A DNA stretch of 64,000 bases, taken from positions 744,001-808,000 of the forward strand of contig JAYWIR010000057.1 in NCBI GenBank assembly GCA_036172245.1, written 5' to 3'. This document shows positions 1 to 64,000 of the stretch, in pieces (the first letter of the stretch is position 1; each line of letters starts with the position of its first letter). A program made the translations under genes and the position numbers. Origin of the DNA: Raillietiella orientalis. Its lineage: Eukaryota. Below the pieces are notes generated by a model, which was not told the origin of the DNA, did no database searches, and saw only the letters and a list, made by a program, of their open reading frames with translations.

Positions 1-1184
1 TTACCTTCTTTAGATTCATGCTGTGTTTGTTGAACTCTGCAATCAGCCGCCCTTTCTTTTCGTGTAGCATTCTTACACCCTGTTCCGCTTCCCACCAGCT
101 CATATTACTCCACAAACATTTCTTCAGAGGTGCAAATGGCAGGCATCCGGCTCTTCCTATCAGACGAAAATCGCGGAGAATTCCAGCAAGTCGTCTCGTG
201 TAACAGAAATTTGGGCATGGGGTAGTTAGAGGTACGAGAAAACTTGGTCTTCCAGCCATAACAGACAAGGATCGCTCTATCGGTTTGGATGCCACCCTAA
301 GCTGAGAGAAAGTACATGGAAGCAGGGAAAAATTGACAACGAACCAAAAAGCTTTGGTGAGTGCAGATCAGCAGAAAGGTAGAGTGAAGAAAGAAATCAT
401 CTCTTCCCTCGAAGGAAACAGAAAAGATCAAACGTACGCCCGGGACAGAGATTTTCAAGCAGCCAGGGAAGGTTTTCAGGGCAAAGGTCTTAATACAGAC
501 AGAAAAGATGGCAGTCTGACGGAGGTGCATGGTGGGATCAAATGGCATCGGGATCGTCACAACGTCGCGTTTTTTGCTGGTGCCCTTGCACTCGCACAGG
601 TGATGTAGGGCAGCCAAGAGTCTGCCTCGAGAAACCGGGAAACTTTCAAGGAAATCATCCGTTACCATAGCCTGCTTCCCGCTGAAAAATCCTCCGAGTC
701 AATATTGCACCTTATGCAAATTTGGTTTTCAAAAAATCTTTTGTTTTGCAACGCCAAAAAATTCCCAAGCATCCACAAATAACGAGAAGCACGGTACCCT
801 TTCGTTATCGATGCTGAATTCTAAACAGAGGATTATTTGGAGAGACGATTGAGCTCAGAGATCTTTCGGAAATTTTGAGCAGATTTTTTTTTTTTTTGCA
901 TCCATCTGCATTCTGGAACAGGCGTAGACTGGAAATAGACATTTCTCTGGAAACGATTTGGAAGCGCTTCTCAAGAACGGCTGGTGCTGGTTATTCTGAG
1001 GGAGTCGAATTCATCAGTGTCATAATATCCAAGTGGGTCATCGATTGCCCAAAAATGAACTCGACTTTGACTGAAGTTTCGATCTTGGAATTTCGGAATT
1101 TTCAAGGCCTCGTTGGTTGAATGTTGTTTGAAGAATCTGCCGTTGAAGCGGCACTCTTGCCCCAAGCACTCCGAGAAATCGATA

Positions 1185-2430
1185 CAGGCAAAAAAAAAAG
1201 AAAAAAAAAACCGGAAGGGAAAAAACAGCGAAGACAGAGAAGAACCCAAAAGGATTTCCATCATCCCATATCGATAAAAGCGATACTTTGAATATGTCTG
1301 AAAGGCGTTTCCTCGTTCGACGTGTTGACAGAGGTACCAAAAGTTCAGAGAGTGATGTGTTATATACAGGATAATCTAAGTCTGCACCGACATAGAAACA
1401 GTCTCTTTTGATCCTCAAGAATTCTTCGTGAAACAAAGACTTTCTGGATGAACAACGCTATGCAAAATGAAAACAGGATGCCAAGTGTACACGAACAGCA
1501 TCAACGGAAATCTTGTCACACGTAGAAGACCAGCAGTCCTGTTGGAGGTTCGAGTCTGAGCTGCTGATCACAAAACGCCGATAAATCAGTGTTGCCACAC
1601 ACGGACGGGGTTCCTAACCTGACAGAGCACCCATTGTAACCCCTTCTTCCACCACTCGCCACCCTCAAATTCCCCATCCGAAATGGTATGTCTCCAACGA
1701 CACCCTACTGCGTCCAGAGGAATCCCATCCTGGTCCTCTGTTGTACCACTCCCCTACCCTCACACAAAAAAAGTCCCCCAAGATAAACCGTGGTGGTCGT
1801 TCCCAAATTTCTCATCCCAGAAAACAAACGGTGCTCACTACACGTCGGGTGACGCGAGTCCAAGACGCGCGTCCTCGGCTCCAAAGCACTGGAGGTCATT
1901 CCGAAAGAGAGGAATGTTTGATGCCTTTCAAAGGACGGGTGATAGGGAGGCAGATGCATCACAAAGCCTTGTTGAAAAGAGGAAGCGTAAGTCCGCGTTT
2001 GAGGACTGTCCCATGCAACAATCCTGCCCTCCTGCACATCACGAACTTTCAAAGGCGATTCCTTCCCTACGACTCGATTCCTTCTAAAAGTGTATTAGAG
2101 GCGATCCCAGAGAAAGATCCAGAGATGCAAACCCTTCGTCTCGATGCACCTCCTGAAGCAGCGGGGGATCCTGATCCCGTACTCGGTATACGTTTTCTTC
2201 CCGAGTGCAAGGCACAACTCGGCTAGGAACAGAAACCGATATCAGGAAACCCCCCACGTGAGAGACCCTGAGGTCAGATGAGCAAAGGGTTCTCATTCCT
2301 CTTCTGACGCTGAGTCGGGCTCGAGTCTGGACTCTTCCATACGACGAGGATATTTCCCTTGTCCGATGGGATGTCTCTCCCTCAATCCTCCTACCCACTT
2401 AAAACACGTCTTCGTAAACCCTAAGGGCTT
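1185..2430 (-). mobile_element. Decayed 3' part of a second LINE family
   Basis: The A-rich terminal block (..GGAAGGGAAAAAACAGCGAAGACAG..AAGGATTTCCATCA) is shared with 34785-34875, which adjoins a zf-RVT-like ORF. Weak GGLG-like remnant (HRDEGFASLDL). Confidence 0.45.
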
Positions 2431-2454
2431 CCTTGCAGGAATAACAGAGATAGG

Positions 2455-3490
2455 TACATCTATATATACGTACGTACGTGTACGCATGTACATGTGCGTT
2501 CAGGAGAGCCGATGCGTACGTATCATGCGTGTGGGCAAATGCAGGGGTTGGTTGAAATTCCCAGTCATATAAAATATATGCACATGTCCATCATGTGTAT
2601 ACATATATATATATTAATATATGTACATATTTATTAATATTTACTAACACAATATTCTTCATATACTTAAATAATATGTATTAACATATTATGGATATAT
2701 ATACTAAAGATTAGAAATATATTGTCATCTGTTTACTATATATATAAATATACATTAATATACGTAATAAACACACGCCAATACACATCATAAGTATATA
2801 TCAGCATGCATAATAAAAGTGCATTAATATATATAATAAATACATATCTTTAACCTACTTATTATTAACATATATATATTGAAAACTCTAAAAAAAGATA
2901 CATATGTTTTCTTATATATTTTTATACATAGCAATATAAATGATAAATATACATTGAATGAATATTTAACATATATTATTCAAACGATCAAATTTCCGAA
3001 GAATGGAATTCGTCATTTCCTGAGGAAGTTTCATTTGTTGAGTGTTGAGAAGAACAGGAAAAAGGAATGCCAAATTTCTTTTGTTTTTCCTATTTGCTTG
3101 CTTTTTAAAATTCTTTTCCACTCTTTTTCGTTGTCACCATTATTTATTATCTTTTATGACTCGACATTCGTGTATTCGTTTAATATATATTTATTATATA
3201 CATTAATGTATACAGAAAGGTGTATCGATATATATATAATAAACACATGCATTTATGTTTTAGAGTGTTATATGTATATGTATATATACATATATTAATA
3301 ATATATTGACGCATATTATTCATTATTTCAACAATATGTATGTTGATAAATAATTAATATAAATACTTGAATAAATTTGCATATTAATTTATATATACAA
3401 GACACATATATATTTTTATTTTTAGGATCTTTTTAATAAATATTATTAGTTAAATTTATGTTAATGATAAACATATATATTCATTTTTAA
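2455..3490. repeat. AT-rich low-complexity (TA)n-like tract
   Basis: Dense TATA/ATAT runs with very low GC, interrupted by a less simple stretch near 2980-3180. Confidence 0.8.
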
Positions 3491-3949
3491 TGATCTTTCA
3501 GGTTTTGATCGATACCAGTGCACAAACATCACTTTCGTTTTTTTTTTTTTTCCAGAAGATTCAACGGTGCAGATGCGGAAGACCGCGCAATGCAATGAGA
3601 GACGCGCCCATGGAAAAGGAGAAGAGTTTTTCTTCTGCCACGCCGGAGCAAGAGGGGTATAGAGGAGGATGCACGTAATCAGTAGAACTTCCGGTTCACT
3701 CGCGAGGATGAGGCATGGAAATAGTCGAACGAGAGACGGGAATGCAGGAAAGGGGAAGAAGGAAAGCAGAAGAATGGTCCAGCGGAAAGACGAAAGCCTC
3801 CCTTCGTCTGCCCCTGCAGGCCGTGCGCCGCCTATAGGCAGCCGCTTTGCCGACTCCCCGCCGCACCTGAACAGCCACAGCAGCGTGACACGCCGTATGG
3901 ACAGCTTGTACGTTCAGAGGAGAAGAGAAGAAATCAAAAGGGGCTGAGG

Positions 3950-6850
3950 AAAGCACGTTCCTCGTGTACGGGCAGGAGGTAGTCGGGTGGCCGCCTCTAG
4001 CGAGCGGAGACCCCCTTGTCCTGGACTGCAGCCTCTGGGTTGGGGCGGGACGGGACACCATGGGGCTGCTTCAGGGGAATTGAGGAGAGGCCCTCACCGG
4101 TGGGGTCTGTCCAGTGGAATCAACGACGGGGTTGGCTGCTGGCACCACGAGGGCATCCCTGACTGCTTGTCTTGCTTGTGCGCCAGGATTTGTCGAGGGA
4201 ACCGCGGTGGCGAAAAGCGAGATCAGGTCGAACAGGGCGGGAAGCGGCGTTTGCAGACGGGAGCTGTAGTCAAGGATGGGCAGCCGACAGCGGGCTGGGC
4301 ACCTCCGAGCCGCTAGGTCCTGAAGGCCCTCAGGGGAAGGGAGGAACCGAACTAGCTGCTCCGGGTCACTCAAGGCAGTGACCACTTCCAGTTCTTCCCG
4401 GCTGGCGCGGCGCTTATGCAGCATCTCAGTCTGGTTTGCCTGTCTTCTCTCGAAGATGGTCCAGGGGACTGGGGGGTCTATGTCTATGCGCCAGTGAGGC
4501 GAGGGGCCGTGTTGCGGGCGTTCCCGACTGCCTCCCCCTCTCCTTGCTCTCCCCTTTCTCTCTCGAAATTCCTCAGTTCCAACAGCTATTCACCCCCGCC
4601 AGCGTCATCTCCCAAGAGTAATGCTGGGGTCATCTCAGAGAGCGCCTCCTCCGACCCAGTGGGTGGATGGATGTCGGGGGGCTCCCTAGCCCTTCCCCGA
4701 AGGAGCTTTCGTTCCTCTGAGCGACTGTGCTCACCCAGAGGGCAGCTTGGAAGGGCGGGAACGCGAACCTCGAAAGAGGTCGTTTTGGTTCAACGGAATG
4801 TGGATCACTGGACGGAAGCTCCCCTTCCTCATCCCATCCGCATCTCCCTTCCAGGTTGAGGAGTTCGAGGGGAGCGGTAAGGCGACTCCTTCCCTATCTC
4901 ACTGTCAGGTGGCGCAAGGGACGGGCAGGAGAGGGAGGAGAAGCCTTAAGCTCCATCCTTCCTCCTCTGTCGCGCCTTCTTCTACAGCTCTTCCTGCGGC
5001 GGGATTTCGGGTATAGTGGACAACCTCAGGCGACCCCCGCAGGTGAGGCAGGGACCACGAATCCCATGACTCCGGGTGAGAGGTCAGACCTCAAGGTGGC
5101 GCTCAGAAACAGGGACAAGGTGTGGCCGCCTCTCGGAACAGGGAATCTTGCCCTGCCGACGTTCCTCGTCTCCCACCTTCTCTCGACCCCCTCATGCACC
5201 TCTACCCGAAAGATCCCTAGGGAACCCGACTATGCCACTCAAACTCCTCCGGCCCGCTCGGAGGATCAGAATGACGACCTGGGGTCCTGGAACTGTCCCC
5301 TTCACGGTCACGGACCGAGGGGCAGGAGGGAGACACCTCCGGGTTGCTCCCACATGCCTTTCGGAGGCGAAGACCACAGGAGACCTTCAGTCTGGGTGGC
5401 CGATCGACCCCAAGCAGGTCGCCGTGCGACGTGGGGGCAGAAGCGCCACCGAACCGCAGACACCTCGCGCATGCAGCCACCCTCCTGGGTCAGGGAGATC
5501 GGTCAAGACCCTTGAAGGCCCGAGGATGGCGGTAGTCTCGACAGACGGCACCCCCGCGAGGCGTTCACGCGGGGGGCCTCGTATTATCACAGGTAGTCAC
5601 TTGTGGCTGCCCCCGGCGCTCTCCAGAAGAGGAAAAGCGAGAAAGAAAAAAAAAATAAGAGCGAAAGCTCCGCCCACCGGCGCTGCTTTTCTCGCTTCCC
5701 GGCCTCGGGTGGCGACCTCTGTGAGCGCCTCCCGCGCTCGTCGTCTCCGAGACTCCAGGAATTCCTTCCTCTCCCAGTTGGACAGCAGGTGGTGTAGAAT
5801 CCCCTCCTTCCCGCCCCCCTTTCGTCTTCTCCATGCGTCAGCCATTTTTTTGGGGGGGGACTCTTCCTCTACGTGCTCCGCCTGCTCCGAGCGCCCTCAG
5901 GCGGAGGCAAACGCAGACTCGCGATACTCCGAGTCCGCGCTTCGCGCGAGCAAGTGACGCCATCGCGTGACAGATTGCAAGAGTTGGTCACTTACCACAC
6001 CTCTGCGCGCTCTCCTTGCTGCCGCTGCTGCCTCCTCCGCAGCTGCCGGGATGAACGGACGCGCCGAGAGTGATGCGCTCTTCGCGGAAGACCGGAAGCG
6101 GAGGACTGTCGGGAGGTGCAGCGGGAAGGCCCGCCGGCCAGAGCGGGAAGGAAGAAGGGGAGAGGTTCTTGGCGATCTCTCCCATGGGGAGCATCCCGGG
6201 GACCCCGGTGGGTCAACACACCGGCGAGCCGGCCCGCCGAGGAGGGCACGCCGCCGCAGAGCTCGGGGGCTACCCCCCGCAAAACCTCAGGGGGAGGAGG
6301 ATAGTGGCCACCCAACTCTCCTTCGACAGAGCAGGGAACGAGCCACACAAGAAGTCAGTGCGATGCTGGTAGGAGCGAACGACCTCGGGCTCGGCAGACG
6401 GTCCGGCTGCGTTGCCCGAAGAGGGTTCTGGAAGCCGCGCGCGGCGCCCAGCATCGGAGGTTCGAATCCCTCCTGGGAGGAGTGGACGCCGAGAATGATG
6501 GGGGTGCATCGTGGGTTTCGAATCCACCCTACAGGATGACGCCAATAGACCTACGGACCTCGGCTGAGCCACTACATGACGCCTGAGCGCGTTGGAGACC
6601 TGCTGACCCCTGTGACCATCCGGGATTGGAAACTACCTTTCGGGTTCTTTCTGGGAATCATGGAGTCTCAAAGTTCCTCTCCAGTTGTGCGTATGAAGCC
6701 GCGCTCATGTCTATCAGGCTGGTTCACCCTTCTCGGAGGTGCCTCTCCAGAGTTAAAAGGGCTCTGCCCTTAGGCGAGCAAACCCGGGGCGGATCCTTTT
6801 CGGAGTCTCCTCCTTCCAAGCCTAAGAGGAACGAACCCCTTCCTCTGGAA
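3950..6850 (-). mobile_element. GC-rich decayed repeat, probably LINE 5'/ORF1 region; related segments near 8900-9130 (-), 11200-11750 (+) and 34000-34650 (-)
   Basis: Shared blocks such as GTGGGTTTCG(A/T) and CGGGATTGGAA recur at about 6510/6620 and 8955/9047, and inverted at 11520/11645. The conserved frame is ILxxGxETHxxP. No diagnostic domain recognised. Confidence 0.5.
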
Positions 6851-7789
6851 CCTCCCTGTATTAATTAGGGTGGTCCCTACGGGGTTGCCCTCCGACTGAA
6901 CCACAATTTCCCTCGGGCGGCGAAGAAGCAAAGAGCTCCGTGAGTCCCCCGTTTGGCGATGGCACCGTCAGACCTCTCTGACGCCCCCCTGGGGAGGTGG
7001 ACGGTTCTCCAGGACCTCCTGAGGACCTGGAAAAGAAGACAACCCTAAGGAAGAAGAAAGCTGGAAGGGAAGCAGCGAAAGAGAGGAACCCTCCTCACCT
7101 CCTCCCCAAAAAAGATTCCTATCATTCTGGAACAATAGCGACAACCTCCCCGTACGGTCGCTACTGGTCTTAAAATAGGAGTCCCGGGCAGTTCCTTCCT
7201 CAGGGATCACTGTCATCCCATTCCTTTCTACCTCATCCAGGAAAGGGAACGGGGAGCAGGGGTCTTCGATAGGTCCTTTCGATGTTCTATTACCCTCCCG
7301 TCACTGTCCGGTGCAGGCCTTCGGCGATCATCGCGACCACGACATTATAAACAGAGACGTCAATGAGGTCTCCCCCTTTTATTTATGGCCAGCCCTCCCC
7401 TCTGCCCCTCTTGAGTCGCGCCCCGGCGAGATGCCCACTCTTTTCCCTTGCGCCAGCAAGCAGCTGATCTTTTCTTCTTTAACAATGCCGTGTATTTATT
7501 TATTTGTTCATTCTAAATAAACGGCCTGGAGCATCCGCGCTGACGAGGTCACGCCTGGGCCCTCATCAACATGAACAAACTGCAGAGGCAGGAGACGGAC
7601 TCTCGCCAGACAGGACCCGGGCATCCTCGGAGAAAGGACTTCTGGGCTTGCAGGATCGGAAAACTGCGAGCGAAATGGCAATAAATAAAAAGAATAAAGA
7701 AAAATAAATAGGTAGCAGTGAAGAGCGAGGGACCCGGTTACCCACCGCCTTTTTGGCGGTCTACCTGAGATCCGGAACGCTTCCCTTTT

Positions 7790-8640
7790 TACTTTCCCTC
7801 CCAGGGGAAGACCCTCCTCGCCTCAATGACACCCTTCCAGTGGAGGACACGTGGCAGCAGCCAACTGCTGAGGTGGGAGTGCCCTTCCACAAGGACTACA
7901 ACGCCTGGGCGAGCTGCTCGATATTCTGAGCAAAGACCTGAGGCGAACCTTGGCTCAGGTCTTTGCTCCTGGAGTGATCCTTGGTGCTCAAGGATTGCAC
8001 CCTCTCCCTGAAGTGGCAGGATTCAACACTTCCGTTGCACTGGGGTCTTCCCTGCAACCCCCGTTACCATTGGACGCTGGAGAGGGTGAGCCCTGACCGT
8101 TGCAGGGGCGTGGAACGATGGTCTTCTGAACCTGCTTGTGGACTGTATTGCCCTCCGACCCTTATGGGAACGTTTTGGTACAACCCTGCGGCCCCCGTTT
8201 GGCAACCCCAGGGTAACTGCAAAACTCCTCTTCATATGGAATGCCCTAGAGGGCGCTTCATATGGAAACGCGCCGCCTCCCGAGAGGAATTGGTGAGGGT
8301 GTTAGGAACTAAAGCGCCTACCTGCAGCCAGCTGAAGTCTTAGGAACTCTTCGCTGCATCCGCGGAATTGTGGTGGCCTGGAACGACACTGAAGGAGGAC
8401 CGAACGAAAGAGATGCCTTCGACTCTGCACTTTGGTTTCCACGGATTGCAGCCAGATGTCCCCACCTGGCGTTATCCAGATGGATTTAGCCGGCATCCTG
8501 AAAAGGATGCAGAGGACTCCTTCCAGCAGACTGTGATCCCTTTCGGGCCCTCCAAAGTGTTTTTATTTCATTTATTTTCTCCCTCCCCACTGCTGCCGAG
8601 GCGAACCTCGCCGGTCTGCCGACCGGCAACCCGGAAGGTT
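7790..8640 (+). mobile_element. Decayed 3' part of the L1/Tx1-like family
   Basis: LSLKWQDSTLPLHWGLPCNPRYHWTLERVSPDRC matches LPLKWQETALLLLHWGIPCNARRFHCTRGSVSP of copy A. Confidence 0.8.
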
Positions 8641-9599
8641 TCTTGTAGATTCAAGCATGGCGAGCCTACCTGTCCCATCATAGGTATCATGGTCCCATCA
8701 TTATCAGTAAACACCCGGTGTGACAGAGTGGCAACTCAAGGGCAACCACTCCACTACCTTTTTCGTCGTGGAGGTGGCGAGCTGCACGGAAGGCGTAGGT
8801 TTTCTCAGGTTGCTTGCCACACGGGTACGCCAGGACGTTTCCTACTTAGAAGAAACTTGGAGCGTTGGAGGTCGTGCAGCTGCGGTCTCAGCTCGCGGCA
8901 CCCGGTTCGGATCCCGCCCGGGGAGGGATCGAGTCCAGAGAAATTGGTGCCTCGTGGGTTTCGAGTCCCCACGACAGGATGGCGCTGGTTGGCCCGTTGG
9001 CTTCAGATGAGGCACTAAGAGAAACCGGATGCACCCGTCGAGTGGCCGGGATTGGAAGTTGACCTTCAGTGGTCCTTTCAGGAATCAGAGGGTTCCCTTC
9101 CGGATGTGAAAATGCTCACCAGGAGAAGGCCGTCCTCAATTCCTCGGAAGGGACCCTCCATCTCGTACCATAGAGCTGGTGGATTGATGTTACCTCTCCA
9201 CAGGACCACATATGGACTCTAGAAGCCTCGAAGGTCAGAGTCGGTAGGCGTCTGGCAGCGTCAGTGGGAAGGGCCTGGAGTCCTACGGCAGAAACATGGT
9301 TCACCTTGCTATCAACCTTTCCTTATCTCCTGAGCTCCCTTTAGCGCAGCGCTCCCACGCCCATCAGTTTCAGGGTCGTCCCATGCACGCTTGTGAGGAG
9401 CAGAATCAGACGGGGTGGCAGTTCGAGTTCCGTGTGTTTCGGCATCCTGAAGTGGACGAGGCCGGAAGAATTCATAACGACTCTGCAGACATTGCAATGT
9501 CACTCCTTCCCTGTGGAAACTGTGGCGACTCATGTCTACTCTGTCAGAGTCTCCTGAGCAGCTCGCGAGCTGATCCTCTGGAAAGCTCGCATGCGGATG

Positions 9600-11160
9600 G
9601 ATGGGGGGAAATCAAGGACCGCAGCTGTGGGCAGGCGAGCCGCATCGGACCTCCGTGACCCTACTATCCCTACTATACTCAGGCATTACCTTAGGAAACC
9701 TCTGTCCCGCCCTCTGGTCCGAATGCCTCTAAAAGGCTTTTCGCTAGGTCACCCCAGTACTTTTATTTATCATAGAGAAAAAAACCCGCAGGTCAGCTGG
9801 AAAAATTTTCAAACTTTGGTGGGATCAGGAAAATGAATAAATAATTGGTGGGCAGAAGATGGAATTCCTGCTCCCGTTGTACAGTCTCCGCAAGATGGTG
9901 GGACCTCCTTACTCGTTTTTGCTTCCCGCTGGGATCACCTGCGCGCCCTCCCTGATGACGCGGAAACAGTGGAAGTGGCGTTTCCTGTTGCCGTTGAGTG
10001 CAGCTTGGGCAAGCAGCGGGCCATGGAGATGCCACGGCTGCATCATGACGTTGTGATCACGGAGGCAGGCGAGAGAAACCTGCAAAAGCACTTCAGCGGG
10101 CCTCTTCTGTGGTCGCAGGAGCTCTGAAGCCAGCCGCTCCCACAGCTGACCAAGGACGCCGCAGCTTATTAGCAGGTGCATATGACTCGACAGATTGACC
10201 GCCGCTAACCTCCCACACTAAGGAGGGATGCTCCTCCTTGTCACGTGCTGCAGGTGCCCGTTGCAAAGGGGACCCTAGTGCAAGAGGAGCACCACGTCGT
10301 GTTGCCAACAGAGAGAGGGCACAGGATTGTTCAGTCACAGGAGCGGGGCGCACAGTTCTTCCGGGGTGAGATCCATAATTTCAGCCCCCACCAGTTAAGT
10401 CTCTTCGCCTGCAAGCAGGGTATGGCCGCATCGGCTGGCACTTTCGTGGAATGTCAATCCACAACAAGAATGTCGTGTTGTCACCTCAGGGGATTTCCAA
10501 AAGGTATAAGTGATTTCTCCCCGTTCCAGAAGGGCAATCTTTTCTTCTGCTGTGGAGCTTTCGTTGGTTCCCCCCTCCAGCCTTCCCCCTTTTTGCCTTA
10601 ACCTCTCTGCAAGAGGGTGCGTGGAAGAATGTCTCCTGAAGAAAGCACTTGCTCATCCTACACCGTGCGGTCGGTCGGTCACGAGAGACCCGGGCCTCTG
10701 TCTCCTCGCAACCGATTCTGGATGCTTGCCGGTTCCCAATGAGGCAGGTTGCTTCCCAGTTTGAAGAGCATCAGAGGATCCCTTTACCTTCTCATAAACT
10801 ACAGCCCATGGCGACGAGTAGTAGTCTGTGTCACAGGACCGTGAAAGAGTCTCAAAGGAAAACGCTAGAAAGATCCGAAGAGGTGGGTCCAAAGACCTCC
10901 ATTCCCCTCAGTGCCGTCTCTCTATGGGAGAGGAATGACGGTTGCCTACCAGCAAAGTGGGTGACTTCGTGCTCCTTAGCAGCAGCATTAATGAAACTCC
11001 TTGGCGAAGGGTTGGCGTGTCAGTTGACCAACGAAGCACCTTTTCTTTTGCTGAGATCTCGAGGACCGTCCTTCTCATAGAAGCGTCCCTGACGATATCT
11101 CCACTTACGAGGTATCTGTCAGAGCAACCCCCAGACGTGTGCAAATCAGGCAATCCTCGA
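9600..11160 (-). mobile_element. Highly decayed LINE RT region
   Basis: LRQGVSL (RT motif B-like) near 11000 and YLLEIP (YLGIP-like) near 10500, with many frameshifts. Confidence 0.45.
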
Positions 11161-13458
11161 CGGTAGCACCCTCATCAATGCAGTCCGTTCCTCTCTGACT
11201 CCTGGGAGGGAACTCTCTCCCTGATTGCCTCCGAAGGAAATCCCAAAGGAAACCTCTTTTCTATTGTACGCGGAGTGGCTCTCGGTTTGTGGAGGCCGCT
11301 CTCGATTTCTTCTCCGGAGAAGCCCCCGGAAAGGATCCTATTCTGAATTTCTTCTCCAAAGAGGGACGATCCCCGAAGGGAGAAAGAGGCATTCCCCGAG
11401 AGGGGTGAACCAGCCTGATGGAACGCGGGCTGGTTCACTCCCTCGGGTGAGCGCAGCGCCATCCGCACAACTGGGGGGGAACCCCGTGGCTCTGTGATTC
11501 CTGGAAGAACCCCAAGAGTCACTTCCAATCCCGGATAGTCAAAGGGGTCAGCCAGTCTCCAAGGCGTGCAGGCGGCATGCCAATGGAGCACCCAAGGCCT
11601 GTGAGCCAACCGGCATCATTCTGAGGGGGAAAGGGGTGGACACGAAACCCACAACCCACCAATCGCTTTCGACGTCGACCACTCCGTGGGGAAATCGAAC
11701 CAGCAACTCTTGGTGCCACGCGGCCGCCAACGAGGCAAGCTCCACTGGTCGCATCAAACTATCTGGATCGATATTCTCGAAATTCCACCCTCAAAACTCC
11801 CGAATGTTGCAGCATGCTGCAGAGAGAGCTCTGCAAACTCTGCGCTTAATGCACTGGGTCTTCCCGAGAGACCAACACGGACATTTCCGCAAGAGGACAA
11901 GGTCCTCTTCGAACAGCTTCAGGAGAGCAGAGGCGGAAACTTCCTGCTCTTACTCCTGAACTGTTTCCATCACGGACGCCTCGGAGGAGCTGCTGAGCCA
12001 CTGCTTCATCTGCTGAAGGCTTTCTCCCTCACCCTCCATCTTAACCTTGTAACTGCCTCTGCACGTCACTCTCAGGAGGCGCGCCAACAAGAGTGAGCAT
12101 TCCGTGATGGAAGATGTGGCAAAGTAACCTCACGTGCAAAGAAATGAATGGCATCTCCTGCAGCGCATGTAGACTGCAGAAGGCATGCTGGGTTTAAGCG
12201 GTGACGCCTTCCTCTCCCCTCTTCTTTACTCTCTCCTCCTGCTAGCCCTTACAGTCTTCCTTTGTGGCTAGTCTACGAGTCGGCTCATGCTCCCTTCTTG
12301 AATTTCAGCAGCCTCGTAATACCGATTTGTCTTTGAAAAGAAACGTTCCAGCATTACAGGCTGGTCCAAGGGTTCACTGCATAGGAAACTTCTATAAGAA
12401 AAGAGCAGTGTTGTCTGATACAGATGAAGGAGAGTGCAGGGGTTGGAAAAAGAGGGGAAAAAAAGGGAACTGTAGAGTGCATGAGCCCTTAAACGGCACC
12501 TGCACCCGCACATCGGGACTACTTGCAATGTCTTCTCTTTTGGTCACATCAGTTTCTCCCATTGGCTGAGAGGGAAGAGAAATCTGAAACAACCTTGTAG
12601 GTCTTTCGGAAAACTGGGACAATAGCTACAATTTGAACTTATTTATTTACCAAGTTTGTAAGTTGTGAACAGGAGAATTTAATTCGAAGGGAATACTCAA
12701 AATTTCGTTTGAAGAAAGAAAAGTAAGCAAACGTATTGTACATCTACATACGTTACGAATACATATCTACATACGTAGATAAACACTTCCGTACGTTCTA
12801 CAGCAGTGAATTAAATTTCATTCTGTATTCAAGATTTAATAGTGTCTTATGGTGAAAAGAATGAAGGCAAATAAATAATTCAGCTATCTCCAATGTCGTA
12901 CAAAGCATTAAGGAGGTATGATACCGGAATTACTGGTTCCCCGAAATGCAACACTTGGGTGTATGTGTGAACAAGTTTAGGGCTGCAGTGTCTCGTATGA
13001 AAGGAAAATTTCTTGTAGTATTTCTCGGCATATTAGTTCGATTCTTTTTCCGTTTCTTTTCTCCGTGATCCAAATCAGTGTAATGCAGGTTAAAACTTAT
13101 CATACAATAAACCTCGAATATTATAAGCCCAGTTGATGTGGTATCCTATGATTATCCTGTAGGGTGCGTTTGTTATTGGCGCTGTGTATAAGAAACAGAC
13201 GATCTAACCGATGCTGTTTGGTGAATTCAAAATAAGCATTTGTCTGGAAATAAATTATCTTTTATTATAAGCTAAAAGGAAAAAAAAATCACTTCTGAAA
13301 ATCAAATATGAAATAAATCTTAGGATAAAATGCATACAGTAAAGGAAACAAATATCAATGAAATCTCTTGAGTCATGAATGGTGAAAAATCAAACAAATG
13401 TGTCAAAACATTAAAATTATCAATTCTTTGAAGTCTGTTTTCTTTTTCAAATGAAGAT

Positions 13459-14711
13459 ATGCAATCAATTCAGCAACTACCAAAAGTTTTAAAAGTCATA
13501 AGTATGGGTATCCGGTGGGATCAAAGTAAAGTTGGTAGATTTTTCATTTGGAAGTACCGTAATTTCTGCAACAAGTGCTTATCAAAGAACCAAGTGAAGT
13601 TACGCATAATGTTCTTTGGGACTGATGAATTTGCCATGGAAAGCTTAAAAGCACTACACAATGCCACGTATGTATGAGAAGTCATAAAATGGTAATGATG
13701 GAAATTTAGGTGGTTGGTGGAAAAGATACAAGTTGTGTGTATTCAAACATCACATTTGATCTGTGCTGTAAAACGTTACAGCCTGGATCGTAAAATACCT
13801 ATAGAGCATTGGCCTGTTGCTGCTCAGGAAGGATATGATGTGGGTGTTGTTGTCTCTTTTGGCAAGTTACTTCCTGCTCATGTTGTTAATAGTTTTCCTT
13901 TGTAAGTGCATGCATCCAATATATATTCCTAAATCTGTTGTATAGAGGAATGGTAAATGTCCATCCAAGTCTGTTGCCACGTTGGAGAGGAGCTGCTCCC
14001 ATTCCCTACACTATTCTGAATGGAGATGAAAACACTGGTATCACCATTTGCCAAGTTTCTCCTTCCAAGTATGCCAAAAGCACAATGTTTACATCCTTTC
14101 ATTTCTGTAGGTTTGATGCTGGAAGAATCCTTTTGCAGAAGGTGGTGAAAGTACCCAAGGAAGCAACTACTGGTCACTTAAGAGAACTTCTAGCTCCTAT
14201 TGGAGCATCTTTGCTACTTAAGTGTCTGGCCAATTTATCTTTCTACATGGATGAAGCATGGATACAAGATGAAAGTAAAGTAACCAAAGGTATGAGAACA
14301 TGGAAACTAATTCTTGTATCAAGAAATGTAGCCCCTAAAATAGTGAGGTCTACCTGCAAGCTGAACTGGAGTACAATATCGGTTAAGCATTTTTATAATA
14401 TGTTTCGAGCATTGACTCAATATTATCCGATACATTGCATGTGGAATGGTTTTGCTGTACGTTTCCTTGATGTGGTTCCAGAGTCAGAGATGAACCTAAT
14501 TGATCTCACTGCTTTTCAACTTTCGACTTTAAAATCTGGATGCTGCATATATCATAAACGGAGGAAAATTATAGGCATTTATGCCAATGATGGATGGGTT
14601 GGAGTATGTAAACTGTTGACCCTGAATAGCAATCCTCGAGTTCATACAGCTGAAGAATTCTATAACGGATTCATATCCAAGCTGTCTGAGGATGAAAGAA
14701 GATTCTCTTAG
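13459..14711 (+). CDS. MTFMT: Mitochondrial methionyl-tRNA formyltransferase. Exons 13459-13667, 13710-13901, 13946-14068, 14111-14289, 14332-14711
   Basis: Spliced translation gives the Fmt motifs LRIMFFGTDEFA, DVGVVVSFGKLLP, NVHPSLLPRWRGAAPI, TGITI..FDAGRIL and QDESKVTKAPKI. Four GT-AG introns (42, 44, 42, 42 nt) restore the frame. The basic N-terminal extension fits a mitochondrial presequence. The start codon is uncertain. Confidence 0.93.
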
Positions 14712-15049
14712 ATACTGCAAAAGCCCTTTAGAATGCAATGAATTTTTCTGCACTGGAATACAGTATGCATTTCGAGGGCTGACTGATTCAATGTTTATTT
14801 TACATACAAACTAAGGAGTACACTTTGCAGAATAGATTAGTATTCAAAGCACTTGTAAAAATGCAACTCAAAAGCAGTTTGCATTTTTGCTTAAAAAACT
14901 GTAGGGATGTAAAGAAACACTACTATATGAAACTGAAATTAGCAACATAATGTTTACAGGATGTATGCTGTGATGTAGCATAGCAAAAGTAAATCCGTGA
15001 ACACAATTGTAACAAACCAACTGGTCATGTAAAGTGTGTATGAAGCCTT

Positions 15050-16900
15050 GATTGATAATTCAAGTTGTAGGTAATTCTCCAGAGGGCCAAATGGAAAATG
15101 TAGTTGAACCTTAAAATGGTCATTTGGCCAGAACCTATGTGAGTAGCATTAGAAGGAAGTTCACTTATATGGTATTGATCCAATCATAAATTGGAGTTCT
15201 TGGTTGTGTACTCTTTGATAGCACACCTTGGGTAATTAATTAAAACAAATCTTCCAGAACTACCCATACTACAGATTAGCCAACATTCTGGACGATCTTG
15301 AAGTTGGACTATTAAATATAAGAACACCAGGTGACTTTACTTGTTTACTGTATTGCTTGAAGCTTAAGATCAGTCTTAGCTTTGTGTGGAGACCTTTTGA
15401 TGATGCTAAAAGAGATCCAAAACTGAGATAAATGTATCCTAGAAACTTTTATCTAGGATGCATACAGTCTTCAACTGAGACGTGATCATCTAATAGCATC
15501 AGCTAAGTTTGCATGAATCTGGCATTTATTTGTGTTGTGCCATGAGTTATCCAAACCTGTTCTTGGTCTTCAGTCTAGGGATCTCTCCATAAGTATTGTG
15601 AAATTAAATGGAAAAACCACCGAATGGTGGCGGATCATGCAACTGTTGTGCTTTTAATACAGATAAAGATTTTGAAGTCCCATCCTCACACAATAAATAT
15701 TAACTCAATCATTAATTCTGATATATCTTGTCTATGTCAATGCAACTTGTTAAGGTATTACCGAATCCCGGCAAAGACTGATTATATGTTAAAGTAGGTT
15801 CAACTGGGGGCAATTAATATAACCCATAAATAAATTCAAATTTTGGGGTCAAATTTTGCTTCAGCGCAAGACAAATCCTCAAATAGTTTTGCCAGCAACC
15901 GCAAAAAAAATAAGTATTCACACAGCACTACCCTTTTATGACATCTTAATTTGGTTCTTCCTACAAACGGGTATGAAGAAAGATCCAAATGAGTCTGTCA
16001 CTATTATCATTTAGTTCAATTTGCCATTAAATTTATGAAGACATCAAACGGCACAAATATGATACACTAACGGGAGAACATGTAAGGAGCCCTTCTTAAG
16101 TGCGCTTAATTATAGCAACCAAATTATTGTTACTAAACATAAAATAGAATTCTCGTTTCTGCGGCTCATTTATTGCTTGCTGAACATGATTTTATTCATG
16201 CACCAGCAAGCTGGGCGCTTGGGACCGGAAGAGGTAAAGTGCGATGAACTGCCGTTAGAAATAATCAAAGGAAGTATGGAGTGAGCAATATCCGGAAGAT
16301 GCTCCCACTTCTGAACTGCATATTGTGCAACTGGTTTCATTGATCAAGGAAAATGATTGCATGAGAAGCAGCCATTTTCCTTGTTGGCTACTCTTATTGT
16401 TCACAAGATATCAGAGGTATTTAATCGGTCACCATATGTGGATTGAAAAATAAGGGACTTTTGAATCCTGAGCCAAATATTACAAGTCAAATATTACGAA
16501 TGTTTGAAATACATGAGTTTGTTAGGTATTCAGCTTTCATACCATGCTTTAAATAAGCTGGTAAAACGTCATTATATTCGAAAAAATATTTGCAATAGCA
16601 TTGTAAGTAACACTAGTTGAAGCTTTAGATAAAGGAGCACTGTATGCAAAGTTAAAATTTCTACTTTGGCGTTCTGATGCACTTTAAAATCTGTGCATAG
16701 AGAACTTTATTCTATCTATAAATGTAAGGAACAAATGGCTGAAAGTCTTTCAGTCATGGAATTAAATTAATTGCTACTAGATTTCTTTGCACTGACACTG
16801 AAAGCCATCACTGATGGATGCACCAACCAGGAGAATTGGTGGGTACTACCAAAATCATGAGGAAATGTTGATAAATATTCCCCTGGTTCAATATATGGAA
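15050..16900 (-). mobile_element. Decayed AT-rich LINE RT (Jockey/CR1/I-like)
   Basis: Remnants NLFMGYINCP (PxLFxxYIND-like) near 15820 and KFLGYIYLSFGSLL..KGLHTKLR (thumb region) near 15420, in the expected order. Confidence 0.45.
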
Positions 16901-17099
16901 CATTCTTATCTCCATTACTTTTGATGATATCCAAAGATACGTTTACTATGAAACGAACCGAACCATATGCCTCATTAGATTAACACGGTGAGCTTTTACT
17001 GTTTGGACGCAGCGGAGGTGCCTCATACGGAATCCTGCCGCAGGAGACACGGAGGAACCCGTTCCTTCCGGACAAGCGGAAGAAGGTTGTGCTCAGTGA

Positions 17100-17960
17100 T
17101 CCGTAGTTGCTGTACCTACAAGAGCGGTTCGATCCTCGGGTGCTCTAATGACCAACCTGCCCTCCAGAGCTTTCTGTAGTCAGCATCTGCGTCACATCTT
17201 CTCTTCTTGTCGTTCTCCGTACAACTGCTCGCCCTTCGTCCGCCCGTCCCAATTCCGCCGCCCTATTCCTTTGTCTGCTCGTTCTCTGCACTCCCTTGCC
17301 ACGAGCGGACAGTCGAGGGCGCTGCGACTGCGCGCGTTCACCCGACCCACTGCTGCTGGCCATGCTACTGAGAGGCCACCCGTCCGTAGACGAGCTGGCA
17401 GTTACTTAAGTCGAACTCCGCCCGATCGTGATGAACACGGACCTCCAAACTCCTGCTTGCTGGTGGGCAACGTCCAGTTGACCAGGTGCCAACACACATC
17501 TCTGGGTGGACAGCACTGCCCTCAGCGTTGCAGCTGTGGGCGGTGCTGAGCGATTAGCGACGTGATGAGCTGCTGCCACTTGCCCGTTGCTTCAGCTCGG
17601 ATGCCCGCTTGAAGTGCTCCGGGCAGCGGCCGGCGCGTTGGGGTACTCGAAGAGGAGCTGCATGCTCGGCATCTCGTCGTCCGTGCCCCGGGCACCACTC
17701 CAGCACGCGGACAAGGCGCAATCCATCCGATGTCTCCGCTGTCACTCGGATGTTCAGACGATGGATATCGGTGGTGCTGCATCCGCTTACGGCCAGCCAC
17801 GCCCAAGCGCCACGCGCTGCGCAGGATTACAGGATTCAACGCAGGAAAAACTTTTGCCAGAGTGCTAGCAGGCAGGCAGATTTTCCTCATTTGAGGAACA
17901 TAACCATCTGCGTTGAGACGGAAGAACTTCCGACAAGGGACCGTCACAACCGCCGTCACA
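17100..17960 (-). mobile_element. Ty3/Gypsy-like integrase relic
   Basis: Degenerate WQQLITSL..HRPQ (YHPQ-like) and QLVYGR (SPxELVYGR-like) in order. GC-rich island in AT-rich DNA. Confidence 0.45.
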
Positions 17961-19619
17961 ACGGTCCGTTATAGAACCTGAACGTATTTTTTGTCAACTG
18001 ACATGGAATTCGTCACACACGTGTTTTTGATATAATTTCATACGGATCTTTAGTTTCCTCATCTGAGTACGTGAATGAATCCCTGTCAATTCTTCAAGAT
18101 GTCATCTTCTTCAATGTAAAAAAAATGCATTCGGGCATTTCATGATTTTCATTCAAACTCACAGCATACAGTTGCTACGAACGGGGCTCGTGGCAGCGCC
18201 TCACGCACGAAGAAGCGCTTGGCGACGTCTCTGGGATTGTTCCAGGAGATCCGGAAGGCTGTTACAAAACCTCCTTACAGGGACCGGACGGTGGATGACT
18301 TTGTTTAGAAAAATTCGAATCATTTTTTCAAGTAAAAACAGGGCACGAAAGAATGCACAACTTTCTTTAATCTTCTTACAAATGTCGTGATTTCCCAAAC
18401 GAAATCTTAGCGTCCACTACCCACTAGAATCCGAAAATACTACCGCATGAAAATTAGGGTGAGTGGTCTAGCATCTGCTTGCAATCTGGCATGAATGACC
18501 ACCACAATTTTCTCAACCAACTCTCCACATGCGATACACATAGCAACTGAGTCTACGAACACACCAAGACGCTTTTGTAGGGAACAGAAGCCTCATTCTG
18601 TGTTTCTCGCTCTCCTACATTTTGTCATCACTTTCTAACCCTTCCCTCCTTCCAGGTACTTTACCCTTTTTACATGCCCCTAATTTCCAGATTTTCTACT
18701 CGATTGAATGTCACAGGAATGAATTCCCATCCCATTAGCAATCATTCGTGATCTCATCCTCTTGAATTTGACTTCTCATCTCCTTCAGAGTCAGTCCACC
18801 ATCACTCGCCCTCCTCTCATGAACAAAATCTCCATCCCCACCTACCCTAATCTCCTCCTCCTATTCCCCTCCAACGCTCCATCTCGTTTCCACCCTTGGC
18901 TCAACTTCGTCAAAGTCCTTTTTTTTCTTTCCAAACAGCATTTGAATTTTTGGTTCCATCACTGCAAAGGATTTCTAATTCCTCAATTGCTAATTTGTAA
19001 AACCATGGCAACGACGAGAAGCAAAGAATTGGCTCCCTTAGCTTCCCTTGCGAATCTCATCTCGTTGGTGTCACGCCTATCTTATCGAAAGAGTCGTAGT
19101 CGAGGTCTCAAATAGGTTCTTGAGCACGACCAAAGTTAGCTGGAGCCGGCAACGGCTCAGTCGAAATGAGCCAATACGAGGTAGCATCAAACTCATGAGC
19201 AAGCTCCACTCTGATGGTTGCTGCTTGGAGTCCTCCAGCCGGGTTCGAAAGGTGAAAGTTTGTGGTATAAAATGGGCCTTTCCTTGGAGACGTGCTCCTT
19301 GGAGACGGAACAGCTGCTTTTTATAATCCAGACTCCTGGATGCTAAGCCAAGCTAACAAACCACATGGTGCACATACAGCACACAATAGACAGAGCAGGG
19401 CACTTACCACGCGTAAGCCACGTGAACGCTGTTTTCTGTCTCAACAGGAGGTTTCTAGCTCAGCAATTGAACCGAAATAACAGCAAACCTAGAATGAATA
19501 TCATACTATCATAGCATTTTGATTATATGAACATAGTAAGTGCGTGAAATATATTTCCACCTTCCGTGATTTTTCTAATCTGTGTATTCTCTTTGTTATC
19601 GAAAATGTTACAGCAACGT

Positions 19620-20480
19620 GTGTCATGAGTATGGAAATGTTTATGGAAATTGTCGCATATACCGGTGGAAAACACAAATTGGATGGTTAAAATCAGTTAA
19701 TTAGATGATTCGATAACAAGAAGAGATTGTTATCTCGAACCTCAGAGTGTTTCCAAAGAACTGTGGATATGAGGTTGCATTCTCTTTCGAATTTTTGATG
19801 TCCAGTCCTATGGCTTCTATCAGTCCAGTTGGCTCAACCGTGTTGTCGAATCTCACAAGTTCATCCATGGCACACGCAAAACATTCCCGGAAAAGAGTTC
19901 CATTTCGTTTTCCATAAAAGCATACACTCACTCCGTACAAGTGATAAGAGTGCGGAAACACGAAACATCTTCCCATTTTCAGATATTGGACTCACGTCAT
20001 TCATATCGAAATTACAGAACGATATTAGCAGCAGATGTTTTCTGATGTATTCATTTGTTGTCCTATGAATTCTGACGAAAATCAAATTCATAGAATCGGA
20101 AATATACGGATTCTGTTTTCAATTCATTCAAGTTTATTTCTTATTTTTCTTTATACGAAAATTCAGCGTGTAAAATAATATCAGGAAAGAATTAAAGGAA
20201 ATCGTTACGCCACTGCGTGTATTTGTTTATGCAGGTTCTCACTTCACGATGAACATACATTACGGGGAGTTTCAACGAGCATTGATTATCAATGCTCGTT
20301 GAAACGTAGAATACACAGAATAACGTAGAATTTGCATTTTCAGTACAGATCAATGATAGTCCATGATAGGCTCGGATGCATTGAAGTTGTTCCAATGCGC
20401 TCCAATCCGTTCCAAGTTCTAAGGGCTCTTCTAGCTGCTTTTTAGATTTCAGACGCATTGCCTAAATTCCCTGCTTTCTG
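19620..20480 (-). mobile_element. hAT (Buster/Charlie-like) transposase C-terminal relic
   Basis: YIRKHLLLISFCNFD...SYPQFFGNTLRFEITISSCY resembles HL..L...F and YP.L...A..L..F.SSY of the hAT dimerisation region. Confidence 0.35.
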
Positions 20481-21124
20481 GTCGTTCGGCGAATTCCGTG
20501 CAGAGCAAGGCCCACGCCCCGAATCGAAAAGACGTCACCCGGATGATGTGGGTTCCTAGGGTGTGTTTAAGGTTTCCTTGGATACCCTTCATTCACGAAA
20601 AAAACAGACAGACAAAGAATGCAGGCCGCATCTCATAGCGCGTCCATTGAGCCGCTTGTGGAAGGATGCCATCGCGGCAGGCGTTGTTTCTGTGAGGAGG
20701 GGGAGTAGAGGCTGCTCCGTGGATCTGGAGCAATGAGGTAGGTGGATACTGACTTTAACCGATGCGTTTCATGCATCAATTTGCCATTGGAGTTCGGGAT
20801 GGTTGTGACCAAATTCTGGAGAAGGATGCCTCCGGAGGACACTGATGCCTCCGGAGGACACTGCAGCGGAGGAGGAACACGGCTGTATGCTGTCCGGAGG
20901 TAGCAGCAGCCACAGCTCCATCCTTCTGCAAGAACCAGAATATCTGCAGAGGCCTACACAGCCTCTGATGAGGCTCGTAAAGGTAGGCAAGAAGACTGCT
21001 TGCAACACGGAAGGAACAGCTGTTTTTTTCAGAGGAAGAGAGGACACGAGACGTTGAAGCGATTGTTTTCCCCGTCGAACGTCTCCTTTGCAAAGCACGC
21101 CTCTCCCACTTGACATCAGGGAGT

Positions 21125-22980
21125 ACTACCCGGTCACTCCGGGAAGTTTATTGAAAAACTACTAAACAATTGAGGCGCGAGGCCCCACTACGGCCAATTC
21201 ATCTCGGGACCTGCCGTGTCGCCGGTACGTAAACCGACGCGACTCTTCTCGGCAGCGGAGGGGGATGGTGGAGAAAACAAACAGAAAAATAAAAGAAACA
21301 AAAAAAAAGAAACACTTTGGAGGGCCGGGAAGGGATCACAGACCGCTGGAGGTAGCGTCCATCCTTCTCAGGATGCCGTCGAATTTCCTCTGCATACTTC
21401 CCAGATGGGTCCATCCGGCCGCGATTCACTGCTTCCTCTGTTGGCTGCGCTCATGCAGCCACAATCCCTCGAAGGCAGCGGAGCGCTGCCAAGGCTGAGG
21501 CTGGTTGCAGGGCGTCTCGCACGAAGAGGAGGCGTACAACTGGGGGAACTCTGGGGGGGCTGCCGACCGTGATCCGGAGGGTCGTCCCAAAACGTTCCCA
21601 CAAGCGCGGAAGGACAGCGCAGTCCATCCCTTCTCCCCGCACACTGCGCAGTTCTGCCTCACCTTCCCCAACGTCCAGTAGTGGCGGCGCGCGTTGCAGG
21701 GGAGAATCCAGTGCAACAGGAGCAGCGCCGACTCCTGCCACTTGAGGGGGAAGGTGGACGAGTCTGGAAACATCGGGGGCCACTTTAGGTCATCCGACGG
21801 GATGCCCAGCAGCACGCCCAATCTCCGTAGACCTAGCGGAATAGACGCTCGGGGTCGTGGCGTCAGCCAGCTCCCTCATGGTCCGACCGCTTAATATCTT
21901 CTCCCTGCCTGCTATCCGGCAGGAGACTTGCCATCTCGGCGTTCGGCTGCTGCCGAGCGCCCTCCTCAAGAAGGGCATCGCCGTGGTCAGTGGGGTAGTC
22001 TCCGCCCACATGCTCCTGGCGGGACACTCGAGCATCTTCCGCAGCGTGCAGAGGACGTAGATGCCGGATCACAGGCAGTTCAGGGATTCACTTCCACACT
22101 GGTGCAGCTTCGCCCACGTGCTAAACGTTTCTTCCAGCCATGCGCTGGAGTTGGCGGGGCTGCAGGTCATCCAGACGTTCTCCTTGACCAGGGTAGCCAT
22201 GTGTCCGAGGAGAAGGCCGCATCTTATTTTCCGGCCGCGGCACAGAATAAAAGATGAGAGCCCTCTCGTTCTGGATACACGGTTGGCGAGGAGGAACGCA
22301 CAAATGGGTGCTCCAGAAGTCCACTAAGTGGACTAATTTTCAATATCGCTATTGAACCATTTCTGAGAATGTTAGTAGTGGAAAGCCCCAATATTACTCC
22401 TCTTGTAGCTGCGATGGCCAAGTTTCGCCATCGCAGCGAAGTTCGACCCTCCCCAAATCCAAAGGGCAGGTGGTCCATGGAAAACCCCTCGCAGAACTCG
22501 CAGACCGAGTCCTTCATGCGGTCCTAGTCGGCGAGATTCCGGAGGGTAACGCCTCTCAGGAATTGGCGAAGATGTTGTTTCGCACCTGAGAGTCCCGTCC
22601 AGTCCACCGGCAGATGCCACGCCCTGGATGGGGATCCCTTGTCGCGAGGCATTACCTCGAATATCAGCCGAGAGTGGTCGGACAGCGTCGACGGAAGTTT
22701 CCCTCGTTTTCCGACGCAAGTCGTAGTCGAGGAAAACGTGGTCGATGTTGTCCGCCATTCTCGGCAGGTCTGACAACAAGTTGAGCACCCTCATCGCAGC
22801 GCACAACTCTTTGGCCGCGTCCTTTTGCCCACAAGGCACCCCTGACAGCAGGCGGATGTTGAAATCGCTACCGATCAGGTGAGCCTTGAGCACGTTCGTA
22901 TCCGCCAGCCAGTCGCACTTCAGGACCTCGAGGAACCGATAGTCCGCCCCGTGTCTGTTGCCACCGCTGGGGGCGTCACG
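21125..22980 (-). mobile_element. L1/Tx1-like LINE: APE fragment (22410-22980) joined to the 3' end (21125-22315), RT deleted
   Basis: APE motifs LIGSDFN and IDHVFLD. C-terminal LKWQESALLLLHWILPCNARR..CAVCGE. AATAAA and hairpin at 21129-21152. Confidence 0.85.
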
Positions 22981-22984
22981 ACAA

Positions 22985-24238
22985 GGCCGATGGAGTCGGA
23001 CCATCTGAGAGTCAGCTGGCCTACCCGACAGTCCTTGTCGAAACGTACATCCTTGACGGCAGAGTCGACTGCTGGCTTCAAAAAAATGCGGCGCCTCAGA
23101 CGCCGCCACGCCTTGCAACATCGCGAAGGGGAGGTGGAGCGAATTTTTGAGTGTGCCCCCCGAAGAACTTGTGGTCCCTCCCTCCTGCTTGAGCACTTCG
23201 ATGTTCCCTTTAACTTGGAAACAGGACGTCCTCCAGGAACTCCGTTAGGCTCACCTCTCCCCGTACTACACGGTGGATGAGGTGTGCAACAGCCAGGAGA
23301 CGTGGACTCGCCTGGCCGTCACGCCCCTCGCCGACATGCTGTCAGCCCTCAGGGCAAGAGATGACAGCTGCGAACCGGAAAGATAAAATGCCGCCTGCAC
23401 CATCGCAGGAACAACACGACCCATTGGCGGCTTGAGGACTTGCGAGCTGGCAGACGCCGCCACGCCTCGCCACATCCCGAAGGGACTCCTTCGGTGGAGT
23501 GAACACTTGAGTGTGCCCCCCGAAGAACTTGTGGTCCCTCCCTCCTGTTTGAACACTTCTGTGTTCCCCCTTTCGTGGAAGCAGGACGTGATCATGCTGG
23601 TGCATTGGGGTTTTCACTCCAACCAGCGGACGAACCGTGTTTCCGGGGGAGTTGACTCCCCAAACTGGAAGCGGTGCGGGGAAGTGGAAACGCTCCCGCA
23701 CCTGCTCCTGGACTGCGGTGCCCTCCTAGGACTGTGGCGGAGGCTGGCCTCAGCTCTCCTGCACCAGGGGGACACCGCGAGAGACTTGATGCGCCGCTTC
23801 TTCACGCCAGGCGGCCTGTCTTTAGGTGCTGTCGTCGCAACCGTGTGTTGCACCCGGCCATCGATAAGACCCACCGAGAGTTGGAGAAGCTGGTCATCCA
23901 TCGTCAGCCCACCGGATTAGCCAGCGCGAACATGTCGTCGGCTGCCGAGTGGACCCATCTACCGGAGGGCGTGAGGAGAGAGATCGCCGGCATCCATCGC
24001 CGGTTCTGAAAGGAAGGAACGGCCGAACCAAAGACCCCTGTCCCCTGCCCTCTATATCTTTATTTTTATTTTTTATACTAGTGTGTTTGTGGTCCCCTCC
24101 CTCCCGTTCCGGACTTTCGGTATACCGACCTGCGTGTCGGGGATCCCACCCCCTTCGTCTCTTGTGCATCCTTTGTCCGGGAACTCTGTTCCCGGATAGT
24201 TTTGTAATAAACGCCCCGGCGCACCCGGGTGATAAACA
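22985..24238 (+). mobile_element. Two tandem 3' fragments of the LINE family; 23205-24238 is a close copy of 58022-59030
   Basis: Long stretches of near identity to the reverse complement of copy B. The block GAGTGTGCCCCCCGAAGAACTTGTGGTCCCTCCCTCCTG occurs twice (about 23150 and 23510). AATAAA at 24206. Confidence 0.9.
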
Positions 24239-24249
24239 AGCAACCCCTT

Positions 24250-24790
24250 GAGATCCTCTCGATCTTCTCGACGTCTCTTGCAGTAATCACGTGGATCTCC
24301 TGCAGCAGGGCCAGGTCGAACTCACGCAAGGTGTCGGCCGTATCTCGTCTGTTGCCGTCGTCATGCGGAATCGACTGCCGTCGATTCTGAACATCCCGGT
24401 GGGCGATTCAAAGGACATCTTCCGTCGCCCCCTGATGCAGGACGCCCTACCAGCAGCCGCGTGTGTTGCAGTTCTCTGCTGCATACGCGGAATCCTGGAG
24501 TAGTGGACTGCATCGAGGAGAGCTCACAACAGCCGGAACGCCATCCACCGCCATTGCAGTCTCTGAACATTGTGAAAGCTTCCCGATGGCCCCAGTTAAG
24601 AACTTCGAGACCAGCCCTTGTACGCATCCTGGACAGGATGCAGAGGACCATTCGGGGCGAACAGTGATCGCTTCCCAGCCCTCCCCTCCCCTTTAGTTTT
24701 TAACTAAAGGGGAGGGGAGGTTTTTTGTTTTTTCTGTGGTTTTCCCTCCCCCATAGCCTGCAGAGAGGACCTCAGCGGCCTACGTAGCAT
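24250..24790 (+). mobile_element. 3' fragment of a related LINE subfamily
   Basis: DIFRRPLMQDALPAAACVAVLCCIRGILE matches RPLFVRDALQPAAALGDLCCIRGIV of copy A. Confidence 0.7.
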
Positions 24791-27700
24791 CAAGTACGTA
24801 GTGGCAAGTGTATCAAAACAGGCAAAACCACGTGTTCTGCATAATTCTCAGACTTTATTTTCCCTGTAAAAATTCTAATAATAAATGCTCCCGCATAGGT
24901 GACAATCGAGGAGAGTAACTCAGTGGGGTTGGCGTCGCGATGAACCCCACGTTTGCACCGTGTAGCTGCTGTCCATCTGTTCCTGTGAGGCATGACGACC
25001 AGCGGTGCAGGACGGAGTGCGGGGGAGCAGGGAGTGGACCAGGACGGTAAGTTCTACGGCCAAGTAAGGCAACTGCAGGTCCCAGGAGCGGGTTGGCGTA
25101 TTTGTACGTGGACGGAGTTCTGAAATGCGACGAGGAAGAAGAGATACTTAATCCGGAGCCCAAAAAAGGACGAAAATTTTTTTTCATTCGAGAGAAAGCT
25201 TCTGTCCACATCGGGCATCTGTGTGCTCTCTCTCTCTGTTTGCAAGATTGTCTTTTTGAGTGGTTCAGTGACCTGTTCTTGCTGCGTGGGTGGTAGCTAC
25301 AGGAAGGTTGCAGTGCAACGCCAGACGGGGAGAAGGCACTGTGGGCGCTGCCGGGGTCGGTGAGCAGCGTCGGATGCGAAGAGCAAGGGTCAGCGAGCGA
25401 GAGAAACGAGGTTCACAAAAGCGGCTGTGGCGGCCACCGGAGGTGACATCACCCCACCGTGGGCGCCTTCTTGCCTACTTCGGCCGTCGGCTGCAAGCGC
25501 GCCGGCCTCAGTGCGAGCGCTCGCTTTCGAGAGCGGTCGCTGTTTAGTGGGGAATGAGCAGAGGTCAGCAGCGGCCGGGTGCTGCAGTGAGCGGCCGTGC
25601 CCATCCACTCCACTGTCCGTCTGGTTTGTGGCATCGATCGCGTTCGTGCGCGCACCGTCGAGCTCGGCAAGCCGAGCGGATGCTTCGGCTTCCCCTTCGC
25701 GCCACGCTCTCGTGCGAGGCAACCGAAGAAGTCGCCCAAACGGCCACCAGAGGAACGAGTCTGTCTTTTGCAGATGCAGGCGGAGTGCTTCCAGTGGAGC
25801 TGGAGCGGCGTGTACTGGTTCGTGCGCGCTCGCTATCGTATCGCTGAATGGAAGCTTCCGCGCTGGCTTCCCCATCCGCTCGGCCGCGTGCGAAGCAGCC
25901 GCACCAGTCTGCCCGATGGCCACGAGTCTGTCTTTTTCAGATGCAGGCAGCGTGGAGCTGGAGCGGCGTGTACCGGCGCGCCATGGACGGCGTCGTGCGG
26001 GGTGCCTGGCGCAGTCAACAGCTCCAGGTGGCCGCGTTGCACGCACGCGGACAGTGTGCTGTCCTGCGTGATGCGGGCTGCATTTGGCAGCAGCATGCGG
26101 CACGGCGAGCTCGGCGCTCGTCCTTGCACCTCGGCCGCTTGCCCACGTACGTGGTGCAGCACGAGGACGCTCGGACGAGCTCGACCGCAAGCCGCGAAGA
26201 GGGGAGAGGGTGGTGTGCGGAGGGCGCCACGGAAGATTCGTCTTCCGTGGCCGAAATTAATCTCTTTCCTTTCGTTTCAGGGACGCAGGAATCGTCGACG
26301 TGCGTGGAGGCGGCGCTTCTCCAGGCGGCGTTTGGTGCCCGACCCAGTCTGCTGTCTACGGAGGCCCGTAGCGATGCGCTGTTCGTGACGGTGCGCGCGT
26401 CGCAGGGGCTGTTTTCAGCGGGCAGCAGCGGGCAGGTGCAAGCAGCAGGAGTGCCTACGAAGGCGTCGTCGTCGTATGTCTTCGGTGCGGGCTGCGCTCC
26501 GACCGCGCCCCGTGGCGTCGGCGAGCGGAGGCGCCGTACTCGGGCTCGGCTTGGGGCACGGAAGAAGGGTGGGCGCGCGCACCGCAGGCGCGATCGCCGG
26601 CTCGTCAGCCGGACGGTGGGAGCGTGGGTGCGCTGCGACGGGCGTGGGTGCGCGGCGCAGCTTTCCGAGCGGGTGGAACGGCTGGTTCGCTCCAAGCGTT
26701 CCCTCGCCCGAAAGCTGCTCGCGCACCAGGAGCTGTGCCGCCTGCGGCAACTGCAGGCTGCGACTCTTTGCGGCTCGCGAGTGAGCCGTTTGCCATCCGT
26801 TGCGGGAGGGGGTAGGGCGCATCCGTGAGTCGCGTGCGTCTTCGTGGCAGGGCATCTGCAGCGGCCGGCGTTTACGAAGCTTGTAATGGAGTGACATTCC
26901 TAATGTTTGCATTGTTCCATATATTGTTCCAACATTTAGTAGCACAAACAGAAATGGAACACATATTGTTACTAGAAAAGTATACATTCGAAATACACAA
27001 AGACATTCTTAAATCCAAGGTATTAGGTTACTATACAAATTCCAAAAGACACGTCAGGAACATCACAAAAGCATCACTACTTACATTGGGTATTGGAGAA
27101 AGCAACATGTAGATAACATAGAGCTATATCATTCTCAAATTAAAAAAAAACCCTAATCTTATCAGCTACTTTCTTATTCCGAGGGAGATTTGTGATCTGC
27201 CTCAAATGACACTAGCAGGTATGGATCAAGAATGAGAGATGTTGTCAACATGCTTGCATGGACGAAAGTGGACCACATTAAAAGTGTTGCACTATTAATC
27301 TTATGCATCATTGAAGATGCTCTTCTGAAAAGGACAAGGATTGAAATGTAATCATTCATTCTTTTCGCGATATGTAAAGCGAGAAATCATTTGGAAACAA
27401 AGCTTTAGAGGCCACCGGCATTTGTTTTAGGGAGTCTATTCGGCAAGAAAGTAGATTACAAGAACTGGCATCGCAACCACAGACAGGGATGCCAGCACTC
27501 CATCTTCGAGGGTGAGAGTTTTCAAAAACTGCAACAGAGTCCAACGAGTTTTCAGTCAGTGTCTGTGGGCTTGTGGGTTATCGCTGAGAGTTACAACACG
27601 CAACAACTGTTAAGCAATTGCTACTCCTGCTTCGACTGCCACTTTGTGCCAATGGTTAATGTCCTTACAAAAAGCTCTTCCTCTTCAACCTTTCCTAGAC

Positions 27701-30700
27701 ATCCTTACTCGTACATATCTTCGTGTAACGTGAATGGAAATGGAAGTCTAAGCTAAAAAACAAAACAAAAAGCAGACAGACGCTCTCTTCAGGCTCAGAG
27801 ACTTCTTTAATTGTGAAGTATGAAGTAGTAATTGTGAGTCGAGACACTGTTTATTAGGGAGACATCATTTCTTATCCGTGAAATTATTAGGGTCCTAACT
27901 TCCGAGGAATGTCATTACTCGCTTTCCACGCTGAGGATGAATAATGAACAGAAATGTGACCATCCCTTAGACAATAGCATTCTGATTGAAAAGAAAGCGA
28001 GCGCCCGAATAAACGACCGAGAACCCATGAGGAACAATGCGTCTTCTTCGCATCGAGTATCATCAGGCAACAAAAGTTGAGTCAAAAGTTATACCCCTAA
28101 CGAACAGAAACGTAAGAATTCTCGAGAACAAAAAAAATGGTTGTAACATGAGCCAGCCTCGGAACAGGAGTCGGCCCCAAAGTCGGTTTTCCTAGAGGAA
28201 GTCCATCTCCTTTCAAAGATGCACATGCGCCAGAAAATCTGAACTCAAAAATACGGTATACTCAAACCACAAGAGTGGAAACCGACACGCGATTGGACAA
28301 CTATGACAGTAATAAGTATTCGTTGTGGAAGCTCCTTCATCTGCAATTGTAGTGTTGACATTTGTTATTCATTGAAGGTGACTAAGGACAGATTCAAAAT
28401 TATCAGATTTTGCAATTAAAAATGAAAGCTTCTGACTCTTCGCTAACAGTTTTGCTGTGGAAACGATGATAGGATTGATGCAGGATAAAAATTGACTGAA
28501 TTGTGACCGATGTGCAAAGAGCAGATAGCTTTGAATATTCAAATGTATGCTCTCATCTAGACTTGGAGCTACAAGCCCAAGTGATGGAACTTGTTGCTTC
28601 TGAAGAGATCAGAAAGTTGCAGCTGGCTCTGGCAAAAACCATTCCAGCAAGATGTGCGGCTAACTTGTCAAGACTCTGATAGAGGGCATAGATCATTTAA
28701 AAGAACTGATCAGGTCACTGATCCCTACATAGGTAAATGGTGAAACCTTCGCTCCAGTTAATGCAGATAGCCGACCGGCTGGTTCTGCTCAATATCTGAC
28801 TACCCACAACCTGGACCATCTGATGAAGTATTGGAAGTACTAGGTGGACTTTTTTGGATCTTATAGAAAGGTAAAGCAACTTGCCCCTTTATTGATGTCG
28901 AACTAAATTTAATTCAAAGAATAGTCCATGAATATAAGCAAGATCTTGGGTGCACATGAGACTGCAATCACATATCAAGGGTTAAGTGTGATCACCATGC
29001 TGCAGATGATCATACAAAGCTATAAAACTTGAATGGATACCTGAAAAAGCATGCAGTCTGACAAGATAAGATCCAATTATAAAGTTAATGGACAAAACAA
29101 ACTTTTTACTTATATTAATTTAGAAATCTTTGCTTCAAATGTTGAATTCCTGATCGTGCTTTTTGATGAAAGGGGTACAAATAACGAAATAACACAATAA
29201 CGAAAAAAAGTATTTTAGAGCTATCTCAGATTTAATGAACTGAATGACCAACAAGTATAACAATGATTTGTCTAAAAAACAAATTTGAAGCCAGAGCACC
29301 AGCACATTCCAAATGGTGGCATGTTTCCCACCAAAGATTTACGAATTTTATGCACAATTTAATTTGGGTAAATCACTGATTCGGGTGAAATATCGGTACA
29401 TCCCAGGAAATAATCTCATCAGAGCAGTGTGCTCACCCAATTAGAGCTCTCTGGCAGTGGATTCCATAAATACATTTTTACAATTCATATCATTATTCTC
29501 CTGGCTCATGTAATACAGTGGATGCTACTACTATGCAGCTGAGTTTAGAATTGATGCAACCACTGCAACTGCTCGAATAAAGTTAGTGATGGATTTGGGA
29601 TTGGTTGTGAATGATGGGTTTGCATTTGTGGATGGAGCTATTGGAAGCAATCGATGCCTGAGAAAACGTGACATTCGCGATCGCAGAAGTGATGCCGGAA
29701 CCTTAGATCGTGACCTTAAATATTTTACTCCAAAGATATGGATCCCTTGGTCTGTGAGCTAAAAATTGATTGATATTCTTAAGATTCAAGAGAAGAGTAG
29801 TCGCCTTGAAAGCTCATGAATTTGATGACTTTATCAACTGTTTTTGATGAAACAGTTGTGATGAAACAACACTGTGACGAAAGTGGAAGGATGTAACAGC
29901 GATATGCTTCACTTTAAGAAGCAAAATGGCATAACAGAACAAGCAATGTCATGTAGGCAGTAGGCAGTTTAGCAGGAGCTTGCAAACAATAAAACAGTGT
30001 AGTCCGTCCTCTCATCATTATTCTGTAGATAGAAAATTCCTTCACATGAAATCCGGCAAGTGAGCCGAGAACATGGTGCCATTGGAGGGGATCCCGCAAG
30101 AGCAATGGGAGCGCATCTTTGGTGATTCCGAAATTGGAAACACCAGCCTATCAGCTGGGATGACGCCTTAAACAGCACATGCAGTTTCAAGTGGAACGGG
30201 CACGCAAATAACCAGATGTGGCAGCGACGAAGCTAATCGAACCTAATCTGTGAGATCTTCACGGGCAGTCTGTTCTCCTGTCGAGTGCTCTGCAAGCAGA
30301 TTCTTTTCTTGCATGGAAAGGTTATCCGCTCGTAGGATATATGGCAACACGGCATTTGATACTGGAGTTTGTAACTAGTTGAGCTTTTGGGAGTTTCACT
30401 TTTTAACTAGAATTTTCGGGAAGAGGGATGAGAACCGTAGACTACAGCAGCACTGTGCTTTGGTGTGAGGTTCTGAAGAAAACGGTGGGGTACCATTCTT
30501 GAAATTCGATCACGATGGTTTTATAATTGAAATGGTGCTGTAGGCTCACTTCGGGCACCGATGTTCGAACCATGTGCGCACGCGAGTTCTCCGACAAATG
30601 AGAACGTCAAAGAATCGCTGCTAACATGCTTGAGCCAGTGTGTTTGTTTGTTCCTCTCTAGCTTGCCAAAGGATGGAACACTTGGAGGCCGTTTTGATGC

Positions 30701-33700
30701 ACACCGATGCATCGCTATCGAATCGCTATAATTCGCCATGAGGGTTCGGCGACCGCCTGCATTTCTTTAGACTTAGTTGCCATTTCGTGAGTGCTATCGT
30801 TTGTACACAACCATAGGAAAAAGATCATCTTTTCCTCATACCTTTTCCCAATAGCTTCTGGCTCCACAAAATCACAAATGACAGCTTCCATACAGAAAAA
30901 CGCAAAAAAACATCCGATAGCATTCCATTATCTGTAGTAGTTTTCTCTTGCACTTGACCTGCGCATTGTTAAATTTGGGGTGGCAAATCATCCTGCGAAA
31001 AAAGTAAATCATAGCTTCAACTCAAATAATGACCAAAGAAAAACTCGACCTTTTACCTTAGCATCATCTTGGTAAGGAAACATGCCAAAGTGGTCAAAAT
31101 ACTCAGATGCCAGTAGCGCTTGCGGAGGTTTGAAAACGGCATGAAGGGCATCCCGTGGGCTGGGAAAGGACCTGAAGGCTCCAAAGGCACAGCACTCCAG
31201 AAATTCCCCCGAGCACTCTCTTTGCAGCGGAGCTTTCTCGTTAAGACAGCGCAAAGCGAGAACATTCTGCGCCGCGTTGCCATGGCGGCTTCCACGTTTC
31301 CACCAATCGGCTCTGTCCACGCCACACATTGTTGGCTTTTCCGGCCGCTCGCTCTCGGCCGAACTCGGAGCAGTCCGTCATGCCGGAATGGATGGGGGGG
31401 GAGCGGGGTGTGTCCGTCGAGCGCTCTTTCTCGCTCACGAGAACCATACTTCATCGGCATCTCCGATGCAGTGCGCTCCTCAGCAGACTCCTCCAGCCTC
31501 CCAGCGAACGGGGGCATCCCGATCTCCATTCCGCGATGCTTCGCCGGAGACGGTCAGATTGGCGCTCGTGCCGAGCGTGGAGAGGCGGCCCTACGACACC
31601 CTACGACGAAGGCCAACAAAGGTCTCGACCTGCGGGAGCGATCTCGACAAGAGCCCGATGGCGCGCACACCATCGTTTCAACATTTCAGCATTCTATCAT
31701 TCAAGCTCCAACCATTCTATTTTCAACACATTCTACAATAAAAAGCCTCCTTGTTCAAGCAGCGTCGTCCGTATCATTTTCCTATTCATCCGTATCATTT
31801 TCCATTCCTTCCCCTCTGTTCTATCTCCAAACATTTCATCAATCATACTTCTGAAATGGGGTATAATACCTTTCCGCTACTGACTATTACCTATCATTAC
31901 CTCATGATTATCAATGAACATCCTTCTGACCCCTTGTTGCGTGTCACGAGCAGATCTTTCACACAGCCAAGGACATGTTCAACCGAGCAAATGGGACTGC
32001 AATTCGTGACTGCAACCGAACGAATGTAATGCTGACAATCCAGAATGTTTGAAACTCGTTTGCATCGAAGGATATGTGTTCTTGGTATAAGCAGCTTGTT
32101 TCTCGAACTTCATTTACTGTTTTCATGCAATTCATCAACATGTCTGTAATTTCTTTGATATTCTGTAAGGATACTCAGCATAATTCTCATGTTTTTCTTT
32201 AAAAAAAATTTTTCCTCTTCAATTCGTCCTTTTCCATCATTGACGCCTGGCATGGGGGTGAAGTCCTCACCGGCTTGTTTGTAGGTGGTAAGCACTGAGG
32301 CCCCTTGATTGACAGACATGTTATAGAAATGAATAACTATTAACTAGGACAAAAGAACACAGATTATTATAAGATAAGCAGAAACATGTATTTTCGAGAA
32401 CTCATTTCCCTTTTATCCATTTATTGAATCCATTCCTATTCAAGGCAGTAAGCAAATCTAGTAAAACAAGAATGTTGTAATGAGATTACTGCTTCATTTT
32501 GCTTGCGTAATCGTAGCACTGATAATAAATTGTGATGCTATAATATTTGAAAGATCTGCGCTTTCATCTACTTCATGTTTTTTGAAGTTGTTCACCGCAG
32601 AATATTCTTGAGTGATTTATTTAATTTCTCAAGAATATATTTTACTGAGTTGTCCTCCACAGAATATTTTTTTCAATATTCAATTGTTCTCTAGGATTTT
32701 TTTCATCAAATTAAAGGAAAAAGTGGAAGATACGCATTGGTTCATAAAACATGACCCTAAGTGTTTACATTAGTAATGAGTATGTAAGTACAATCGAGAG
32801 AAGACTTGCAATGTAGCAAAGGATTAGAATTTCGAAATAGGCTGAATTTGATTGGTTTCTGGATTTGAATGCTGGTATCACTGGAAATTATGAAAAGCGA
32901 GGCTCCAATGGCAATCAGTATTGCAATTCCTGATAATAACCAAAGGTGGCTTGCAAATTTAGAGTTTTTGATGTTTTGTGGTAAGTAAGTTGTCCACTTT
33001 CGGAATAATTCCATTTGCTGATGACAATTCGTTCCTGCAGCAGCATATTTCTTACATGGTTCCAAATCGCTTTCTGATGTTTGTCAAGAAAAATCCAGAG
33101 TCTAATTGGAGCAGTTAATTTTGAATTACTCTTCAGATTACTTTTCAATTACTTTCCAACGATTTCCTCGTGGCCCGTTGTACGCCTAAGATGACCGGAA
33201 ACTACGCATTCAATTGAAGATTATAATTCTGTTCTGCCTGTTAGAAACAATTTTTACATGCGATCCATTATTAGATTTATTTAACATAATATATAAGGAG
33301 CTTTTGAAGGGTGAATGAAGCGAATAGCCTGTAACTTTTATCTGGAATCTGGAAGGGAAATCTGGAATGATGATTCTTGATAAACTTTGCTGACTGTTTA
33401 CCAGCAGTTGAGATTGAACATGACATTTCGTTTGCGTTGATTCTGCTTCATTATGAGATGGTCACTGTGAGCAGCAGAAGGAATTGAGGGCAAACCAAGA
33501 GACACCTCTTCCGATGGTGTGCTTCTGCTGCTATACAAAATGCATCCATGCAACCGAATTGAACACCTTTTCGTGCTGTACCTTCATTACCACTCTTCAC
33601 TATTCGAAAGAGGAATCGCTCCGTAAGGACGGAAGGCACGATGCACAAACTCGCAAAAGGAAGCATCGAAACACGAGTGTCCCCTTTTTCATGTTTTCAT

Positions 33701-34779
33701 TCATCATTTATGCTGCAATACCGAATTCCACTTGATCGGTAGGAATCTGTGTTTCCTCTAACACTCGGCACTCAGTTCGCGTTTTCCAAGGGAGGATACC
33801 CACATGAAGTAAGCTCTTACGCGTGCAGACTCACTTGAAAGAGCTTGGGGATGATGATGCGACAAGAAGCCGGGGCCACCTACCAGCTGGAATTCCAGTG
33901 GGTAGAAGTACTTGAGCACTACAGACACGCAAGACCTGATGTCCAAGACCAGGGGTAGAAAACCAAACAAGCAAAGATTCCGCAAGCAACGCGGATAAAA
34001 GTCTTGCTGCACGGTTGACCACAAACCGAACTTTCCAGGATCGCATGCTTCCAGTGAGCCGACAATGCCCGCGTCGGAGGCCTCGTGGTTAAGGCTGTCG
34101 CGGGATCGAATACCCCGGCAGAAACCGACGCCACTGCGCCGTTGGGTTCCGAGTTTCCCCTGCGATGGAGCTGGTTGGCCGAGACATTCGGGTGTGGCAC
34201 CGGTGGTGGTTTAAGCTAGAGGTCCCCGATGAAGGCCGGAACAATGGGAAATTGACTTCCCAGGAATAAAGGAGTGGGAAGTTCCCCTTCTGGTCGTACA
34301 ACGGAGAGCGGACCCCCCTCCGGGGGACCCCTGTGGTTTCAAGATGGAGCAGGAGCCCTCACGGGCACCTCTCCAGTTGTTCCAAGGAGCGGACCCTCCC
34401 TGTTGCCGAAGGGACCCTCCGAGTCGTCGCCTCTTCACAGAGTGCACAAGGAAGCAAGCGATAGCGATTCCCTGCGGGAAGCTGCAGCGCCCCTTCTGAG
34501 TTTCGGAAGCGTCCCTTCGAGGTTCCCATTCGGAGACAACCAGAGTGGGAGATGCGATCCTTCCCCCCCTGCGGGGTAATCCCTCCCCAAATGTGAGAGG
34601 AACGGACTCCGAGACCTTCCTGGACTCATAGGGCCAACCCCATCTCGGGGTGCCCCCTATCCTGAAGAATTACACACCTCCCTGCGGGCTGTCGCAGGGG
34701 ACTGGCGTGGAAACTAAACAGCGTGTTTAGAGAGCCACGTGCGCCGCGAGGCATGCGACCAGCTCTTGAGGTACTTAGC

Positions 34780-35640
34780 AAACCAAAAAAAAAAGAAAAC
34801 TAAAAAAAAAAAGCTGGAAGGAAAACAGCGAGGACAGAAGAAAAAGAACCGAAGGATTTCCATCAACCCCCATCAATGTACTCTTTTCCCCAAGTCCCAC
34901 AAGGGTTGGGGTGAATTTATTTTCCTTTATGATTTAGTCTACATATTGATGCATTCATTTTCTCCAATCATTCCACTTATGTCACCTGGAATTCTGTTTC
35001 GTGGGATTATCACAGAGGTTCACTACACTTGGGGAACTGGGCGTCGTTTATGCCTGGACGTTGTCCTCAATCCTTCTCAGGATATGTAGGTAGTTCCAGG
35101 CATGTTCCTTATACCGATCTCCTGGATAAGCCCTTTCAGGATTTCCATTGGAGATACGGCGGTCCTGGTGGTCTTCATCTTCCACCACCGCACATGGATG
35201 GAGGTGATGAAGAGGGCAATGGTCATCCTTACCATGGGATTGTGACAGGGAACGTTCCCATTTCCTTGGAACATGCCTGCTAAAATTCCCATGGTCGATG
35301 TGGTGGGCAGCCCGCTTACCCTTTTGAGGGTGTGCCACAGGGACAGGTGAAGACGTGGAGTCGTGTATCCTTGTCTCCACATGCTTTGCAGGCTTCATCT
35401 TTTCTTCTTCCCGTGAATAGCTTCATGGTTGTCCCGCGCAGGATTTCTCCACGATAAAACATCAGGAGGATATACTGTGTATCCGGTGACAAGTCACATT
35501 TCCAGAGCGTCGTTCCGATCGCTACCAGGTTCATCCCAGCACTACCGTGGCGGTCGGCGGCTTCTTGGAGGGCACTGGTGTCTTTGTCCTCTTCGACTAT
35601 TAGTCGGCATGAGTCGGTCTTCATAGCATGAGTCAAGGAT
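34780..35640 (-). mobile_element. 3' end of a LINE with an RT-associated Zn motif
   Basis: CKACGDKDTRLHVFTC (CxxC..T..H..C) is followed by a pyrimidine-rich 3' UTR shared with 1190-1270 and partly with 7055-7090. Confidence 0.65.
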
Positions 35641-38049
35641 GGAGCTCATCAGTGGAAATGATATGGAGCTTCTTGGAAGGAAGCGTGGAGAAAAGAGTGA
35701 CAACGGAGTGCAAAGTAAGGAAAAGCATGGTGGCAGCAGGAAGAAAGCAAGGGGTAGAGAAAAGAGAGGGACAGTGTATTAGAGGAGGGAATCCATTTTA
35801 CTCATGTCAAGGGATTGCATTTTTCTCGGAGAACTGCACATCCGTGAGCAACGCACTTCTCTCAAATTCTCGAAGGTGCGGGTGACATATGCGTTTTCCC
35901 TTTACCTCGAGAAAGTGCTGGAAGTTGGCGCACGTTACATACTGCCAAATCTCACCCTCAAGACAACTGGGTACTGCAATCTTCTCTTTCCGTGCTCAAA
36001 AAGAATGACATAAGTGCCCTTTCACGATAGAAACTCGGTTTCCTCGTCCACAATGGGCAGTCATCTCTCTTCATCATGACCAGCCCTGAGTTCCAGATCT
36101 CAACCGCCCTTCGTGAGCAAGGCCTCCTGCTTCGAAAGAGTAAAAGAACGATTGGCAATCTTTGAAAAGGACAGCTCCCCTCGGACTGCCAATCCGGCAA
36201 TCAACTCGAGCGAGAGTTGCCGCTGCCACCACATCGTTGGAAGCCGCCGTCACGGAATTTCTGCCCTGCGAACCAAATTCTCCAACGAATCCCTGGTTGG
36301 TCCTGTGGTTTCGTTGTCTTCAACATTGCACCATTTTTGCATTAAAGTGGCCTTGTTGGTGCTGCAGAATTGAACTTCTCGGCACGCTAACGACGCTGGA
36401 GACACTGCACGCTAAAGGCTCTTTTCCTCACAGTGGAAATTGGCAAGAAGAACACCAACGAGAGCAACAATAGCAACAAAGTAGGAAATGTTCCACCCTT
36501 TCCCCAGTCTGCAGGTTCCCTTGAGTTGTCTGCTATATGCTCGGTTTCCTATGGTCTTCATGGTTTCTGGGATCCTAGGATATCAGAAAGGCTGCCCTTT
36601 TATTCCTCAAGAAGATAAGGGAAATCCGTTCCTTGCATCTGGCTTGTGTGCCTAGCTGTGTTGCATCCGTGTAAGCCCCTCGCGGCGGTTGTCTTTTTGT
36701 TGGGCGCGCGGTGCCCCGTGTGACCGCCTAATCCTCCTGTAACCTGGAAAACCGGACATTTCGTTCTCACGCACTCTTGCCTCTGCAGGACATTCGTGAT
36801 CGACATGAAGCAGAACTGCAGAGGAAGACATTGCAATGCTCAAATTCCATGTGCAGCGAAGGCAAAGATTCTGCGGAACCTCCACTGGTCAAAGGGAAGG
36901 ACCGATGGTGATGGAGCGAGTGGCACAAGCAAATTCTCCATTGCAGGGGCAGGGAGGAACGCAACGAGCAACATCTATTGGCTCTCGCCAACAGATGTTG
37001 CTCGCTAAAGAAAGGAAACCATCAAAAAGTTTAAGTTTATCCGATTTCATTTGAAAGCGAAATTTATCAGCGTATGGTTGGAGCTTTCACGACCTCATGG
37101 CGCTGCACCTACAATGGACAATAAACAGAGCGGTCGATAACATCCAGCTGTCCTTCGTAACAAGAAGTTCGGAATTCAGATAGCAGACGATTACGACCAT
37201 GAGCGGAGGTAGCAGCGGACTCTGTTTCGAGAACCAGATTGACAGAAGCTTGCACGACCGCAACAAAGTGGCAGCAGTTTTCTAGGCAAAGACGAGAAAG
37301 GCCAGTTGTCTACGAAACCCTTGGTTTGTCCTCAGCCTGATATCGCTGCACCGGTGCATGGAGAGCGAATTGGATGTGAAAGGTCGCCCAAGCAAGGCAC
37401 ACCCGAACCTTCGCCTCGAGCCGAGTCATGCTCAGAGATGCGCGCGTTGCAGCGAGCGATAATGCGCTGGGCACGCTGGGTCGCTGCATTGCATCGTCAT
37501 CCATGAAGAACTCTCATTTCTGCCTCTGGAATTGCTGGCGATGTCGCCTGCGAGTGACAGGTGCCAGCGCCAGTGGCTCACAGTCCACGAGCTCATAACC
37601 TCACTCAGATACATATCCTGCATGATTCTGGACGTGGAGCTGGAAGAGGACGACAGCAACAACAAGTCGCGATTCTATAAGGGTCGCTAAGAAATGCTGA
37701 ATGCGCTCATTCCGCGCGTCTTGAGCGGCGCCACAGGACCTTCGTGCTGAGCTTACCTAACGTCTGTTTTCCTCGCGCTCCCAAGACAGCACACTTTGCA
37801 TCATGGAAGAGGAATAGATGAGGTCGTGAAAGGTGGGCGGGAGATGGAAGTCAGAATGGTGCGTTTCCGCTATCCAGGTCAGTTTCTCCACGAGCTGTAT
37901 TCCAAAGATGACAATTTCGGCAACCTCGTCATTGTAGCGGCGACGTTCGGCATTGCTGGCTGCGATGCTGTCATCACCGCATAGGAGAGGGTCGGCGACG
38001 GTGGAGACGTCTCACTGACGCTGGGATCTGGTCGAGTTGCACACCTCCA

Positions 38050-38900
38050 TAGAAGTGGCAGTTGCCATCAGTAATCCGTTCCGTCAAAGGCACACATGGG
38101 CAGGGTGGGAATGGCTCTGTTCAAGAGATAAAGACCCATATCACACTATACCGTCTGTCTCCTTGCCTTGATGGAGGAGTCTGTACGAATGCAGAAGCCC
38201 AGAGTAAGAATTATGCTCATGAGCAACTTCCGTTTGGGTTGATGGCAGAGGTCAACCCAGCCGCTGTGCAATAGCCAGTCCTTGCAGTGAGCAAGCAGCT
38301 TGGCAGCTGCAAGCTCACGGCAGAATAAGAACATTTTTGGGAAATGCAATCCAGCAGAAGAACGCTCACGGGCTGGACCACGGGCCATCCAACCAAAGCA
38401 TCACGAAATCGTATGTCGGGAGGAGCTGCATGGCGTTTCCCGTACACATCTCGAGTGGCCTCCATCCTTCCCGAATAACCGCACCCACCTCAAAAGTGGC
38501 AACAGGCGGTGTTTCTGCAGTTGAACTAAGCTCCCATGCAACCAGCGCCGATACCAGTGTGCTAGGAAAGTTACGAATCGGCATTGTAGCAGGTGCGGGG
38601 AACGGGAAAACTTCCTGCACCTGCTTATGGACTGTGTAGCCGTGCGACCGTTGTCGGGACGCATCACAGCGACGACCCTTCGGACAGCATGTGGCAACAT
38701 CAAAAACTCAATTAGACCTCTCTTCGTGCTCCACGCCATGTTGAATAGGATAGAATTCGGTTGTGAGCTGACTCAGGCCTGCCTCTTGGTCAGCTACCTG
38801 CGAAGGCCGGCGAAGAACCTCGCAGAACATCCATTCACACCCATCGAGCAGTGTGTTGTTCGATGTTGCTCTCGTCTTTCGTTGTACTCGCCTTCCCTAG
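38050..38900 (-). mobile_element. Decayed CR1/L2-like LINE RT C-terminal half
   Basis: CSARFFAG (LFADD-like), WRPLE (VRPxLEY-like) and LLHSYRLLHQG (DL..YKIL.G-like) appear in the expected order. Confidence 0.35.
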
Positions 38901-39599
38901 GCTGCAAGATGTGACCATGGTCTTAGGTGAATTCGGACAGAGGTTGAAAAAGCAAGACGCGCGCGGGGGGCGAGAGGGGAGGCAGTCGTGGGAAGCAATA
39001 GATGCCTGTGGCAAGAGTCAGAGGAATCCAGCGAGCAGGAGGTGCTTCCTCTTCCTACGGGGAGGCCTAGCTACTCAGGAGTCCCGAGAAAGAAAAAGTC
39101 CCGCCGACATTCCGCAGATTTCGCTCGCGAAACACGGACGGCGCCGTAGAACCGCCTCTGAATCCGTTCGGTTGCGCGACGATGGTAAGAAGGGGAAACG
39201 GAAGTGGCATCCTCAGATCTGGAAGAGTGAATCAGCACTGCCTCGCTATGCGTGGCGCAAGAAAGCTGAATCCTGTTTACTGGGGATGTGCTGAGAAACC
39301 CTACTTTTCTAGCCACTATTCTTTAACAGGCTGTGCGGAGGTGAGCTCCTTTTTCTGGATAAGTAAGTCCTGGTGATGGAAACAAGCACCGAGTAAATTC
39401 TGCGCCAGGTCCAACACCATGCGATTTGTTCCGCGTGGTTTGTAGCCCACAAAGGTCCTTAGATGCAGTAAGAAATGATCTCGAAGCTTTGCATTGACTG
39501 GAGATTAGACACGATGCTTGGTTGCATGCCCGGAGCCATGCAATCATGTGACTTCTCGAAAGAAACTTTCGCTGCTTCCTGTTCTTCGGAGGAGATATA

Positions 39600-42500
39600 T
39601 AAAAGAAAGCGAATGGGTTGAGAATTGATCATTCGAAAATTTTTCGAATTTCAGCACTGCAGCGTTTCAAAATCATTCCATTTTCGGTTTTGCGCTTACA
39701 CTATCACTGTAATGTTTTCCCGAGGCACTTCTACGGGATTCTCGATTTCCACCGCTCCCATTCTCTACGCATTTGTTCTTCTAAAAACGCACTTGATCGA
39801 ACTGTGCTGCGAAGATCACCTTAAAAGGTGCAGTGGCGTTTCCAAGCGGAAAGTCCAGAAAACCAGAAGTGTGGAGTCCGAGCACCGCCATTATAGTCGG
39901 TTGGTGCATTGGAATCGGTCCGACGTGTGGCCAATCTTATGACCACGGCTGCATCCGAGCATCAGTTGGGGTTTTCTCATGTATTTCCTTGTCAAAGAGT
40001 GGCAGAAAACCCCTCGTGCTGCAAACTGTGCCACTGGAACACGAAAGGCGAGCTGCGCGTCAGAACTTTCCAGCAGCGGCAGAAGGCAGCAGAAGCCCTC
40101 TGCCGTGTTGGCGTCCAATTGACAATCTTTTGATATGCAAGCATGTGCTTGAAATAATATTCATCGGCATATCATATGCACCTTTCAATTTTGAGGTGGA
40201 CTGCACATTCTTCGAAATGTACAGGTGCAATCTGTACATAGCAGAAGCCTTGCTTTAGCAAACACATGCTGATACCTTCTGCGTTGCTAATCAGCACCTT
40301 CACACCGAGTGGATTTACGGAACGGTTGAGAAGGCTTCTTCCATGAAATGTTTCAAAAAGCAAACTGGTGGGACTTGTAATATAGGATTGAAAGCTTGTT
40401 TGTATGTTCCAAATCAGAATCTACTCAGGAAGCGGGATCATCGCCAGTAGGTTTTTTATTAGTTGAACATTTCATGAATGTAGAAAGAGGAATGGATTTG
40501 CGACTTGAACATACAGGATCGATTGGATTGCGCACCTTTGCAAAGCTCCCCAGAAAGTGAGAAACAAAGTGGCAAAAAGAATACAGAATCCATAGAAAAC
40601 ATTCGGAACAGCGGCTCGTGCATCGCCACAAGTACCATTTCATTGCAGACATCAGGGAGTAAAGGAGAAAGAAGTCAGTTTACCGGTGTGACGATAGAAT
40701 GGAAGATGGAGATACCTTCAATGACATGAAGGCTATCTCAAAAGCGGCGATAGCACTTGGCATGTGAAAACTGTCTTCGATGAGAGTCATGGACCTAGTC
40801 ACATGACCGATGAGAAGTTGAGCAAAGAAAAACGGTGGAGTTTCAAAAACCTGAAACAAAAAAGTACACTTTGGGTATTTCACAGGCATATTGGTACGCT
40901 GATGCCGATATGTGTTGATCATTGTGCACATGTATGTACTGTATTTGTATTGATGTGAGCATGTGTATAGTGATATCCTTGCATGTATATTGATATTTGC
41001 GATGCCAGTGCTCTTGTAAAGAATGAATTTGTGAACAAAACTTTCATTCTCAAAGAGTGGTAAGAATCCATTGCATTCATTCGACGTCCTCAATCTCGCA
41101 TGGAGACTACTCTTCGCGACCCAATGCGCGGTGTAAAGATTTGCGAGGCGAGTGGACATTCTTTGGGAGCCTTTCAACGGAAAGCATAAGAAATTCGAAC
41201 TCGCTTACCATTATGAAGTGTACTCCTTCTAAAAGAAGGATTTCTTACTCGTCTCCATGGCGTCGCGGTTGTAGAGAAGAAAACAATTTTTTTTTGTCAC
41301 GCTCTGCTATCATTCCTTTTTTGCGACTGAAACGATTCCATAGAGTTCCGCCTTGTTGATGACGGCGCTGAAAATGACCTCGCCATTTCAGTGCTCGGGA
41401 GAGGCTGAAAATGAAAGCTGTGTGTACGGCTTTGGTCTTTGGTCGCGATTGCATAGGGTTGTTTTCGCTACAAGGATCCAGATATAGTTAGCAAAACGCG
41501 ACCAGAATGCTAGAGGCACAGGAAATGCTCCATTGCATGGGATGAATCAGATGTACCTTTTGCTTATCGCAGTGCAAGGGCAACATCTGGCTTCTGGAGC
41601 GTCCGCCGAAAGTGCCACGCTCGCACGGGTCCACCAAGTGGCAATAGCGGCCACGAAAGACGAGCAGGCAGCATGGTTTGAGAGGAAGATGAAAATCGGA
41701 GAGCCCGTCTAAGGAAGCGGAACTTTCCCTGTCGTTCGCATGTCTGCCTCCATCTCATCGTTGCACACACTCTGCAGTGCATCCGTCCTGCGTGCGGAGC
41801 GAAGAGGCGCATGCGCAGCTGAGCAATGCGAGGGGTGCGATGGAAGCGGAAGCCTGTGCACAGCACCACTGCTTGCGTGCACCAGCACGCGTGAGCGCTG
41901 AATCCTCCGATGCAGTCTTCATTCCCTGCCAGCTCCCATTGCGCTATCCGAAGCGATTCTTTTTTCGGGAACGCAGTCGAGACGGTATGCGGGAACGCAT
42001 TGCTGCAACGCTATCTTCGAGTAGTGGGGCAAGCATGCTCTTCCCATGGATCAACATGGAATTGGTGCGAAGAAGGAGATGGCGATCTCTTACTTTTCTC
42101 GTTGGTGCTTCCAATCCTTCGGCACATGCCAACGCATATCGCGTGATGGTTGAGCCAGAGAGCAGCTGGAGAGCTCATACGGTTTCGAAGCACTTCACAT
42201 GCTTCGTGTGAGTAAGCTTTTTCACACTCTCCAGCATGAGTGAGCCTTCAGAGGAGGCAGAACATAAAGCAAAAGACAAGCAGAGGTAACAGTGGACATT
42301 GGGAAGAGCGAACCAATAATCGATTTCGAATCCACTGCCTTAGTTATTTTTATCAGAAACTTGCTTGCGCAGATTTAGAACGCAGCATCAATTTGGTTGC
42401 ATTGAATTCTCTGAAATGTTATCGTCACGCGAAGCTTATTGAACTTGAGGCACAAAAGATTGGGGCATTTAGGAAGTGTGCAATCAGGGGAAGGCAGGAA

Positions 42501-42830
42501 GGGAAATGTCCTGTAGACAACATAGGCAGTCCATTACCTCTTTGTGAAGATTCCTTGATTGATTTCCATATCTGTGCGTGTTACGCCTAATTTGGATACA
42601 GAAACGTTGTTTTAAACTTATTCCGGTGTTGCTTTTATCAGAATTAACAAGATATTCGTGCCGAATTCATCCATTGCTGCTCTAATTCCACCCGTATTTT
42701 GAGCTGAATTGAATATACATAATCAGCTTGCATAGCTTGTGACGTCCGTTATTCCAGCTCATGCTTTAAATGTTTGTGTGCAATGAAAAGTTGCTGTGAA
42801 ATTAAACTTTTTGTGACTGGACATTGGGTT
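39600..42830 (+). mobile_element. Possible decayed hAT (ZnF-TTF/ZMYM1-like) transposase
   Basis: WGFLMY../SCCKLC near 40000 and RRQNIKQK...RFRIHCLSYFYQKLACADLERS near 42300 resemble the TTF finger and the late hAT catalytic-domain consensus. Very degenerate. Confidence 0.33.
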
Positions 42831-44689
42831 AGCGGTCTTGCGTAGAAATGCACATCTTGAAGCGCACCGGAAGCACCGGAAGAGCGAAGGTTGGCTCATG
42901 CGCTTGCCTGTGGAAGTCGTTGCGGAACGGATGTGCATGGGAGCTCCTCCGTTATCATTCCAGAACCGAATTCGAGGTGAAGTGGATGATGGAAAGGTGA
43001 AGTGCGAGCGTAAGCTGCAGAGTGTAAGCTCCTGCAACTTTCGATTTGGAAACCGTGAAGAAATGTGGCTGCGGACAAAAGTTGTGGCTGAAGGTTGTGT
43101 GGATGCTGGAGTCGTAACGTGGCAAAGCATGGAAGCATTCGAATTGTTAATAGGGTGATGTTCGATGTCTGAAGAAAGGCGCGGTTAGCAGTGCTCAGTA
43201 GATGGCAAAGTAAACAGTTTTTTTTTTCTTTTGTAAGTTTCTGTGTGAATCTGGAAAGAAGGGAGTGCCGGAATTCTTGTGGTTTCCCTTAAAGTAATAT
43301 GGAATAAAGGAAGGAGTTAAAGCGAGCAGTCACATGGAATGTCGCTGTTTTGCAGTCATGGAAACGCAAGAAATTGGGAATTACCGAATTTGTGAAGTGC
43401 GTCTTGCGTTGGTTTCTCCTAGCACCTTTGCTGTGCCCTAGCACGTTTTGCCTTTCGTTTTGCTGGCTGATTCTTGAAAGAAGAGCCCTTGGATGGAAAA
43501 AGAAGAGGTGAGTCTTAAGGTTTTGATTCTTTTGATTAGATGGTTCAGTAAGACTTGGGCAGGTAATGGATTTCAGTAGGAGAGGTTGTGGAAATGCTAG
43601 AATTGTTTTTGCAGCACTGTGAAAGTATTGAGAGTTGCACGGTTTTTGCTCATCCCATGCTTTGTGACAGCAGGGTTCGCTGTGTTTATGAGATGTGCAG
43701 TACAGGGATGTGCATTTGGCCGAACTGCTTTGTAATGCACACTTATCCAGACACAGGGTTGGGTAACCATGCATGTTGCTTGGTGAAAGCGACATCTGGT
43801 GTTGCAGTGTCTCCAGGAAAGATTCATGTGAGATGACATCCTGTTTGATGTGAGGGCTGCTTGGACATGATACGGAAATGTCGGGTGCGCTTCTATTTCC
43901 TTTTGCGTGGAAAGCGCTCTTGAAAAGAGTATGCATTTAGAACAAGCCCCACAAAGTGCAAAGTTGGCAACGGTTAGGGAAATGGTGAGTGCTGTGGTTG
44001 TGCACTGTTCACTTGGAAGTTCACCTAAAGGTTATCTGTGTTTGCTGTCTTTTAAAGTTGCAGTTCCGAATCGGAATGGGTCAGGGTAATCAGTTCATAA
44101 TCAGTTCCCTGAGAAGAGATAAGGAAGTGTCTTGCTTCATTGCCTTAGATGATGTCTGGTGGCTGAGGGTGTCAAGTGGAAGGTGACGTGGATAATGACT
44201 GGTGTGTAGTGTAGTAGGAATTGTATCCAAGAACTGCTGGGAAAGGTGAATTACGTATTGAATGGTTTCTAGCATGGATGAGGGGATGTGCAAGTGTTGG
44301 CCTCGAGTACTTTACTCCAAATTCCACAATAATATAATAAATAATTTGAGTGGTGAGTTAACTGTCAGTGCCAGCTATGAAAATGTAACATTGATGAAGT
44401 ATATGTCTGGTCAGGATATACCTGATGATTTTGAGGCACATTGTCAGTCTGCAGTATGTCCAGACACAGGAGTTCTGAAAGCAGGAATGTTGGTGTACCA
44501 TGTGAAAAAGAAATATTTTTTGTTTAGAGGAAGCAGAGATGCAGCTAGGCAGGCTAATGCGACTTGGAGAGCTGCAGGTGCTGTGCTAATAAAAAGAAGT
44601 TGATTAATTTAGTTGTCTTTATTACTTTCTATTGGTTTGACATATAGGATAATGTTGCCATCATTCTCCATAATGAAGGAGGTTTCTTT

Positions 44690-45602
44690 CTGCTGGAGCT
44701 AGTTATATTGATGATCTTCGATCGATCAGTGCTTAGTTTGATGTAGTCTGGTTCCCAGTTGGCCGTAACTAGGACGTGTGGAGTGTCGAAGTATCTTATT
44801 GATATTTAGGATCAAAGATGATTTCGTTTTTCAAGCACTCAATGAAGCCGTATTGAATGGTTTTGTGGTTGTCTCTTGTAAAGTCAATGACTATTATGGG
44901 CTCTCCATTATGGGCTGCGTTGCTCTTGTTGCAACTTTCTAGATAAATTGCGTTACGTCTGAGAAAGAGATATTTTGTCAACGTAGGCTTGCCCCGTTTC
45001 CTCGTTCGTTCAGGATCCAGTATATTTCTCGGTGATGTGGTGGTTTGGAGAGTATATTCAGAACTTGGTGTTGCCACTGCCGTAACTGTAGAATCGCCAT
45101 TGGGTTCGGGAAGTGCTTCGCTCTGTAGAGGCCAAAGCACTCCTTGATGAACTGAATGTCCCTTGAATAAAATTTTGTATAATTTTCCAAGATAAAATTT
45201 TCTGATTTGTCGGATTGTATGAGGCGAAGTATCTGGACGAAAGAGATGTTACTAATGCGAGTGTATTGCTTTCTTACCCGGCGTTCGTAATTGTCGTTAG
45301 GGTTTTGGTCGAGTGTTGCATGAGTGCATATCTTTTTCACAATATTGAAGGTTAGCGTTGGCTAAACCTCTTGCGTGCTCCAAGTGAGAGCGCTTGAGCT
45401 GCGGTCTTCGCACTTGCGGCAGCATGAGAGGTTCATGCAATTGCATGCATCCTTGCTGGTGATGCGTATCGGTAGTGGTTGCTTTCTTCGCGATGATTGC
45501 GAAGGTTGCGTGTTGTTTGCACCACTGCTTGACGCGAGTGAGTTCATCTTCTGTCCAGTTGTGTATGGCGAAGCACCAGTTTGGGTAACGTGCGTAAAGC
45601 AT
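44690..45602 (-). pseudogene. rep: Endogenous CRESS-DNA virus Rep, copy 1 (HUH endonuclease plus SF3 helicase), frameshifted
   Basis: RCR motif I WCFAIHN, motif II HQQG, motif III YCEK. Walker A region EIYW..ERGNG/GKPTLTKYL, Walker B IIVIDFTR, then YGFIECLKN and motif C PHVLVTANWEPDYIKLSTDR, spread over several frames. Confidence 0.9.
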
Positions 45603-45668
45603 GCTTTTTGCGTACTACTGAAAAGCATGGTGTGCATGGTGAGTATTTATCAAATTTTCGGTGGCCAG

Positions 45669-45692
45669 GTGGTTATCAGTATTGTTATCCAC
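45669..45692 (+). promoter_or_regulatory. Degenerate CRESS origin-like hairpin upstream of Rep copy 1
   Basis: Stem GTGGTTA / TATCCAC (6 of 7 pairs) around a 10-nt loop TCAGTATTGT. The loop resembles TCAGTATTAC and the loop at 55518. It lies 67 nt upstream of the Rep ATG. Confidence 0.5.
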
Positions 45693-45719
45693 AGCTTAGT
45701 ACATGTGGCAAGTTGATTG

Positions 45720-47960
45720 GAGTAGAATTCACTCCTCTTGCATTCGAATTGCAGTCCCCATATAAGGTCATTGGTGTGTGGTGTTATGGTGGTTCACTTC
45801 AAGTCCAGGAAGCTTTCATTGGTAAAAGAATATGCTATTGATCCTTTGATGCTGTTTTCCTTACAGGCTATCCTGTAAGGAATTTGGTTTAGCAGGTTGC
45901 GCATCGAGTTATTTACTTGTAGATGGCCATGGGCCTGGGGTTTTCGTGACTTGCATGCTGCTGAACGTTGGGCAACTATGCATCAAGTGATCATACCATA
46001 GCAACTCCTCAGTTGAAGCAGCAATGTTGTGCAATGTGTAGGTTGTGGGAAATTTCGAGGGCTGCTGAAAGTGGAGTTCAGTTGTGCGCATCGTAGCTCG
46101 AATCTGAGCTTGTCGACACCCAAATACGTAGGTTGTTAATGGATCCCTTGATTCCTAGCTCCTGTGTTGAATGTGTAAGTGCAGAATCCACATTTTGCTA
46201 TTTTGAGCGTTGCGATGCTTTGCTAGAAAAGTGGAGGTGATTGATTGCCTTGGGCGCTGATTGAAATTCGTAGCCTTTGCTAACGTGAAGTGTCGGTCTT
46301 AGACGGTGAGAAGTGCACGTGCATTGTTAGTCACCGAAATGAATTTGTAGAGGTATAGGAATCGATGGCGGCTTTGGAAATATCTCGGCAACAAACATGC
46401 GTTGTATGGTGGTCGAATGCAGCACTTGAGGTTCCTGGAAATATCTGGTCGTAACACGATGAAGGCGGAAGAAAAGCGTTATGTTTGGTCGAACAATTCC
46501 AGTCTGCTTTGAAATAGGGGGTAGAATGAGTGCTTTTCGTTCGCCGGTTGGGATCTGGCTGGAAGGAATGTTGCCCAGTGGGGAAGCGTTCCGTAACATA
46601 AAATATGTGTTTAGTTTGTTACAGAATGCTGTGTTGGAATCTGCAAGTTAGAGCGGAGTGATTAAATACGGAAAATACGCAAAGGTGGGTAAAGAAGGTG
46701 TTATGTACTGCTTGAAGAAATCAGGAGTATATCTAGGAGCAAAGTTCTTTCATTGTTCATGTGATCAGCTCGATTCAGTTTTGGGCTGCGTCCTTTTGAG
46801 GGGAATAGGTACTAGAACAGCACATCGACAACTATCGTGAAGCCTGGTGCTTTGTGTGCTGTTATAATGTTTGCATATTTCCCTAGCTGCTTTCACCGCC
46901 CCACGTAGATTTCTCGTTTTCTGTTCTGATGAAATGAGGTTGTCTATAATACCTCGGAAAGCGGTGGACCAGGATGTGCGCACGCAGAGGACTGTTGATG
47001 AAAATTTCATAACTATTTTTGTTTAGATCTGACTATTTTTGTGGAGAGTTTCCAAAGAATCCTAAACGATACTGTGCTATTTAGAATATTGGTGAGAAGG
47101 AGCTTTGTGTCGTGGTATAGAGCATCGACCAAGCTGTGCTAGGTTTAAGGATTTTCGTGTCGTCATTCCAGAAACCTGGGTCGCTCATTGCCGCCGTTGG
47201 AATATTTGGATAGAATGCAATTTGCGAAAAAATATTTCGAGTCTGAAAAAGGAGTGAAATCGTGGCTGCGTAAAAAGATTTGGTGACAAGGTGTAGAGCT
47301 AAGCAATGTATCATTCATGGTTAGGTTTCTCACGTGGCAGTTCGAATGGCAAGTGAGAAAAAGAACAACTTATTGTAACGAAGGTGATAGATCGAGTGGA
47401 GCCTAAGCAAGGTTGTTCAGACGCTGAGTGACTTCTATGGATGCAGACCCAGGTTCGACAGGTCGCCTGTAATGTGTAGAGAAGTGGCAGAGGTGTTAGC
47501 CGCGAAGATAGGCAATAAACATATTTTGGATTGTAGATCTGCGCTGCATCCGGATGTAGCGTGCAGAATTGGGTATAGAATCTTGAGAAGCTTGTATGGT
47601 GAAACCGCAGCCACGATGTGTTGAGTTGGTGTGCTAATGATATCACAGTATCCTTATCTGTTAAAAGTATAGGCTCATTGTTTTTGTAACAGTGTTCGGT
47701 CGGATGGTAGGAGTATGTATGCAACTCCTCGGGTGGTAGTGGTTCGAACGATGGAAGGTGGTTCTCAGGCTGTTCGTCTAAAGTGTCCTCGATTTGACAC
47801 TGCTGGTGGCATGGAGGTGAAAGTGAATACTAGGGGTTTGAGTTATTTGGTGAGGCATGTTGCCGGCTTTACCGTCCCAAAGTCGTGGAGAGTTGATGAA
47901 TCAGTGGCTAAAGGGCTTCTGAAAACAAAAAGGCTAGACGATGGAGGGTTCATCGAAAGT
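45720..47960 (-). pseudogene. Heavily decayed coding relic, possibly a negative-strand RNA virus L (RdRp) segment
   Basis: A/C-rich minus strand like the flanking EVEs. Broken frames give weak hints of L features: FxSExL..FIN..DGK near 47900, LLPIF.(G)LTPLP near 47500, and KIVRS near 47030. Many stops and frameshifts. Confidence 0.3.
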
Positions 47961-48079
47961 TAAATTTTTTGTTTAAAGTAACTAGAAATTTTAATTGGCA
48001 ATAAAACTGTTTATGATCATTGGGATGGTAGGTCTAGTTTGTCGTCGGGAAGTCTTCCTTTGGTTTTCTTGTTTGTTTT

Positions 48080-48821
48080 CTAATGTGGGCGATGAGTCCC
48101 AGCAGGAGGGGACTGAAATCTCATCAAGGCATCCTGCGAGATTGTGACAGGTTTAGGGGGTGCACCAACTGTTCCTATCCCGAAGGATTCCAATATGCCT
48201 CGCATCTCTGCTAGTTCCAAAATTCGGAGGGTGCTACAATAATGCCCTAAGGTGTAGGCTATCTCCATACCTCGCCCATCCGACATAGTGACTTTGTCGA
48301 ACAGAGCTTTTCACACTTTGAGCGGAAAACCAGCTCCTTTGGTTTGATCTTTACGCACGTCCACATGGTGATTCGTCAACCACCATGAGACTTTTGTCGC
48401 AATCACTAGAACCATACAGTTCACTGCTGTTTGTTTATTGATTTGTGCCAAGCCTCCTGTACTTTGTGCGTTTGTCATCTCGTCTATCCCCAGTTGGGCG
48501 CCAATCTCCATCGGGCACCAAGTGCTGGTTAATTTTTCGGTATCTTATCATGTCATATGTGAATAGCGCATATATACCGTTTATCATAAGAGTGAGTGCT
48601 GCATCTTTCCAATACTTGGACTGGTATAACCAGCCAATAGCGGAAGCTGCAACGTTTTTCATGAACGCACTTTGGTTGGTAGGCAGGTATACGGGTGAGT
48701 TTTTTGTCTTCTGGCAACGCAATGTCCGTGTCAGTTGTCAGACCGAGCTCGATAGCTCTGGCAAAGCTGCCGAGAATCGGTCGTAATTGGTTTCAGCTTC
48801 TTGCTCAAACTGGTCAGCCAT
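48080..48821 (-). pseudogene. Endogenous negative-strand RNA virus nucleoprotein-like gene, copy 1 (qinvirus-like), 3'-truncated
   Basis: Frameshifted, intronless frames: AIGWLYQSKYWKDAALTLMINGIYALFTYDMIRY, NCMVLVIATKVSWWLTNHH, AYTLGHYCSTLRIL, DALMRFQSPPAGTHR. Paralogous to 56982-58020. The family call rests on recalled TNHHxG / GHxxST / PAGT motifs. Confidence 0.65.
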
Positions 48822-50644
48822 ATCGAGCAATTACTGCCTCAGGTCACTTTCAATTAAACACCTGTCAGAGTAAAAGGCATTAGTATGAAGATTGTTATGA
48901 ACCCCAATTGGTTTCCCCTCTTATGACTGGTTTTAGGATAGATGATAGGAACCCGCTAGATGGATACTGCAAATAATGTTTTGTTGAAATAATGTTTTGG
49001 TGGATAGGAGCAATATGAACAGCTGTTTAGTCCACTGCTTGGTACTAGTAGTCAAACGTGAAACTTGATTATGAGTAAATGCCGTTGACTCAGCTGTGAG
49101 ATTGCAATCAACATCAACATTTTCTCCATCAGCATTACGAGTGTGCATAACACCATACAGAAACAGACTGTACAGTTCATGGAGGCACAGTAGTTCCATT
49201 TCATCTAAATGGTACTGGGTAAACGTTGCTTATGTAGCTGGACTGGCATCAACACTTATATGTCGCTTCAGGTACTACTCAATGGGTTTTTAGATAAGCA
49301 ATAGCTGTTCATAGATAGCAAGGCATGTGACTAAATTCAGTGTTCGTGAGAACCAACAAAAAACTGGAATAGTTTCCCATACTGGAAATTAAAAAAAGTA
49401 AACTTTGTTTGGATTATTTACAGGATTTTATTTTGCTTTTACGGGATGTAGAACTACATCTCTTTAATGTACAATATCAGCGGCTTGTACTTTTGATTCC
49501 AGATTTATAAAATAATTTGTTCTTATTGTGTTGAGTAATGAAGTGAACAATCCAAATGTCAGACGACATCTTGTAGTTCGGGTCTGTATTTGCGAATACC
49601 ATGAGATGAGGTGGATTATAAAGCTTTACGTGCCCTTGTTATTTTATAGAGCATATACCATTTTTTATGGTTCCAATAAGTCAATAGTTTACTGTTTCTT
49701 GCGTCGCCTTTAGTCAAGTCTATGATGATGTTTTTTACGATGTTCATGAAGGATGAGTCTGCTTTCTTGCAGTTAGGTAGATCGCATCGTAGTTTATGTA
49801 GATGTGTTTTACAATAATGGTTGTTCCGCTGTTTTCCTGGTAGTCAGCGTACCAATGCATATCACGGTGGTTTGGTTCTTTGCATCGATGTGAGCACAAG
49901 AATACGTTGATTCTGATAGTGTTCCATCGTGATGATACCCATTTCGACGAACAATTGAACCACTAACCTCTCATCGAACTGGAATAGGCTAGCCATGTTT
50001 TCTGGAGTATTCTTGTTAGGTCAATTATAGGTTTTGTACACTAATATCTTGTAGGTGTTGAGTCCTACAGGCTGCTCTGCTATTGGTTGGATGTTTCGAT
50101 GAACCAGAGAGGGAAAGGTGGTATTATAGGGTGAAATGGGGAACACTACTTAGGTCTTGTGTTAGACGTTTTTCAATTTAGCAAGTACACCAGGAGCTTT
50201 CGCGCAGCACTAAGGCGCTGTATCTGCACATTCTGATGCTCCCGCTTATGCAAGGATGCAGGCAATTCCTGTTTGCGACGCTAGCAGGAATTTGCTGCGC
50301 CGAAAGCATTTTCGGCGCAGCAAATGTAGTTAGAAGTTGGAGTTTGTTATGGAGAGGTTGAGCATGCCAATGATAACAGGTGCACGTTTCCGGGCTGCTG
50401 GTTATCTTGTATCGGGTTCTAAATTCCGTACGTTTCACAGAAGTAGATGATTTCATAAGTGACTGCCCCAGGACTGCTTGCTAAGCGACCTGTCAGATTC
50501 GTCTCCCTGTTTCGTAGTTCAGTAGCACAGTCTTCAGTCGGACAAGGTATGGATGTCAGGCCGCTAATGTCAGGGCAGTAGGTAAACCCTCTGCTGTGAC
50601 ATTAGGGGCTATAGCGTTGACAATGAATACAACCCGGGCCAGAT

Positions 50645-53600
50645 TATATAGGCTTTATTCATTTAGTAATACAAAGTTTCCTCTGTGAGAGGCATTGATA
50701 TTGTTAGTATGCTACCTGTAAGCATGCACTGAAATTGTCATGAAATAGCGGGAACCGCACTTAGGGTAATGAATGGAGTCTTTGTCGTATTTTCACTCTG
50801 ATGGGGCGCACCCAGGGATGGTTTCTGCCGTCGGGGTATCAGCGAGAAGGGTTGTGGCCTGGGGGCTTATGGGGATCGCGGAACTCACGTTCGTTTCATG
50901 CCTTTTGATATGCCGCGAATAAATGTCTCTGGAGTAGGGTTGAAGATCCTGGTCAGCAGGGAGCATTGCGGATCTGCCCGTTGCAGTGCATCATAGCATA
51001 TCCTGTCTTCACCTGGAGAAGTGTTTTCACAGGAGGCTAGGTTTTGTGCGACCTCTTCAGGGAGGAGAGGGGAGAGGTCCAGGGCGTCTGCAGGCGGGAG
51101 GGAAGGAGTAGTGGCAAGGAATTGCACATCGAAGCTCTTCACTGCGTGAATGTTTTGGAAGTGCTCACGAATTTCAGTTAAGGGCACCGTGCATCGCCCT
51201 TTGTTAATACCTAGAATTTCCCTAATCGCACGCCTACGATTCATCCTATACATGTTCTGTAGGCGCACGCGGCCGCTTCGTCTCGCTTGACTGTTATGCC
51301 TGGAGGGATTTTTGGCGGGATTAAGTGTACGGGTTCTTTGCACATGGATCCGCGAGCGGAATTCCTGCAAGACAAGCAGCGTCTTTTCCCAAGTATCGAG
51401 GTCAGGGGTAAGCTTTGCGATGTCTTCGAGTTCCCGTATTAAATCGAAGTTCGGGATAATCGTTCCTTCAGGTTCAAGAAAGCCTTTTGTCGTTGGGTGT
51501 AGTATCTGTACTTTCGACCTGCCTTTCGGGCGTCGCGACTCACGTTTTCCCTGATCGAGGTTTTCATGTCTCGCACCTAAGGCTCTTCCAACAGGGGCCC
51601 TATCGGGCTGAGGGGGCCCATCAGCCATGGGGGATAACAGCATGTCGGGGGAGTGGCCCGTGTTGGAATCCTCAACAAGTGGGGAAAAAGTATTTCTTGT
51701 GGGGATTGGGAGGGGGGAGGCATGATGACGTCGGTACGCTCTCCCGACTTTTTCATGCCATCTTAAATGGTTCTGAAGGCCCTTCTCATTGGGGAAGGAA
51801 AGGGAGCAATGCTGTAGGGAGCAGGGATACCGTGACGCTTCGGGAGGTGGCAGCCTAGGGGTTTTGCGCCTGCAACGATGCAGGTGCGTCGGTAAGCTCA
51901 CAGTGAGCTTACATTTCCTACAAACCAGTTCATGTCTCGGCACGTGCATTCGGTGCACGCGAGAGAGATGACGTTTGAGAGATTGTAGGGTACGGCTGGC
52001 ATATGCAGTCAATGACTGCCAGGGGCAACCTGTCACGCAGCATCGCATATGACGGGGCATAGGAAACATGATCCGCAATACATGTTCCTCCGTCAGCACA
52101 AGCTCAGGGCTTCTAGGTTCGAGAGATAGCGATAGCAGTGGGGAAATCGTAGCCTTTTTGGGAAGTCTGGACGTTGCAGGCATACTGGACGTTGGACCGT
52201 GCGCAGAGTAGCGAGGTTGCTCAATACTGTATCACGGTCGGGAGTAAGTCTGGCTCTTTTTGCGACTTCGCGTACATAGGATAGTGAAACGGGGGGTGAT
52301 GGTCGCGATGGCACATATATGCCAAGCTCCGAGATGCAGCCCGCTGAAAGCGCAGGCGAACATAGGAGCTCTGTCGTTCTGGAGGCGGGGAGAGTTCGAT
52401 TAGGGATTGAACTGCAATTGGATTGCTTCGGGGAGTTAGCAGTTCGAGTTTCGCCGCGCACAGCACATTTCAGTTCCTCGGGGACAGCTTGAACAGCTTC
52501 ACCCAGTGCTTCATGTACTTCTATTGCTCGCGCAAGTATAGCAAGGTCTGTCTGGGATGGGGATGCAATAGTAGGTACGGAGCCGTTCGATGTATTCGGA
52601 GAAGGCGGAAGTGACGAGAGGGTGGGATTGCTGGAGGCAAAATCCCCTTTCGCCGTAGGGCTGGCGTTCTCTTCAGCTGGGTGAGCATCTTCAGACGTCA
52701 GCCTCGAATGCACCGATTCGTCACCTCCGTCCGTGTAATCAGACGACAGATTGTTCTTATCCTTGTGGATGATGCGAATGTGCCTGTCCAAGAGTTCCAA
52801 TCGGGAGAAGCTGTTTGGGCACACGCGGCACTTGTGTTCTAGCACATGGATTGCGGGGGGCAAGCATGTAGCCCTTTCCTTGCATACATGTACCATTGGC
52901 GAGGGGTTAGGGATAACAGAGTGGCAAGCGGAGCAGAGAACAACGACTTCAGTTACATTAATGCCATGGGTACGGCCGATATGTCTTTTGATACTACGGA
53001 GGCGATCTGATTGTGTCGGGGCGACCGAGCATCCTTGGCATCCATTAATCGGGCATATAAGAGGCCGAGGGGTAAGGGGACAGCACCAAAGGCGAGTTTC
53101 GGAATCCAAGAAACAGGCAGTGGTGGAAGTCGAGCAAGCCATGGAGAAGGAGTTTTCTTTCAGAGTAAAACCAACAAATAGTTATCGGAGTAAATAGGGG
53201 GAAAAAGGGTTAACCCGAGAGTTAATTGGGGGCTAATTTGGGGAAAAGGGAACAGTAAGGCTGAAGACCGGGAAGCGAGCGGCGCAAAAGGGGTCATGTA
53301 CAGTTATTGCCACAGGGACGTACGCGTGTATCAGGATTCGCATGGGAGAAGACGAGTTCGCTTAAATCTCCACCATAGCACATGTACCGATTGGTTTGCA
53401 TTCCAAAGGATGTGTACACTCACCTTGATACACTAAAGCTCTTCTAGTAATACTATTCACGAGCAGTAGTGACCAGGCGTCTTGAACAGCATTCATTAAA
53501 GGAGCAATAACAGTTGGGGAGGGATTAGGGACACAGATAGTGTAACCGGATACCCTTCGGCCATCACGTCCAGGACATCTGGGATCGTAGTCCGGGGTCA

Positions 53601-53822
53601 TAGTCCAGAGACAATCACTCACAAAACACAACTTTACATGATTTTCGCAAAAAATATTTATTTCAATATCACAATATAAAACATAAGAACATCGAGAAAA
53701 GCTAAATACACACAATTCACTAATCCACACTCATCAAAAGCGACAAAAGGGTAGCAGGCAATTAGCCCTTTCCCCTTGAATCAACGCGAGAGCTACGTCG
53801 AGGCACGTCCGTCCTACTCGAG
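50645..53822 (-). mobile_element. Utopia-type (NeSL/R2-group, U2-targeting) non-LTR retrotransposon, internally deleted
   Basis: Begins exactly after U2 GTGTAGT. ORFs 52093-53142 and 50885-52183 carry multiple zinc fingers and the pre-RT motifs RLQNMYRMNRRRAIREILG and NTSPGEDRICY. The sequence then jumps near 50940 to a C-terminal YSRDIYSRHI motif, a 3' UTR and AATAAA (50654-50659). Confidence 0.88.
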
Positions 53823-53860
53823 ACTACACTTTGATCTTAGCCAAAAGGCCGAGAAGCGAT
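53823..53860 (-). ncRNA. U2: 5' 38 nt of a U2 snRNA gene, interrupted or truncated
   Basis: Reverse complement reads ATCGCTTCTCGGCCTTTTGGCTAAGATCAAAGTGTAGT, the conserved U2 5' end including the branch-point recognition GTAGT. The expected continuation ATCTGTTCTT is replaced by retrotransposon sequence. Confidence 0.95.
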
Positions 53861-53970
53861 TGATACCTAGCCATGATACTTTCCCCAGGAACAGCTAAGT
53901 ATGGAAAGGAATATAAGTTAGGACTTTGCTCCCCTTGGGCCTACATTAAGGCTCATAACTTTTGCAGCAG

Positions 53971-54916
53971 TCAGTTCTTCTTGGAAAGAGATTTACTGGA
54001 TATGTTATTGATAATCCGTCTGTCCGTTGACATTTTGTTGTAGTCTGGTTCCCAATTATCGAAAACCAGTATGTGTGGTGGCTGAAAGTATTTAATGGAA
54101 CCTTGAGACTTGCCGTCGATGATGATACCGTTCTTTAGGCTTTCTATGAATCCATACTGCACATGTTCCTGGTTGTCCCGGGTGAAGTCAGTGACGAGAA
54201 TTCTCCGTTGTAGATATACCGCATCGGCCTTCCTGCAGGAAGGCATGTAGATGGCCTTTTTTTTAAGGAAGAGAAATTTGGCCATCCTTCTCTTCTCGGC
54301 GTTACCAACTGGGTCGTAAAACCAATATATTTTTCTCTCGTGAGGTTGATGTATAATGTCTAAGATTTTAAGTTGCCATTCTTTGAGCTGAAGATTAGCG
54401 AGTGGGTTGGGATGTGTTCTGCTGCGGGATAATCGGAAACATTCTTTTGTAAAGTTGATGTTCTTTGCGTAAAACTTCGTATGGTGCTTGAGAATGAACT
54501 GTTCGCCTGCGCCATTTTCGATGAGTTGTAGGATCTGAAAAGAAAATGACCTTGAAATAGTCAACTACGCAGTTTGCTTACTTCTTCTTCATAAGTTTTT
54601 GCTTCTGCATCTTCGTTCAGATCTCCGTAAACCCATGCTTCTTTGTCCTGCTTGGTGCAGTACTTCAAGTTGCTCTGAGGTGAACCTTTTGCCTTTTCCA
54701 GGTGACACTTGTGAAAAGGCTTTCGGTGCAAACCAGGCATTCTCCTCGGTTCCTTCAATTTAAAGTAGCCCTGTAGTGCGGTGTACCGGTATCTGCCGTT
54801 TCTCTGCCAATACAGGCAAAGTGGCAGTTGCATCTGCACATTGTTTGATAGCTCTGAAGTTTTCGGAGTAGTTATACAATGTAAGGCACCAATTGAAAAA
54901 AAAATGCATGAGGCAT
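53971..54916 (-). pseudogene. rep: Endogenous CRESS-DNA virus Rep, copy 2, frameshifted
   Basis: Motif I WCLTLYN, motif II LQGY, then HLEKAKGS and motif III YCTK. Helicase part IYWFYDPVGN, LVTDFTRD, YGFIESLKNG, PPHILVFDNWEPDYNKMSTDR. Clearly homologous to copy 1. Confidence 0.92.
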
Positions 54917-54963
54917 GTTGGTAATTCACTAATGGTGTGACTGTGGATCGGATGTTTGGTGGT

Positions 54964-55089
54964 TTATATACTAACACAGACCCAAATTATGAAAAGATGT
55001 CTTCAGACAGATGGATTGTGCATTTCATTAATGAATCAAAAAGAACAAGCAAATATCCAATAAGTAGTATGTGTTCTTCAGGACGTTAA
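54964..55089 (+). pseudogene. rep: C-terminal fragment of a third CRESS Rep, in opposite orientation
   Basis: Plus frame reads LYTNTDPNYEKMSSDRWIVHFINESK...GR-stop. It aligns to the motif C / arginine-finger end of Rep copies 1 and 2 (FDNWEPDYNKMSTDR). Too short for the ORF track. Confidence 0.8.
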
Positions 55090-55475
55090 TATCTTATATC
55101 CCTAAGTCCTTTGAATTGCCAATACAATTTTCTCCAAATTCTAAAAATTGGAGCATTTTTTTGAATAACATTATTTTCCAGGATATCATTCTGTTGAGCC
55201 CATTCAGCTGGAAACTTGAATCCCACTACATGCTTCGCTATTATAGAATGACCAATCAACACATAAGAGCTCATTTCAGTTTGCTTTTCAGTACTAAACC
55301 AAGGACATTTAGGTCGATAATATATCACAGAATCACCCTTAGATGTCACCACAGACTGCTTCTCAACACAACTTCTACAATACACAGACACATCTCTTTC
55401 TTTAAATTTATAAAAAAAGGAAGTCCTTTTGCTCTGATGCCAAGCTAAATTCTTCATGCATTCACTATACTTCAT
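55086..55475 (-). CDS. 129-aa open frame resembling the fusion domain of a rhabdovirus-type (class III) glycoprotein; fragment
   Basis: The spacing of C, C, P-x-C-x-W, H and W residues (SECMKNLAW...YC...YRPKCPWFST...GHSI...RIW) parallels VSV-type G as I recall it (TTCDFRWY...QC...PPQSCGY...PHHV...TTW). No signal peptide or TM segment. Alignment by eye only. Confidence 0.45.
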   Translation of the reverse strand: MKYSECMKNLAWHQSKRTSFFYKFKERDVSVYCRSCVEKQSVVTSKGDSVIYYRPKCPWFSTEKQTEMSSYVLIGHSIIAKHVVGFKFPAEWAQQNDILENNVIQKNAPIFRIWRKLYWQFKGLRDIRY

Positions 55476-55506
55476 ATCAACAAATTTAACTGCGTAGTTA
55501 GGCTGA

Positions 55507-55538
55507 GCGCAATCTGGTCAGTGTTACCCAGATTGCGC
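55507..55538 (+). promoter_or_regulatory. Rolling-circle replication origin stem-loop of CRESS type
   Basis: Perfect 11-bp stem GCGCAATCTGG / CCAGATTGCGC around a 10-nt loop TCAGTGTTAC, which contains the NAGTRTTAC-type nonanucleotide CAGTGTTAC. Flanking inverted repeat TAACTGCG (55487-55494) / CGCAGTTA (55536-55543). Lies about 420 nt from Rep sequence. Confidence 0.8.
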
Positions 55539-55559
55539 AGTTATCTGACCCTCTATTCA

Positions 55560-56810
55560 TCTCGTCCTGCATCACATCTTGGAGTGACCAAGGTTGAAAT
55601 TGACGCAGGGAGAGAAGATCTTCGGGACTGATTCCCTAAAATGCAGCCGAAGACTCAACAGATTCTAGCCGCCAATCATTAAAATTTAATGGGCGGCAGG
55701 AAATCCACGAATTGGCTTCCATCATTGAGGCTAGTTGCCTCAAAGGATGGGCAAAATCGTTTTGTGGCGCATGCCCGGCACCAAGGAAAGAAGTCCGTCA
55801 TTGCCGAGACCTCCATAGAAGGATGCGCGAAGGCACATAGAGCAGCGAAGTCGAAAGCTTGGAACAGTGTCAGCATCCTGAACTGCACTTGCATTCTGAT
55901 CCGCGCCATCGTCAGGATTCCAGAGGTGGCATCCCGAGGTTGAGCCATCAGGTCTTTCAGGCGGATCCTAGGCGTTTAGCCCGTTCTTTGGCGGCGTAGG
56001 GGGAGTACAAAAGAAAAAACAGGGTTCAGAGGACGGGGGCCACGAAGATGTTACAAATAGCCGCATGTTCCGGCAAGATAAACTAGCCATTAATTAAGGG
56101 GCTAGAGGCCAGCACTGCCTTATGAAGGCAGTCCGACCACGCCTCTTCGGCGCCGAAGTCGCCCAGTGGAACGCCAAGATAAGTTGGCGGCTTTTTTCCC
56201 GCTTTTACCGGCGAGCCGACGGTAAGCAGCACTGCTGGCTGGAGATCACGGTCGCCACCGTCCTCCATGGTGCTGCACGAATTCGAGTGCTCGTCTCCGG
56301 GTAGCGTCGTTTGACGCCCCGGGGTGAGCTTTCGCACCTTCGCGGTCTGCGCTGCGCGCCTCAGGGCCTTAGCCCGGCGCGCTACGGCTACCGCGCTGGT
56401 GATCCGACGTGCGGCGATCTCAGACTCCGTTTCAGAGTGTGATTGAAGCGCGGGAGCTTCGCTTCTCACCTATCGTGTCGATTCGGAGGTGCTCGCGGAT
56501 GGAATCCCGACACTTCCTTTTTCGCGATCACCGGAACATCGTTCCTGACGATCGCAGCTTTCGCGCTATGCGCAACTGCGGTGGTAGCCTTGGCATCGGC
56601 ATAGGGAACCTTCGCGCGAGTCTTCATCGCGCTACTGTTTCTTACATTGGAGAGGCTCTTGCAGTTAGGTTGCGGAGAATTTTTGGGAGATTTTGTTTTT
56701 CTCCCTTTCTACACAACCTTCCACCCTCCGTCCGTTCCCTCGGAGCGCTCCTCGACTTTCGTGAGCAACGCTACCGGGCTTTCCTCCCCAACCGCCTGGG
56801 GAAAAAAATA
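55560..56810 (-). mobile_element. Decayed, internally deleted copy of the same LINE family
   Basis: TYLGVPLGDF..WSDCLHKA and RDATSGILTMARIRMQVQFRMLTL match copies A and B. The upstream GC-rich part looks like 5'/ORF1 sequence. Confidence 0.75.
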
Positions 56811-56981
56811 AGCAGCCACGCCATCGCAAACAATAACTCAAGTTTTGTCGACTGCTTCAGGTTAATTGTGTGCAGCATAATAAATTACACACAGAACGTC
56901 AAACACATTTTATTGACTTACTCATATTATGTCAGGTCACAAATTTGAAATAATAACAGCATAAAGAGATCAATAGTTCCA

Positions 56982-58020
56982 TTACCGCATGGGTTCAGCT
57001 GCAGGCAGTATTTTTTCATGTTGCCTTAGCCTGACCGCCCTTGGAAATCTATGCTCAAAGTTACGTATGGCTTCGTGCAACTTGGTCCTGATGTCTGCTA
57101 CACGGTCAGTACCCAGTTGTGGCGTAATCATTTCAATGGGTCTGAACGACAACTCCTTCGGAAATTTCGTGCAGAAGGCTTCCCATTCAGGCGAGAAATC
57201 CTCCTTTGACTCAACAGCCTGTTGCGACATATGGAGCGATCAACAGAGTGTGGACTTAGGGTGTATATTAAGCATGAATGACCCAAGCCTTACCAACGTA
57301 GCATCTGCATCGTAGTCGTTGAAGTTGGTGCGGGCTTGACCGATGAGATATCTAGCTCCTATATGATAATACTTAGCGTTTGGCATAGTACTCGCATAGC
57401 ACACGCCCATGAACACCATATTCTCAGGACAGTTTGCAGCTTGCGCCCAATTGACCAGACGTTTGAATGCCTGGTACGCCACTGCATGCCGATGAGTTCC
57501 AGCAGGTGGGGACAGGAATCGAAGCAGAGCATCCTGGGATATAGTCACGGGTTTAAATGAGGGTCCTTGGACTGTGAAAGGCACTGATTCAATCATATGG
57601 GCAAATCCTGCCAGCTCCAGCACACGAAGAGTACTGCAAAAGTGACCTAATGTATGGGCCACATCCATCCCCTTCTTTTAAGATCTTTATCTTGCAAACA
57701 AAGAGCGCCAGACTTTTAGAGGATACCCTGCACCTCTAGTGTTATCTTCCCGGATACCGGTGTGATGATTAGTCAGCGACCATGACACTTTTGTAGCTAT
57801 AACTAGGACCATGCAATTCGTCGCTAGTTGCTGATTCAGGGCAGCTTGGCTGGCTGTTCGTTGGGCTGGTGTCAAATCATGCCGTTGAGGAGTTGGTCGC
57901 CAGTCTCCATCCGGTATTAATACACCATTAATGGACCTATACCGAATCATATCATAGGTTAGCAGAGCATATATGCCGTTGATCATCAGCGTCAATTGCG
58001 CATCTTTGTATTGCTTGGTG
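56982..58020 (-). pseudogene. Endogenous negative-strand RNA virus nucleoprotein-like gene, copy 2 (qinvirus-like), 5'-truncated at a LINE 3' end
   Basis: Three consecutive ORFs (57687-58031, 57240-57668, 56982-57230) contain KDAQLTLMINGIYALLTYDMIRY, ATKVSWSLTNHHTG, AHTLGHFCSTLRVL, LRFLSPPAGTHRHAV and YHIGARYL. Confidence 0.68.
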
Positions 58021-58021
58021 C

Positions 58022-60922
58022 TGTTTATCACCCGGGTGCGCCGGGGCGTTTATTACAAAACTATCCGGGAACAGAGTTCCCGAACAAGGAATACAGAAAA
58101 GACGAAGGAGGGGGGTCCCCGACACGCAGGTCGGTATACAGAAAGTCCGGAACTGGAGGGAGGGAACCACAAATACACAGATAAAAAACAGAAATAAAGA
58201 TATGGGGAAGGTAGGGACAGGGTACTTTGGTACGGCCGTTCCTTCCTTTCAGAACCGCCGATGGATGCCGGCGATCTCTCTCCTCACGCCCTCTGGTAGA
58301 TGGGCCCACTCGGCAGCCGACGACATGCTCGCGCTGGCTAATCCGGTGGGCTGACGAAGAATGGCAAGCTTCTCCAACTCTCGGTGGGCCTTGTCGATGG
58401 CGTGGGTGCAACAGACCGTTGCGATGACAGCACCTAACGACAGGCCGCCTGGCATGAAGAAGCGGCTCATCAAGTCTCTCGCGGTGTCCCCCTGGTGCAG
58501 GAGAGCGGAGGACAGCCTCCGCCACAGTCCTAGGAGGGCACCGCAGTCCAGGATCAGGTGCGGGAACGTTTCCACTTCCCCGCACTGCTTACAGTTTGGG
58601 GAGACAACTCCCCCGGAGACACGGTTCGTCCGCTGGCTGGAGTGAAAACCCCAATGCACCAGCATGATGACGTCATGCTTCCATGAAAGGGGTAACAGAA
58701 GTGTTCAAACAGGAGGGAGGGACCACAAGTTCTTCGGGGGCACACTCAAGTGTTCACTCCACCGAAGGAGTCCCTTCGGGATGTGGCCAGGCGTGGCGGA
58801 GTCTGCTAGCTCGCAAGTCCTCCAGCCGCCAATGTGTCGTGTTGTTCCTGCGATAGTGCGGGCGACCTCCCATCTCGCCGGTTCGCAGCTGTCATCTCTT
58901 GCCCTGAGGGCTGACAGCATGTCGGCGAGGGGCGTGACGGCCAGGCGAGTCCACTTCTGGCTGTTGCACACCTCATCCACCGTGCAGTACGGGGAGAGGT
59001 GAACCTAACGGAGTTCCAGGAGGGAAACATCTTGGTGCTTTGCCCAGCCATGCAACGGTTCCTGCCACCAAACTTCAAAGTTCGTTGGGCGACAGGGAAT
59101 CCATTCCTGGGCTGCCGGGAGCCGGTAGAGGGTTTTCAACGGGAAACCGTCGCTCCTCGTGGCGCGCTCCGTATGCGGCCGCAGCGACAGAAGTTCATCG
59201 CTGCCGGTGCAGCGCCGCAGGAGCAGACGCGCAGGAGCGAACCACGGGGTGGACCAAAGGTTGGCGCACAGGGTCAACATCCGAAACTGCACCTGCAGCT
59301 CCATTCTCTCCAGCGTCAGGATACCTAAGTTTGCATCCCGACGCGGAGCCGCGAAGTCTTTGAGGCGGATCCTGGACCTCGCAGGTCCCCACAGAGCGTT
59401 CCTCAACAGGCTGTGCGCCTGGAGCTTGGCCGAGTAGGGGGCCGGGCAAACAAAAAGCAGGGGTCGCAAGAGGGGGGCAACGAAGGTGTTAAATATCGCG
59501 GCCCGCTCCGACAGGAGGAACCTGCTATCGTGAAACGGGCTCAGAGCACTCGTAGCCTTCCGAAGGCAGTCCGACCACTTCCACTGAGCTGATGTTCTCC
59601 AGCAGAACGCCCAGATACTGGATGCAGGAAGCGGTCCGGATCCCCAGGCGGATCCAGTCGGACTGCCCCTCTCACGCCGCACCAATACGAACGACCACGC
59701 TCTTGCTCCGGTTTACGCTCATACCCGCTCCCCTGCGAATCAGCTCGAAGAAATTATCGAGACTGGACGCCGGGGTGGTCATGGGTAAAAGGAGAAGCAG
59801 GTCGTCGGCATAGACCGCCACGGCCGGAGTTCCCGGACAGGAGCTCGGCAGGTTGGCCAGAGTCAGCCTGTACGCCCTCAGCACCAACTCAAAGAAGATG
59901 CTGAAGAGCAGGGCGCTTAAGCTGTCTCCCTGCCTGATACCCCGCCCTATGGGAACGCCGTACACGTGGCGCCCGCTGAAAGAGATATAGCATAGCGCGT
60001 GGCGCCTGCAGGAGCGCAAGTAGGCGATGAGGTGCGTCGGGTGACCTAGGCGTTCCAGAATCTCCAGAAGGAGATCCTGGTTTACGCTGTCGAGCACTTT
60101 GCAGAGATCGACGGCGACCGTTAAGGCACCCGGCGTTCCATCGTGCCCTGAACACCGCCGCTTACCTTTGGCAGTGGCGATTTCGGCTGCCTGGCTCTGC
60201 TGCGCCACGCGCTGCTGCAACTCGAACCATGTTCGCGCGAGGAAGAGATTCGCGTCCATGCACCGCCCCGTCTGCTCCGGACTTACCAAGGACTCCGCGA
60301 TTCTCCCCAGCCGCGCGACCCATAGCTTCGAGAAGAACTTGACGTCCGAAGTCACTAAGGTGATCGGACGCCAGTTGCTGAGGTGGCGGAAATCCCAGCC
60401 TTTCGGCAGGAGCCGCACCTTTGCTTAGCGGAAAGAAGCGGCAACATATCCCGTCTCCCGCATCAGCGAGGAAAGACTCAGCACCAGGGGGACGAGCTCC
60501 GACGCGAAGCACTGAAAGAACTCCGCGGGCAGGCCATACGTGCACAGCTGGCCAACGAGATGTGCGCTGCCATGAACGCGCGCAACTTGTTGGCCGGTGA
60601 CGCCGGGAAAAATACGAGGATCGACCACATGTTCCTCGACAACCACCTGTGTTCGTGGGTGGGAAATCGAGGCGCAGTGCCATTCGAACTTGCCGACCAT
60701 CCCCGGCTTGTGCTAGAGATACACCCGCGCGGTAGAGGTACACCCTCCACAGCGTGTCGTTTGCCAGGGGACTGGTTGCGCCTCGCAAGAGCAGCGCAAC
60801 ATCTTCGCTCGTTCCTGCAAGGCTTCCATCTGCAGTTGCTCGCGGACTGGGACGACTTCAAGAGCTCAGTCCGCGAGTTCTGCGACCAGTTTCCCCTAAA
60901 CCGTCTCCCTCCAGGTTTCGGT
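58022..60922 (-). mobile_element. L1/Tx1-like LINE, copy B, with an inverted 5' segment (about 60540-60922) encoding the end of the APE domain
   Basis: Minus-strand RT: NWRPITLV, GIRQGDSLSALLF, VYADDL, CKQCGEVETFPHLILDC. Plus-strand TRIDHMFLD...ADH is the AP-endonuclease C-terminus. Confidence 0.9.
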
Positions 60923-60924
60923 GT

Positions 60925-63900
60925 TGCCACCCGTGTACGCCCGGGGCGTTTATTGAAAACTACAAAAACATTAAACTAGGCCCCACTAACGGCCGCACAG
61001 CACCGAACCTGGCGGAACGCCGGGACGGAGCCCGGCATGACGCTCCTCGGCAGTGGAGGGGGATGGGGAATAAAACAAAAATAAAAATAAAGATATAGAA
61101 AACCAAAAAGAGTTTGGAGGGAGGGGAAGGGATCATTGTCCACTAGGAGGAGGGCCCATCCTTCGCAGGATGCCCTCCAGGTCCATCTTCATGCTTCCCA
61201 GATGGGGCCATCTCGCAGCTCTCCGCATGAAGCAGACCGCATACGGGATGACTACCCTCTCGTTGGCATCCACTGCGTCGCGAATGTCGCTCCACGCCGA
61301 CACGATGCCTCGGATGCAGCAGAGGTCCCCGAGGGCTGCGGCGGGCTGCAGGGCGTCCCGCACGAAGAGGGGCCGAAGAACGTCTCTGGGCGTGCTGCCC
61401 ATTGGGAGCCCGAGTGTCGTCCCGAACCGTTCCCTCAGGGTTCGGAAAGCAGCACAGTCAACTAGTAGGTGGGAGAGCGATTCCCGCTCCCCACACCTGG
61501 CCCACTCAGGGCTTACACTTCCTCGCGTGCAGTGGAAGCGGCGCGCGTTGCAGGGTATACCCCAGTGCAACAGCAGCAGCGCCGTCTCTTGCCACTTTAG
61601 AGGGAGAAAACTGGATCCGATGAGAATTGGGGGCCACTTGAGGTCATCCGTCGGGATGCCGAGCAGCTCGCCCCATCTCAGAAGTCCACGTGGGAGGGCA
61701 CTAGGGGTCGTGGCGTCTGCCAGTTCTCCCATGGTCCAGCCGCTCATCTTTTTTCCCTTCCTGCGATTCAGCAGGAGACTTGCCACTTTGGCGTCCGGCC
61801 GCTGGTTAAGGCCCTCCGTAGGAAGGGCAGCGTCGAAGCCAAAGGGGTGGTCTCCGCCCACGTGCTCCTGGCGGGACACTCCAGAGTAGTCCGTAGGGTG
61901 CAGCAGGCGTTGGGGACGAGTCGCAGGCGGTTCCATTCACGTCCAGTCTGAAGGTTCAGCTTGGCACACGTGCCAACGGATTCCTCCAGCCAGGCGGAGG
62001 AGTTGGCGGGGCTGCATACCGTCGAGCCGTTCTCTCTCACCAGGGATTCCATGCGCCCAAGGTGAAGGCCGCATTTTCTGAACTTCCGGCCGTGGCACAG
62101 AAGGTATGACGCGAGTCCTTGCGTCCTGGATACACGGCTGGCGAGGATGCGGGCTGGAAAGCACCAAGAGGTGCTTCATGTATTTGCTGCGATGGCGAGG
62201 GTGCGCCATTGCAGCTGTATGTGCAGGCGTTCCAGCGTCAAAGGGCCGAGACCGCCGTCCCGACGTGGAGCGCATAAGTCCTTTAGAGGCACACGTGGCC
62301 TCCCCATGCCCCAGAGGGCGATGCGGAGAAGGGCTTTCGTCCTCTTTTTCAACTCAGGGGAGACGGGGCACACAAAAAGCAGGGGGCGGAGGATGGTAGC
62401 CGCGAACGCGTTCCACACTGCGGCCCTTTCCGGCAGAAAGAACTTGCCTTCTAGGAACGGTCCGATTTCCAACTCTACCTTTTGGAGACGACCTGACCTG
62501 GCTTCTGCGAGGCAGAAGTCCCCCAACGGAACACCCAGGTACTTCAGGTACCTGGCCGTGGGAATCCCCATGCGGATCCAGTCAGGCCGTCGAGCCTACG
62601 TCGCACCCACCGGTACCACCGACGACTTCGCCTTGTTAACCTGCAATCCAGTCCCACGGCTTAGCAGATCGTAGAAATCCTCGACTGCGGTTGCCGGGGA
62701 GGACATGGGCAACATCAGCAGAAGATCGTCGGCGTATGCAGCTACTGCGGGCGTGCCAAGGCACCAGCTTGGTAAGGCAGCCAAAGTCACCCTGTACGCT
62801 CTCAGCACCAACTCAAAGTAGGTGCTGAAGAGCTGGGGACTGAGGCTATCGCCCTGCCGTATGCCCCGCCGCACCGGCATGCCGTACACCTGTTGGCTGG
62901 AAAAGCAGATGTTAACAATGGCGTGGCGCCAGTAGGAGCGCAGGAAGGAGAGAAGGGAGGGTGGGAAGCCCATGCGACCCAGGAGCTCCAACAGTAGCTC
63001 CTGGTCAACGCAGTCGAACGCCTTATGGAGATCGACCGCGATCGCTAGGGCCCCCTTCCCAGCCCGGGTGTCCATTCCCAGCCCAGCTGGCGGCCCCAAA
63101 GTGGGGTTGCCAATCTTTCCGCCAGTGTCGTTTAGGCAGCGCTGCACATGGAACCATGTGCTCGCGAAGAACAGGTTGGCATCCATACTTCTCCCGGGAA
63201 CAGCGTATGTCTGCTCCGGGCTAATTATGGAGTCTGCCACCTGTCCTAGACGCGAAGCCCACAGTCCAGCGACCAGCTTGGCGTCCGTATTCACAATTGT
63301 GATCGGACGCCAGTTGCCTAGGGATCTCAGGTCTCCTCCCTTCGGGAGGAGCCTCACACGGGCTGACCGAAACGAGGCGGGAACGTCGCCTTCGTCTCGG
63401 ATCAGCGCGGTCAACTGGAGCACCAGGGGGGCCAGCTCTGCTGCGAAGCATTGAAAAAATTCCGCAGGCAGGCCGTCCTTCCCTGGAGCCTTACGCCTCT
63501 TGAGCCTTTTAATACCGGCGAGAATTTCACCGGTAGAAAAAGGCTCGTTGAGGCTGTTCCTGTCCTCCTCCCCTATTGCCGGGGCTCCGTCCGGAAGCAG
63601 GAGCCGCGATGCGTCTCGCTCTGGGGGTGCCCTAGCGTAGAGGGAGGAATAGTAATGCCGCACGAGGCGCCTGATCGCGGGTGGGCCCGATCGCTCCCGG
63701 CCTTGGTCGTCCAGCAAGCTGGTCGACCCGGATTGCCAGGCTTGGCGCTGGGCTCCGGCTCGATATTCGGCCAGGCGACGGACATTGGGGGTCCTCTCGT
63801 ACCGGCGGGCCTGTAAATAGGCCGTTTGGTTCCGAACCCCCTCCCCAAATCCGGGGGGCAGGCGGTGCAGGGGAACTCCTCGCAGAACTCGCGGACCGAG

Positions 63901-64000
63901 TCCTCTAAGAGGTCCCAATCTATGAGACTGCGGAGGGTGACGCCTCTCAGGAATTTGCGAAGGTGTTCCTGCGCACCTGAGAGCCGCGTCCAGTCCCCAG
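60925..64000 (-). mobile_element. L1/Tx1-like LINE, copy A (RT, C-terminal Zn motif and 3' end); runs off the window
   Basis: ORF 62596-63918 has KAPGKDGLPAEFF, NWRPITIVNTDAKL, DLHKAFD, GIRQGDSLSPQLF and AYADDL. It is followed by KYLGVPL, GGLG and RCGERESLSHLLVDC. AATAAA plus a terminal hairpin at 60930-60954. Several frameshifts. Confidence 0.93.

Follow-up and report, generated by a model that had tools for sequence, protein, structure and literature searches.

How does one stretch of an animal chromosome come to hold fragments of unrelated viruses and retrotransposons, most of them pointing the same way, and could such an arrangement yield antisense small RNAs? We addressed this question for the right-hand part (43.2–64 kb) of a 64-kb window, the whole stretch of DNA that was analysed (Table 1). 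In this part of an invertebrate nuclear genome, virus and retroelement fragments have repeatedly been taken up and kept, forming an insertion nest. Between 44.7 and 58.0 kb lie four fragments of CRESS-DNA-virus Rep genes, two capsid-like pieces with weak support and a qinvirus-like nucleocapsid (N) gene in two decayed copies; interspersed among these viral fossils are a U2 snRNA stub, to which two 3′-truncated Utopia-like LINE heads are fused, and three copies of LINEs. As judged from sequence relationships, the nest holds at least three lineages of CRESS-DNA virus and two lineages of qinvirus-like negative-strand RNA virus, and it also contains both site-specific (Utopia-like) and ordinary LINE retrotransposons, some of them mutually nested. 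In tblastn searches, all Rep, N and Cap-like matches fall inside 44,683–58,016, with none elsewhere in the window, and a Pfam scan of the left 43 kb (150 of 160 ORFs of at least 88 aa) detected no viral domain. The Pfam scan of the right part covered 150 of the 164 ORFs of at least 60 aa that end beyond 43,000, leaving out the first four and the last ten.

Table 1. Features of the insertion nest, with positions in the 64-kb window.
Feature	Position	Strand	Remarks
Skewed block, G-poor on minus strand	43001..48050		contains Rep1 and a Cap-like piece
Rep1, CRESS-type Rep relic	44683..45614	-	read in three different frames
Cap′, homologous to ORF-X, putative capsid (weak)	~47673..48000	+	BLASTP, tblastx
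N-B, qinvirus-like nucleocapsid relic	48089..48777	-	residues ~6-228; frameshifted, 3′-truncated
Rep3, C-terminal third of a more divergent Rep	49516..49878	-	tblastn
Utopia-like head b	50888..52231	-	N-terminal zinc-finger ORF, open 448-aa frame
Utopia-like head a	52096..53822	-	5′ region and 362-aa zinc-finger ORF 52096-53181; directly downstream of U2 stub
U2 snRNA 5′ stub, ~37 nt	53823..53860	-	ends at published Utopia target region
Rep2, CRESS-type Rep relic	53974..54986	-	one frameshift near 54564
Rep tail, final ~35 Rep codons	~54950..55053	+	closest to Rep3
ORF-X, 143 aa, putative capsid gene fragment	55089..55517	-	tail-to-tail with Rep tail
LINE-C, internal fragment, same LINE family	55603..56469	-	homology to LINE-A/B middle ORFs only
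N-A, qinvirus-like nucleocapsid relic	56985..58022	-	residues ~57 to stop codon
LINE-B, 5′-truncated	58023..60940	-	RVT_1 E 1.2e-15
LINE-A, subfamily distinct from LINE-B	60941..64000	-	runs off window end

The three Rep relics and the short Rep tail of the original prediction were all found. The HUH endonuclease domain (Pfam Viral_Rep) scores above the gathering threshold in two of the four fragments, namely Rep1 (45300–45614(-), E 2.8e-8, 34.3 bits, cut-off 26) and Rep2 (54564–54986(-), E 7.2e-6, 26.6 bits), the other two being C-terminal pieces only. The positions of the QG and YCxK motifs are conserved in an alignment of the N-terminal halves of Rep1 and Rep2, and Rep1 matches the halves of Rep2 in tblastn. 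The C-terminal half of Rep2 (ORF 53974–54564) is homologous to both Rep1 and Rep3, with residues 73–195 of that ORF matching Rep3 at 30% identity (tblastn, E 3e-14). These C-terminal halves, the putative superfamily-3 helicase region, are conserved among Rep1, Rep2 and Rep3, with Walker-like motifs read by eye only, and the Rep C-terminal half has no match in Pfam, PDB, IMG/VR or a word search of 5.8e9 proteins. The Rep tail shares 77% nucleotide identity over 77 nt with 49517–49590 in Rep3, in inverted orientation (translations were compared), and Rep3 and the tail are best assigned, from these similarities, to a third Rep lineage. A candidate CRESS origin nonamer, AGTATTAC at 53447–53454(-), was rejected; the window holds five matches versus 3.4 expected, which is not significant, and there is no significant hairpin (z −0.25).

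The second virus group is represented by the two N-like genes that had been proposed at 57069–58016(-) and 48089–48777(-), and both prove to be homologous to a Hubei qinvirus-like virus 1 protein and to four others. The ORF at 57069–58016 (N-A) matches five proteins (E 3.8e-36 to 1.2e-23): the hypothetical protein of Hubei qinvirus-like virus 1 at E 1.2e-23 and four unnamed proteins at E 3.8e-36 to 7.8e-27. A single-frame tblastn HSP of N-A spans 57989–57162; two in-frame stops lie within the matched part and two more upstream, and the 5′ end is cut by LINE-B, whose 3′ end meets N-A at 58022/58023. N-B is recovered as three HSPs in different frames (tblastn queries P0003, P0004, P0005 and P0007). 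The two copies are 30–39% identical to exogenous proteins and ~66% identical to each other, and a profile of the N family has no match among PDB sequences. Eight near-full-length exogenous relatives, two from IMG/VR and six from seven metagenome loci (the remaining locus, L008, yields a partial fragment), are contigs of 1.6–2.2 kb with one large N ORF each. Qinviridae have only L and S segments as outlined in the 2023 ICTV profile (PMC10721934), and through its homology to the Hubei qinvirus-like virus 1 protein the gene described here resembles the nucleocapsid gene of the S segment treated in that profile. Unlike an exogenous S segment, however, the copies here are chromosomal and broken by stops, frameshifts and a LINE. 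Confirmed qinvirid hosts are trypanosomatids only, according to the passages of PMC11108086 drawn on here. A paper on sea lice infers, in the part cited here, EVE-derived piRNAs from two qin-like sequences, and the portions of the literature on qinvirus-derived EVEs considered here describe no genomic qinvirid nucleocapsid EVE cluster.

ORF-X and Cap′ are putative capsid-like pieces. We regard ORF-X as a putative capsid gene fragment because its tail-to-tail convergence with the Rep tail is an ambisense, circovirus-like layout; it has no match in Pfam, PHROGs or Atlas. Cap′ is linked to ORF-X by 15 identities in 39 positions (BLASTP, E 9e-7 in a single comparison) and by a second, collinear tblastx segment in a different frame. 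The block that contains Rep1 and a Cap-like piece has a GC skew of +0.19 to +0.34 per 500 bp, ends abruptly near 48,050 and on its minus strand comprises 1588 A, 1401 C, 1264 T and 797 G. Strand-specific hypermutation of this first copy was rejected as the source of the skew: the sense strands of Rep1 and Rep2 do not differ in composition, and substitution counts between the two are symmetric. A 215-aa ORF in the block (43292–43936(-)) has no match in 1.84e9 proteins or in Pfam. Sub-threshold Pfam matches to CxC3 (45912–46154(-)), an RBR C-terminal domain (45726–45875(+)) and a PSV_ORF131-like domain (47673–47960(+)) were set aside as noise.

Among the retroelements, the identification of Utopia held for the 5′ part: a U2 5′ flank at the target site is followed by two zinc-finger ORFs. 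The U2 stub scores 39 bits against Rfam U2 (E 2.6e-4), under the gathering score of 46, and includes an exact 26-nt match to the U2 snRNA 5′ region at 53831–53856(-), with zero expected by chance. Pfam searches of ORFs of at least 60 aa and of 35–59 aa between 49.8 and 53.9 kb found no RVT or endonuclease match, and no 3′ U2 flank lies within the window. Reverse transcriptase (RT) and restriction-like endonuclease are absent from both heads, and both are therefore 3′-truncated, 5′ heads only; we call them Utopia-like because of the U2 junction and the zinc fingers. Head b has a weak zf-C2H2 match (E 0.003, under cut-off) and aligns with head a at 22% identity across 303 positions (E 1e-9). In the cited passages of Kojima and Jurka (2015; PMC4640811), motifs of the Utopia target region in U2 include TGTAGTATCTG and TCTGTTCTT, and arthropod families show tandem insertions without target-site duplications. 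The heads resemble Utopia as characterized there in having N-terminal zinc fingers (one to three in that account) and, on the 5′ side, U2 sequence at the published target region, and differ in that both copies lack the RT, the restriction-like endonuclease and the 3′ U2 flank.

The three LINE copies and one inverted LINE piece that had been noted were likewise located. LINE-A carries a reverse transcriptase match (RVT_1, E 4e-20 on 62599–63999(-)) and shares 66% nucleotide identity with LINE-B and 70% with 21139–22292 (blastn). LINE-C matches the middle ORFs of LINE-B and LINE-A (tblastn, E 5e-15 and 7e-16, respectively). The 5′ piece of LINE-B (~60550–60940) is inverted, as in twin priming, and the 3′ kilobase of the element has an inverted counterpart at 23230–24238 with 92% identity. 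The cut that LINE-B, with this close relative elsewhere in the window, makes in N-A shows that insertion continues and nests elements in one orientation.

What, then, does the orientation of these insertions mean? Between 43.2 and 64 kb, 10 insertions are on the minus strand, one is on the plus strand and one is ambisense. Thus 10 of 11 orientable insertions are on the minus strand (two-sided binomial, 0.012), and a conservative count that merges the two Utopia heads, and LINE-A with LINE-B, gives 8 of 9 (0.039); the rest of the window has three LINE blocks on the plus strand and two on the minus strand (tblastn). The minus-strand excess claimed from 44.7 kb onward is therefore present, as are its two exceptions, the plus-strand Rep tail and the inverted LINE piece, but Cap′ is a further plus-strand exception that the claim had not included. 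The idea that the elements are packed almost without host sequence is not borne out, because only ~71% of 43.2–64 kb is assigned to transposon or EVE fragments, leaving ~6.0 of 20.8 kb (29%) without assignment. Nor did Pfam searches of ORFs of at least 60 aa and of 106 ORFs of 35–59 aa recover the suspected G-like fragment or possible L relic, as no glycoprotein-like and no L/RdRP-like sequence was found. The same searches, together with those of the left-43-kb ORFs, recognized no host exon near the fossil nest.

Dense transposon and EVE fragments lying mostly in one orientation are the arrangement that characterizes flamenco-type clusters. The architecture of this locus fits published unidirectional EVE/TE piRNA clusters and is probably a new case of that kind; that it operates as a unidirectional piRNA-cluster-type trap is a reading we adopt tentatively, at slightly less than an even chance. 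We infer the precursor transcript and its small RNAs, as well as any protection they give, from likeness to loci described elsewhere. First, an extended plus-strand transcript would traverse the fossils in antisense. Second, this transcript could be diced into PIWI-bound small RNAs directed against matching viruses and LINEs. Finally, insertions in the orientation that produces antisense RNA would be the ones retained. Several observations count against this reading: orientation events are few and partly non-independent (the Utopia heads are in tandem and LINE-A abuts LINE-B), the conservative count reaches just ~0.04, the strand of Utopia is dictated by the U2 stub, Cap′ and the Rep tail are on the plus strand, and 29% of the sequence has no assignment. 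Where a virus is ambisense, moreover, a single transcript cannot be antisense to all of its genes.

A passive insertion graveyard, in which a gene-poor and perhaps heterochromatic or intronic region tolerates insertions that slowly decay and have no small-RNA function, is a real possibility that we nonetheless consider somewhat doubtful. Strand bias could then reflect non-independent nested and site-directed insertions, or selection against sense elements in an intron of a plus-strand host gene, and selection against sense-oriented elements inside introns is well established. Consistent with a graveyard, 29% of the stretch is without assignment and no host exon is recognized nearby, the U2 stub sets the orientation of Utopia, LINE-A and LINE-B lie next to each other in a nested arrangement, and the conservative binomial value is just ~0.04. 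The left 43 kb is likewise LINE-rich, and the entire neighborhood is therefore repeat-tolerant; its LINE pieces, by contrast, show no strand bias. Moreover, intronic antisense bias is usually mild, not 10 to 1, and random integration would not easily place five or more independent captures of viruses, drawn from two unrelated groups, within 13.4 kb.

We considered it unlikely that a single composite integration was later duplicated and rearranged, so that the apparent archive would reflect only one or two events. In favor of duplication, Rep1-to-Rep2 (9297–9318) and N-B-to-N-A (9397–9400) offsets are nearly equal, with the same order and strand, and Rep3 and the inverted Rep tail, 77% identical over 77 nt, would fit local rearrangement. 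The coding sequences tell against it. Over 170 codons, N-A and N-B have an amino-acid identity of 0.665, with pN 0.23 and pS 0.81; over 217 codons, Rep1 and Rep2 have an amino-acid identity of 0.51, with pN 0.33 and pS 0.91. Identities at the first, second and third codon positions are 0.69/0.825/0.37 for N and 0.59/0.70/0.37 for Rep, versus 0.93/0.95/0.89 for a young LINE pair used as a control. With synonymous sites saturated and proteins conserved, the pairs did not diverge as neutral duplicates. What is new here is that the Rep pair and the N pair each diverged, on the evidence of these codon patterns, under purifying selection, and they therefore represent separate captures rather than decayed duplicates. 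The spacers of the N/Rep pairs share no detectable homology at the nucleotide, collapsed-alphabet or protein level, and this result, together with the codon-position analysis, led us to reject neutral tandem duplication of a Rep+N unit. In addition, the spacer of the second copy holds a later LINE-C piece, and the equal spacing is therefore probably not ancestral. Less probable still is a donor that already carried both genes, a novel chimeric ssDNA element with an acquired qinvirus-type nucleocapsid gene (for which cruciviruses offer an analogy), of which two diverged relatives integrated here. Such an element would be a new kind of RNA–DNA virus hybrid. In its favor, the two N-then-Rep pairs agree in order and strand, their spacing differs by no more than ~100 bp, and purifying selection acted on both genes as each pair diverged. 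Against it, each of the eight near-full-length exogenous relatives carries a single large N ORF and lacks any Rep match to the window, the spacers show no relationship and contain further fragments (Cap, Rep tail, LINE-C), and we estimate the chance level of the spacing match at roughly 0.01–0.05.

Returning to the piRNA-cluster-type trap, the locus can be set beside three known systems. Drosophila flamenco is a unistrand piRNA cluster of mainly LTR/gypsy fragments whose function has been shown genetically. Like flamenco, the nest described here has nested transposon fragments in one orientation, which in flamenco is antisense to the cluster transcript; unlike flamenco, it contains viral EVEs. 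The likeness to EVE-rich Aedes clusters that had been proposed is apparent in the many virus and retroelement fragments in one orientation, and the arrangement also fits the NIRVS of Ixodes. In the cited account of Aedes aegypti (Aguiar et al. 2020, PMC7161354), a 143-kb region carries same-strand TE–EVE hybrids and produces a single antisense transcript and phased piRNAs. Both loci pack EVEs from several virus groups with retrotransposons on one coding strand, and the Aedes region is repeat-rich and intergenic. That region, however, is LTR-associated, with a Ci-site promoter and a demonstrated transcript, whereas the locus here has ~21 kb visible and combines non-LTR partners with CRESS and qin-like viruses.

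The third comparison is with Ixodes scapularis. In the cited passages of Russo et al. (2019, PMC6580184), 32 of 143 NIRVS lie in predicted piRNA clusters that cover 0.46% of the genome, non-LTR elements are two-fold enriched in NIRVS flanks, and 90.9% of NIRVS small RNAs are antisense. As in that account, EVEs here adjoin non-LTR retrotransposons and include fossils of negative-strand RNA viruses, and Ixodes is a chelicerate, the group in which the window's host gene has its best-scoring matches among those listed. This gene, an MTFMT exon, is the only recognizable host gene, and its best matches among those listed are from Limulus (40%) and spiders. The suggestion that the host might be a nematode lacking PIWI found no footing, as no nematode is among the 120 matches listed for this exon and arthropods match best; in a tree of 35 rows hand-picked from these 120, the window protein is on a long branch in no supported clade. 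Ixodes NIRVS are mostly replicase genes of mononega-, bunya- and other RNA viruses, and a mixed nest of ssDNA-virus and qinvirus fragments is not described for them in the cited passages (PMC6580184).

More broadly, EVE archives in unidirectional piRNA clusters have so far been documented mainly in mosquitoes and one tick. If antisense small RNAs are made from the locus, this picture would come to include a further invertebrate lineage that is poorly sampled, as well as two more virus groups, the CRESS-DNA viruses and the qinvirids. The fossils are valuable whatever their function, as nearly all that is known of qinvirid host range comes from metatranscriptomes. Two chromosomal nucleocapsid copies from two lineages indicate at least two entries of qinvirus-like viruses into the germ line of this animal lineage, and a single spot that has repeatedly captured successive relatives within the same two virus groups offers a handle for dating a long association between host and virus.

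Two Rep captures, two nucleocapsid captures and a third Rep lineage, to which Rep3 and the Rep tail belong, indicate that at least five viral acquisitions are recorded within 13.4 kb of this eukaryotic DNA. The pieces in the table come from Pfam scans of 150 of the 164 stop-to-stop ORFs of ≥60 aa ending beyond 43,000 and of 106 ORFs of 35–59 aa between recognized pieces, and from self-comparison of the stretch, and its comparison with the remaining window, by blastn, tblastx and tblastn.

Viral and retroelement pieces, in minus-strand order from 64 kb to 43 kb
Feature	Position	Strand	Remarks
LINE-A	~64000–60941	−	RVT_1 E 4e-20
LINE-B	60940–58023	−	RVT_1 E 1.2e-15; 5′ piece ~60550–60940 inverted
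N-A	58022–56985	−	qinvirus-like N
Spacer, ~0.5 kb	between N-A and LINE-C
LINE-C fragment	56469–55603	−
ORF-X	55517–55089	−
Rep C-terminal tail	54950–55053	+
Rep2	54986–53974	−	Viral_Rep
U2 snRNA 5′ stub	53860–53823	−
Utopia-like heads, two	53822–52096 and 52231–50888	−
Spacer, 1 kb	between Utopia-like heads and Rep3
Rep3	49878–49516	−
Spacer, 0.7 kb	between Rep3 and N-B
N-B	48777–48089	−
Cap′ (ORF-X homologue)	about 47770–48000	+
Spacer, 2.1 kb	between Cap′ and Rep1
Rep1	45614–44683	−	Viral_Rep
Spacer, 1.5 kb	beyond Rep1, toward 43 kb

The CRESS-DNA-virus Rep relics Rep1 and Rep2 are separated by nearly the same offset (9297–9318) as the nucleocapsid relics N-B and N-A (9397–9400), and the pairs (44683–45614/53974–54986 for Rep, 48089–48620/57489–58019 for N) are alike in order, strand and spacing. 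Our initial reading of these offsets, neutral tandem duplication of a Rep+N unit, is countered by the codon pattern. Identities at codon positions 1, 2 and 3 are 0.69, 0.825 and 0.37 for the N pair (170 codons; pS 0.81, pN 0.23) and 0.59, 0.70 and 0.37 for the Rep pair (217 codons; pS 0.91, pN 0.33), compared with 0.93, 0.95 and 0.89 for a control pair of young LINEs and about 0.67, 0.83 and 0.50 for two LINE subfamilies that diverged while active. The HSPs compared were picked by tblastx, which prefers conserved stretches, but the three-fold contrast between codon positions is too large to be an artefact of that choice. Saturated pS with low pN, and low third-position identity in conserved proteins, argue that both copies in each pair were functional genes while they diverged, most simply in related viruses, and that they entered separately. 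Moreover, the spacers between Rep and N of the two copies are unrelated: neither protein-level comparison nor diagonals, whether plain, purine-collapsed or pyrimidine-collapsed, revealed homology, and LINE-C sits inside the spacer of the Rep2/N-A copy; the equal spacing is therefore probably a coincidence, at a chance level that we roughly estimate as ~0.01–0.05.

Rep1 and Rep2 both carry a Viral_Rep domain above the Pfam gathering score, and their aligned N-terminal halves have QG and YCxK motif positions in common. Because the C-terminal halves of Rep1 and Rep2, which are mutually homologous and also match Rep3, have no matches in Pfam, PDB, a word-indexed protein search or IMG/VR, we label them putative helicase domains from their position and from motifs read by eye. 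The 125-nt plus-strand Rep tail of the original prediction is real: it encodes a Rep C-terminus, inverted relative to the end of Rep3 and 77% identical to it in nucleotides. This tail and ORF-X converge tail to tail, with ~35 nt between them, as rep and cap do in ambisense, circovirus-like genomes, and ORF-X, which has no match in Pfam, PHROGs or Atlas, is for that reason taken as a putative capsid-gene fragment. Cap′ is its weak plus-strand homologue at 47.8–48.0 kb (single-comparison E 9e-7, with another segment in collinear position). A canonical-looking nonamer, AGTATTAC, lies 0.5 kb downstream of Rep2 at 53447–53454 (−); the hairpin there does not outperform those of shuffled sequence (z −0.25).

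Both predicted N-like genes are present. Translated through its stops, with X at each, N-A has five protein matches (E 3.8e-36 to 1.2e-23), of which a single one is named, as a hypothetical protein of Hubei qinvirus-like virus 1; N-A spans residues ~57–368 of a 376-residue protein in one frame, and N-B residues ~6–228 in three. Scans of IMG/VR and JGI metagenomes yielded two and seven relatives, respectively, and eight of the nine, as 1.6–2.2-kb contigs with a single large ORF, fit the qinvirid S segment. According to the ICTV profile, the S segment encodes the nucleocapsid and qinvirids have two segments only, L and S (PMC10721934). The suggested G-like fragment and possible L relic were not found by Pfam among the scanned ORFs of ≥60 aa or the 106 of 35–59 aa. 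An N-like fragment in a longer metagenome contig (L008:410–847; 3446 nt), whose flanks do not resemble the window, ends at the same residue as N-B (~228–231) and is possibly an EVE of some other organism.

The three expected LINE copies, LINE-A, LINE-B and a LINE-C fragment, were recovered along with one inverted piece, the LINE-B 5′ end (60550–60940, +), a structure expected of twin priming during insertion. Comparison with a 92%-identical copy at 23.2–24.2 kb sets the LINE-B end at 58022/58023, and N-A begins at the very next base, which indicates that the N fossil is the older and that the young LINE-B inserted into it with matching orientation. That copy, a 1-kb LINE 3′ end (23230–24238, +), lies in a second nest with pieces on both strands (21139–24524), and its identity to LINE-B shows recent activity of the family. 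The Utopia assignment survives in part. A 37-nt stub matches the U2 snRNA 5′ end (exact 26-mer; Rfam U2 score 39 bits, below gathering) and breaks off within the Utopia target region given by Kojima and Jurka (PMC4640811). Behind it lie two zinc-finger ORFs with 22% mutual identity; because the Pfam scan found neither RT nor endonuclease in either head, we call them Utopia-like, not verified members. These tandem heads (50888–53822, −) are both cut before the RT, whereas LINE copies are usually truncated at the 5′ end instead.

In a 5-kb block (43001–48050), GC skew on the plus strand runs from +0.19 to +0.34 (minus strand A 31%, C 28%, T 25%, G 16%), and the right edge is sharp, at the truncated end of N-B, its junction with Cap′. 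The block's recognized content is Rep1 and Cap′ only. Both Rep1 and Rep2 are rich in A and poor in G on the sense strand, so the skew may be a trace of sequence derived from ssDNA viruses. Plus-strand transcription asymmetry would also fit the sign of the skew, but the skew far exceeds anything that process is known to produce. The block's long ORFs have no relatives (a 215-aa ORF was compared with 1.84e9 proteins), and two sub-threshold Pfam matches, the E3_UbLigase_RBR C-terminal domain (45726–45875, +; 21.3 bits, cut-off 23) and the CxC3 cluster of KDZ transposases (45912–46154, −; 19.4 bits, cut-off 26), are probably noise.

The window's sole recognizable host gene is MTFMT (mitochondrial methionyl-tRNA formyltransferase), of which a single long exon (13893–14708, +) encodes the C-terminal two thirds (Formyl_trans_N E 3e-15, Formyl_trans_C E 7e-5). 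It is strongly divergent, at most 40–42% identical to animal orthologues among the matches listed; the best 120 of 369 matches are led by Limulus (40%) and spiders (33–36%), followed by insects and crustaceans, and in a 35-row tree it forms a long branch outside every supported clade. These matches and this position point to an invertebrate host, possibly an arthropod. The nematode host once envisaged is unsupported, none of those best 120 of 369 matches being from a nematode, though this falls short of strict exclusion.

Counting one event per insertion, 10 of 11 are on the minus strand (Rep1, Rep3, N-B, Utopia-b, Utopia-a, Rep2, LINE-C, N-A, LINE-B and LINE-A; two-sided binomial 0.012, our own arithmetic), with the Rep tail and ORF-X counted as ambisense; if the Utopia heads count as one event and the abutting LINE-A and LINE-B as another, 8 of 9 remain (0.039). 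The proposed one-strand packing largely holds, with Cap′ as a further plus-strand exception, and the bias is real but built on few, partly dependent events. In the remaining 43 kb of the window, LINE-like blocks number three plus and two minus, and Pfam, over 150 of the 160 ORFs of ≥88 aa there, and tblastn found no viral matches.

In structure, the locus looks like published unidirectional EVE/TE piRNA clusters. It shares a same-strand mix of TEs and EVEs with an Aedes aegypti locus, whereas one antisense transcript and phased piRNAs from such hybrids are described for Aedes (PMC7161354). It likewise shares EVEs beside non-LTR elements with Ixodes scapularis, for which enrichment of NIRVS in predicted piRNA clusters and 90.9% antisense small RNAs are reported (PMC6580184); in sea lice, piRNAs from qin-like sequences are described. 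A passive graveyard, its bias arising from event dependence or an intronic setting, is a lesser but appreciable possibility, and rearrangement of fewer events or a linked N+Rep donor would together share what little likelihood is left. By analogy with the Aedes, Ixodes and sea-louse cases, we lean tentatively, at somewhat under even confidence, toward a plus-strand precursor transcript that would cross the locus and feed antisense small RNAs.

What the first reader, a model, noticed from the sequence alone, without database searches (positions are those of the whole stretch)
54961..55543. CRESS origin, Rep tail and an RNA-virus glycoprotein-like ORF arranged like one ambisense ssDNA replicon
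Seen: a perfect 11-bp hairpin with a CAGTGTTAC loop. An uninterrupted 129-aa ORF starts 32 nt from it on the minus strand. A plus-strand Rep C-terminus converges on that ORF, and the two TAA stops overlap in a single TTAA (55086-55089). Known: convergent Rep and capsid genes with the origin in the 5' intergenic region is the standard circovirus-like layout. Inference: the slot normally held by a capsid contains a Cys/Trp/His pattern like the fusion domain of rhabdovirus G. This could be a rolling-circle replicon that captured a negative-strand RNA virus gene piece. Alternative: independent EVE scraps were joined here, and the origin belongs to Rep copy 2.
Basis: partly seen in the sequence, partly recalled or inferred. 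Interest (0 to 1): 0.86.

Follow-up and report, generated by a model that had tools for sequence, protein, structure and literature searches.

The report
Fossil fragment of a small circular-DNA virus
This is most likely a dead, roughly 620-base piece of a small circovirus-like DNA virus stuck in an animal-type genome, keeping the virus's replication-origin hairpin and one complete gene of unknown function, and nothing supports the idea that this gene came from an RNA-virus glycoprotein.

Summary
The described sequence features are all present. There is a perfect 11-bp hairpin with CAGTGTTAC in its loop. A 129-codon minus-strand ORF starts 31 nt from it. A plus-strand Rep C-terminal tail of 54 codons converges on that ORF, and the two stops overlap in TTAA at 55086-55089.

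The layout fits a fragment (about 54925-55545) of an ambisense circovirus-like genome. It lies in a cluster of four Rep-derived pieces between 44.6 and 55.5 kb of a retrotransposon-rich eukaryotic window. It is not a working replicon: only the last 54 Rep codons are attached, and the neighbouring Rep copy has degenerate catalytic motifs.

The rhabdovirus-G reading has no support. ORF129 gave no Pfam hit, no solved glycoprotein match and no real relative among 1.84 billion protein representatives.

New here: ORF129 has a diverged, frameshifted homologue 7 kb away (47673-48004). There may be a decayed third copy beside another Rep stop, but the evidence for it is weak. ORF129 is therefore one of a small family that sits with the Rep fossils, most likely the virus's own non-Rep gene. 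Whether it is a capsid is untested, because the fold searches never ran.

I rate it a new member of a known kind, of moderate to low interest.

The parts
54925..55089 (+). C-terminal tail of a Rep gene: 54 open codons plus stop TAA at 55087-55089, cut off at its 5' side
   Evidence: In-window tblastn: 49% over 41 aa to the copy B tail, E 7e-9; 45% over 22 aa to the copy 1 tail, E 0.001. Stop-anchored comparison ranks the copy B stop first among 4584 anchors at L of 25 or more. No Pfam hit of its own.
55086..55475 (-). ORF129: intact 129-codon ORF in the position a capsid gene holds in circovirus-like genomes; no relatives outside this window
   Evidence: pI 9.64; 22 K+R against 11 D+E; 9 K+R in the first 40 residues.
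55086..55089 (.). TTAA in which the Rep stop (plus strand) and the ORF129 stop (minus strand) overlap
   Evidence: ORF coordinates; sequence.
55507..55538 (+). Origin-like hairpin: perfect 11-bp stem, 10-nt loop 55518-55527, nonamer CAGTGTTAC at 55519-55527 on the Rep-tail strand
   Evidence: CAGTGTTAC is reported as the origin nonamer of a cyclovirus in PMC12197738 (passage read).
55491..55543 (+). Two copies of TGCG[T/C]AGTTA (55491-55500 and 55534-55543) on either side of the hairpin; possible Rep-binding iterons
   Evidence: These are the only 2 matches in the window, and 0 of 100 shuffles reach 2. The pattern was chosen after seeing the sequence.
55068..55448 (+). 126-codon frame open on the strand opposite ORF129, with the same codon boundaries
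   Evidence: The frame stays open in 78 of 20000 synonymous resamplings of ORF129. Its composition is I/S/F/L-rich with 1 D, 1 G and 1 V. No Pfam hit.
53971..54977 (-). Rep copy 1: near full-length Rep-derived sequence in two frames joined by a 47-nt GT..AG intron-like stretch (54535-54581); abuts the Rep tail head-on at 54909-54930
   Evidence: PF02407 Viral_Rep E 6.8e-6, 26.7 bits. Translation; intron coordinates; same site in copy A.
47673..48004 (+). Copy C: diverged, frameshifted homologue of ORF129 (frames 47673-47960 and 47912-48001, stop 48002-48004)
   Evidence: Frameshift-aware alignment scores 93 for ORF129 aa 42-129; 0 of 150 shuffled queries reach it (maximum 53). Whole-window scan: 93 against a background of 46 or less. 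Reciprocal scan: ORF129 is the best non-self hit, 71.
49209..49467 (+). Candidate third, decayed ORF129-like relic, convergent on the Rep copy B stop with 9 nt between the stops
   Evidence: Stop-anchored rank 1-3 of about 4585 at L 15-41. Local score only 42-46: 29 of 1000 and 5 of 150 shuffles reach it, and it is at background level. Not found with copy C as query.
49480..49878 (-). Rep copy B: helicase-end fragment with many stops
   Evidence: tblastn 30% over 123 aa to copy 1, E 3e-14.
44632..45614 (-). Rep copy A: frameshifted Rep with a recognisable endonuclease domain and a 45-nt GT..AG stretch at 45233-45277
   Evidence: PF02407 E 2.8e-8, 34.3 bits, profile positions 3-81 of 82. tblastn 48-63% to copy 1, E 2.8e-46..
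55645..56217 (-). Right flank: fragment like the reverse-transcriptase-bearing retrotransposon copies; places the right edge of the viral piece between 55545 and 55645
   Evidence: tblastx and blastn to 59041-59655 and 62191-62541. RVT_1 ORFs at 59672-60424 and 62596-63999. GC rises from 0.33-0.38 to 0.49-0.56.

Best explanation
The stretch from about 54925 to 55545 is an endogenous viral element. It is a fragment of roughly 620 bp from a small ambisense, circovirus-like circular ssDNA (CRESS) virus, fixed in a retrotransposon-rich eukaryotic chromosome.

It keeps three adjoining parts of the circle:
- the last 54 codons of rep;
- the whole complementary-strand gene (ORF129);
- the 5' intergenic region with the origin hairpin.

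In the living virus, Rep would have bound the repeats beside the hairpin, nicked the loop nonamer and started rolling-circle replication. That step is inferred from circovirus biology and is not shown here. ORF129 would have been the virus's second gene, transcribed away from the origin and ending tail to tail with rep.

In the chromosome the piece is inert. It has no rep of its own, there is only one origin copy in the window, and the adjacent Rep copy 1 comes from a different virus and has degenerate catalytic motifs.

ORF129 is not an RNA-virus glycoprotein piece. It belongs to a small family of unknown fold whose other copy or copies lie among the same Rep fossils.
For: The layout is compact in the way viral genomes are: the stops overlap in TTAA, and 31 nt separate the ATG from a perfect 11-bp hairpin carrying CAGTGTTAC. 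CAGTGTTAC is a published cyclovirus origin nonamer (PMC12197738, passage).

The nonamer is on the same strand as the Rep tail and the origin lies at the 5' end of the opposing ORF. From recall, this is the circovirus-type arrangement.

The tail is Rep by a chain of homology. The tail matches the copy B tail (E 7e-9). Copy B matches the copy 1 C-terminus (E 3e-14). Copy 1 and copy A carry PF02407 N-terminal domains (26.7 and 34.3 bits against a cut-off of 26).

GC is uniformly low (0.33-0.38) across tail, ORF and hairpin, against 0.45 to the left and 0.49-0.56 to the right.

The ORF is longer than chance: 7 of 20000 shuffles reach it.

ORF129 has a true homologue, copy C (score 93, 0 of 150 shuffles, reciprocal best). 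All Rep-like and ORF129-like pieces lie within 44.6-55.5 kb of the 64-kb window.

The peptide ending at the plus-strand stop 9 nt from the Rep copy B stop ranks 1-3 of about 4585 stop-anchored peptides against the ORF129 C-terminus. Ten anchors made up the set expected beforehand.

CRESS viruses are known to pair related Reps with unrelated Cap genes, some averaging about 180 aa. Rep and Cap have also been found close together as endogenous elements (PMC7493932, passages).
Against: Copy C is not beside a Rep tail or a hairpin. It abuts a truncated copy of an unrelated unknown protein. So the one well-supported second family member does not share the linkage.

The candidate beside copy B is weak. 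Its local score is at background level and copy C used as query does not find it. The anchored test was designed after the alignment had been seen.

No exogenous virus, viral contig or metagenome contig with a relative of ORF129, of the tail or of Rep copy 1 was found. The viral origin of ORF129 therefore rests on position alone.

The region is clearly a mosaic: the tail meets Rep copy 1 head-on, although the two tails are only 35-45% identical.

At 129 aa, and without an arginine-rich N-terminus, ORF129 is unlike typical CRESS capsids.
Confidence: 0.72

Rival explanations
1. Chance mosaic. ORF129 is a host, transposon or unrelated viral sequence that rearrangement placed between a Rep scrap and an orphan origin hairpin, so the circovirus-like layout is accidental.
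For: The tail is joined head-on to a different Rep. The right flank is a 3'-cut retrotransposon fragment. Copy C lies without a Rep tail or hairpin, next to a truncated unknown protein. No external virus carries an ORF129 relative.
Against: Two independent junctions would both have to land precisely: stops overlapping by 2 nt, and an ATG 31 nt from the stem. Base composition is uniform across all three parts and differs from both flanks. ORF129 is intact, while true scraps in the window (copies A, B and C) carry stops and frameshifts.
Confidence: 0.15
2. Co-opted gene. ORF129 was kept by the host for a function of its own, which is why it alone stays open.
For: It is an intact 129-codon frame in DNA of 35% GC (7 of 20000 shuffles), whereas copy C and the Rep copies have decayed.
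Against: The non-functional 54-codon Rep tail and the perfect hairpin are equally intact. That points to a young insertion rather than to selection on one part. No RNA run could be listed and no orthologue is available, so expression and constraint are untested.
Confidence: 0.08
3. One reading: a rolling-circle replicon that captured a piece of a negative-strand RNA virus glycoprotein gene.
For: ORF129 has 4 Cys, 5 Trp and 3 His.
Against: 0 Pfam families at E up to 1, so no rhabdovirus glycoprotein model either. None of the 5 PDB sequence matches at E up to 10 is a glycoprotein. No relative among 1.84 billion representatives. No complete Rep is attached and the window holds one origin only.
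Confidence: 0.02

Closest known systems
Endogenous circovirus-like / CRESS-DNA viral elements in eukaryotic genomes
   Same: These are Rep-derived fragments with PF02407 domains, several per region, decayed to different degrees and mixed with retrotransposons. Rep and Cap lying close together as endogenous elements has been described (PMC7493932, passages).
   Different: This piece keeps a perfect origin hairpin and an intact complete non-Rep ORF but only the last 54 codons of rep. The non-Rep ORF has no known relatives.
Circoviridae genome plan (Circovirus and Cyclovirus)
   Same: Ambisense, with rep and the second gene ending tail to tail, and a stem-loop with an NAGTATTAC-like nonamer between their 5' ends. 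The nonamer CAGTGTTAC and short Rep introns (31 and 71 nt) are reported for cycloviruses (PMC12197738). Here the Rep copies carry 45- and 47-nt GT..AG stretches.
   Different: The second gene is 129 aa with no match to any capsid model. The inferred circle of about 1.45-1.55 kb would be smaller than the 1.7-2.1 kb that I recall for the family. The Rep sequences are too diverged for family assignment: the word-indexed protein search and IMG/VR gave no hits.
Naryaviridae/Nenyaviridae-type swapping of capsid modules
   Same: Related Reps are combined with Cap genes of unrelated ancestry, including small ones averaging 179-180 aa (PMC7493932). This shows that an unrecognisable gene in the capsid position is normal for CRESS viruses.
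   Different: No sequence relation to those viruses was tested or found, and ORF129 is shorter still.
PSV ORF131-like zinc-ribbon domain (PF22415, PDB 2X5C)
   Same: Copy C residues 29-84 match the profile at E 1.7e-4, and 2x5c_A at E 0.11, around a KCPR motif. 2X5C is described as a zinc ribbon in PMC5906684 (passage).
   Different: The score of 21.9 bits is below the 27-bit cut-off. ORF129 itself does not hit, and the profile of ORF129 plus copy C does not recover 2x5c. ORF129 lacks the second Cys of that knuckle.

Membership tests
CRESS-DNA virus origin of replication | Stable stem-loop | tested here: met
   Perfect 11-bp stem, -13.1 kcal/mol, z -4.43, 0 of 200 shuffles fold as well.
CRESS-DNA virus origin of replication | NANTATTAC-like nonanucleotide in the loop | tested here: met
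   CAGTGTTAC at 55519-55527 within the 10-nt loop. The same nonamer is published for a cyclovirus (PMC12197738).
CRESS-DNA virus origin of replication | Lies in the intergenic region at the 5' end of a major ORF, next to rep | tested here: inconclusive
   It lies 31 nt from the ORF129 start. The rep 5' end that should follow it is absent: no Rep-like sequence lies to the right of 55545.
CRESS-DNA virus origin of replication | Repeated Rep-binding motifs (iterons) beside the stem | tested here: inconclusive
   TGCG[T/C]AGTTA occurs twice, only here. The pattern was picked after the fact, and there is one copy on each side of the stem rather than a tandem array.
CRESS-DNA virus origin of replication | Nicked and rejoined by the cognate Rep | not testable with these tools
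   Needs a biochemical assay, and no cognate Rep is present in the window.
Circovirus-like Rep (HUH endonuclease plus SF3 helicase) | Viral_Rep endonuclease domain (PF02407) | tested here: not met
   This applies to the tail itself, which holds only the last 54 codons. The domain is present in copy 1 (26.7 bits) and copy A (34.3 bits), to which the tail is linked by homology of their C-termini.
Circovirus-like Rep (HUH endonuclease plus SF3 helicase) | Intact catalytic and Walker motifs (a working enzyme) | tested here: not met
   The copy 1 translation reads YTALQGY where copy A has HHQQG, and DPVGNAEKRR at the P-loop place. Motif names and positions are from recall. The C-terminal half has no Pfam helicase hit.
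CRESS capsid protein | Match to a known capsid family | tested here: not met
   0 Pfam families at E up to 1. No relatives in any search.
CRESS capsid protein | Arginine-rich N-terminus | tested here: not met
   9 K+R in the first 40 residues, with no arginine run. The whole protein is basic, pI 9.64.
CRESS capsid protein | Jelly-roll fold | tested here: inconclusive
   The single-sequence AlphaFold2 model has mean pLDDT 44.6. The alignment-based job and all fold searches never ran.
Rhabdovirus G / class III fusion proteins | Sequence match to glycoprotein family models or solved structures | tested here: not met
   No Pfam family at E up to 1. No glycoprotein among the 5 PDB matches at E up to 10.
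PSV ORF131-like zinc ribbon (PF22415) | Score above the curated cut-off | tested here: not met
   Copy C scores 21.9 against 27 bits. ORF129 has no hit. Profile A4 does not find 2x5c.

The most novel reading that the evidence does not exclude
ORF129 and copy C are the only traces so far of a new family: the second (structural or accessory) gene of an unsampled lineage of miniature ambisense CRESS viruses with a spliced rep. The circle would be only about 1.45-1.55 kb. I infer that size from about 965 nt for the intron-containing rep of copy 1, 390 nt for ORF129, and about 120-180 nt of intergenic sequence. This lineage repeatedly invaded this host's germ line. The codon-aligned open frame opposite ORF129 could then be a genuine overlapping gene.
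Probability: 0.25. Interest if true: 0.55.

Novelty: new member of a known kind. Interest (0 to 1): 0.33.

Why it matters
Endogenous CRESS elements are usually Rep scraps. A piece that keeps an undamaged origin hairpin together with a complete non-Rep gene records the genome plan of a virus that no database holds. It also gives a host link for that lineage.

If ORF129 proves to be a capsid or accessory protein of a new fold, it would add a module to the known repertoire of CRESS viruses and would suggest an unusually small ambisense genome.

As it stands, the main practical result is negative: the DNA-RNA virus chimera reading should be dropped.

Tried and rejected
**Whole genome and reads**
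- Whole-genome search: no genome is held for this window.
- Sequencing runs: none was listed and no RNA holder was listed. The junctions, circular forms and expression therefore could not be checked, and read laying was not used.
- Earlier findings of the scan: nothing by place or by sequence.

**ORF129 searches**
- Pfam: 0 families.
- Word-indexed protein search: no candidate.
- Exhaustive phmmer against 1.84 billion representatives: 1 hit, P0001. It is a 1600-aa translated tandem repeat matched in 18 stretches, and I rejected it as spurious.
- ESM Atlas: best score 0.88, no family.
- PDB sequence search: 5 hits at E 0.14-1.5, none relevant.
- IMG/VR and metagenome contigs: pattern matches occurred but none was confirmed. 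The same held for profile A4 and for copy C.
- An exact 26-nt hairpin core was not found in IMG/VR.

**Rep searches**
- The copy 1 C-terminal half gave nothing in the word-indexed search at either length setting, in PDB or in IMG/VR. The tail gave nothing in IMG/VR.
- Alignment A2 was too poorly conserved to be searched.

**Structure**
- The single-sequence AlphaFold2 model has pLDDT 44.6, too poor to interpret.

**Other origin candidates**
- AGTATTAC at 53447 is not in a hairpin.
- The hairpins near copies A and B have 4-nt loops without a nonamer.
- There is no hairpin or similarity upstream of copy C.

**Other leads**
- Rep tail beside copy C: rejected by the anchored test.
- PSV ORF131 zinc-ribbon lead: kept only as a weak lead.
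- Unknown protein X: no Pfam, PDB or IMG/VR match. The Atlas lead to Sacchrp_dh_C scored 0.92 with 154 shared features, below the level the tool gives for true family members.
- A bacterial promoter/terminator scan was uninformative.

Full report
**1. The observation**

- The arms 55507-55517 and 55528-55538 form a perfect 11-bp stem around the loop TCAGTGTTAC.
- As single-stranded DNA the hairpin folds at -13.1 kcal/mol, z -4.43, and 0 of 200 shuffles fold as well.
- The exact nonamer occurs once in the window.
- ORF129 runs from 55475 to 55086 on the minus strand. Stop to stop it is 143 codons, a length reached by 7 of 20000 shuffles of this 35%-GC region.
- 31 nt separate its ATG from the stem.
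- A plus-strand frame is open from 54925 and stops at 55087-55089. That stop and the ORF129 stop share TTAA at 55086-55089.

**2. The Rep tail is really Rep**

The window holds four Rep-derived pieces (in-window tblastn).
- Copy A (44632-45614, minus strand) is frameshifted. Its N-terminus hits PF02407 Viral_Rep at 34.3 bits, E 2.8e-8.
- Copy B (49480-49878, minus strand) has many stops.
- Copy 1 (53971-54977, minus strand) hits PF02407 at 26.7 bits, E 6.8e-6.
- The tail (54925-55089, plus strand) is 49% identical over 41 aa to the end of copy B (E 7e-9) and 35-45% identical to the end of copy 1.

The stops of the tail and of copy B align. In a stop-anchored comparison they are each other's best match among 4584 anchors at L of 25 or more.

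The tail and copy 1 meet head-on at 54909-54930. They are too different to come from one virus, so that junction is a join of separate fossils.

Copy 1 is no working enzyme. Its translation reads YTALQGY where copy A has HHQQG, and DPVGNAEKRR at the P-loop place (the motif names are recalled).

**3. What ORF129 is not**

It has no Pfam family at E up to 1 and no candidate in the word-indexed search. Among 1.84 billion representatives it has a single hit, which is a translated tandem repeat. The ESM Atlas gave nothing, and no solved glycoprotein appears among its 5 weak PDB matches. Viral and metagenome contigs gave no confirmed relative.

The rhabdovirus-G idea therefore has no support from sequence. 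The fold-level test could not be done. The only model has pLDDT 44.6, and all later structure jobs were never sent.

**4. What ORF129 is: a member of a small family that sits with the Rep fossils**

A frameshift-aware alignment found copy C on the plus strand at 47673-48004.
- ORF129 residues 42-129 align with score 93, against a maximum of 53 in 150 shuffled queries.
- In a scan of both strands of the whole window the next best score is 46.
- With copy C as query, ORF129 is the best non-self hit at 71.
- Shared motifs include R.KCP.F.T and HV.GF..P..W.
- Copy C has one frameshift and upstream stops.

A possible third relic lies at 49209-49467 on the plus strand. Its stop is 9 nt from the stop of Rep copy B on the other strand, which is the same convergent layout.
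- For it: the 41 residues before that stop are the best non-self match to the ORF129 C-terminus among 4583 stop-anchored peptides. The rank stays 1-3 for L of 15-41, and 10 anchors formed the set expected beforehand.
- Against it: its local score is only 42-46 (29 of 1000 and 5 of 150 shuffles reach it), which is at background level, and copy C does not find it.

I count it as suggestive only.

**5. Linkage**

In favour of one viral unit (tail, ORF129, hairpin):
- the two exact junctions, namely the 2-nt stop overlap and the 31-nt leader;
- the nonamer lying on the rep strand, with the origin at the 5' end of the opposing gene;
- the 10-nt repeat TGCG[T/C]AGTTA, found only on the two sides of the hairpin (the pattern was chosen after seeing the sequence);
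- uniformly low GC of 0.33-0.38, against 0.45 on the left and 0.49-0.56 on the right;
- all three parts being undamaged.

Against it:
- copy C has neither a Rep tail nor a hairpin;
- copy C abuts a truncated copy of an unknown protein X (48083-48737, minus strand), whose second copy is at 57240-58049 (62-75% identity);
- the right flank from 55645 is a retrotransposon fragment.

The neighbourhood is clearly a mosaic.

**6. Mechanism**

Shown:
- the anatomy;
- the Rep ancestry of the tail;
- the existence of an ORF129 family;
- the absence of a complete rep attached to this origin.

Inferred from circovirus biology (recalled):
- In the ancestral virus, Rep bound beside the stem and cut the nonamer to start rolling-circle replication.
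- ORF129 was the second gene.
- In the chromosome the piece cannot replicate, because it has no rep and only one origin.

Whether ORF129 is a capsid is open. It is basic (pI 9.64) but short, has no arginine-rich N-terminus and matches no capsid model. CRESS viruses do carry unrelated, sometimes small, Cap modules behind related Reps (PMC7493932, passages).

A weak lead ties copy C to the zinc-ribbon protein PSV ORF131: PF22415 at 21.9 against a 27-bit cut-off, and 2x5c_A at E 0.11 (PMC5906684 passage). ORF129 and the two-sequence profile do not reproduce it.

**7. Comparison and novelty**

The closest known things are:
- endogenous circovirus-like elements;
- the Circoviridae genome plan.

The nonamer CAGTGTTAC and short Rep introns are reported for cycloviruses from a tapeworm (PMC12197738, passage).

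Here copy 1 and copy A carry GTAAG...CAG stretches of 47 and 45 nt at the same site (54535-54581 and 45233-45277). In copy 1 this stretch separates the two reading frames, and removing it puts them in one frame.

I file the finding as a new member of a known kind: a CRESS fossil that is unusually informative but inert. Literature searches were used for context only. I do not claim that such elements are unreported.

**8. Limits**

No genome, reads or orthologues were available. Copy number, age, expression, circular forms and selection are therefore all untested, and everything about linkage rests on one 64-kb window.

Noticed in passing
window 54535-54581 (-) and 45233-45277 (-): Two diverged Rep fossils (48-63% aa identity) carry GTAAG...CAG stretches of 47 and 45 nt at the same codon position. 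In copy 1 this stretch separates the two reading frames. This looks like a conserved short intron of the ancestral viral rep, carried in by DNA-level integration.
   Followed up: partly
window 55068-55448 (+): A 126-codon frame is open exactly opposite ORF129, with the same codon boundaries. Given the ORF129 protein, this occurs in 78 of 20000 synonymous resamplings. Its composition looks non-protein-like, so it is either chance or an overlapping gene.
   Followed up: partly
window 57240-58049 (-) and 48083-48737 (-): There are two copies of an unknown protein-coding sequence X: 62-75% aa identity by tblastx but no blastn match. X has no Pfam, PDB or IMG/VR relative, only a weak Atlas lead to Sacchrp_dh_C. 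One copy starts right after the 3' end of a retrotransposon copy. The other is truncated about 80 nt from copy C.
   Followed up: partly
window 53746-53860 (-): A U2 snRNA-like fragment (RF00004, 39 bits, below the gathering score of 46, E 6.5e-5) lies about 110 nt downstream of the Rep copy 1 stop.
   Followed up: no
window 13893-14711 (+): An open frame with Formyl_trans_N (E 3e-15) and Formyl_trans_C (E 7e-5) domains: a host exon or a processed pseudogene.
   Followed up: no
window 58022-59023 and 23230-24238: A 1-kb inverted pair, 92% identical, of the 3' part of a reverse-transcriptase-bearing retrotransposon. Further RVT_1 ORFs lie at 59672-60424 and 62596-63999, and C2H2-bearing ORFs at 50885-53181.
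   Followed up: no
window 50290-50325 and 24680-24720: Perfect 16-bp and 19-bp hairpins with 3-4-nt loops and no nonamer. The first lies about 400 nt upstream of Rep copy B.
   Followed up: partly
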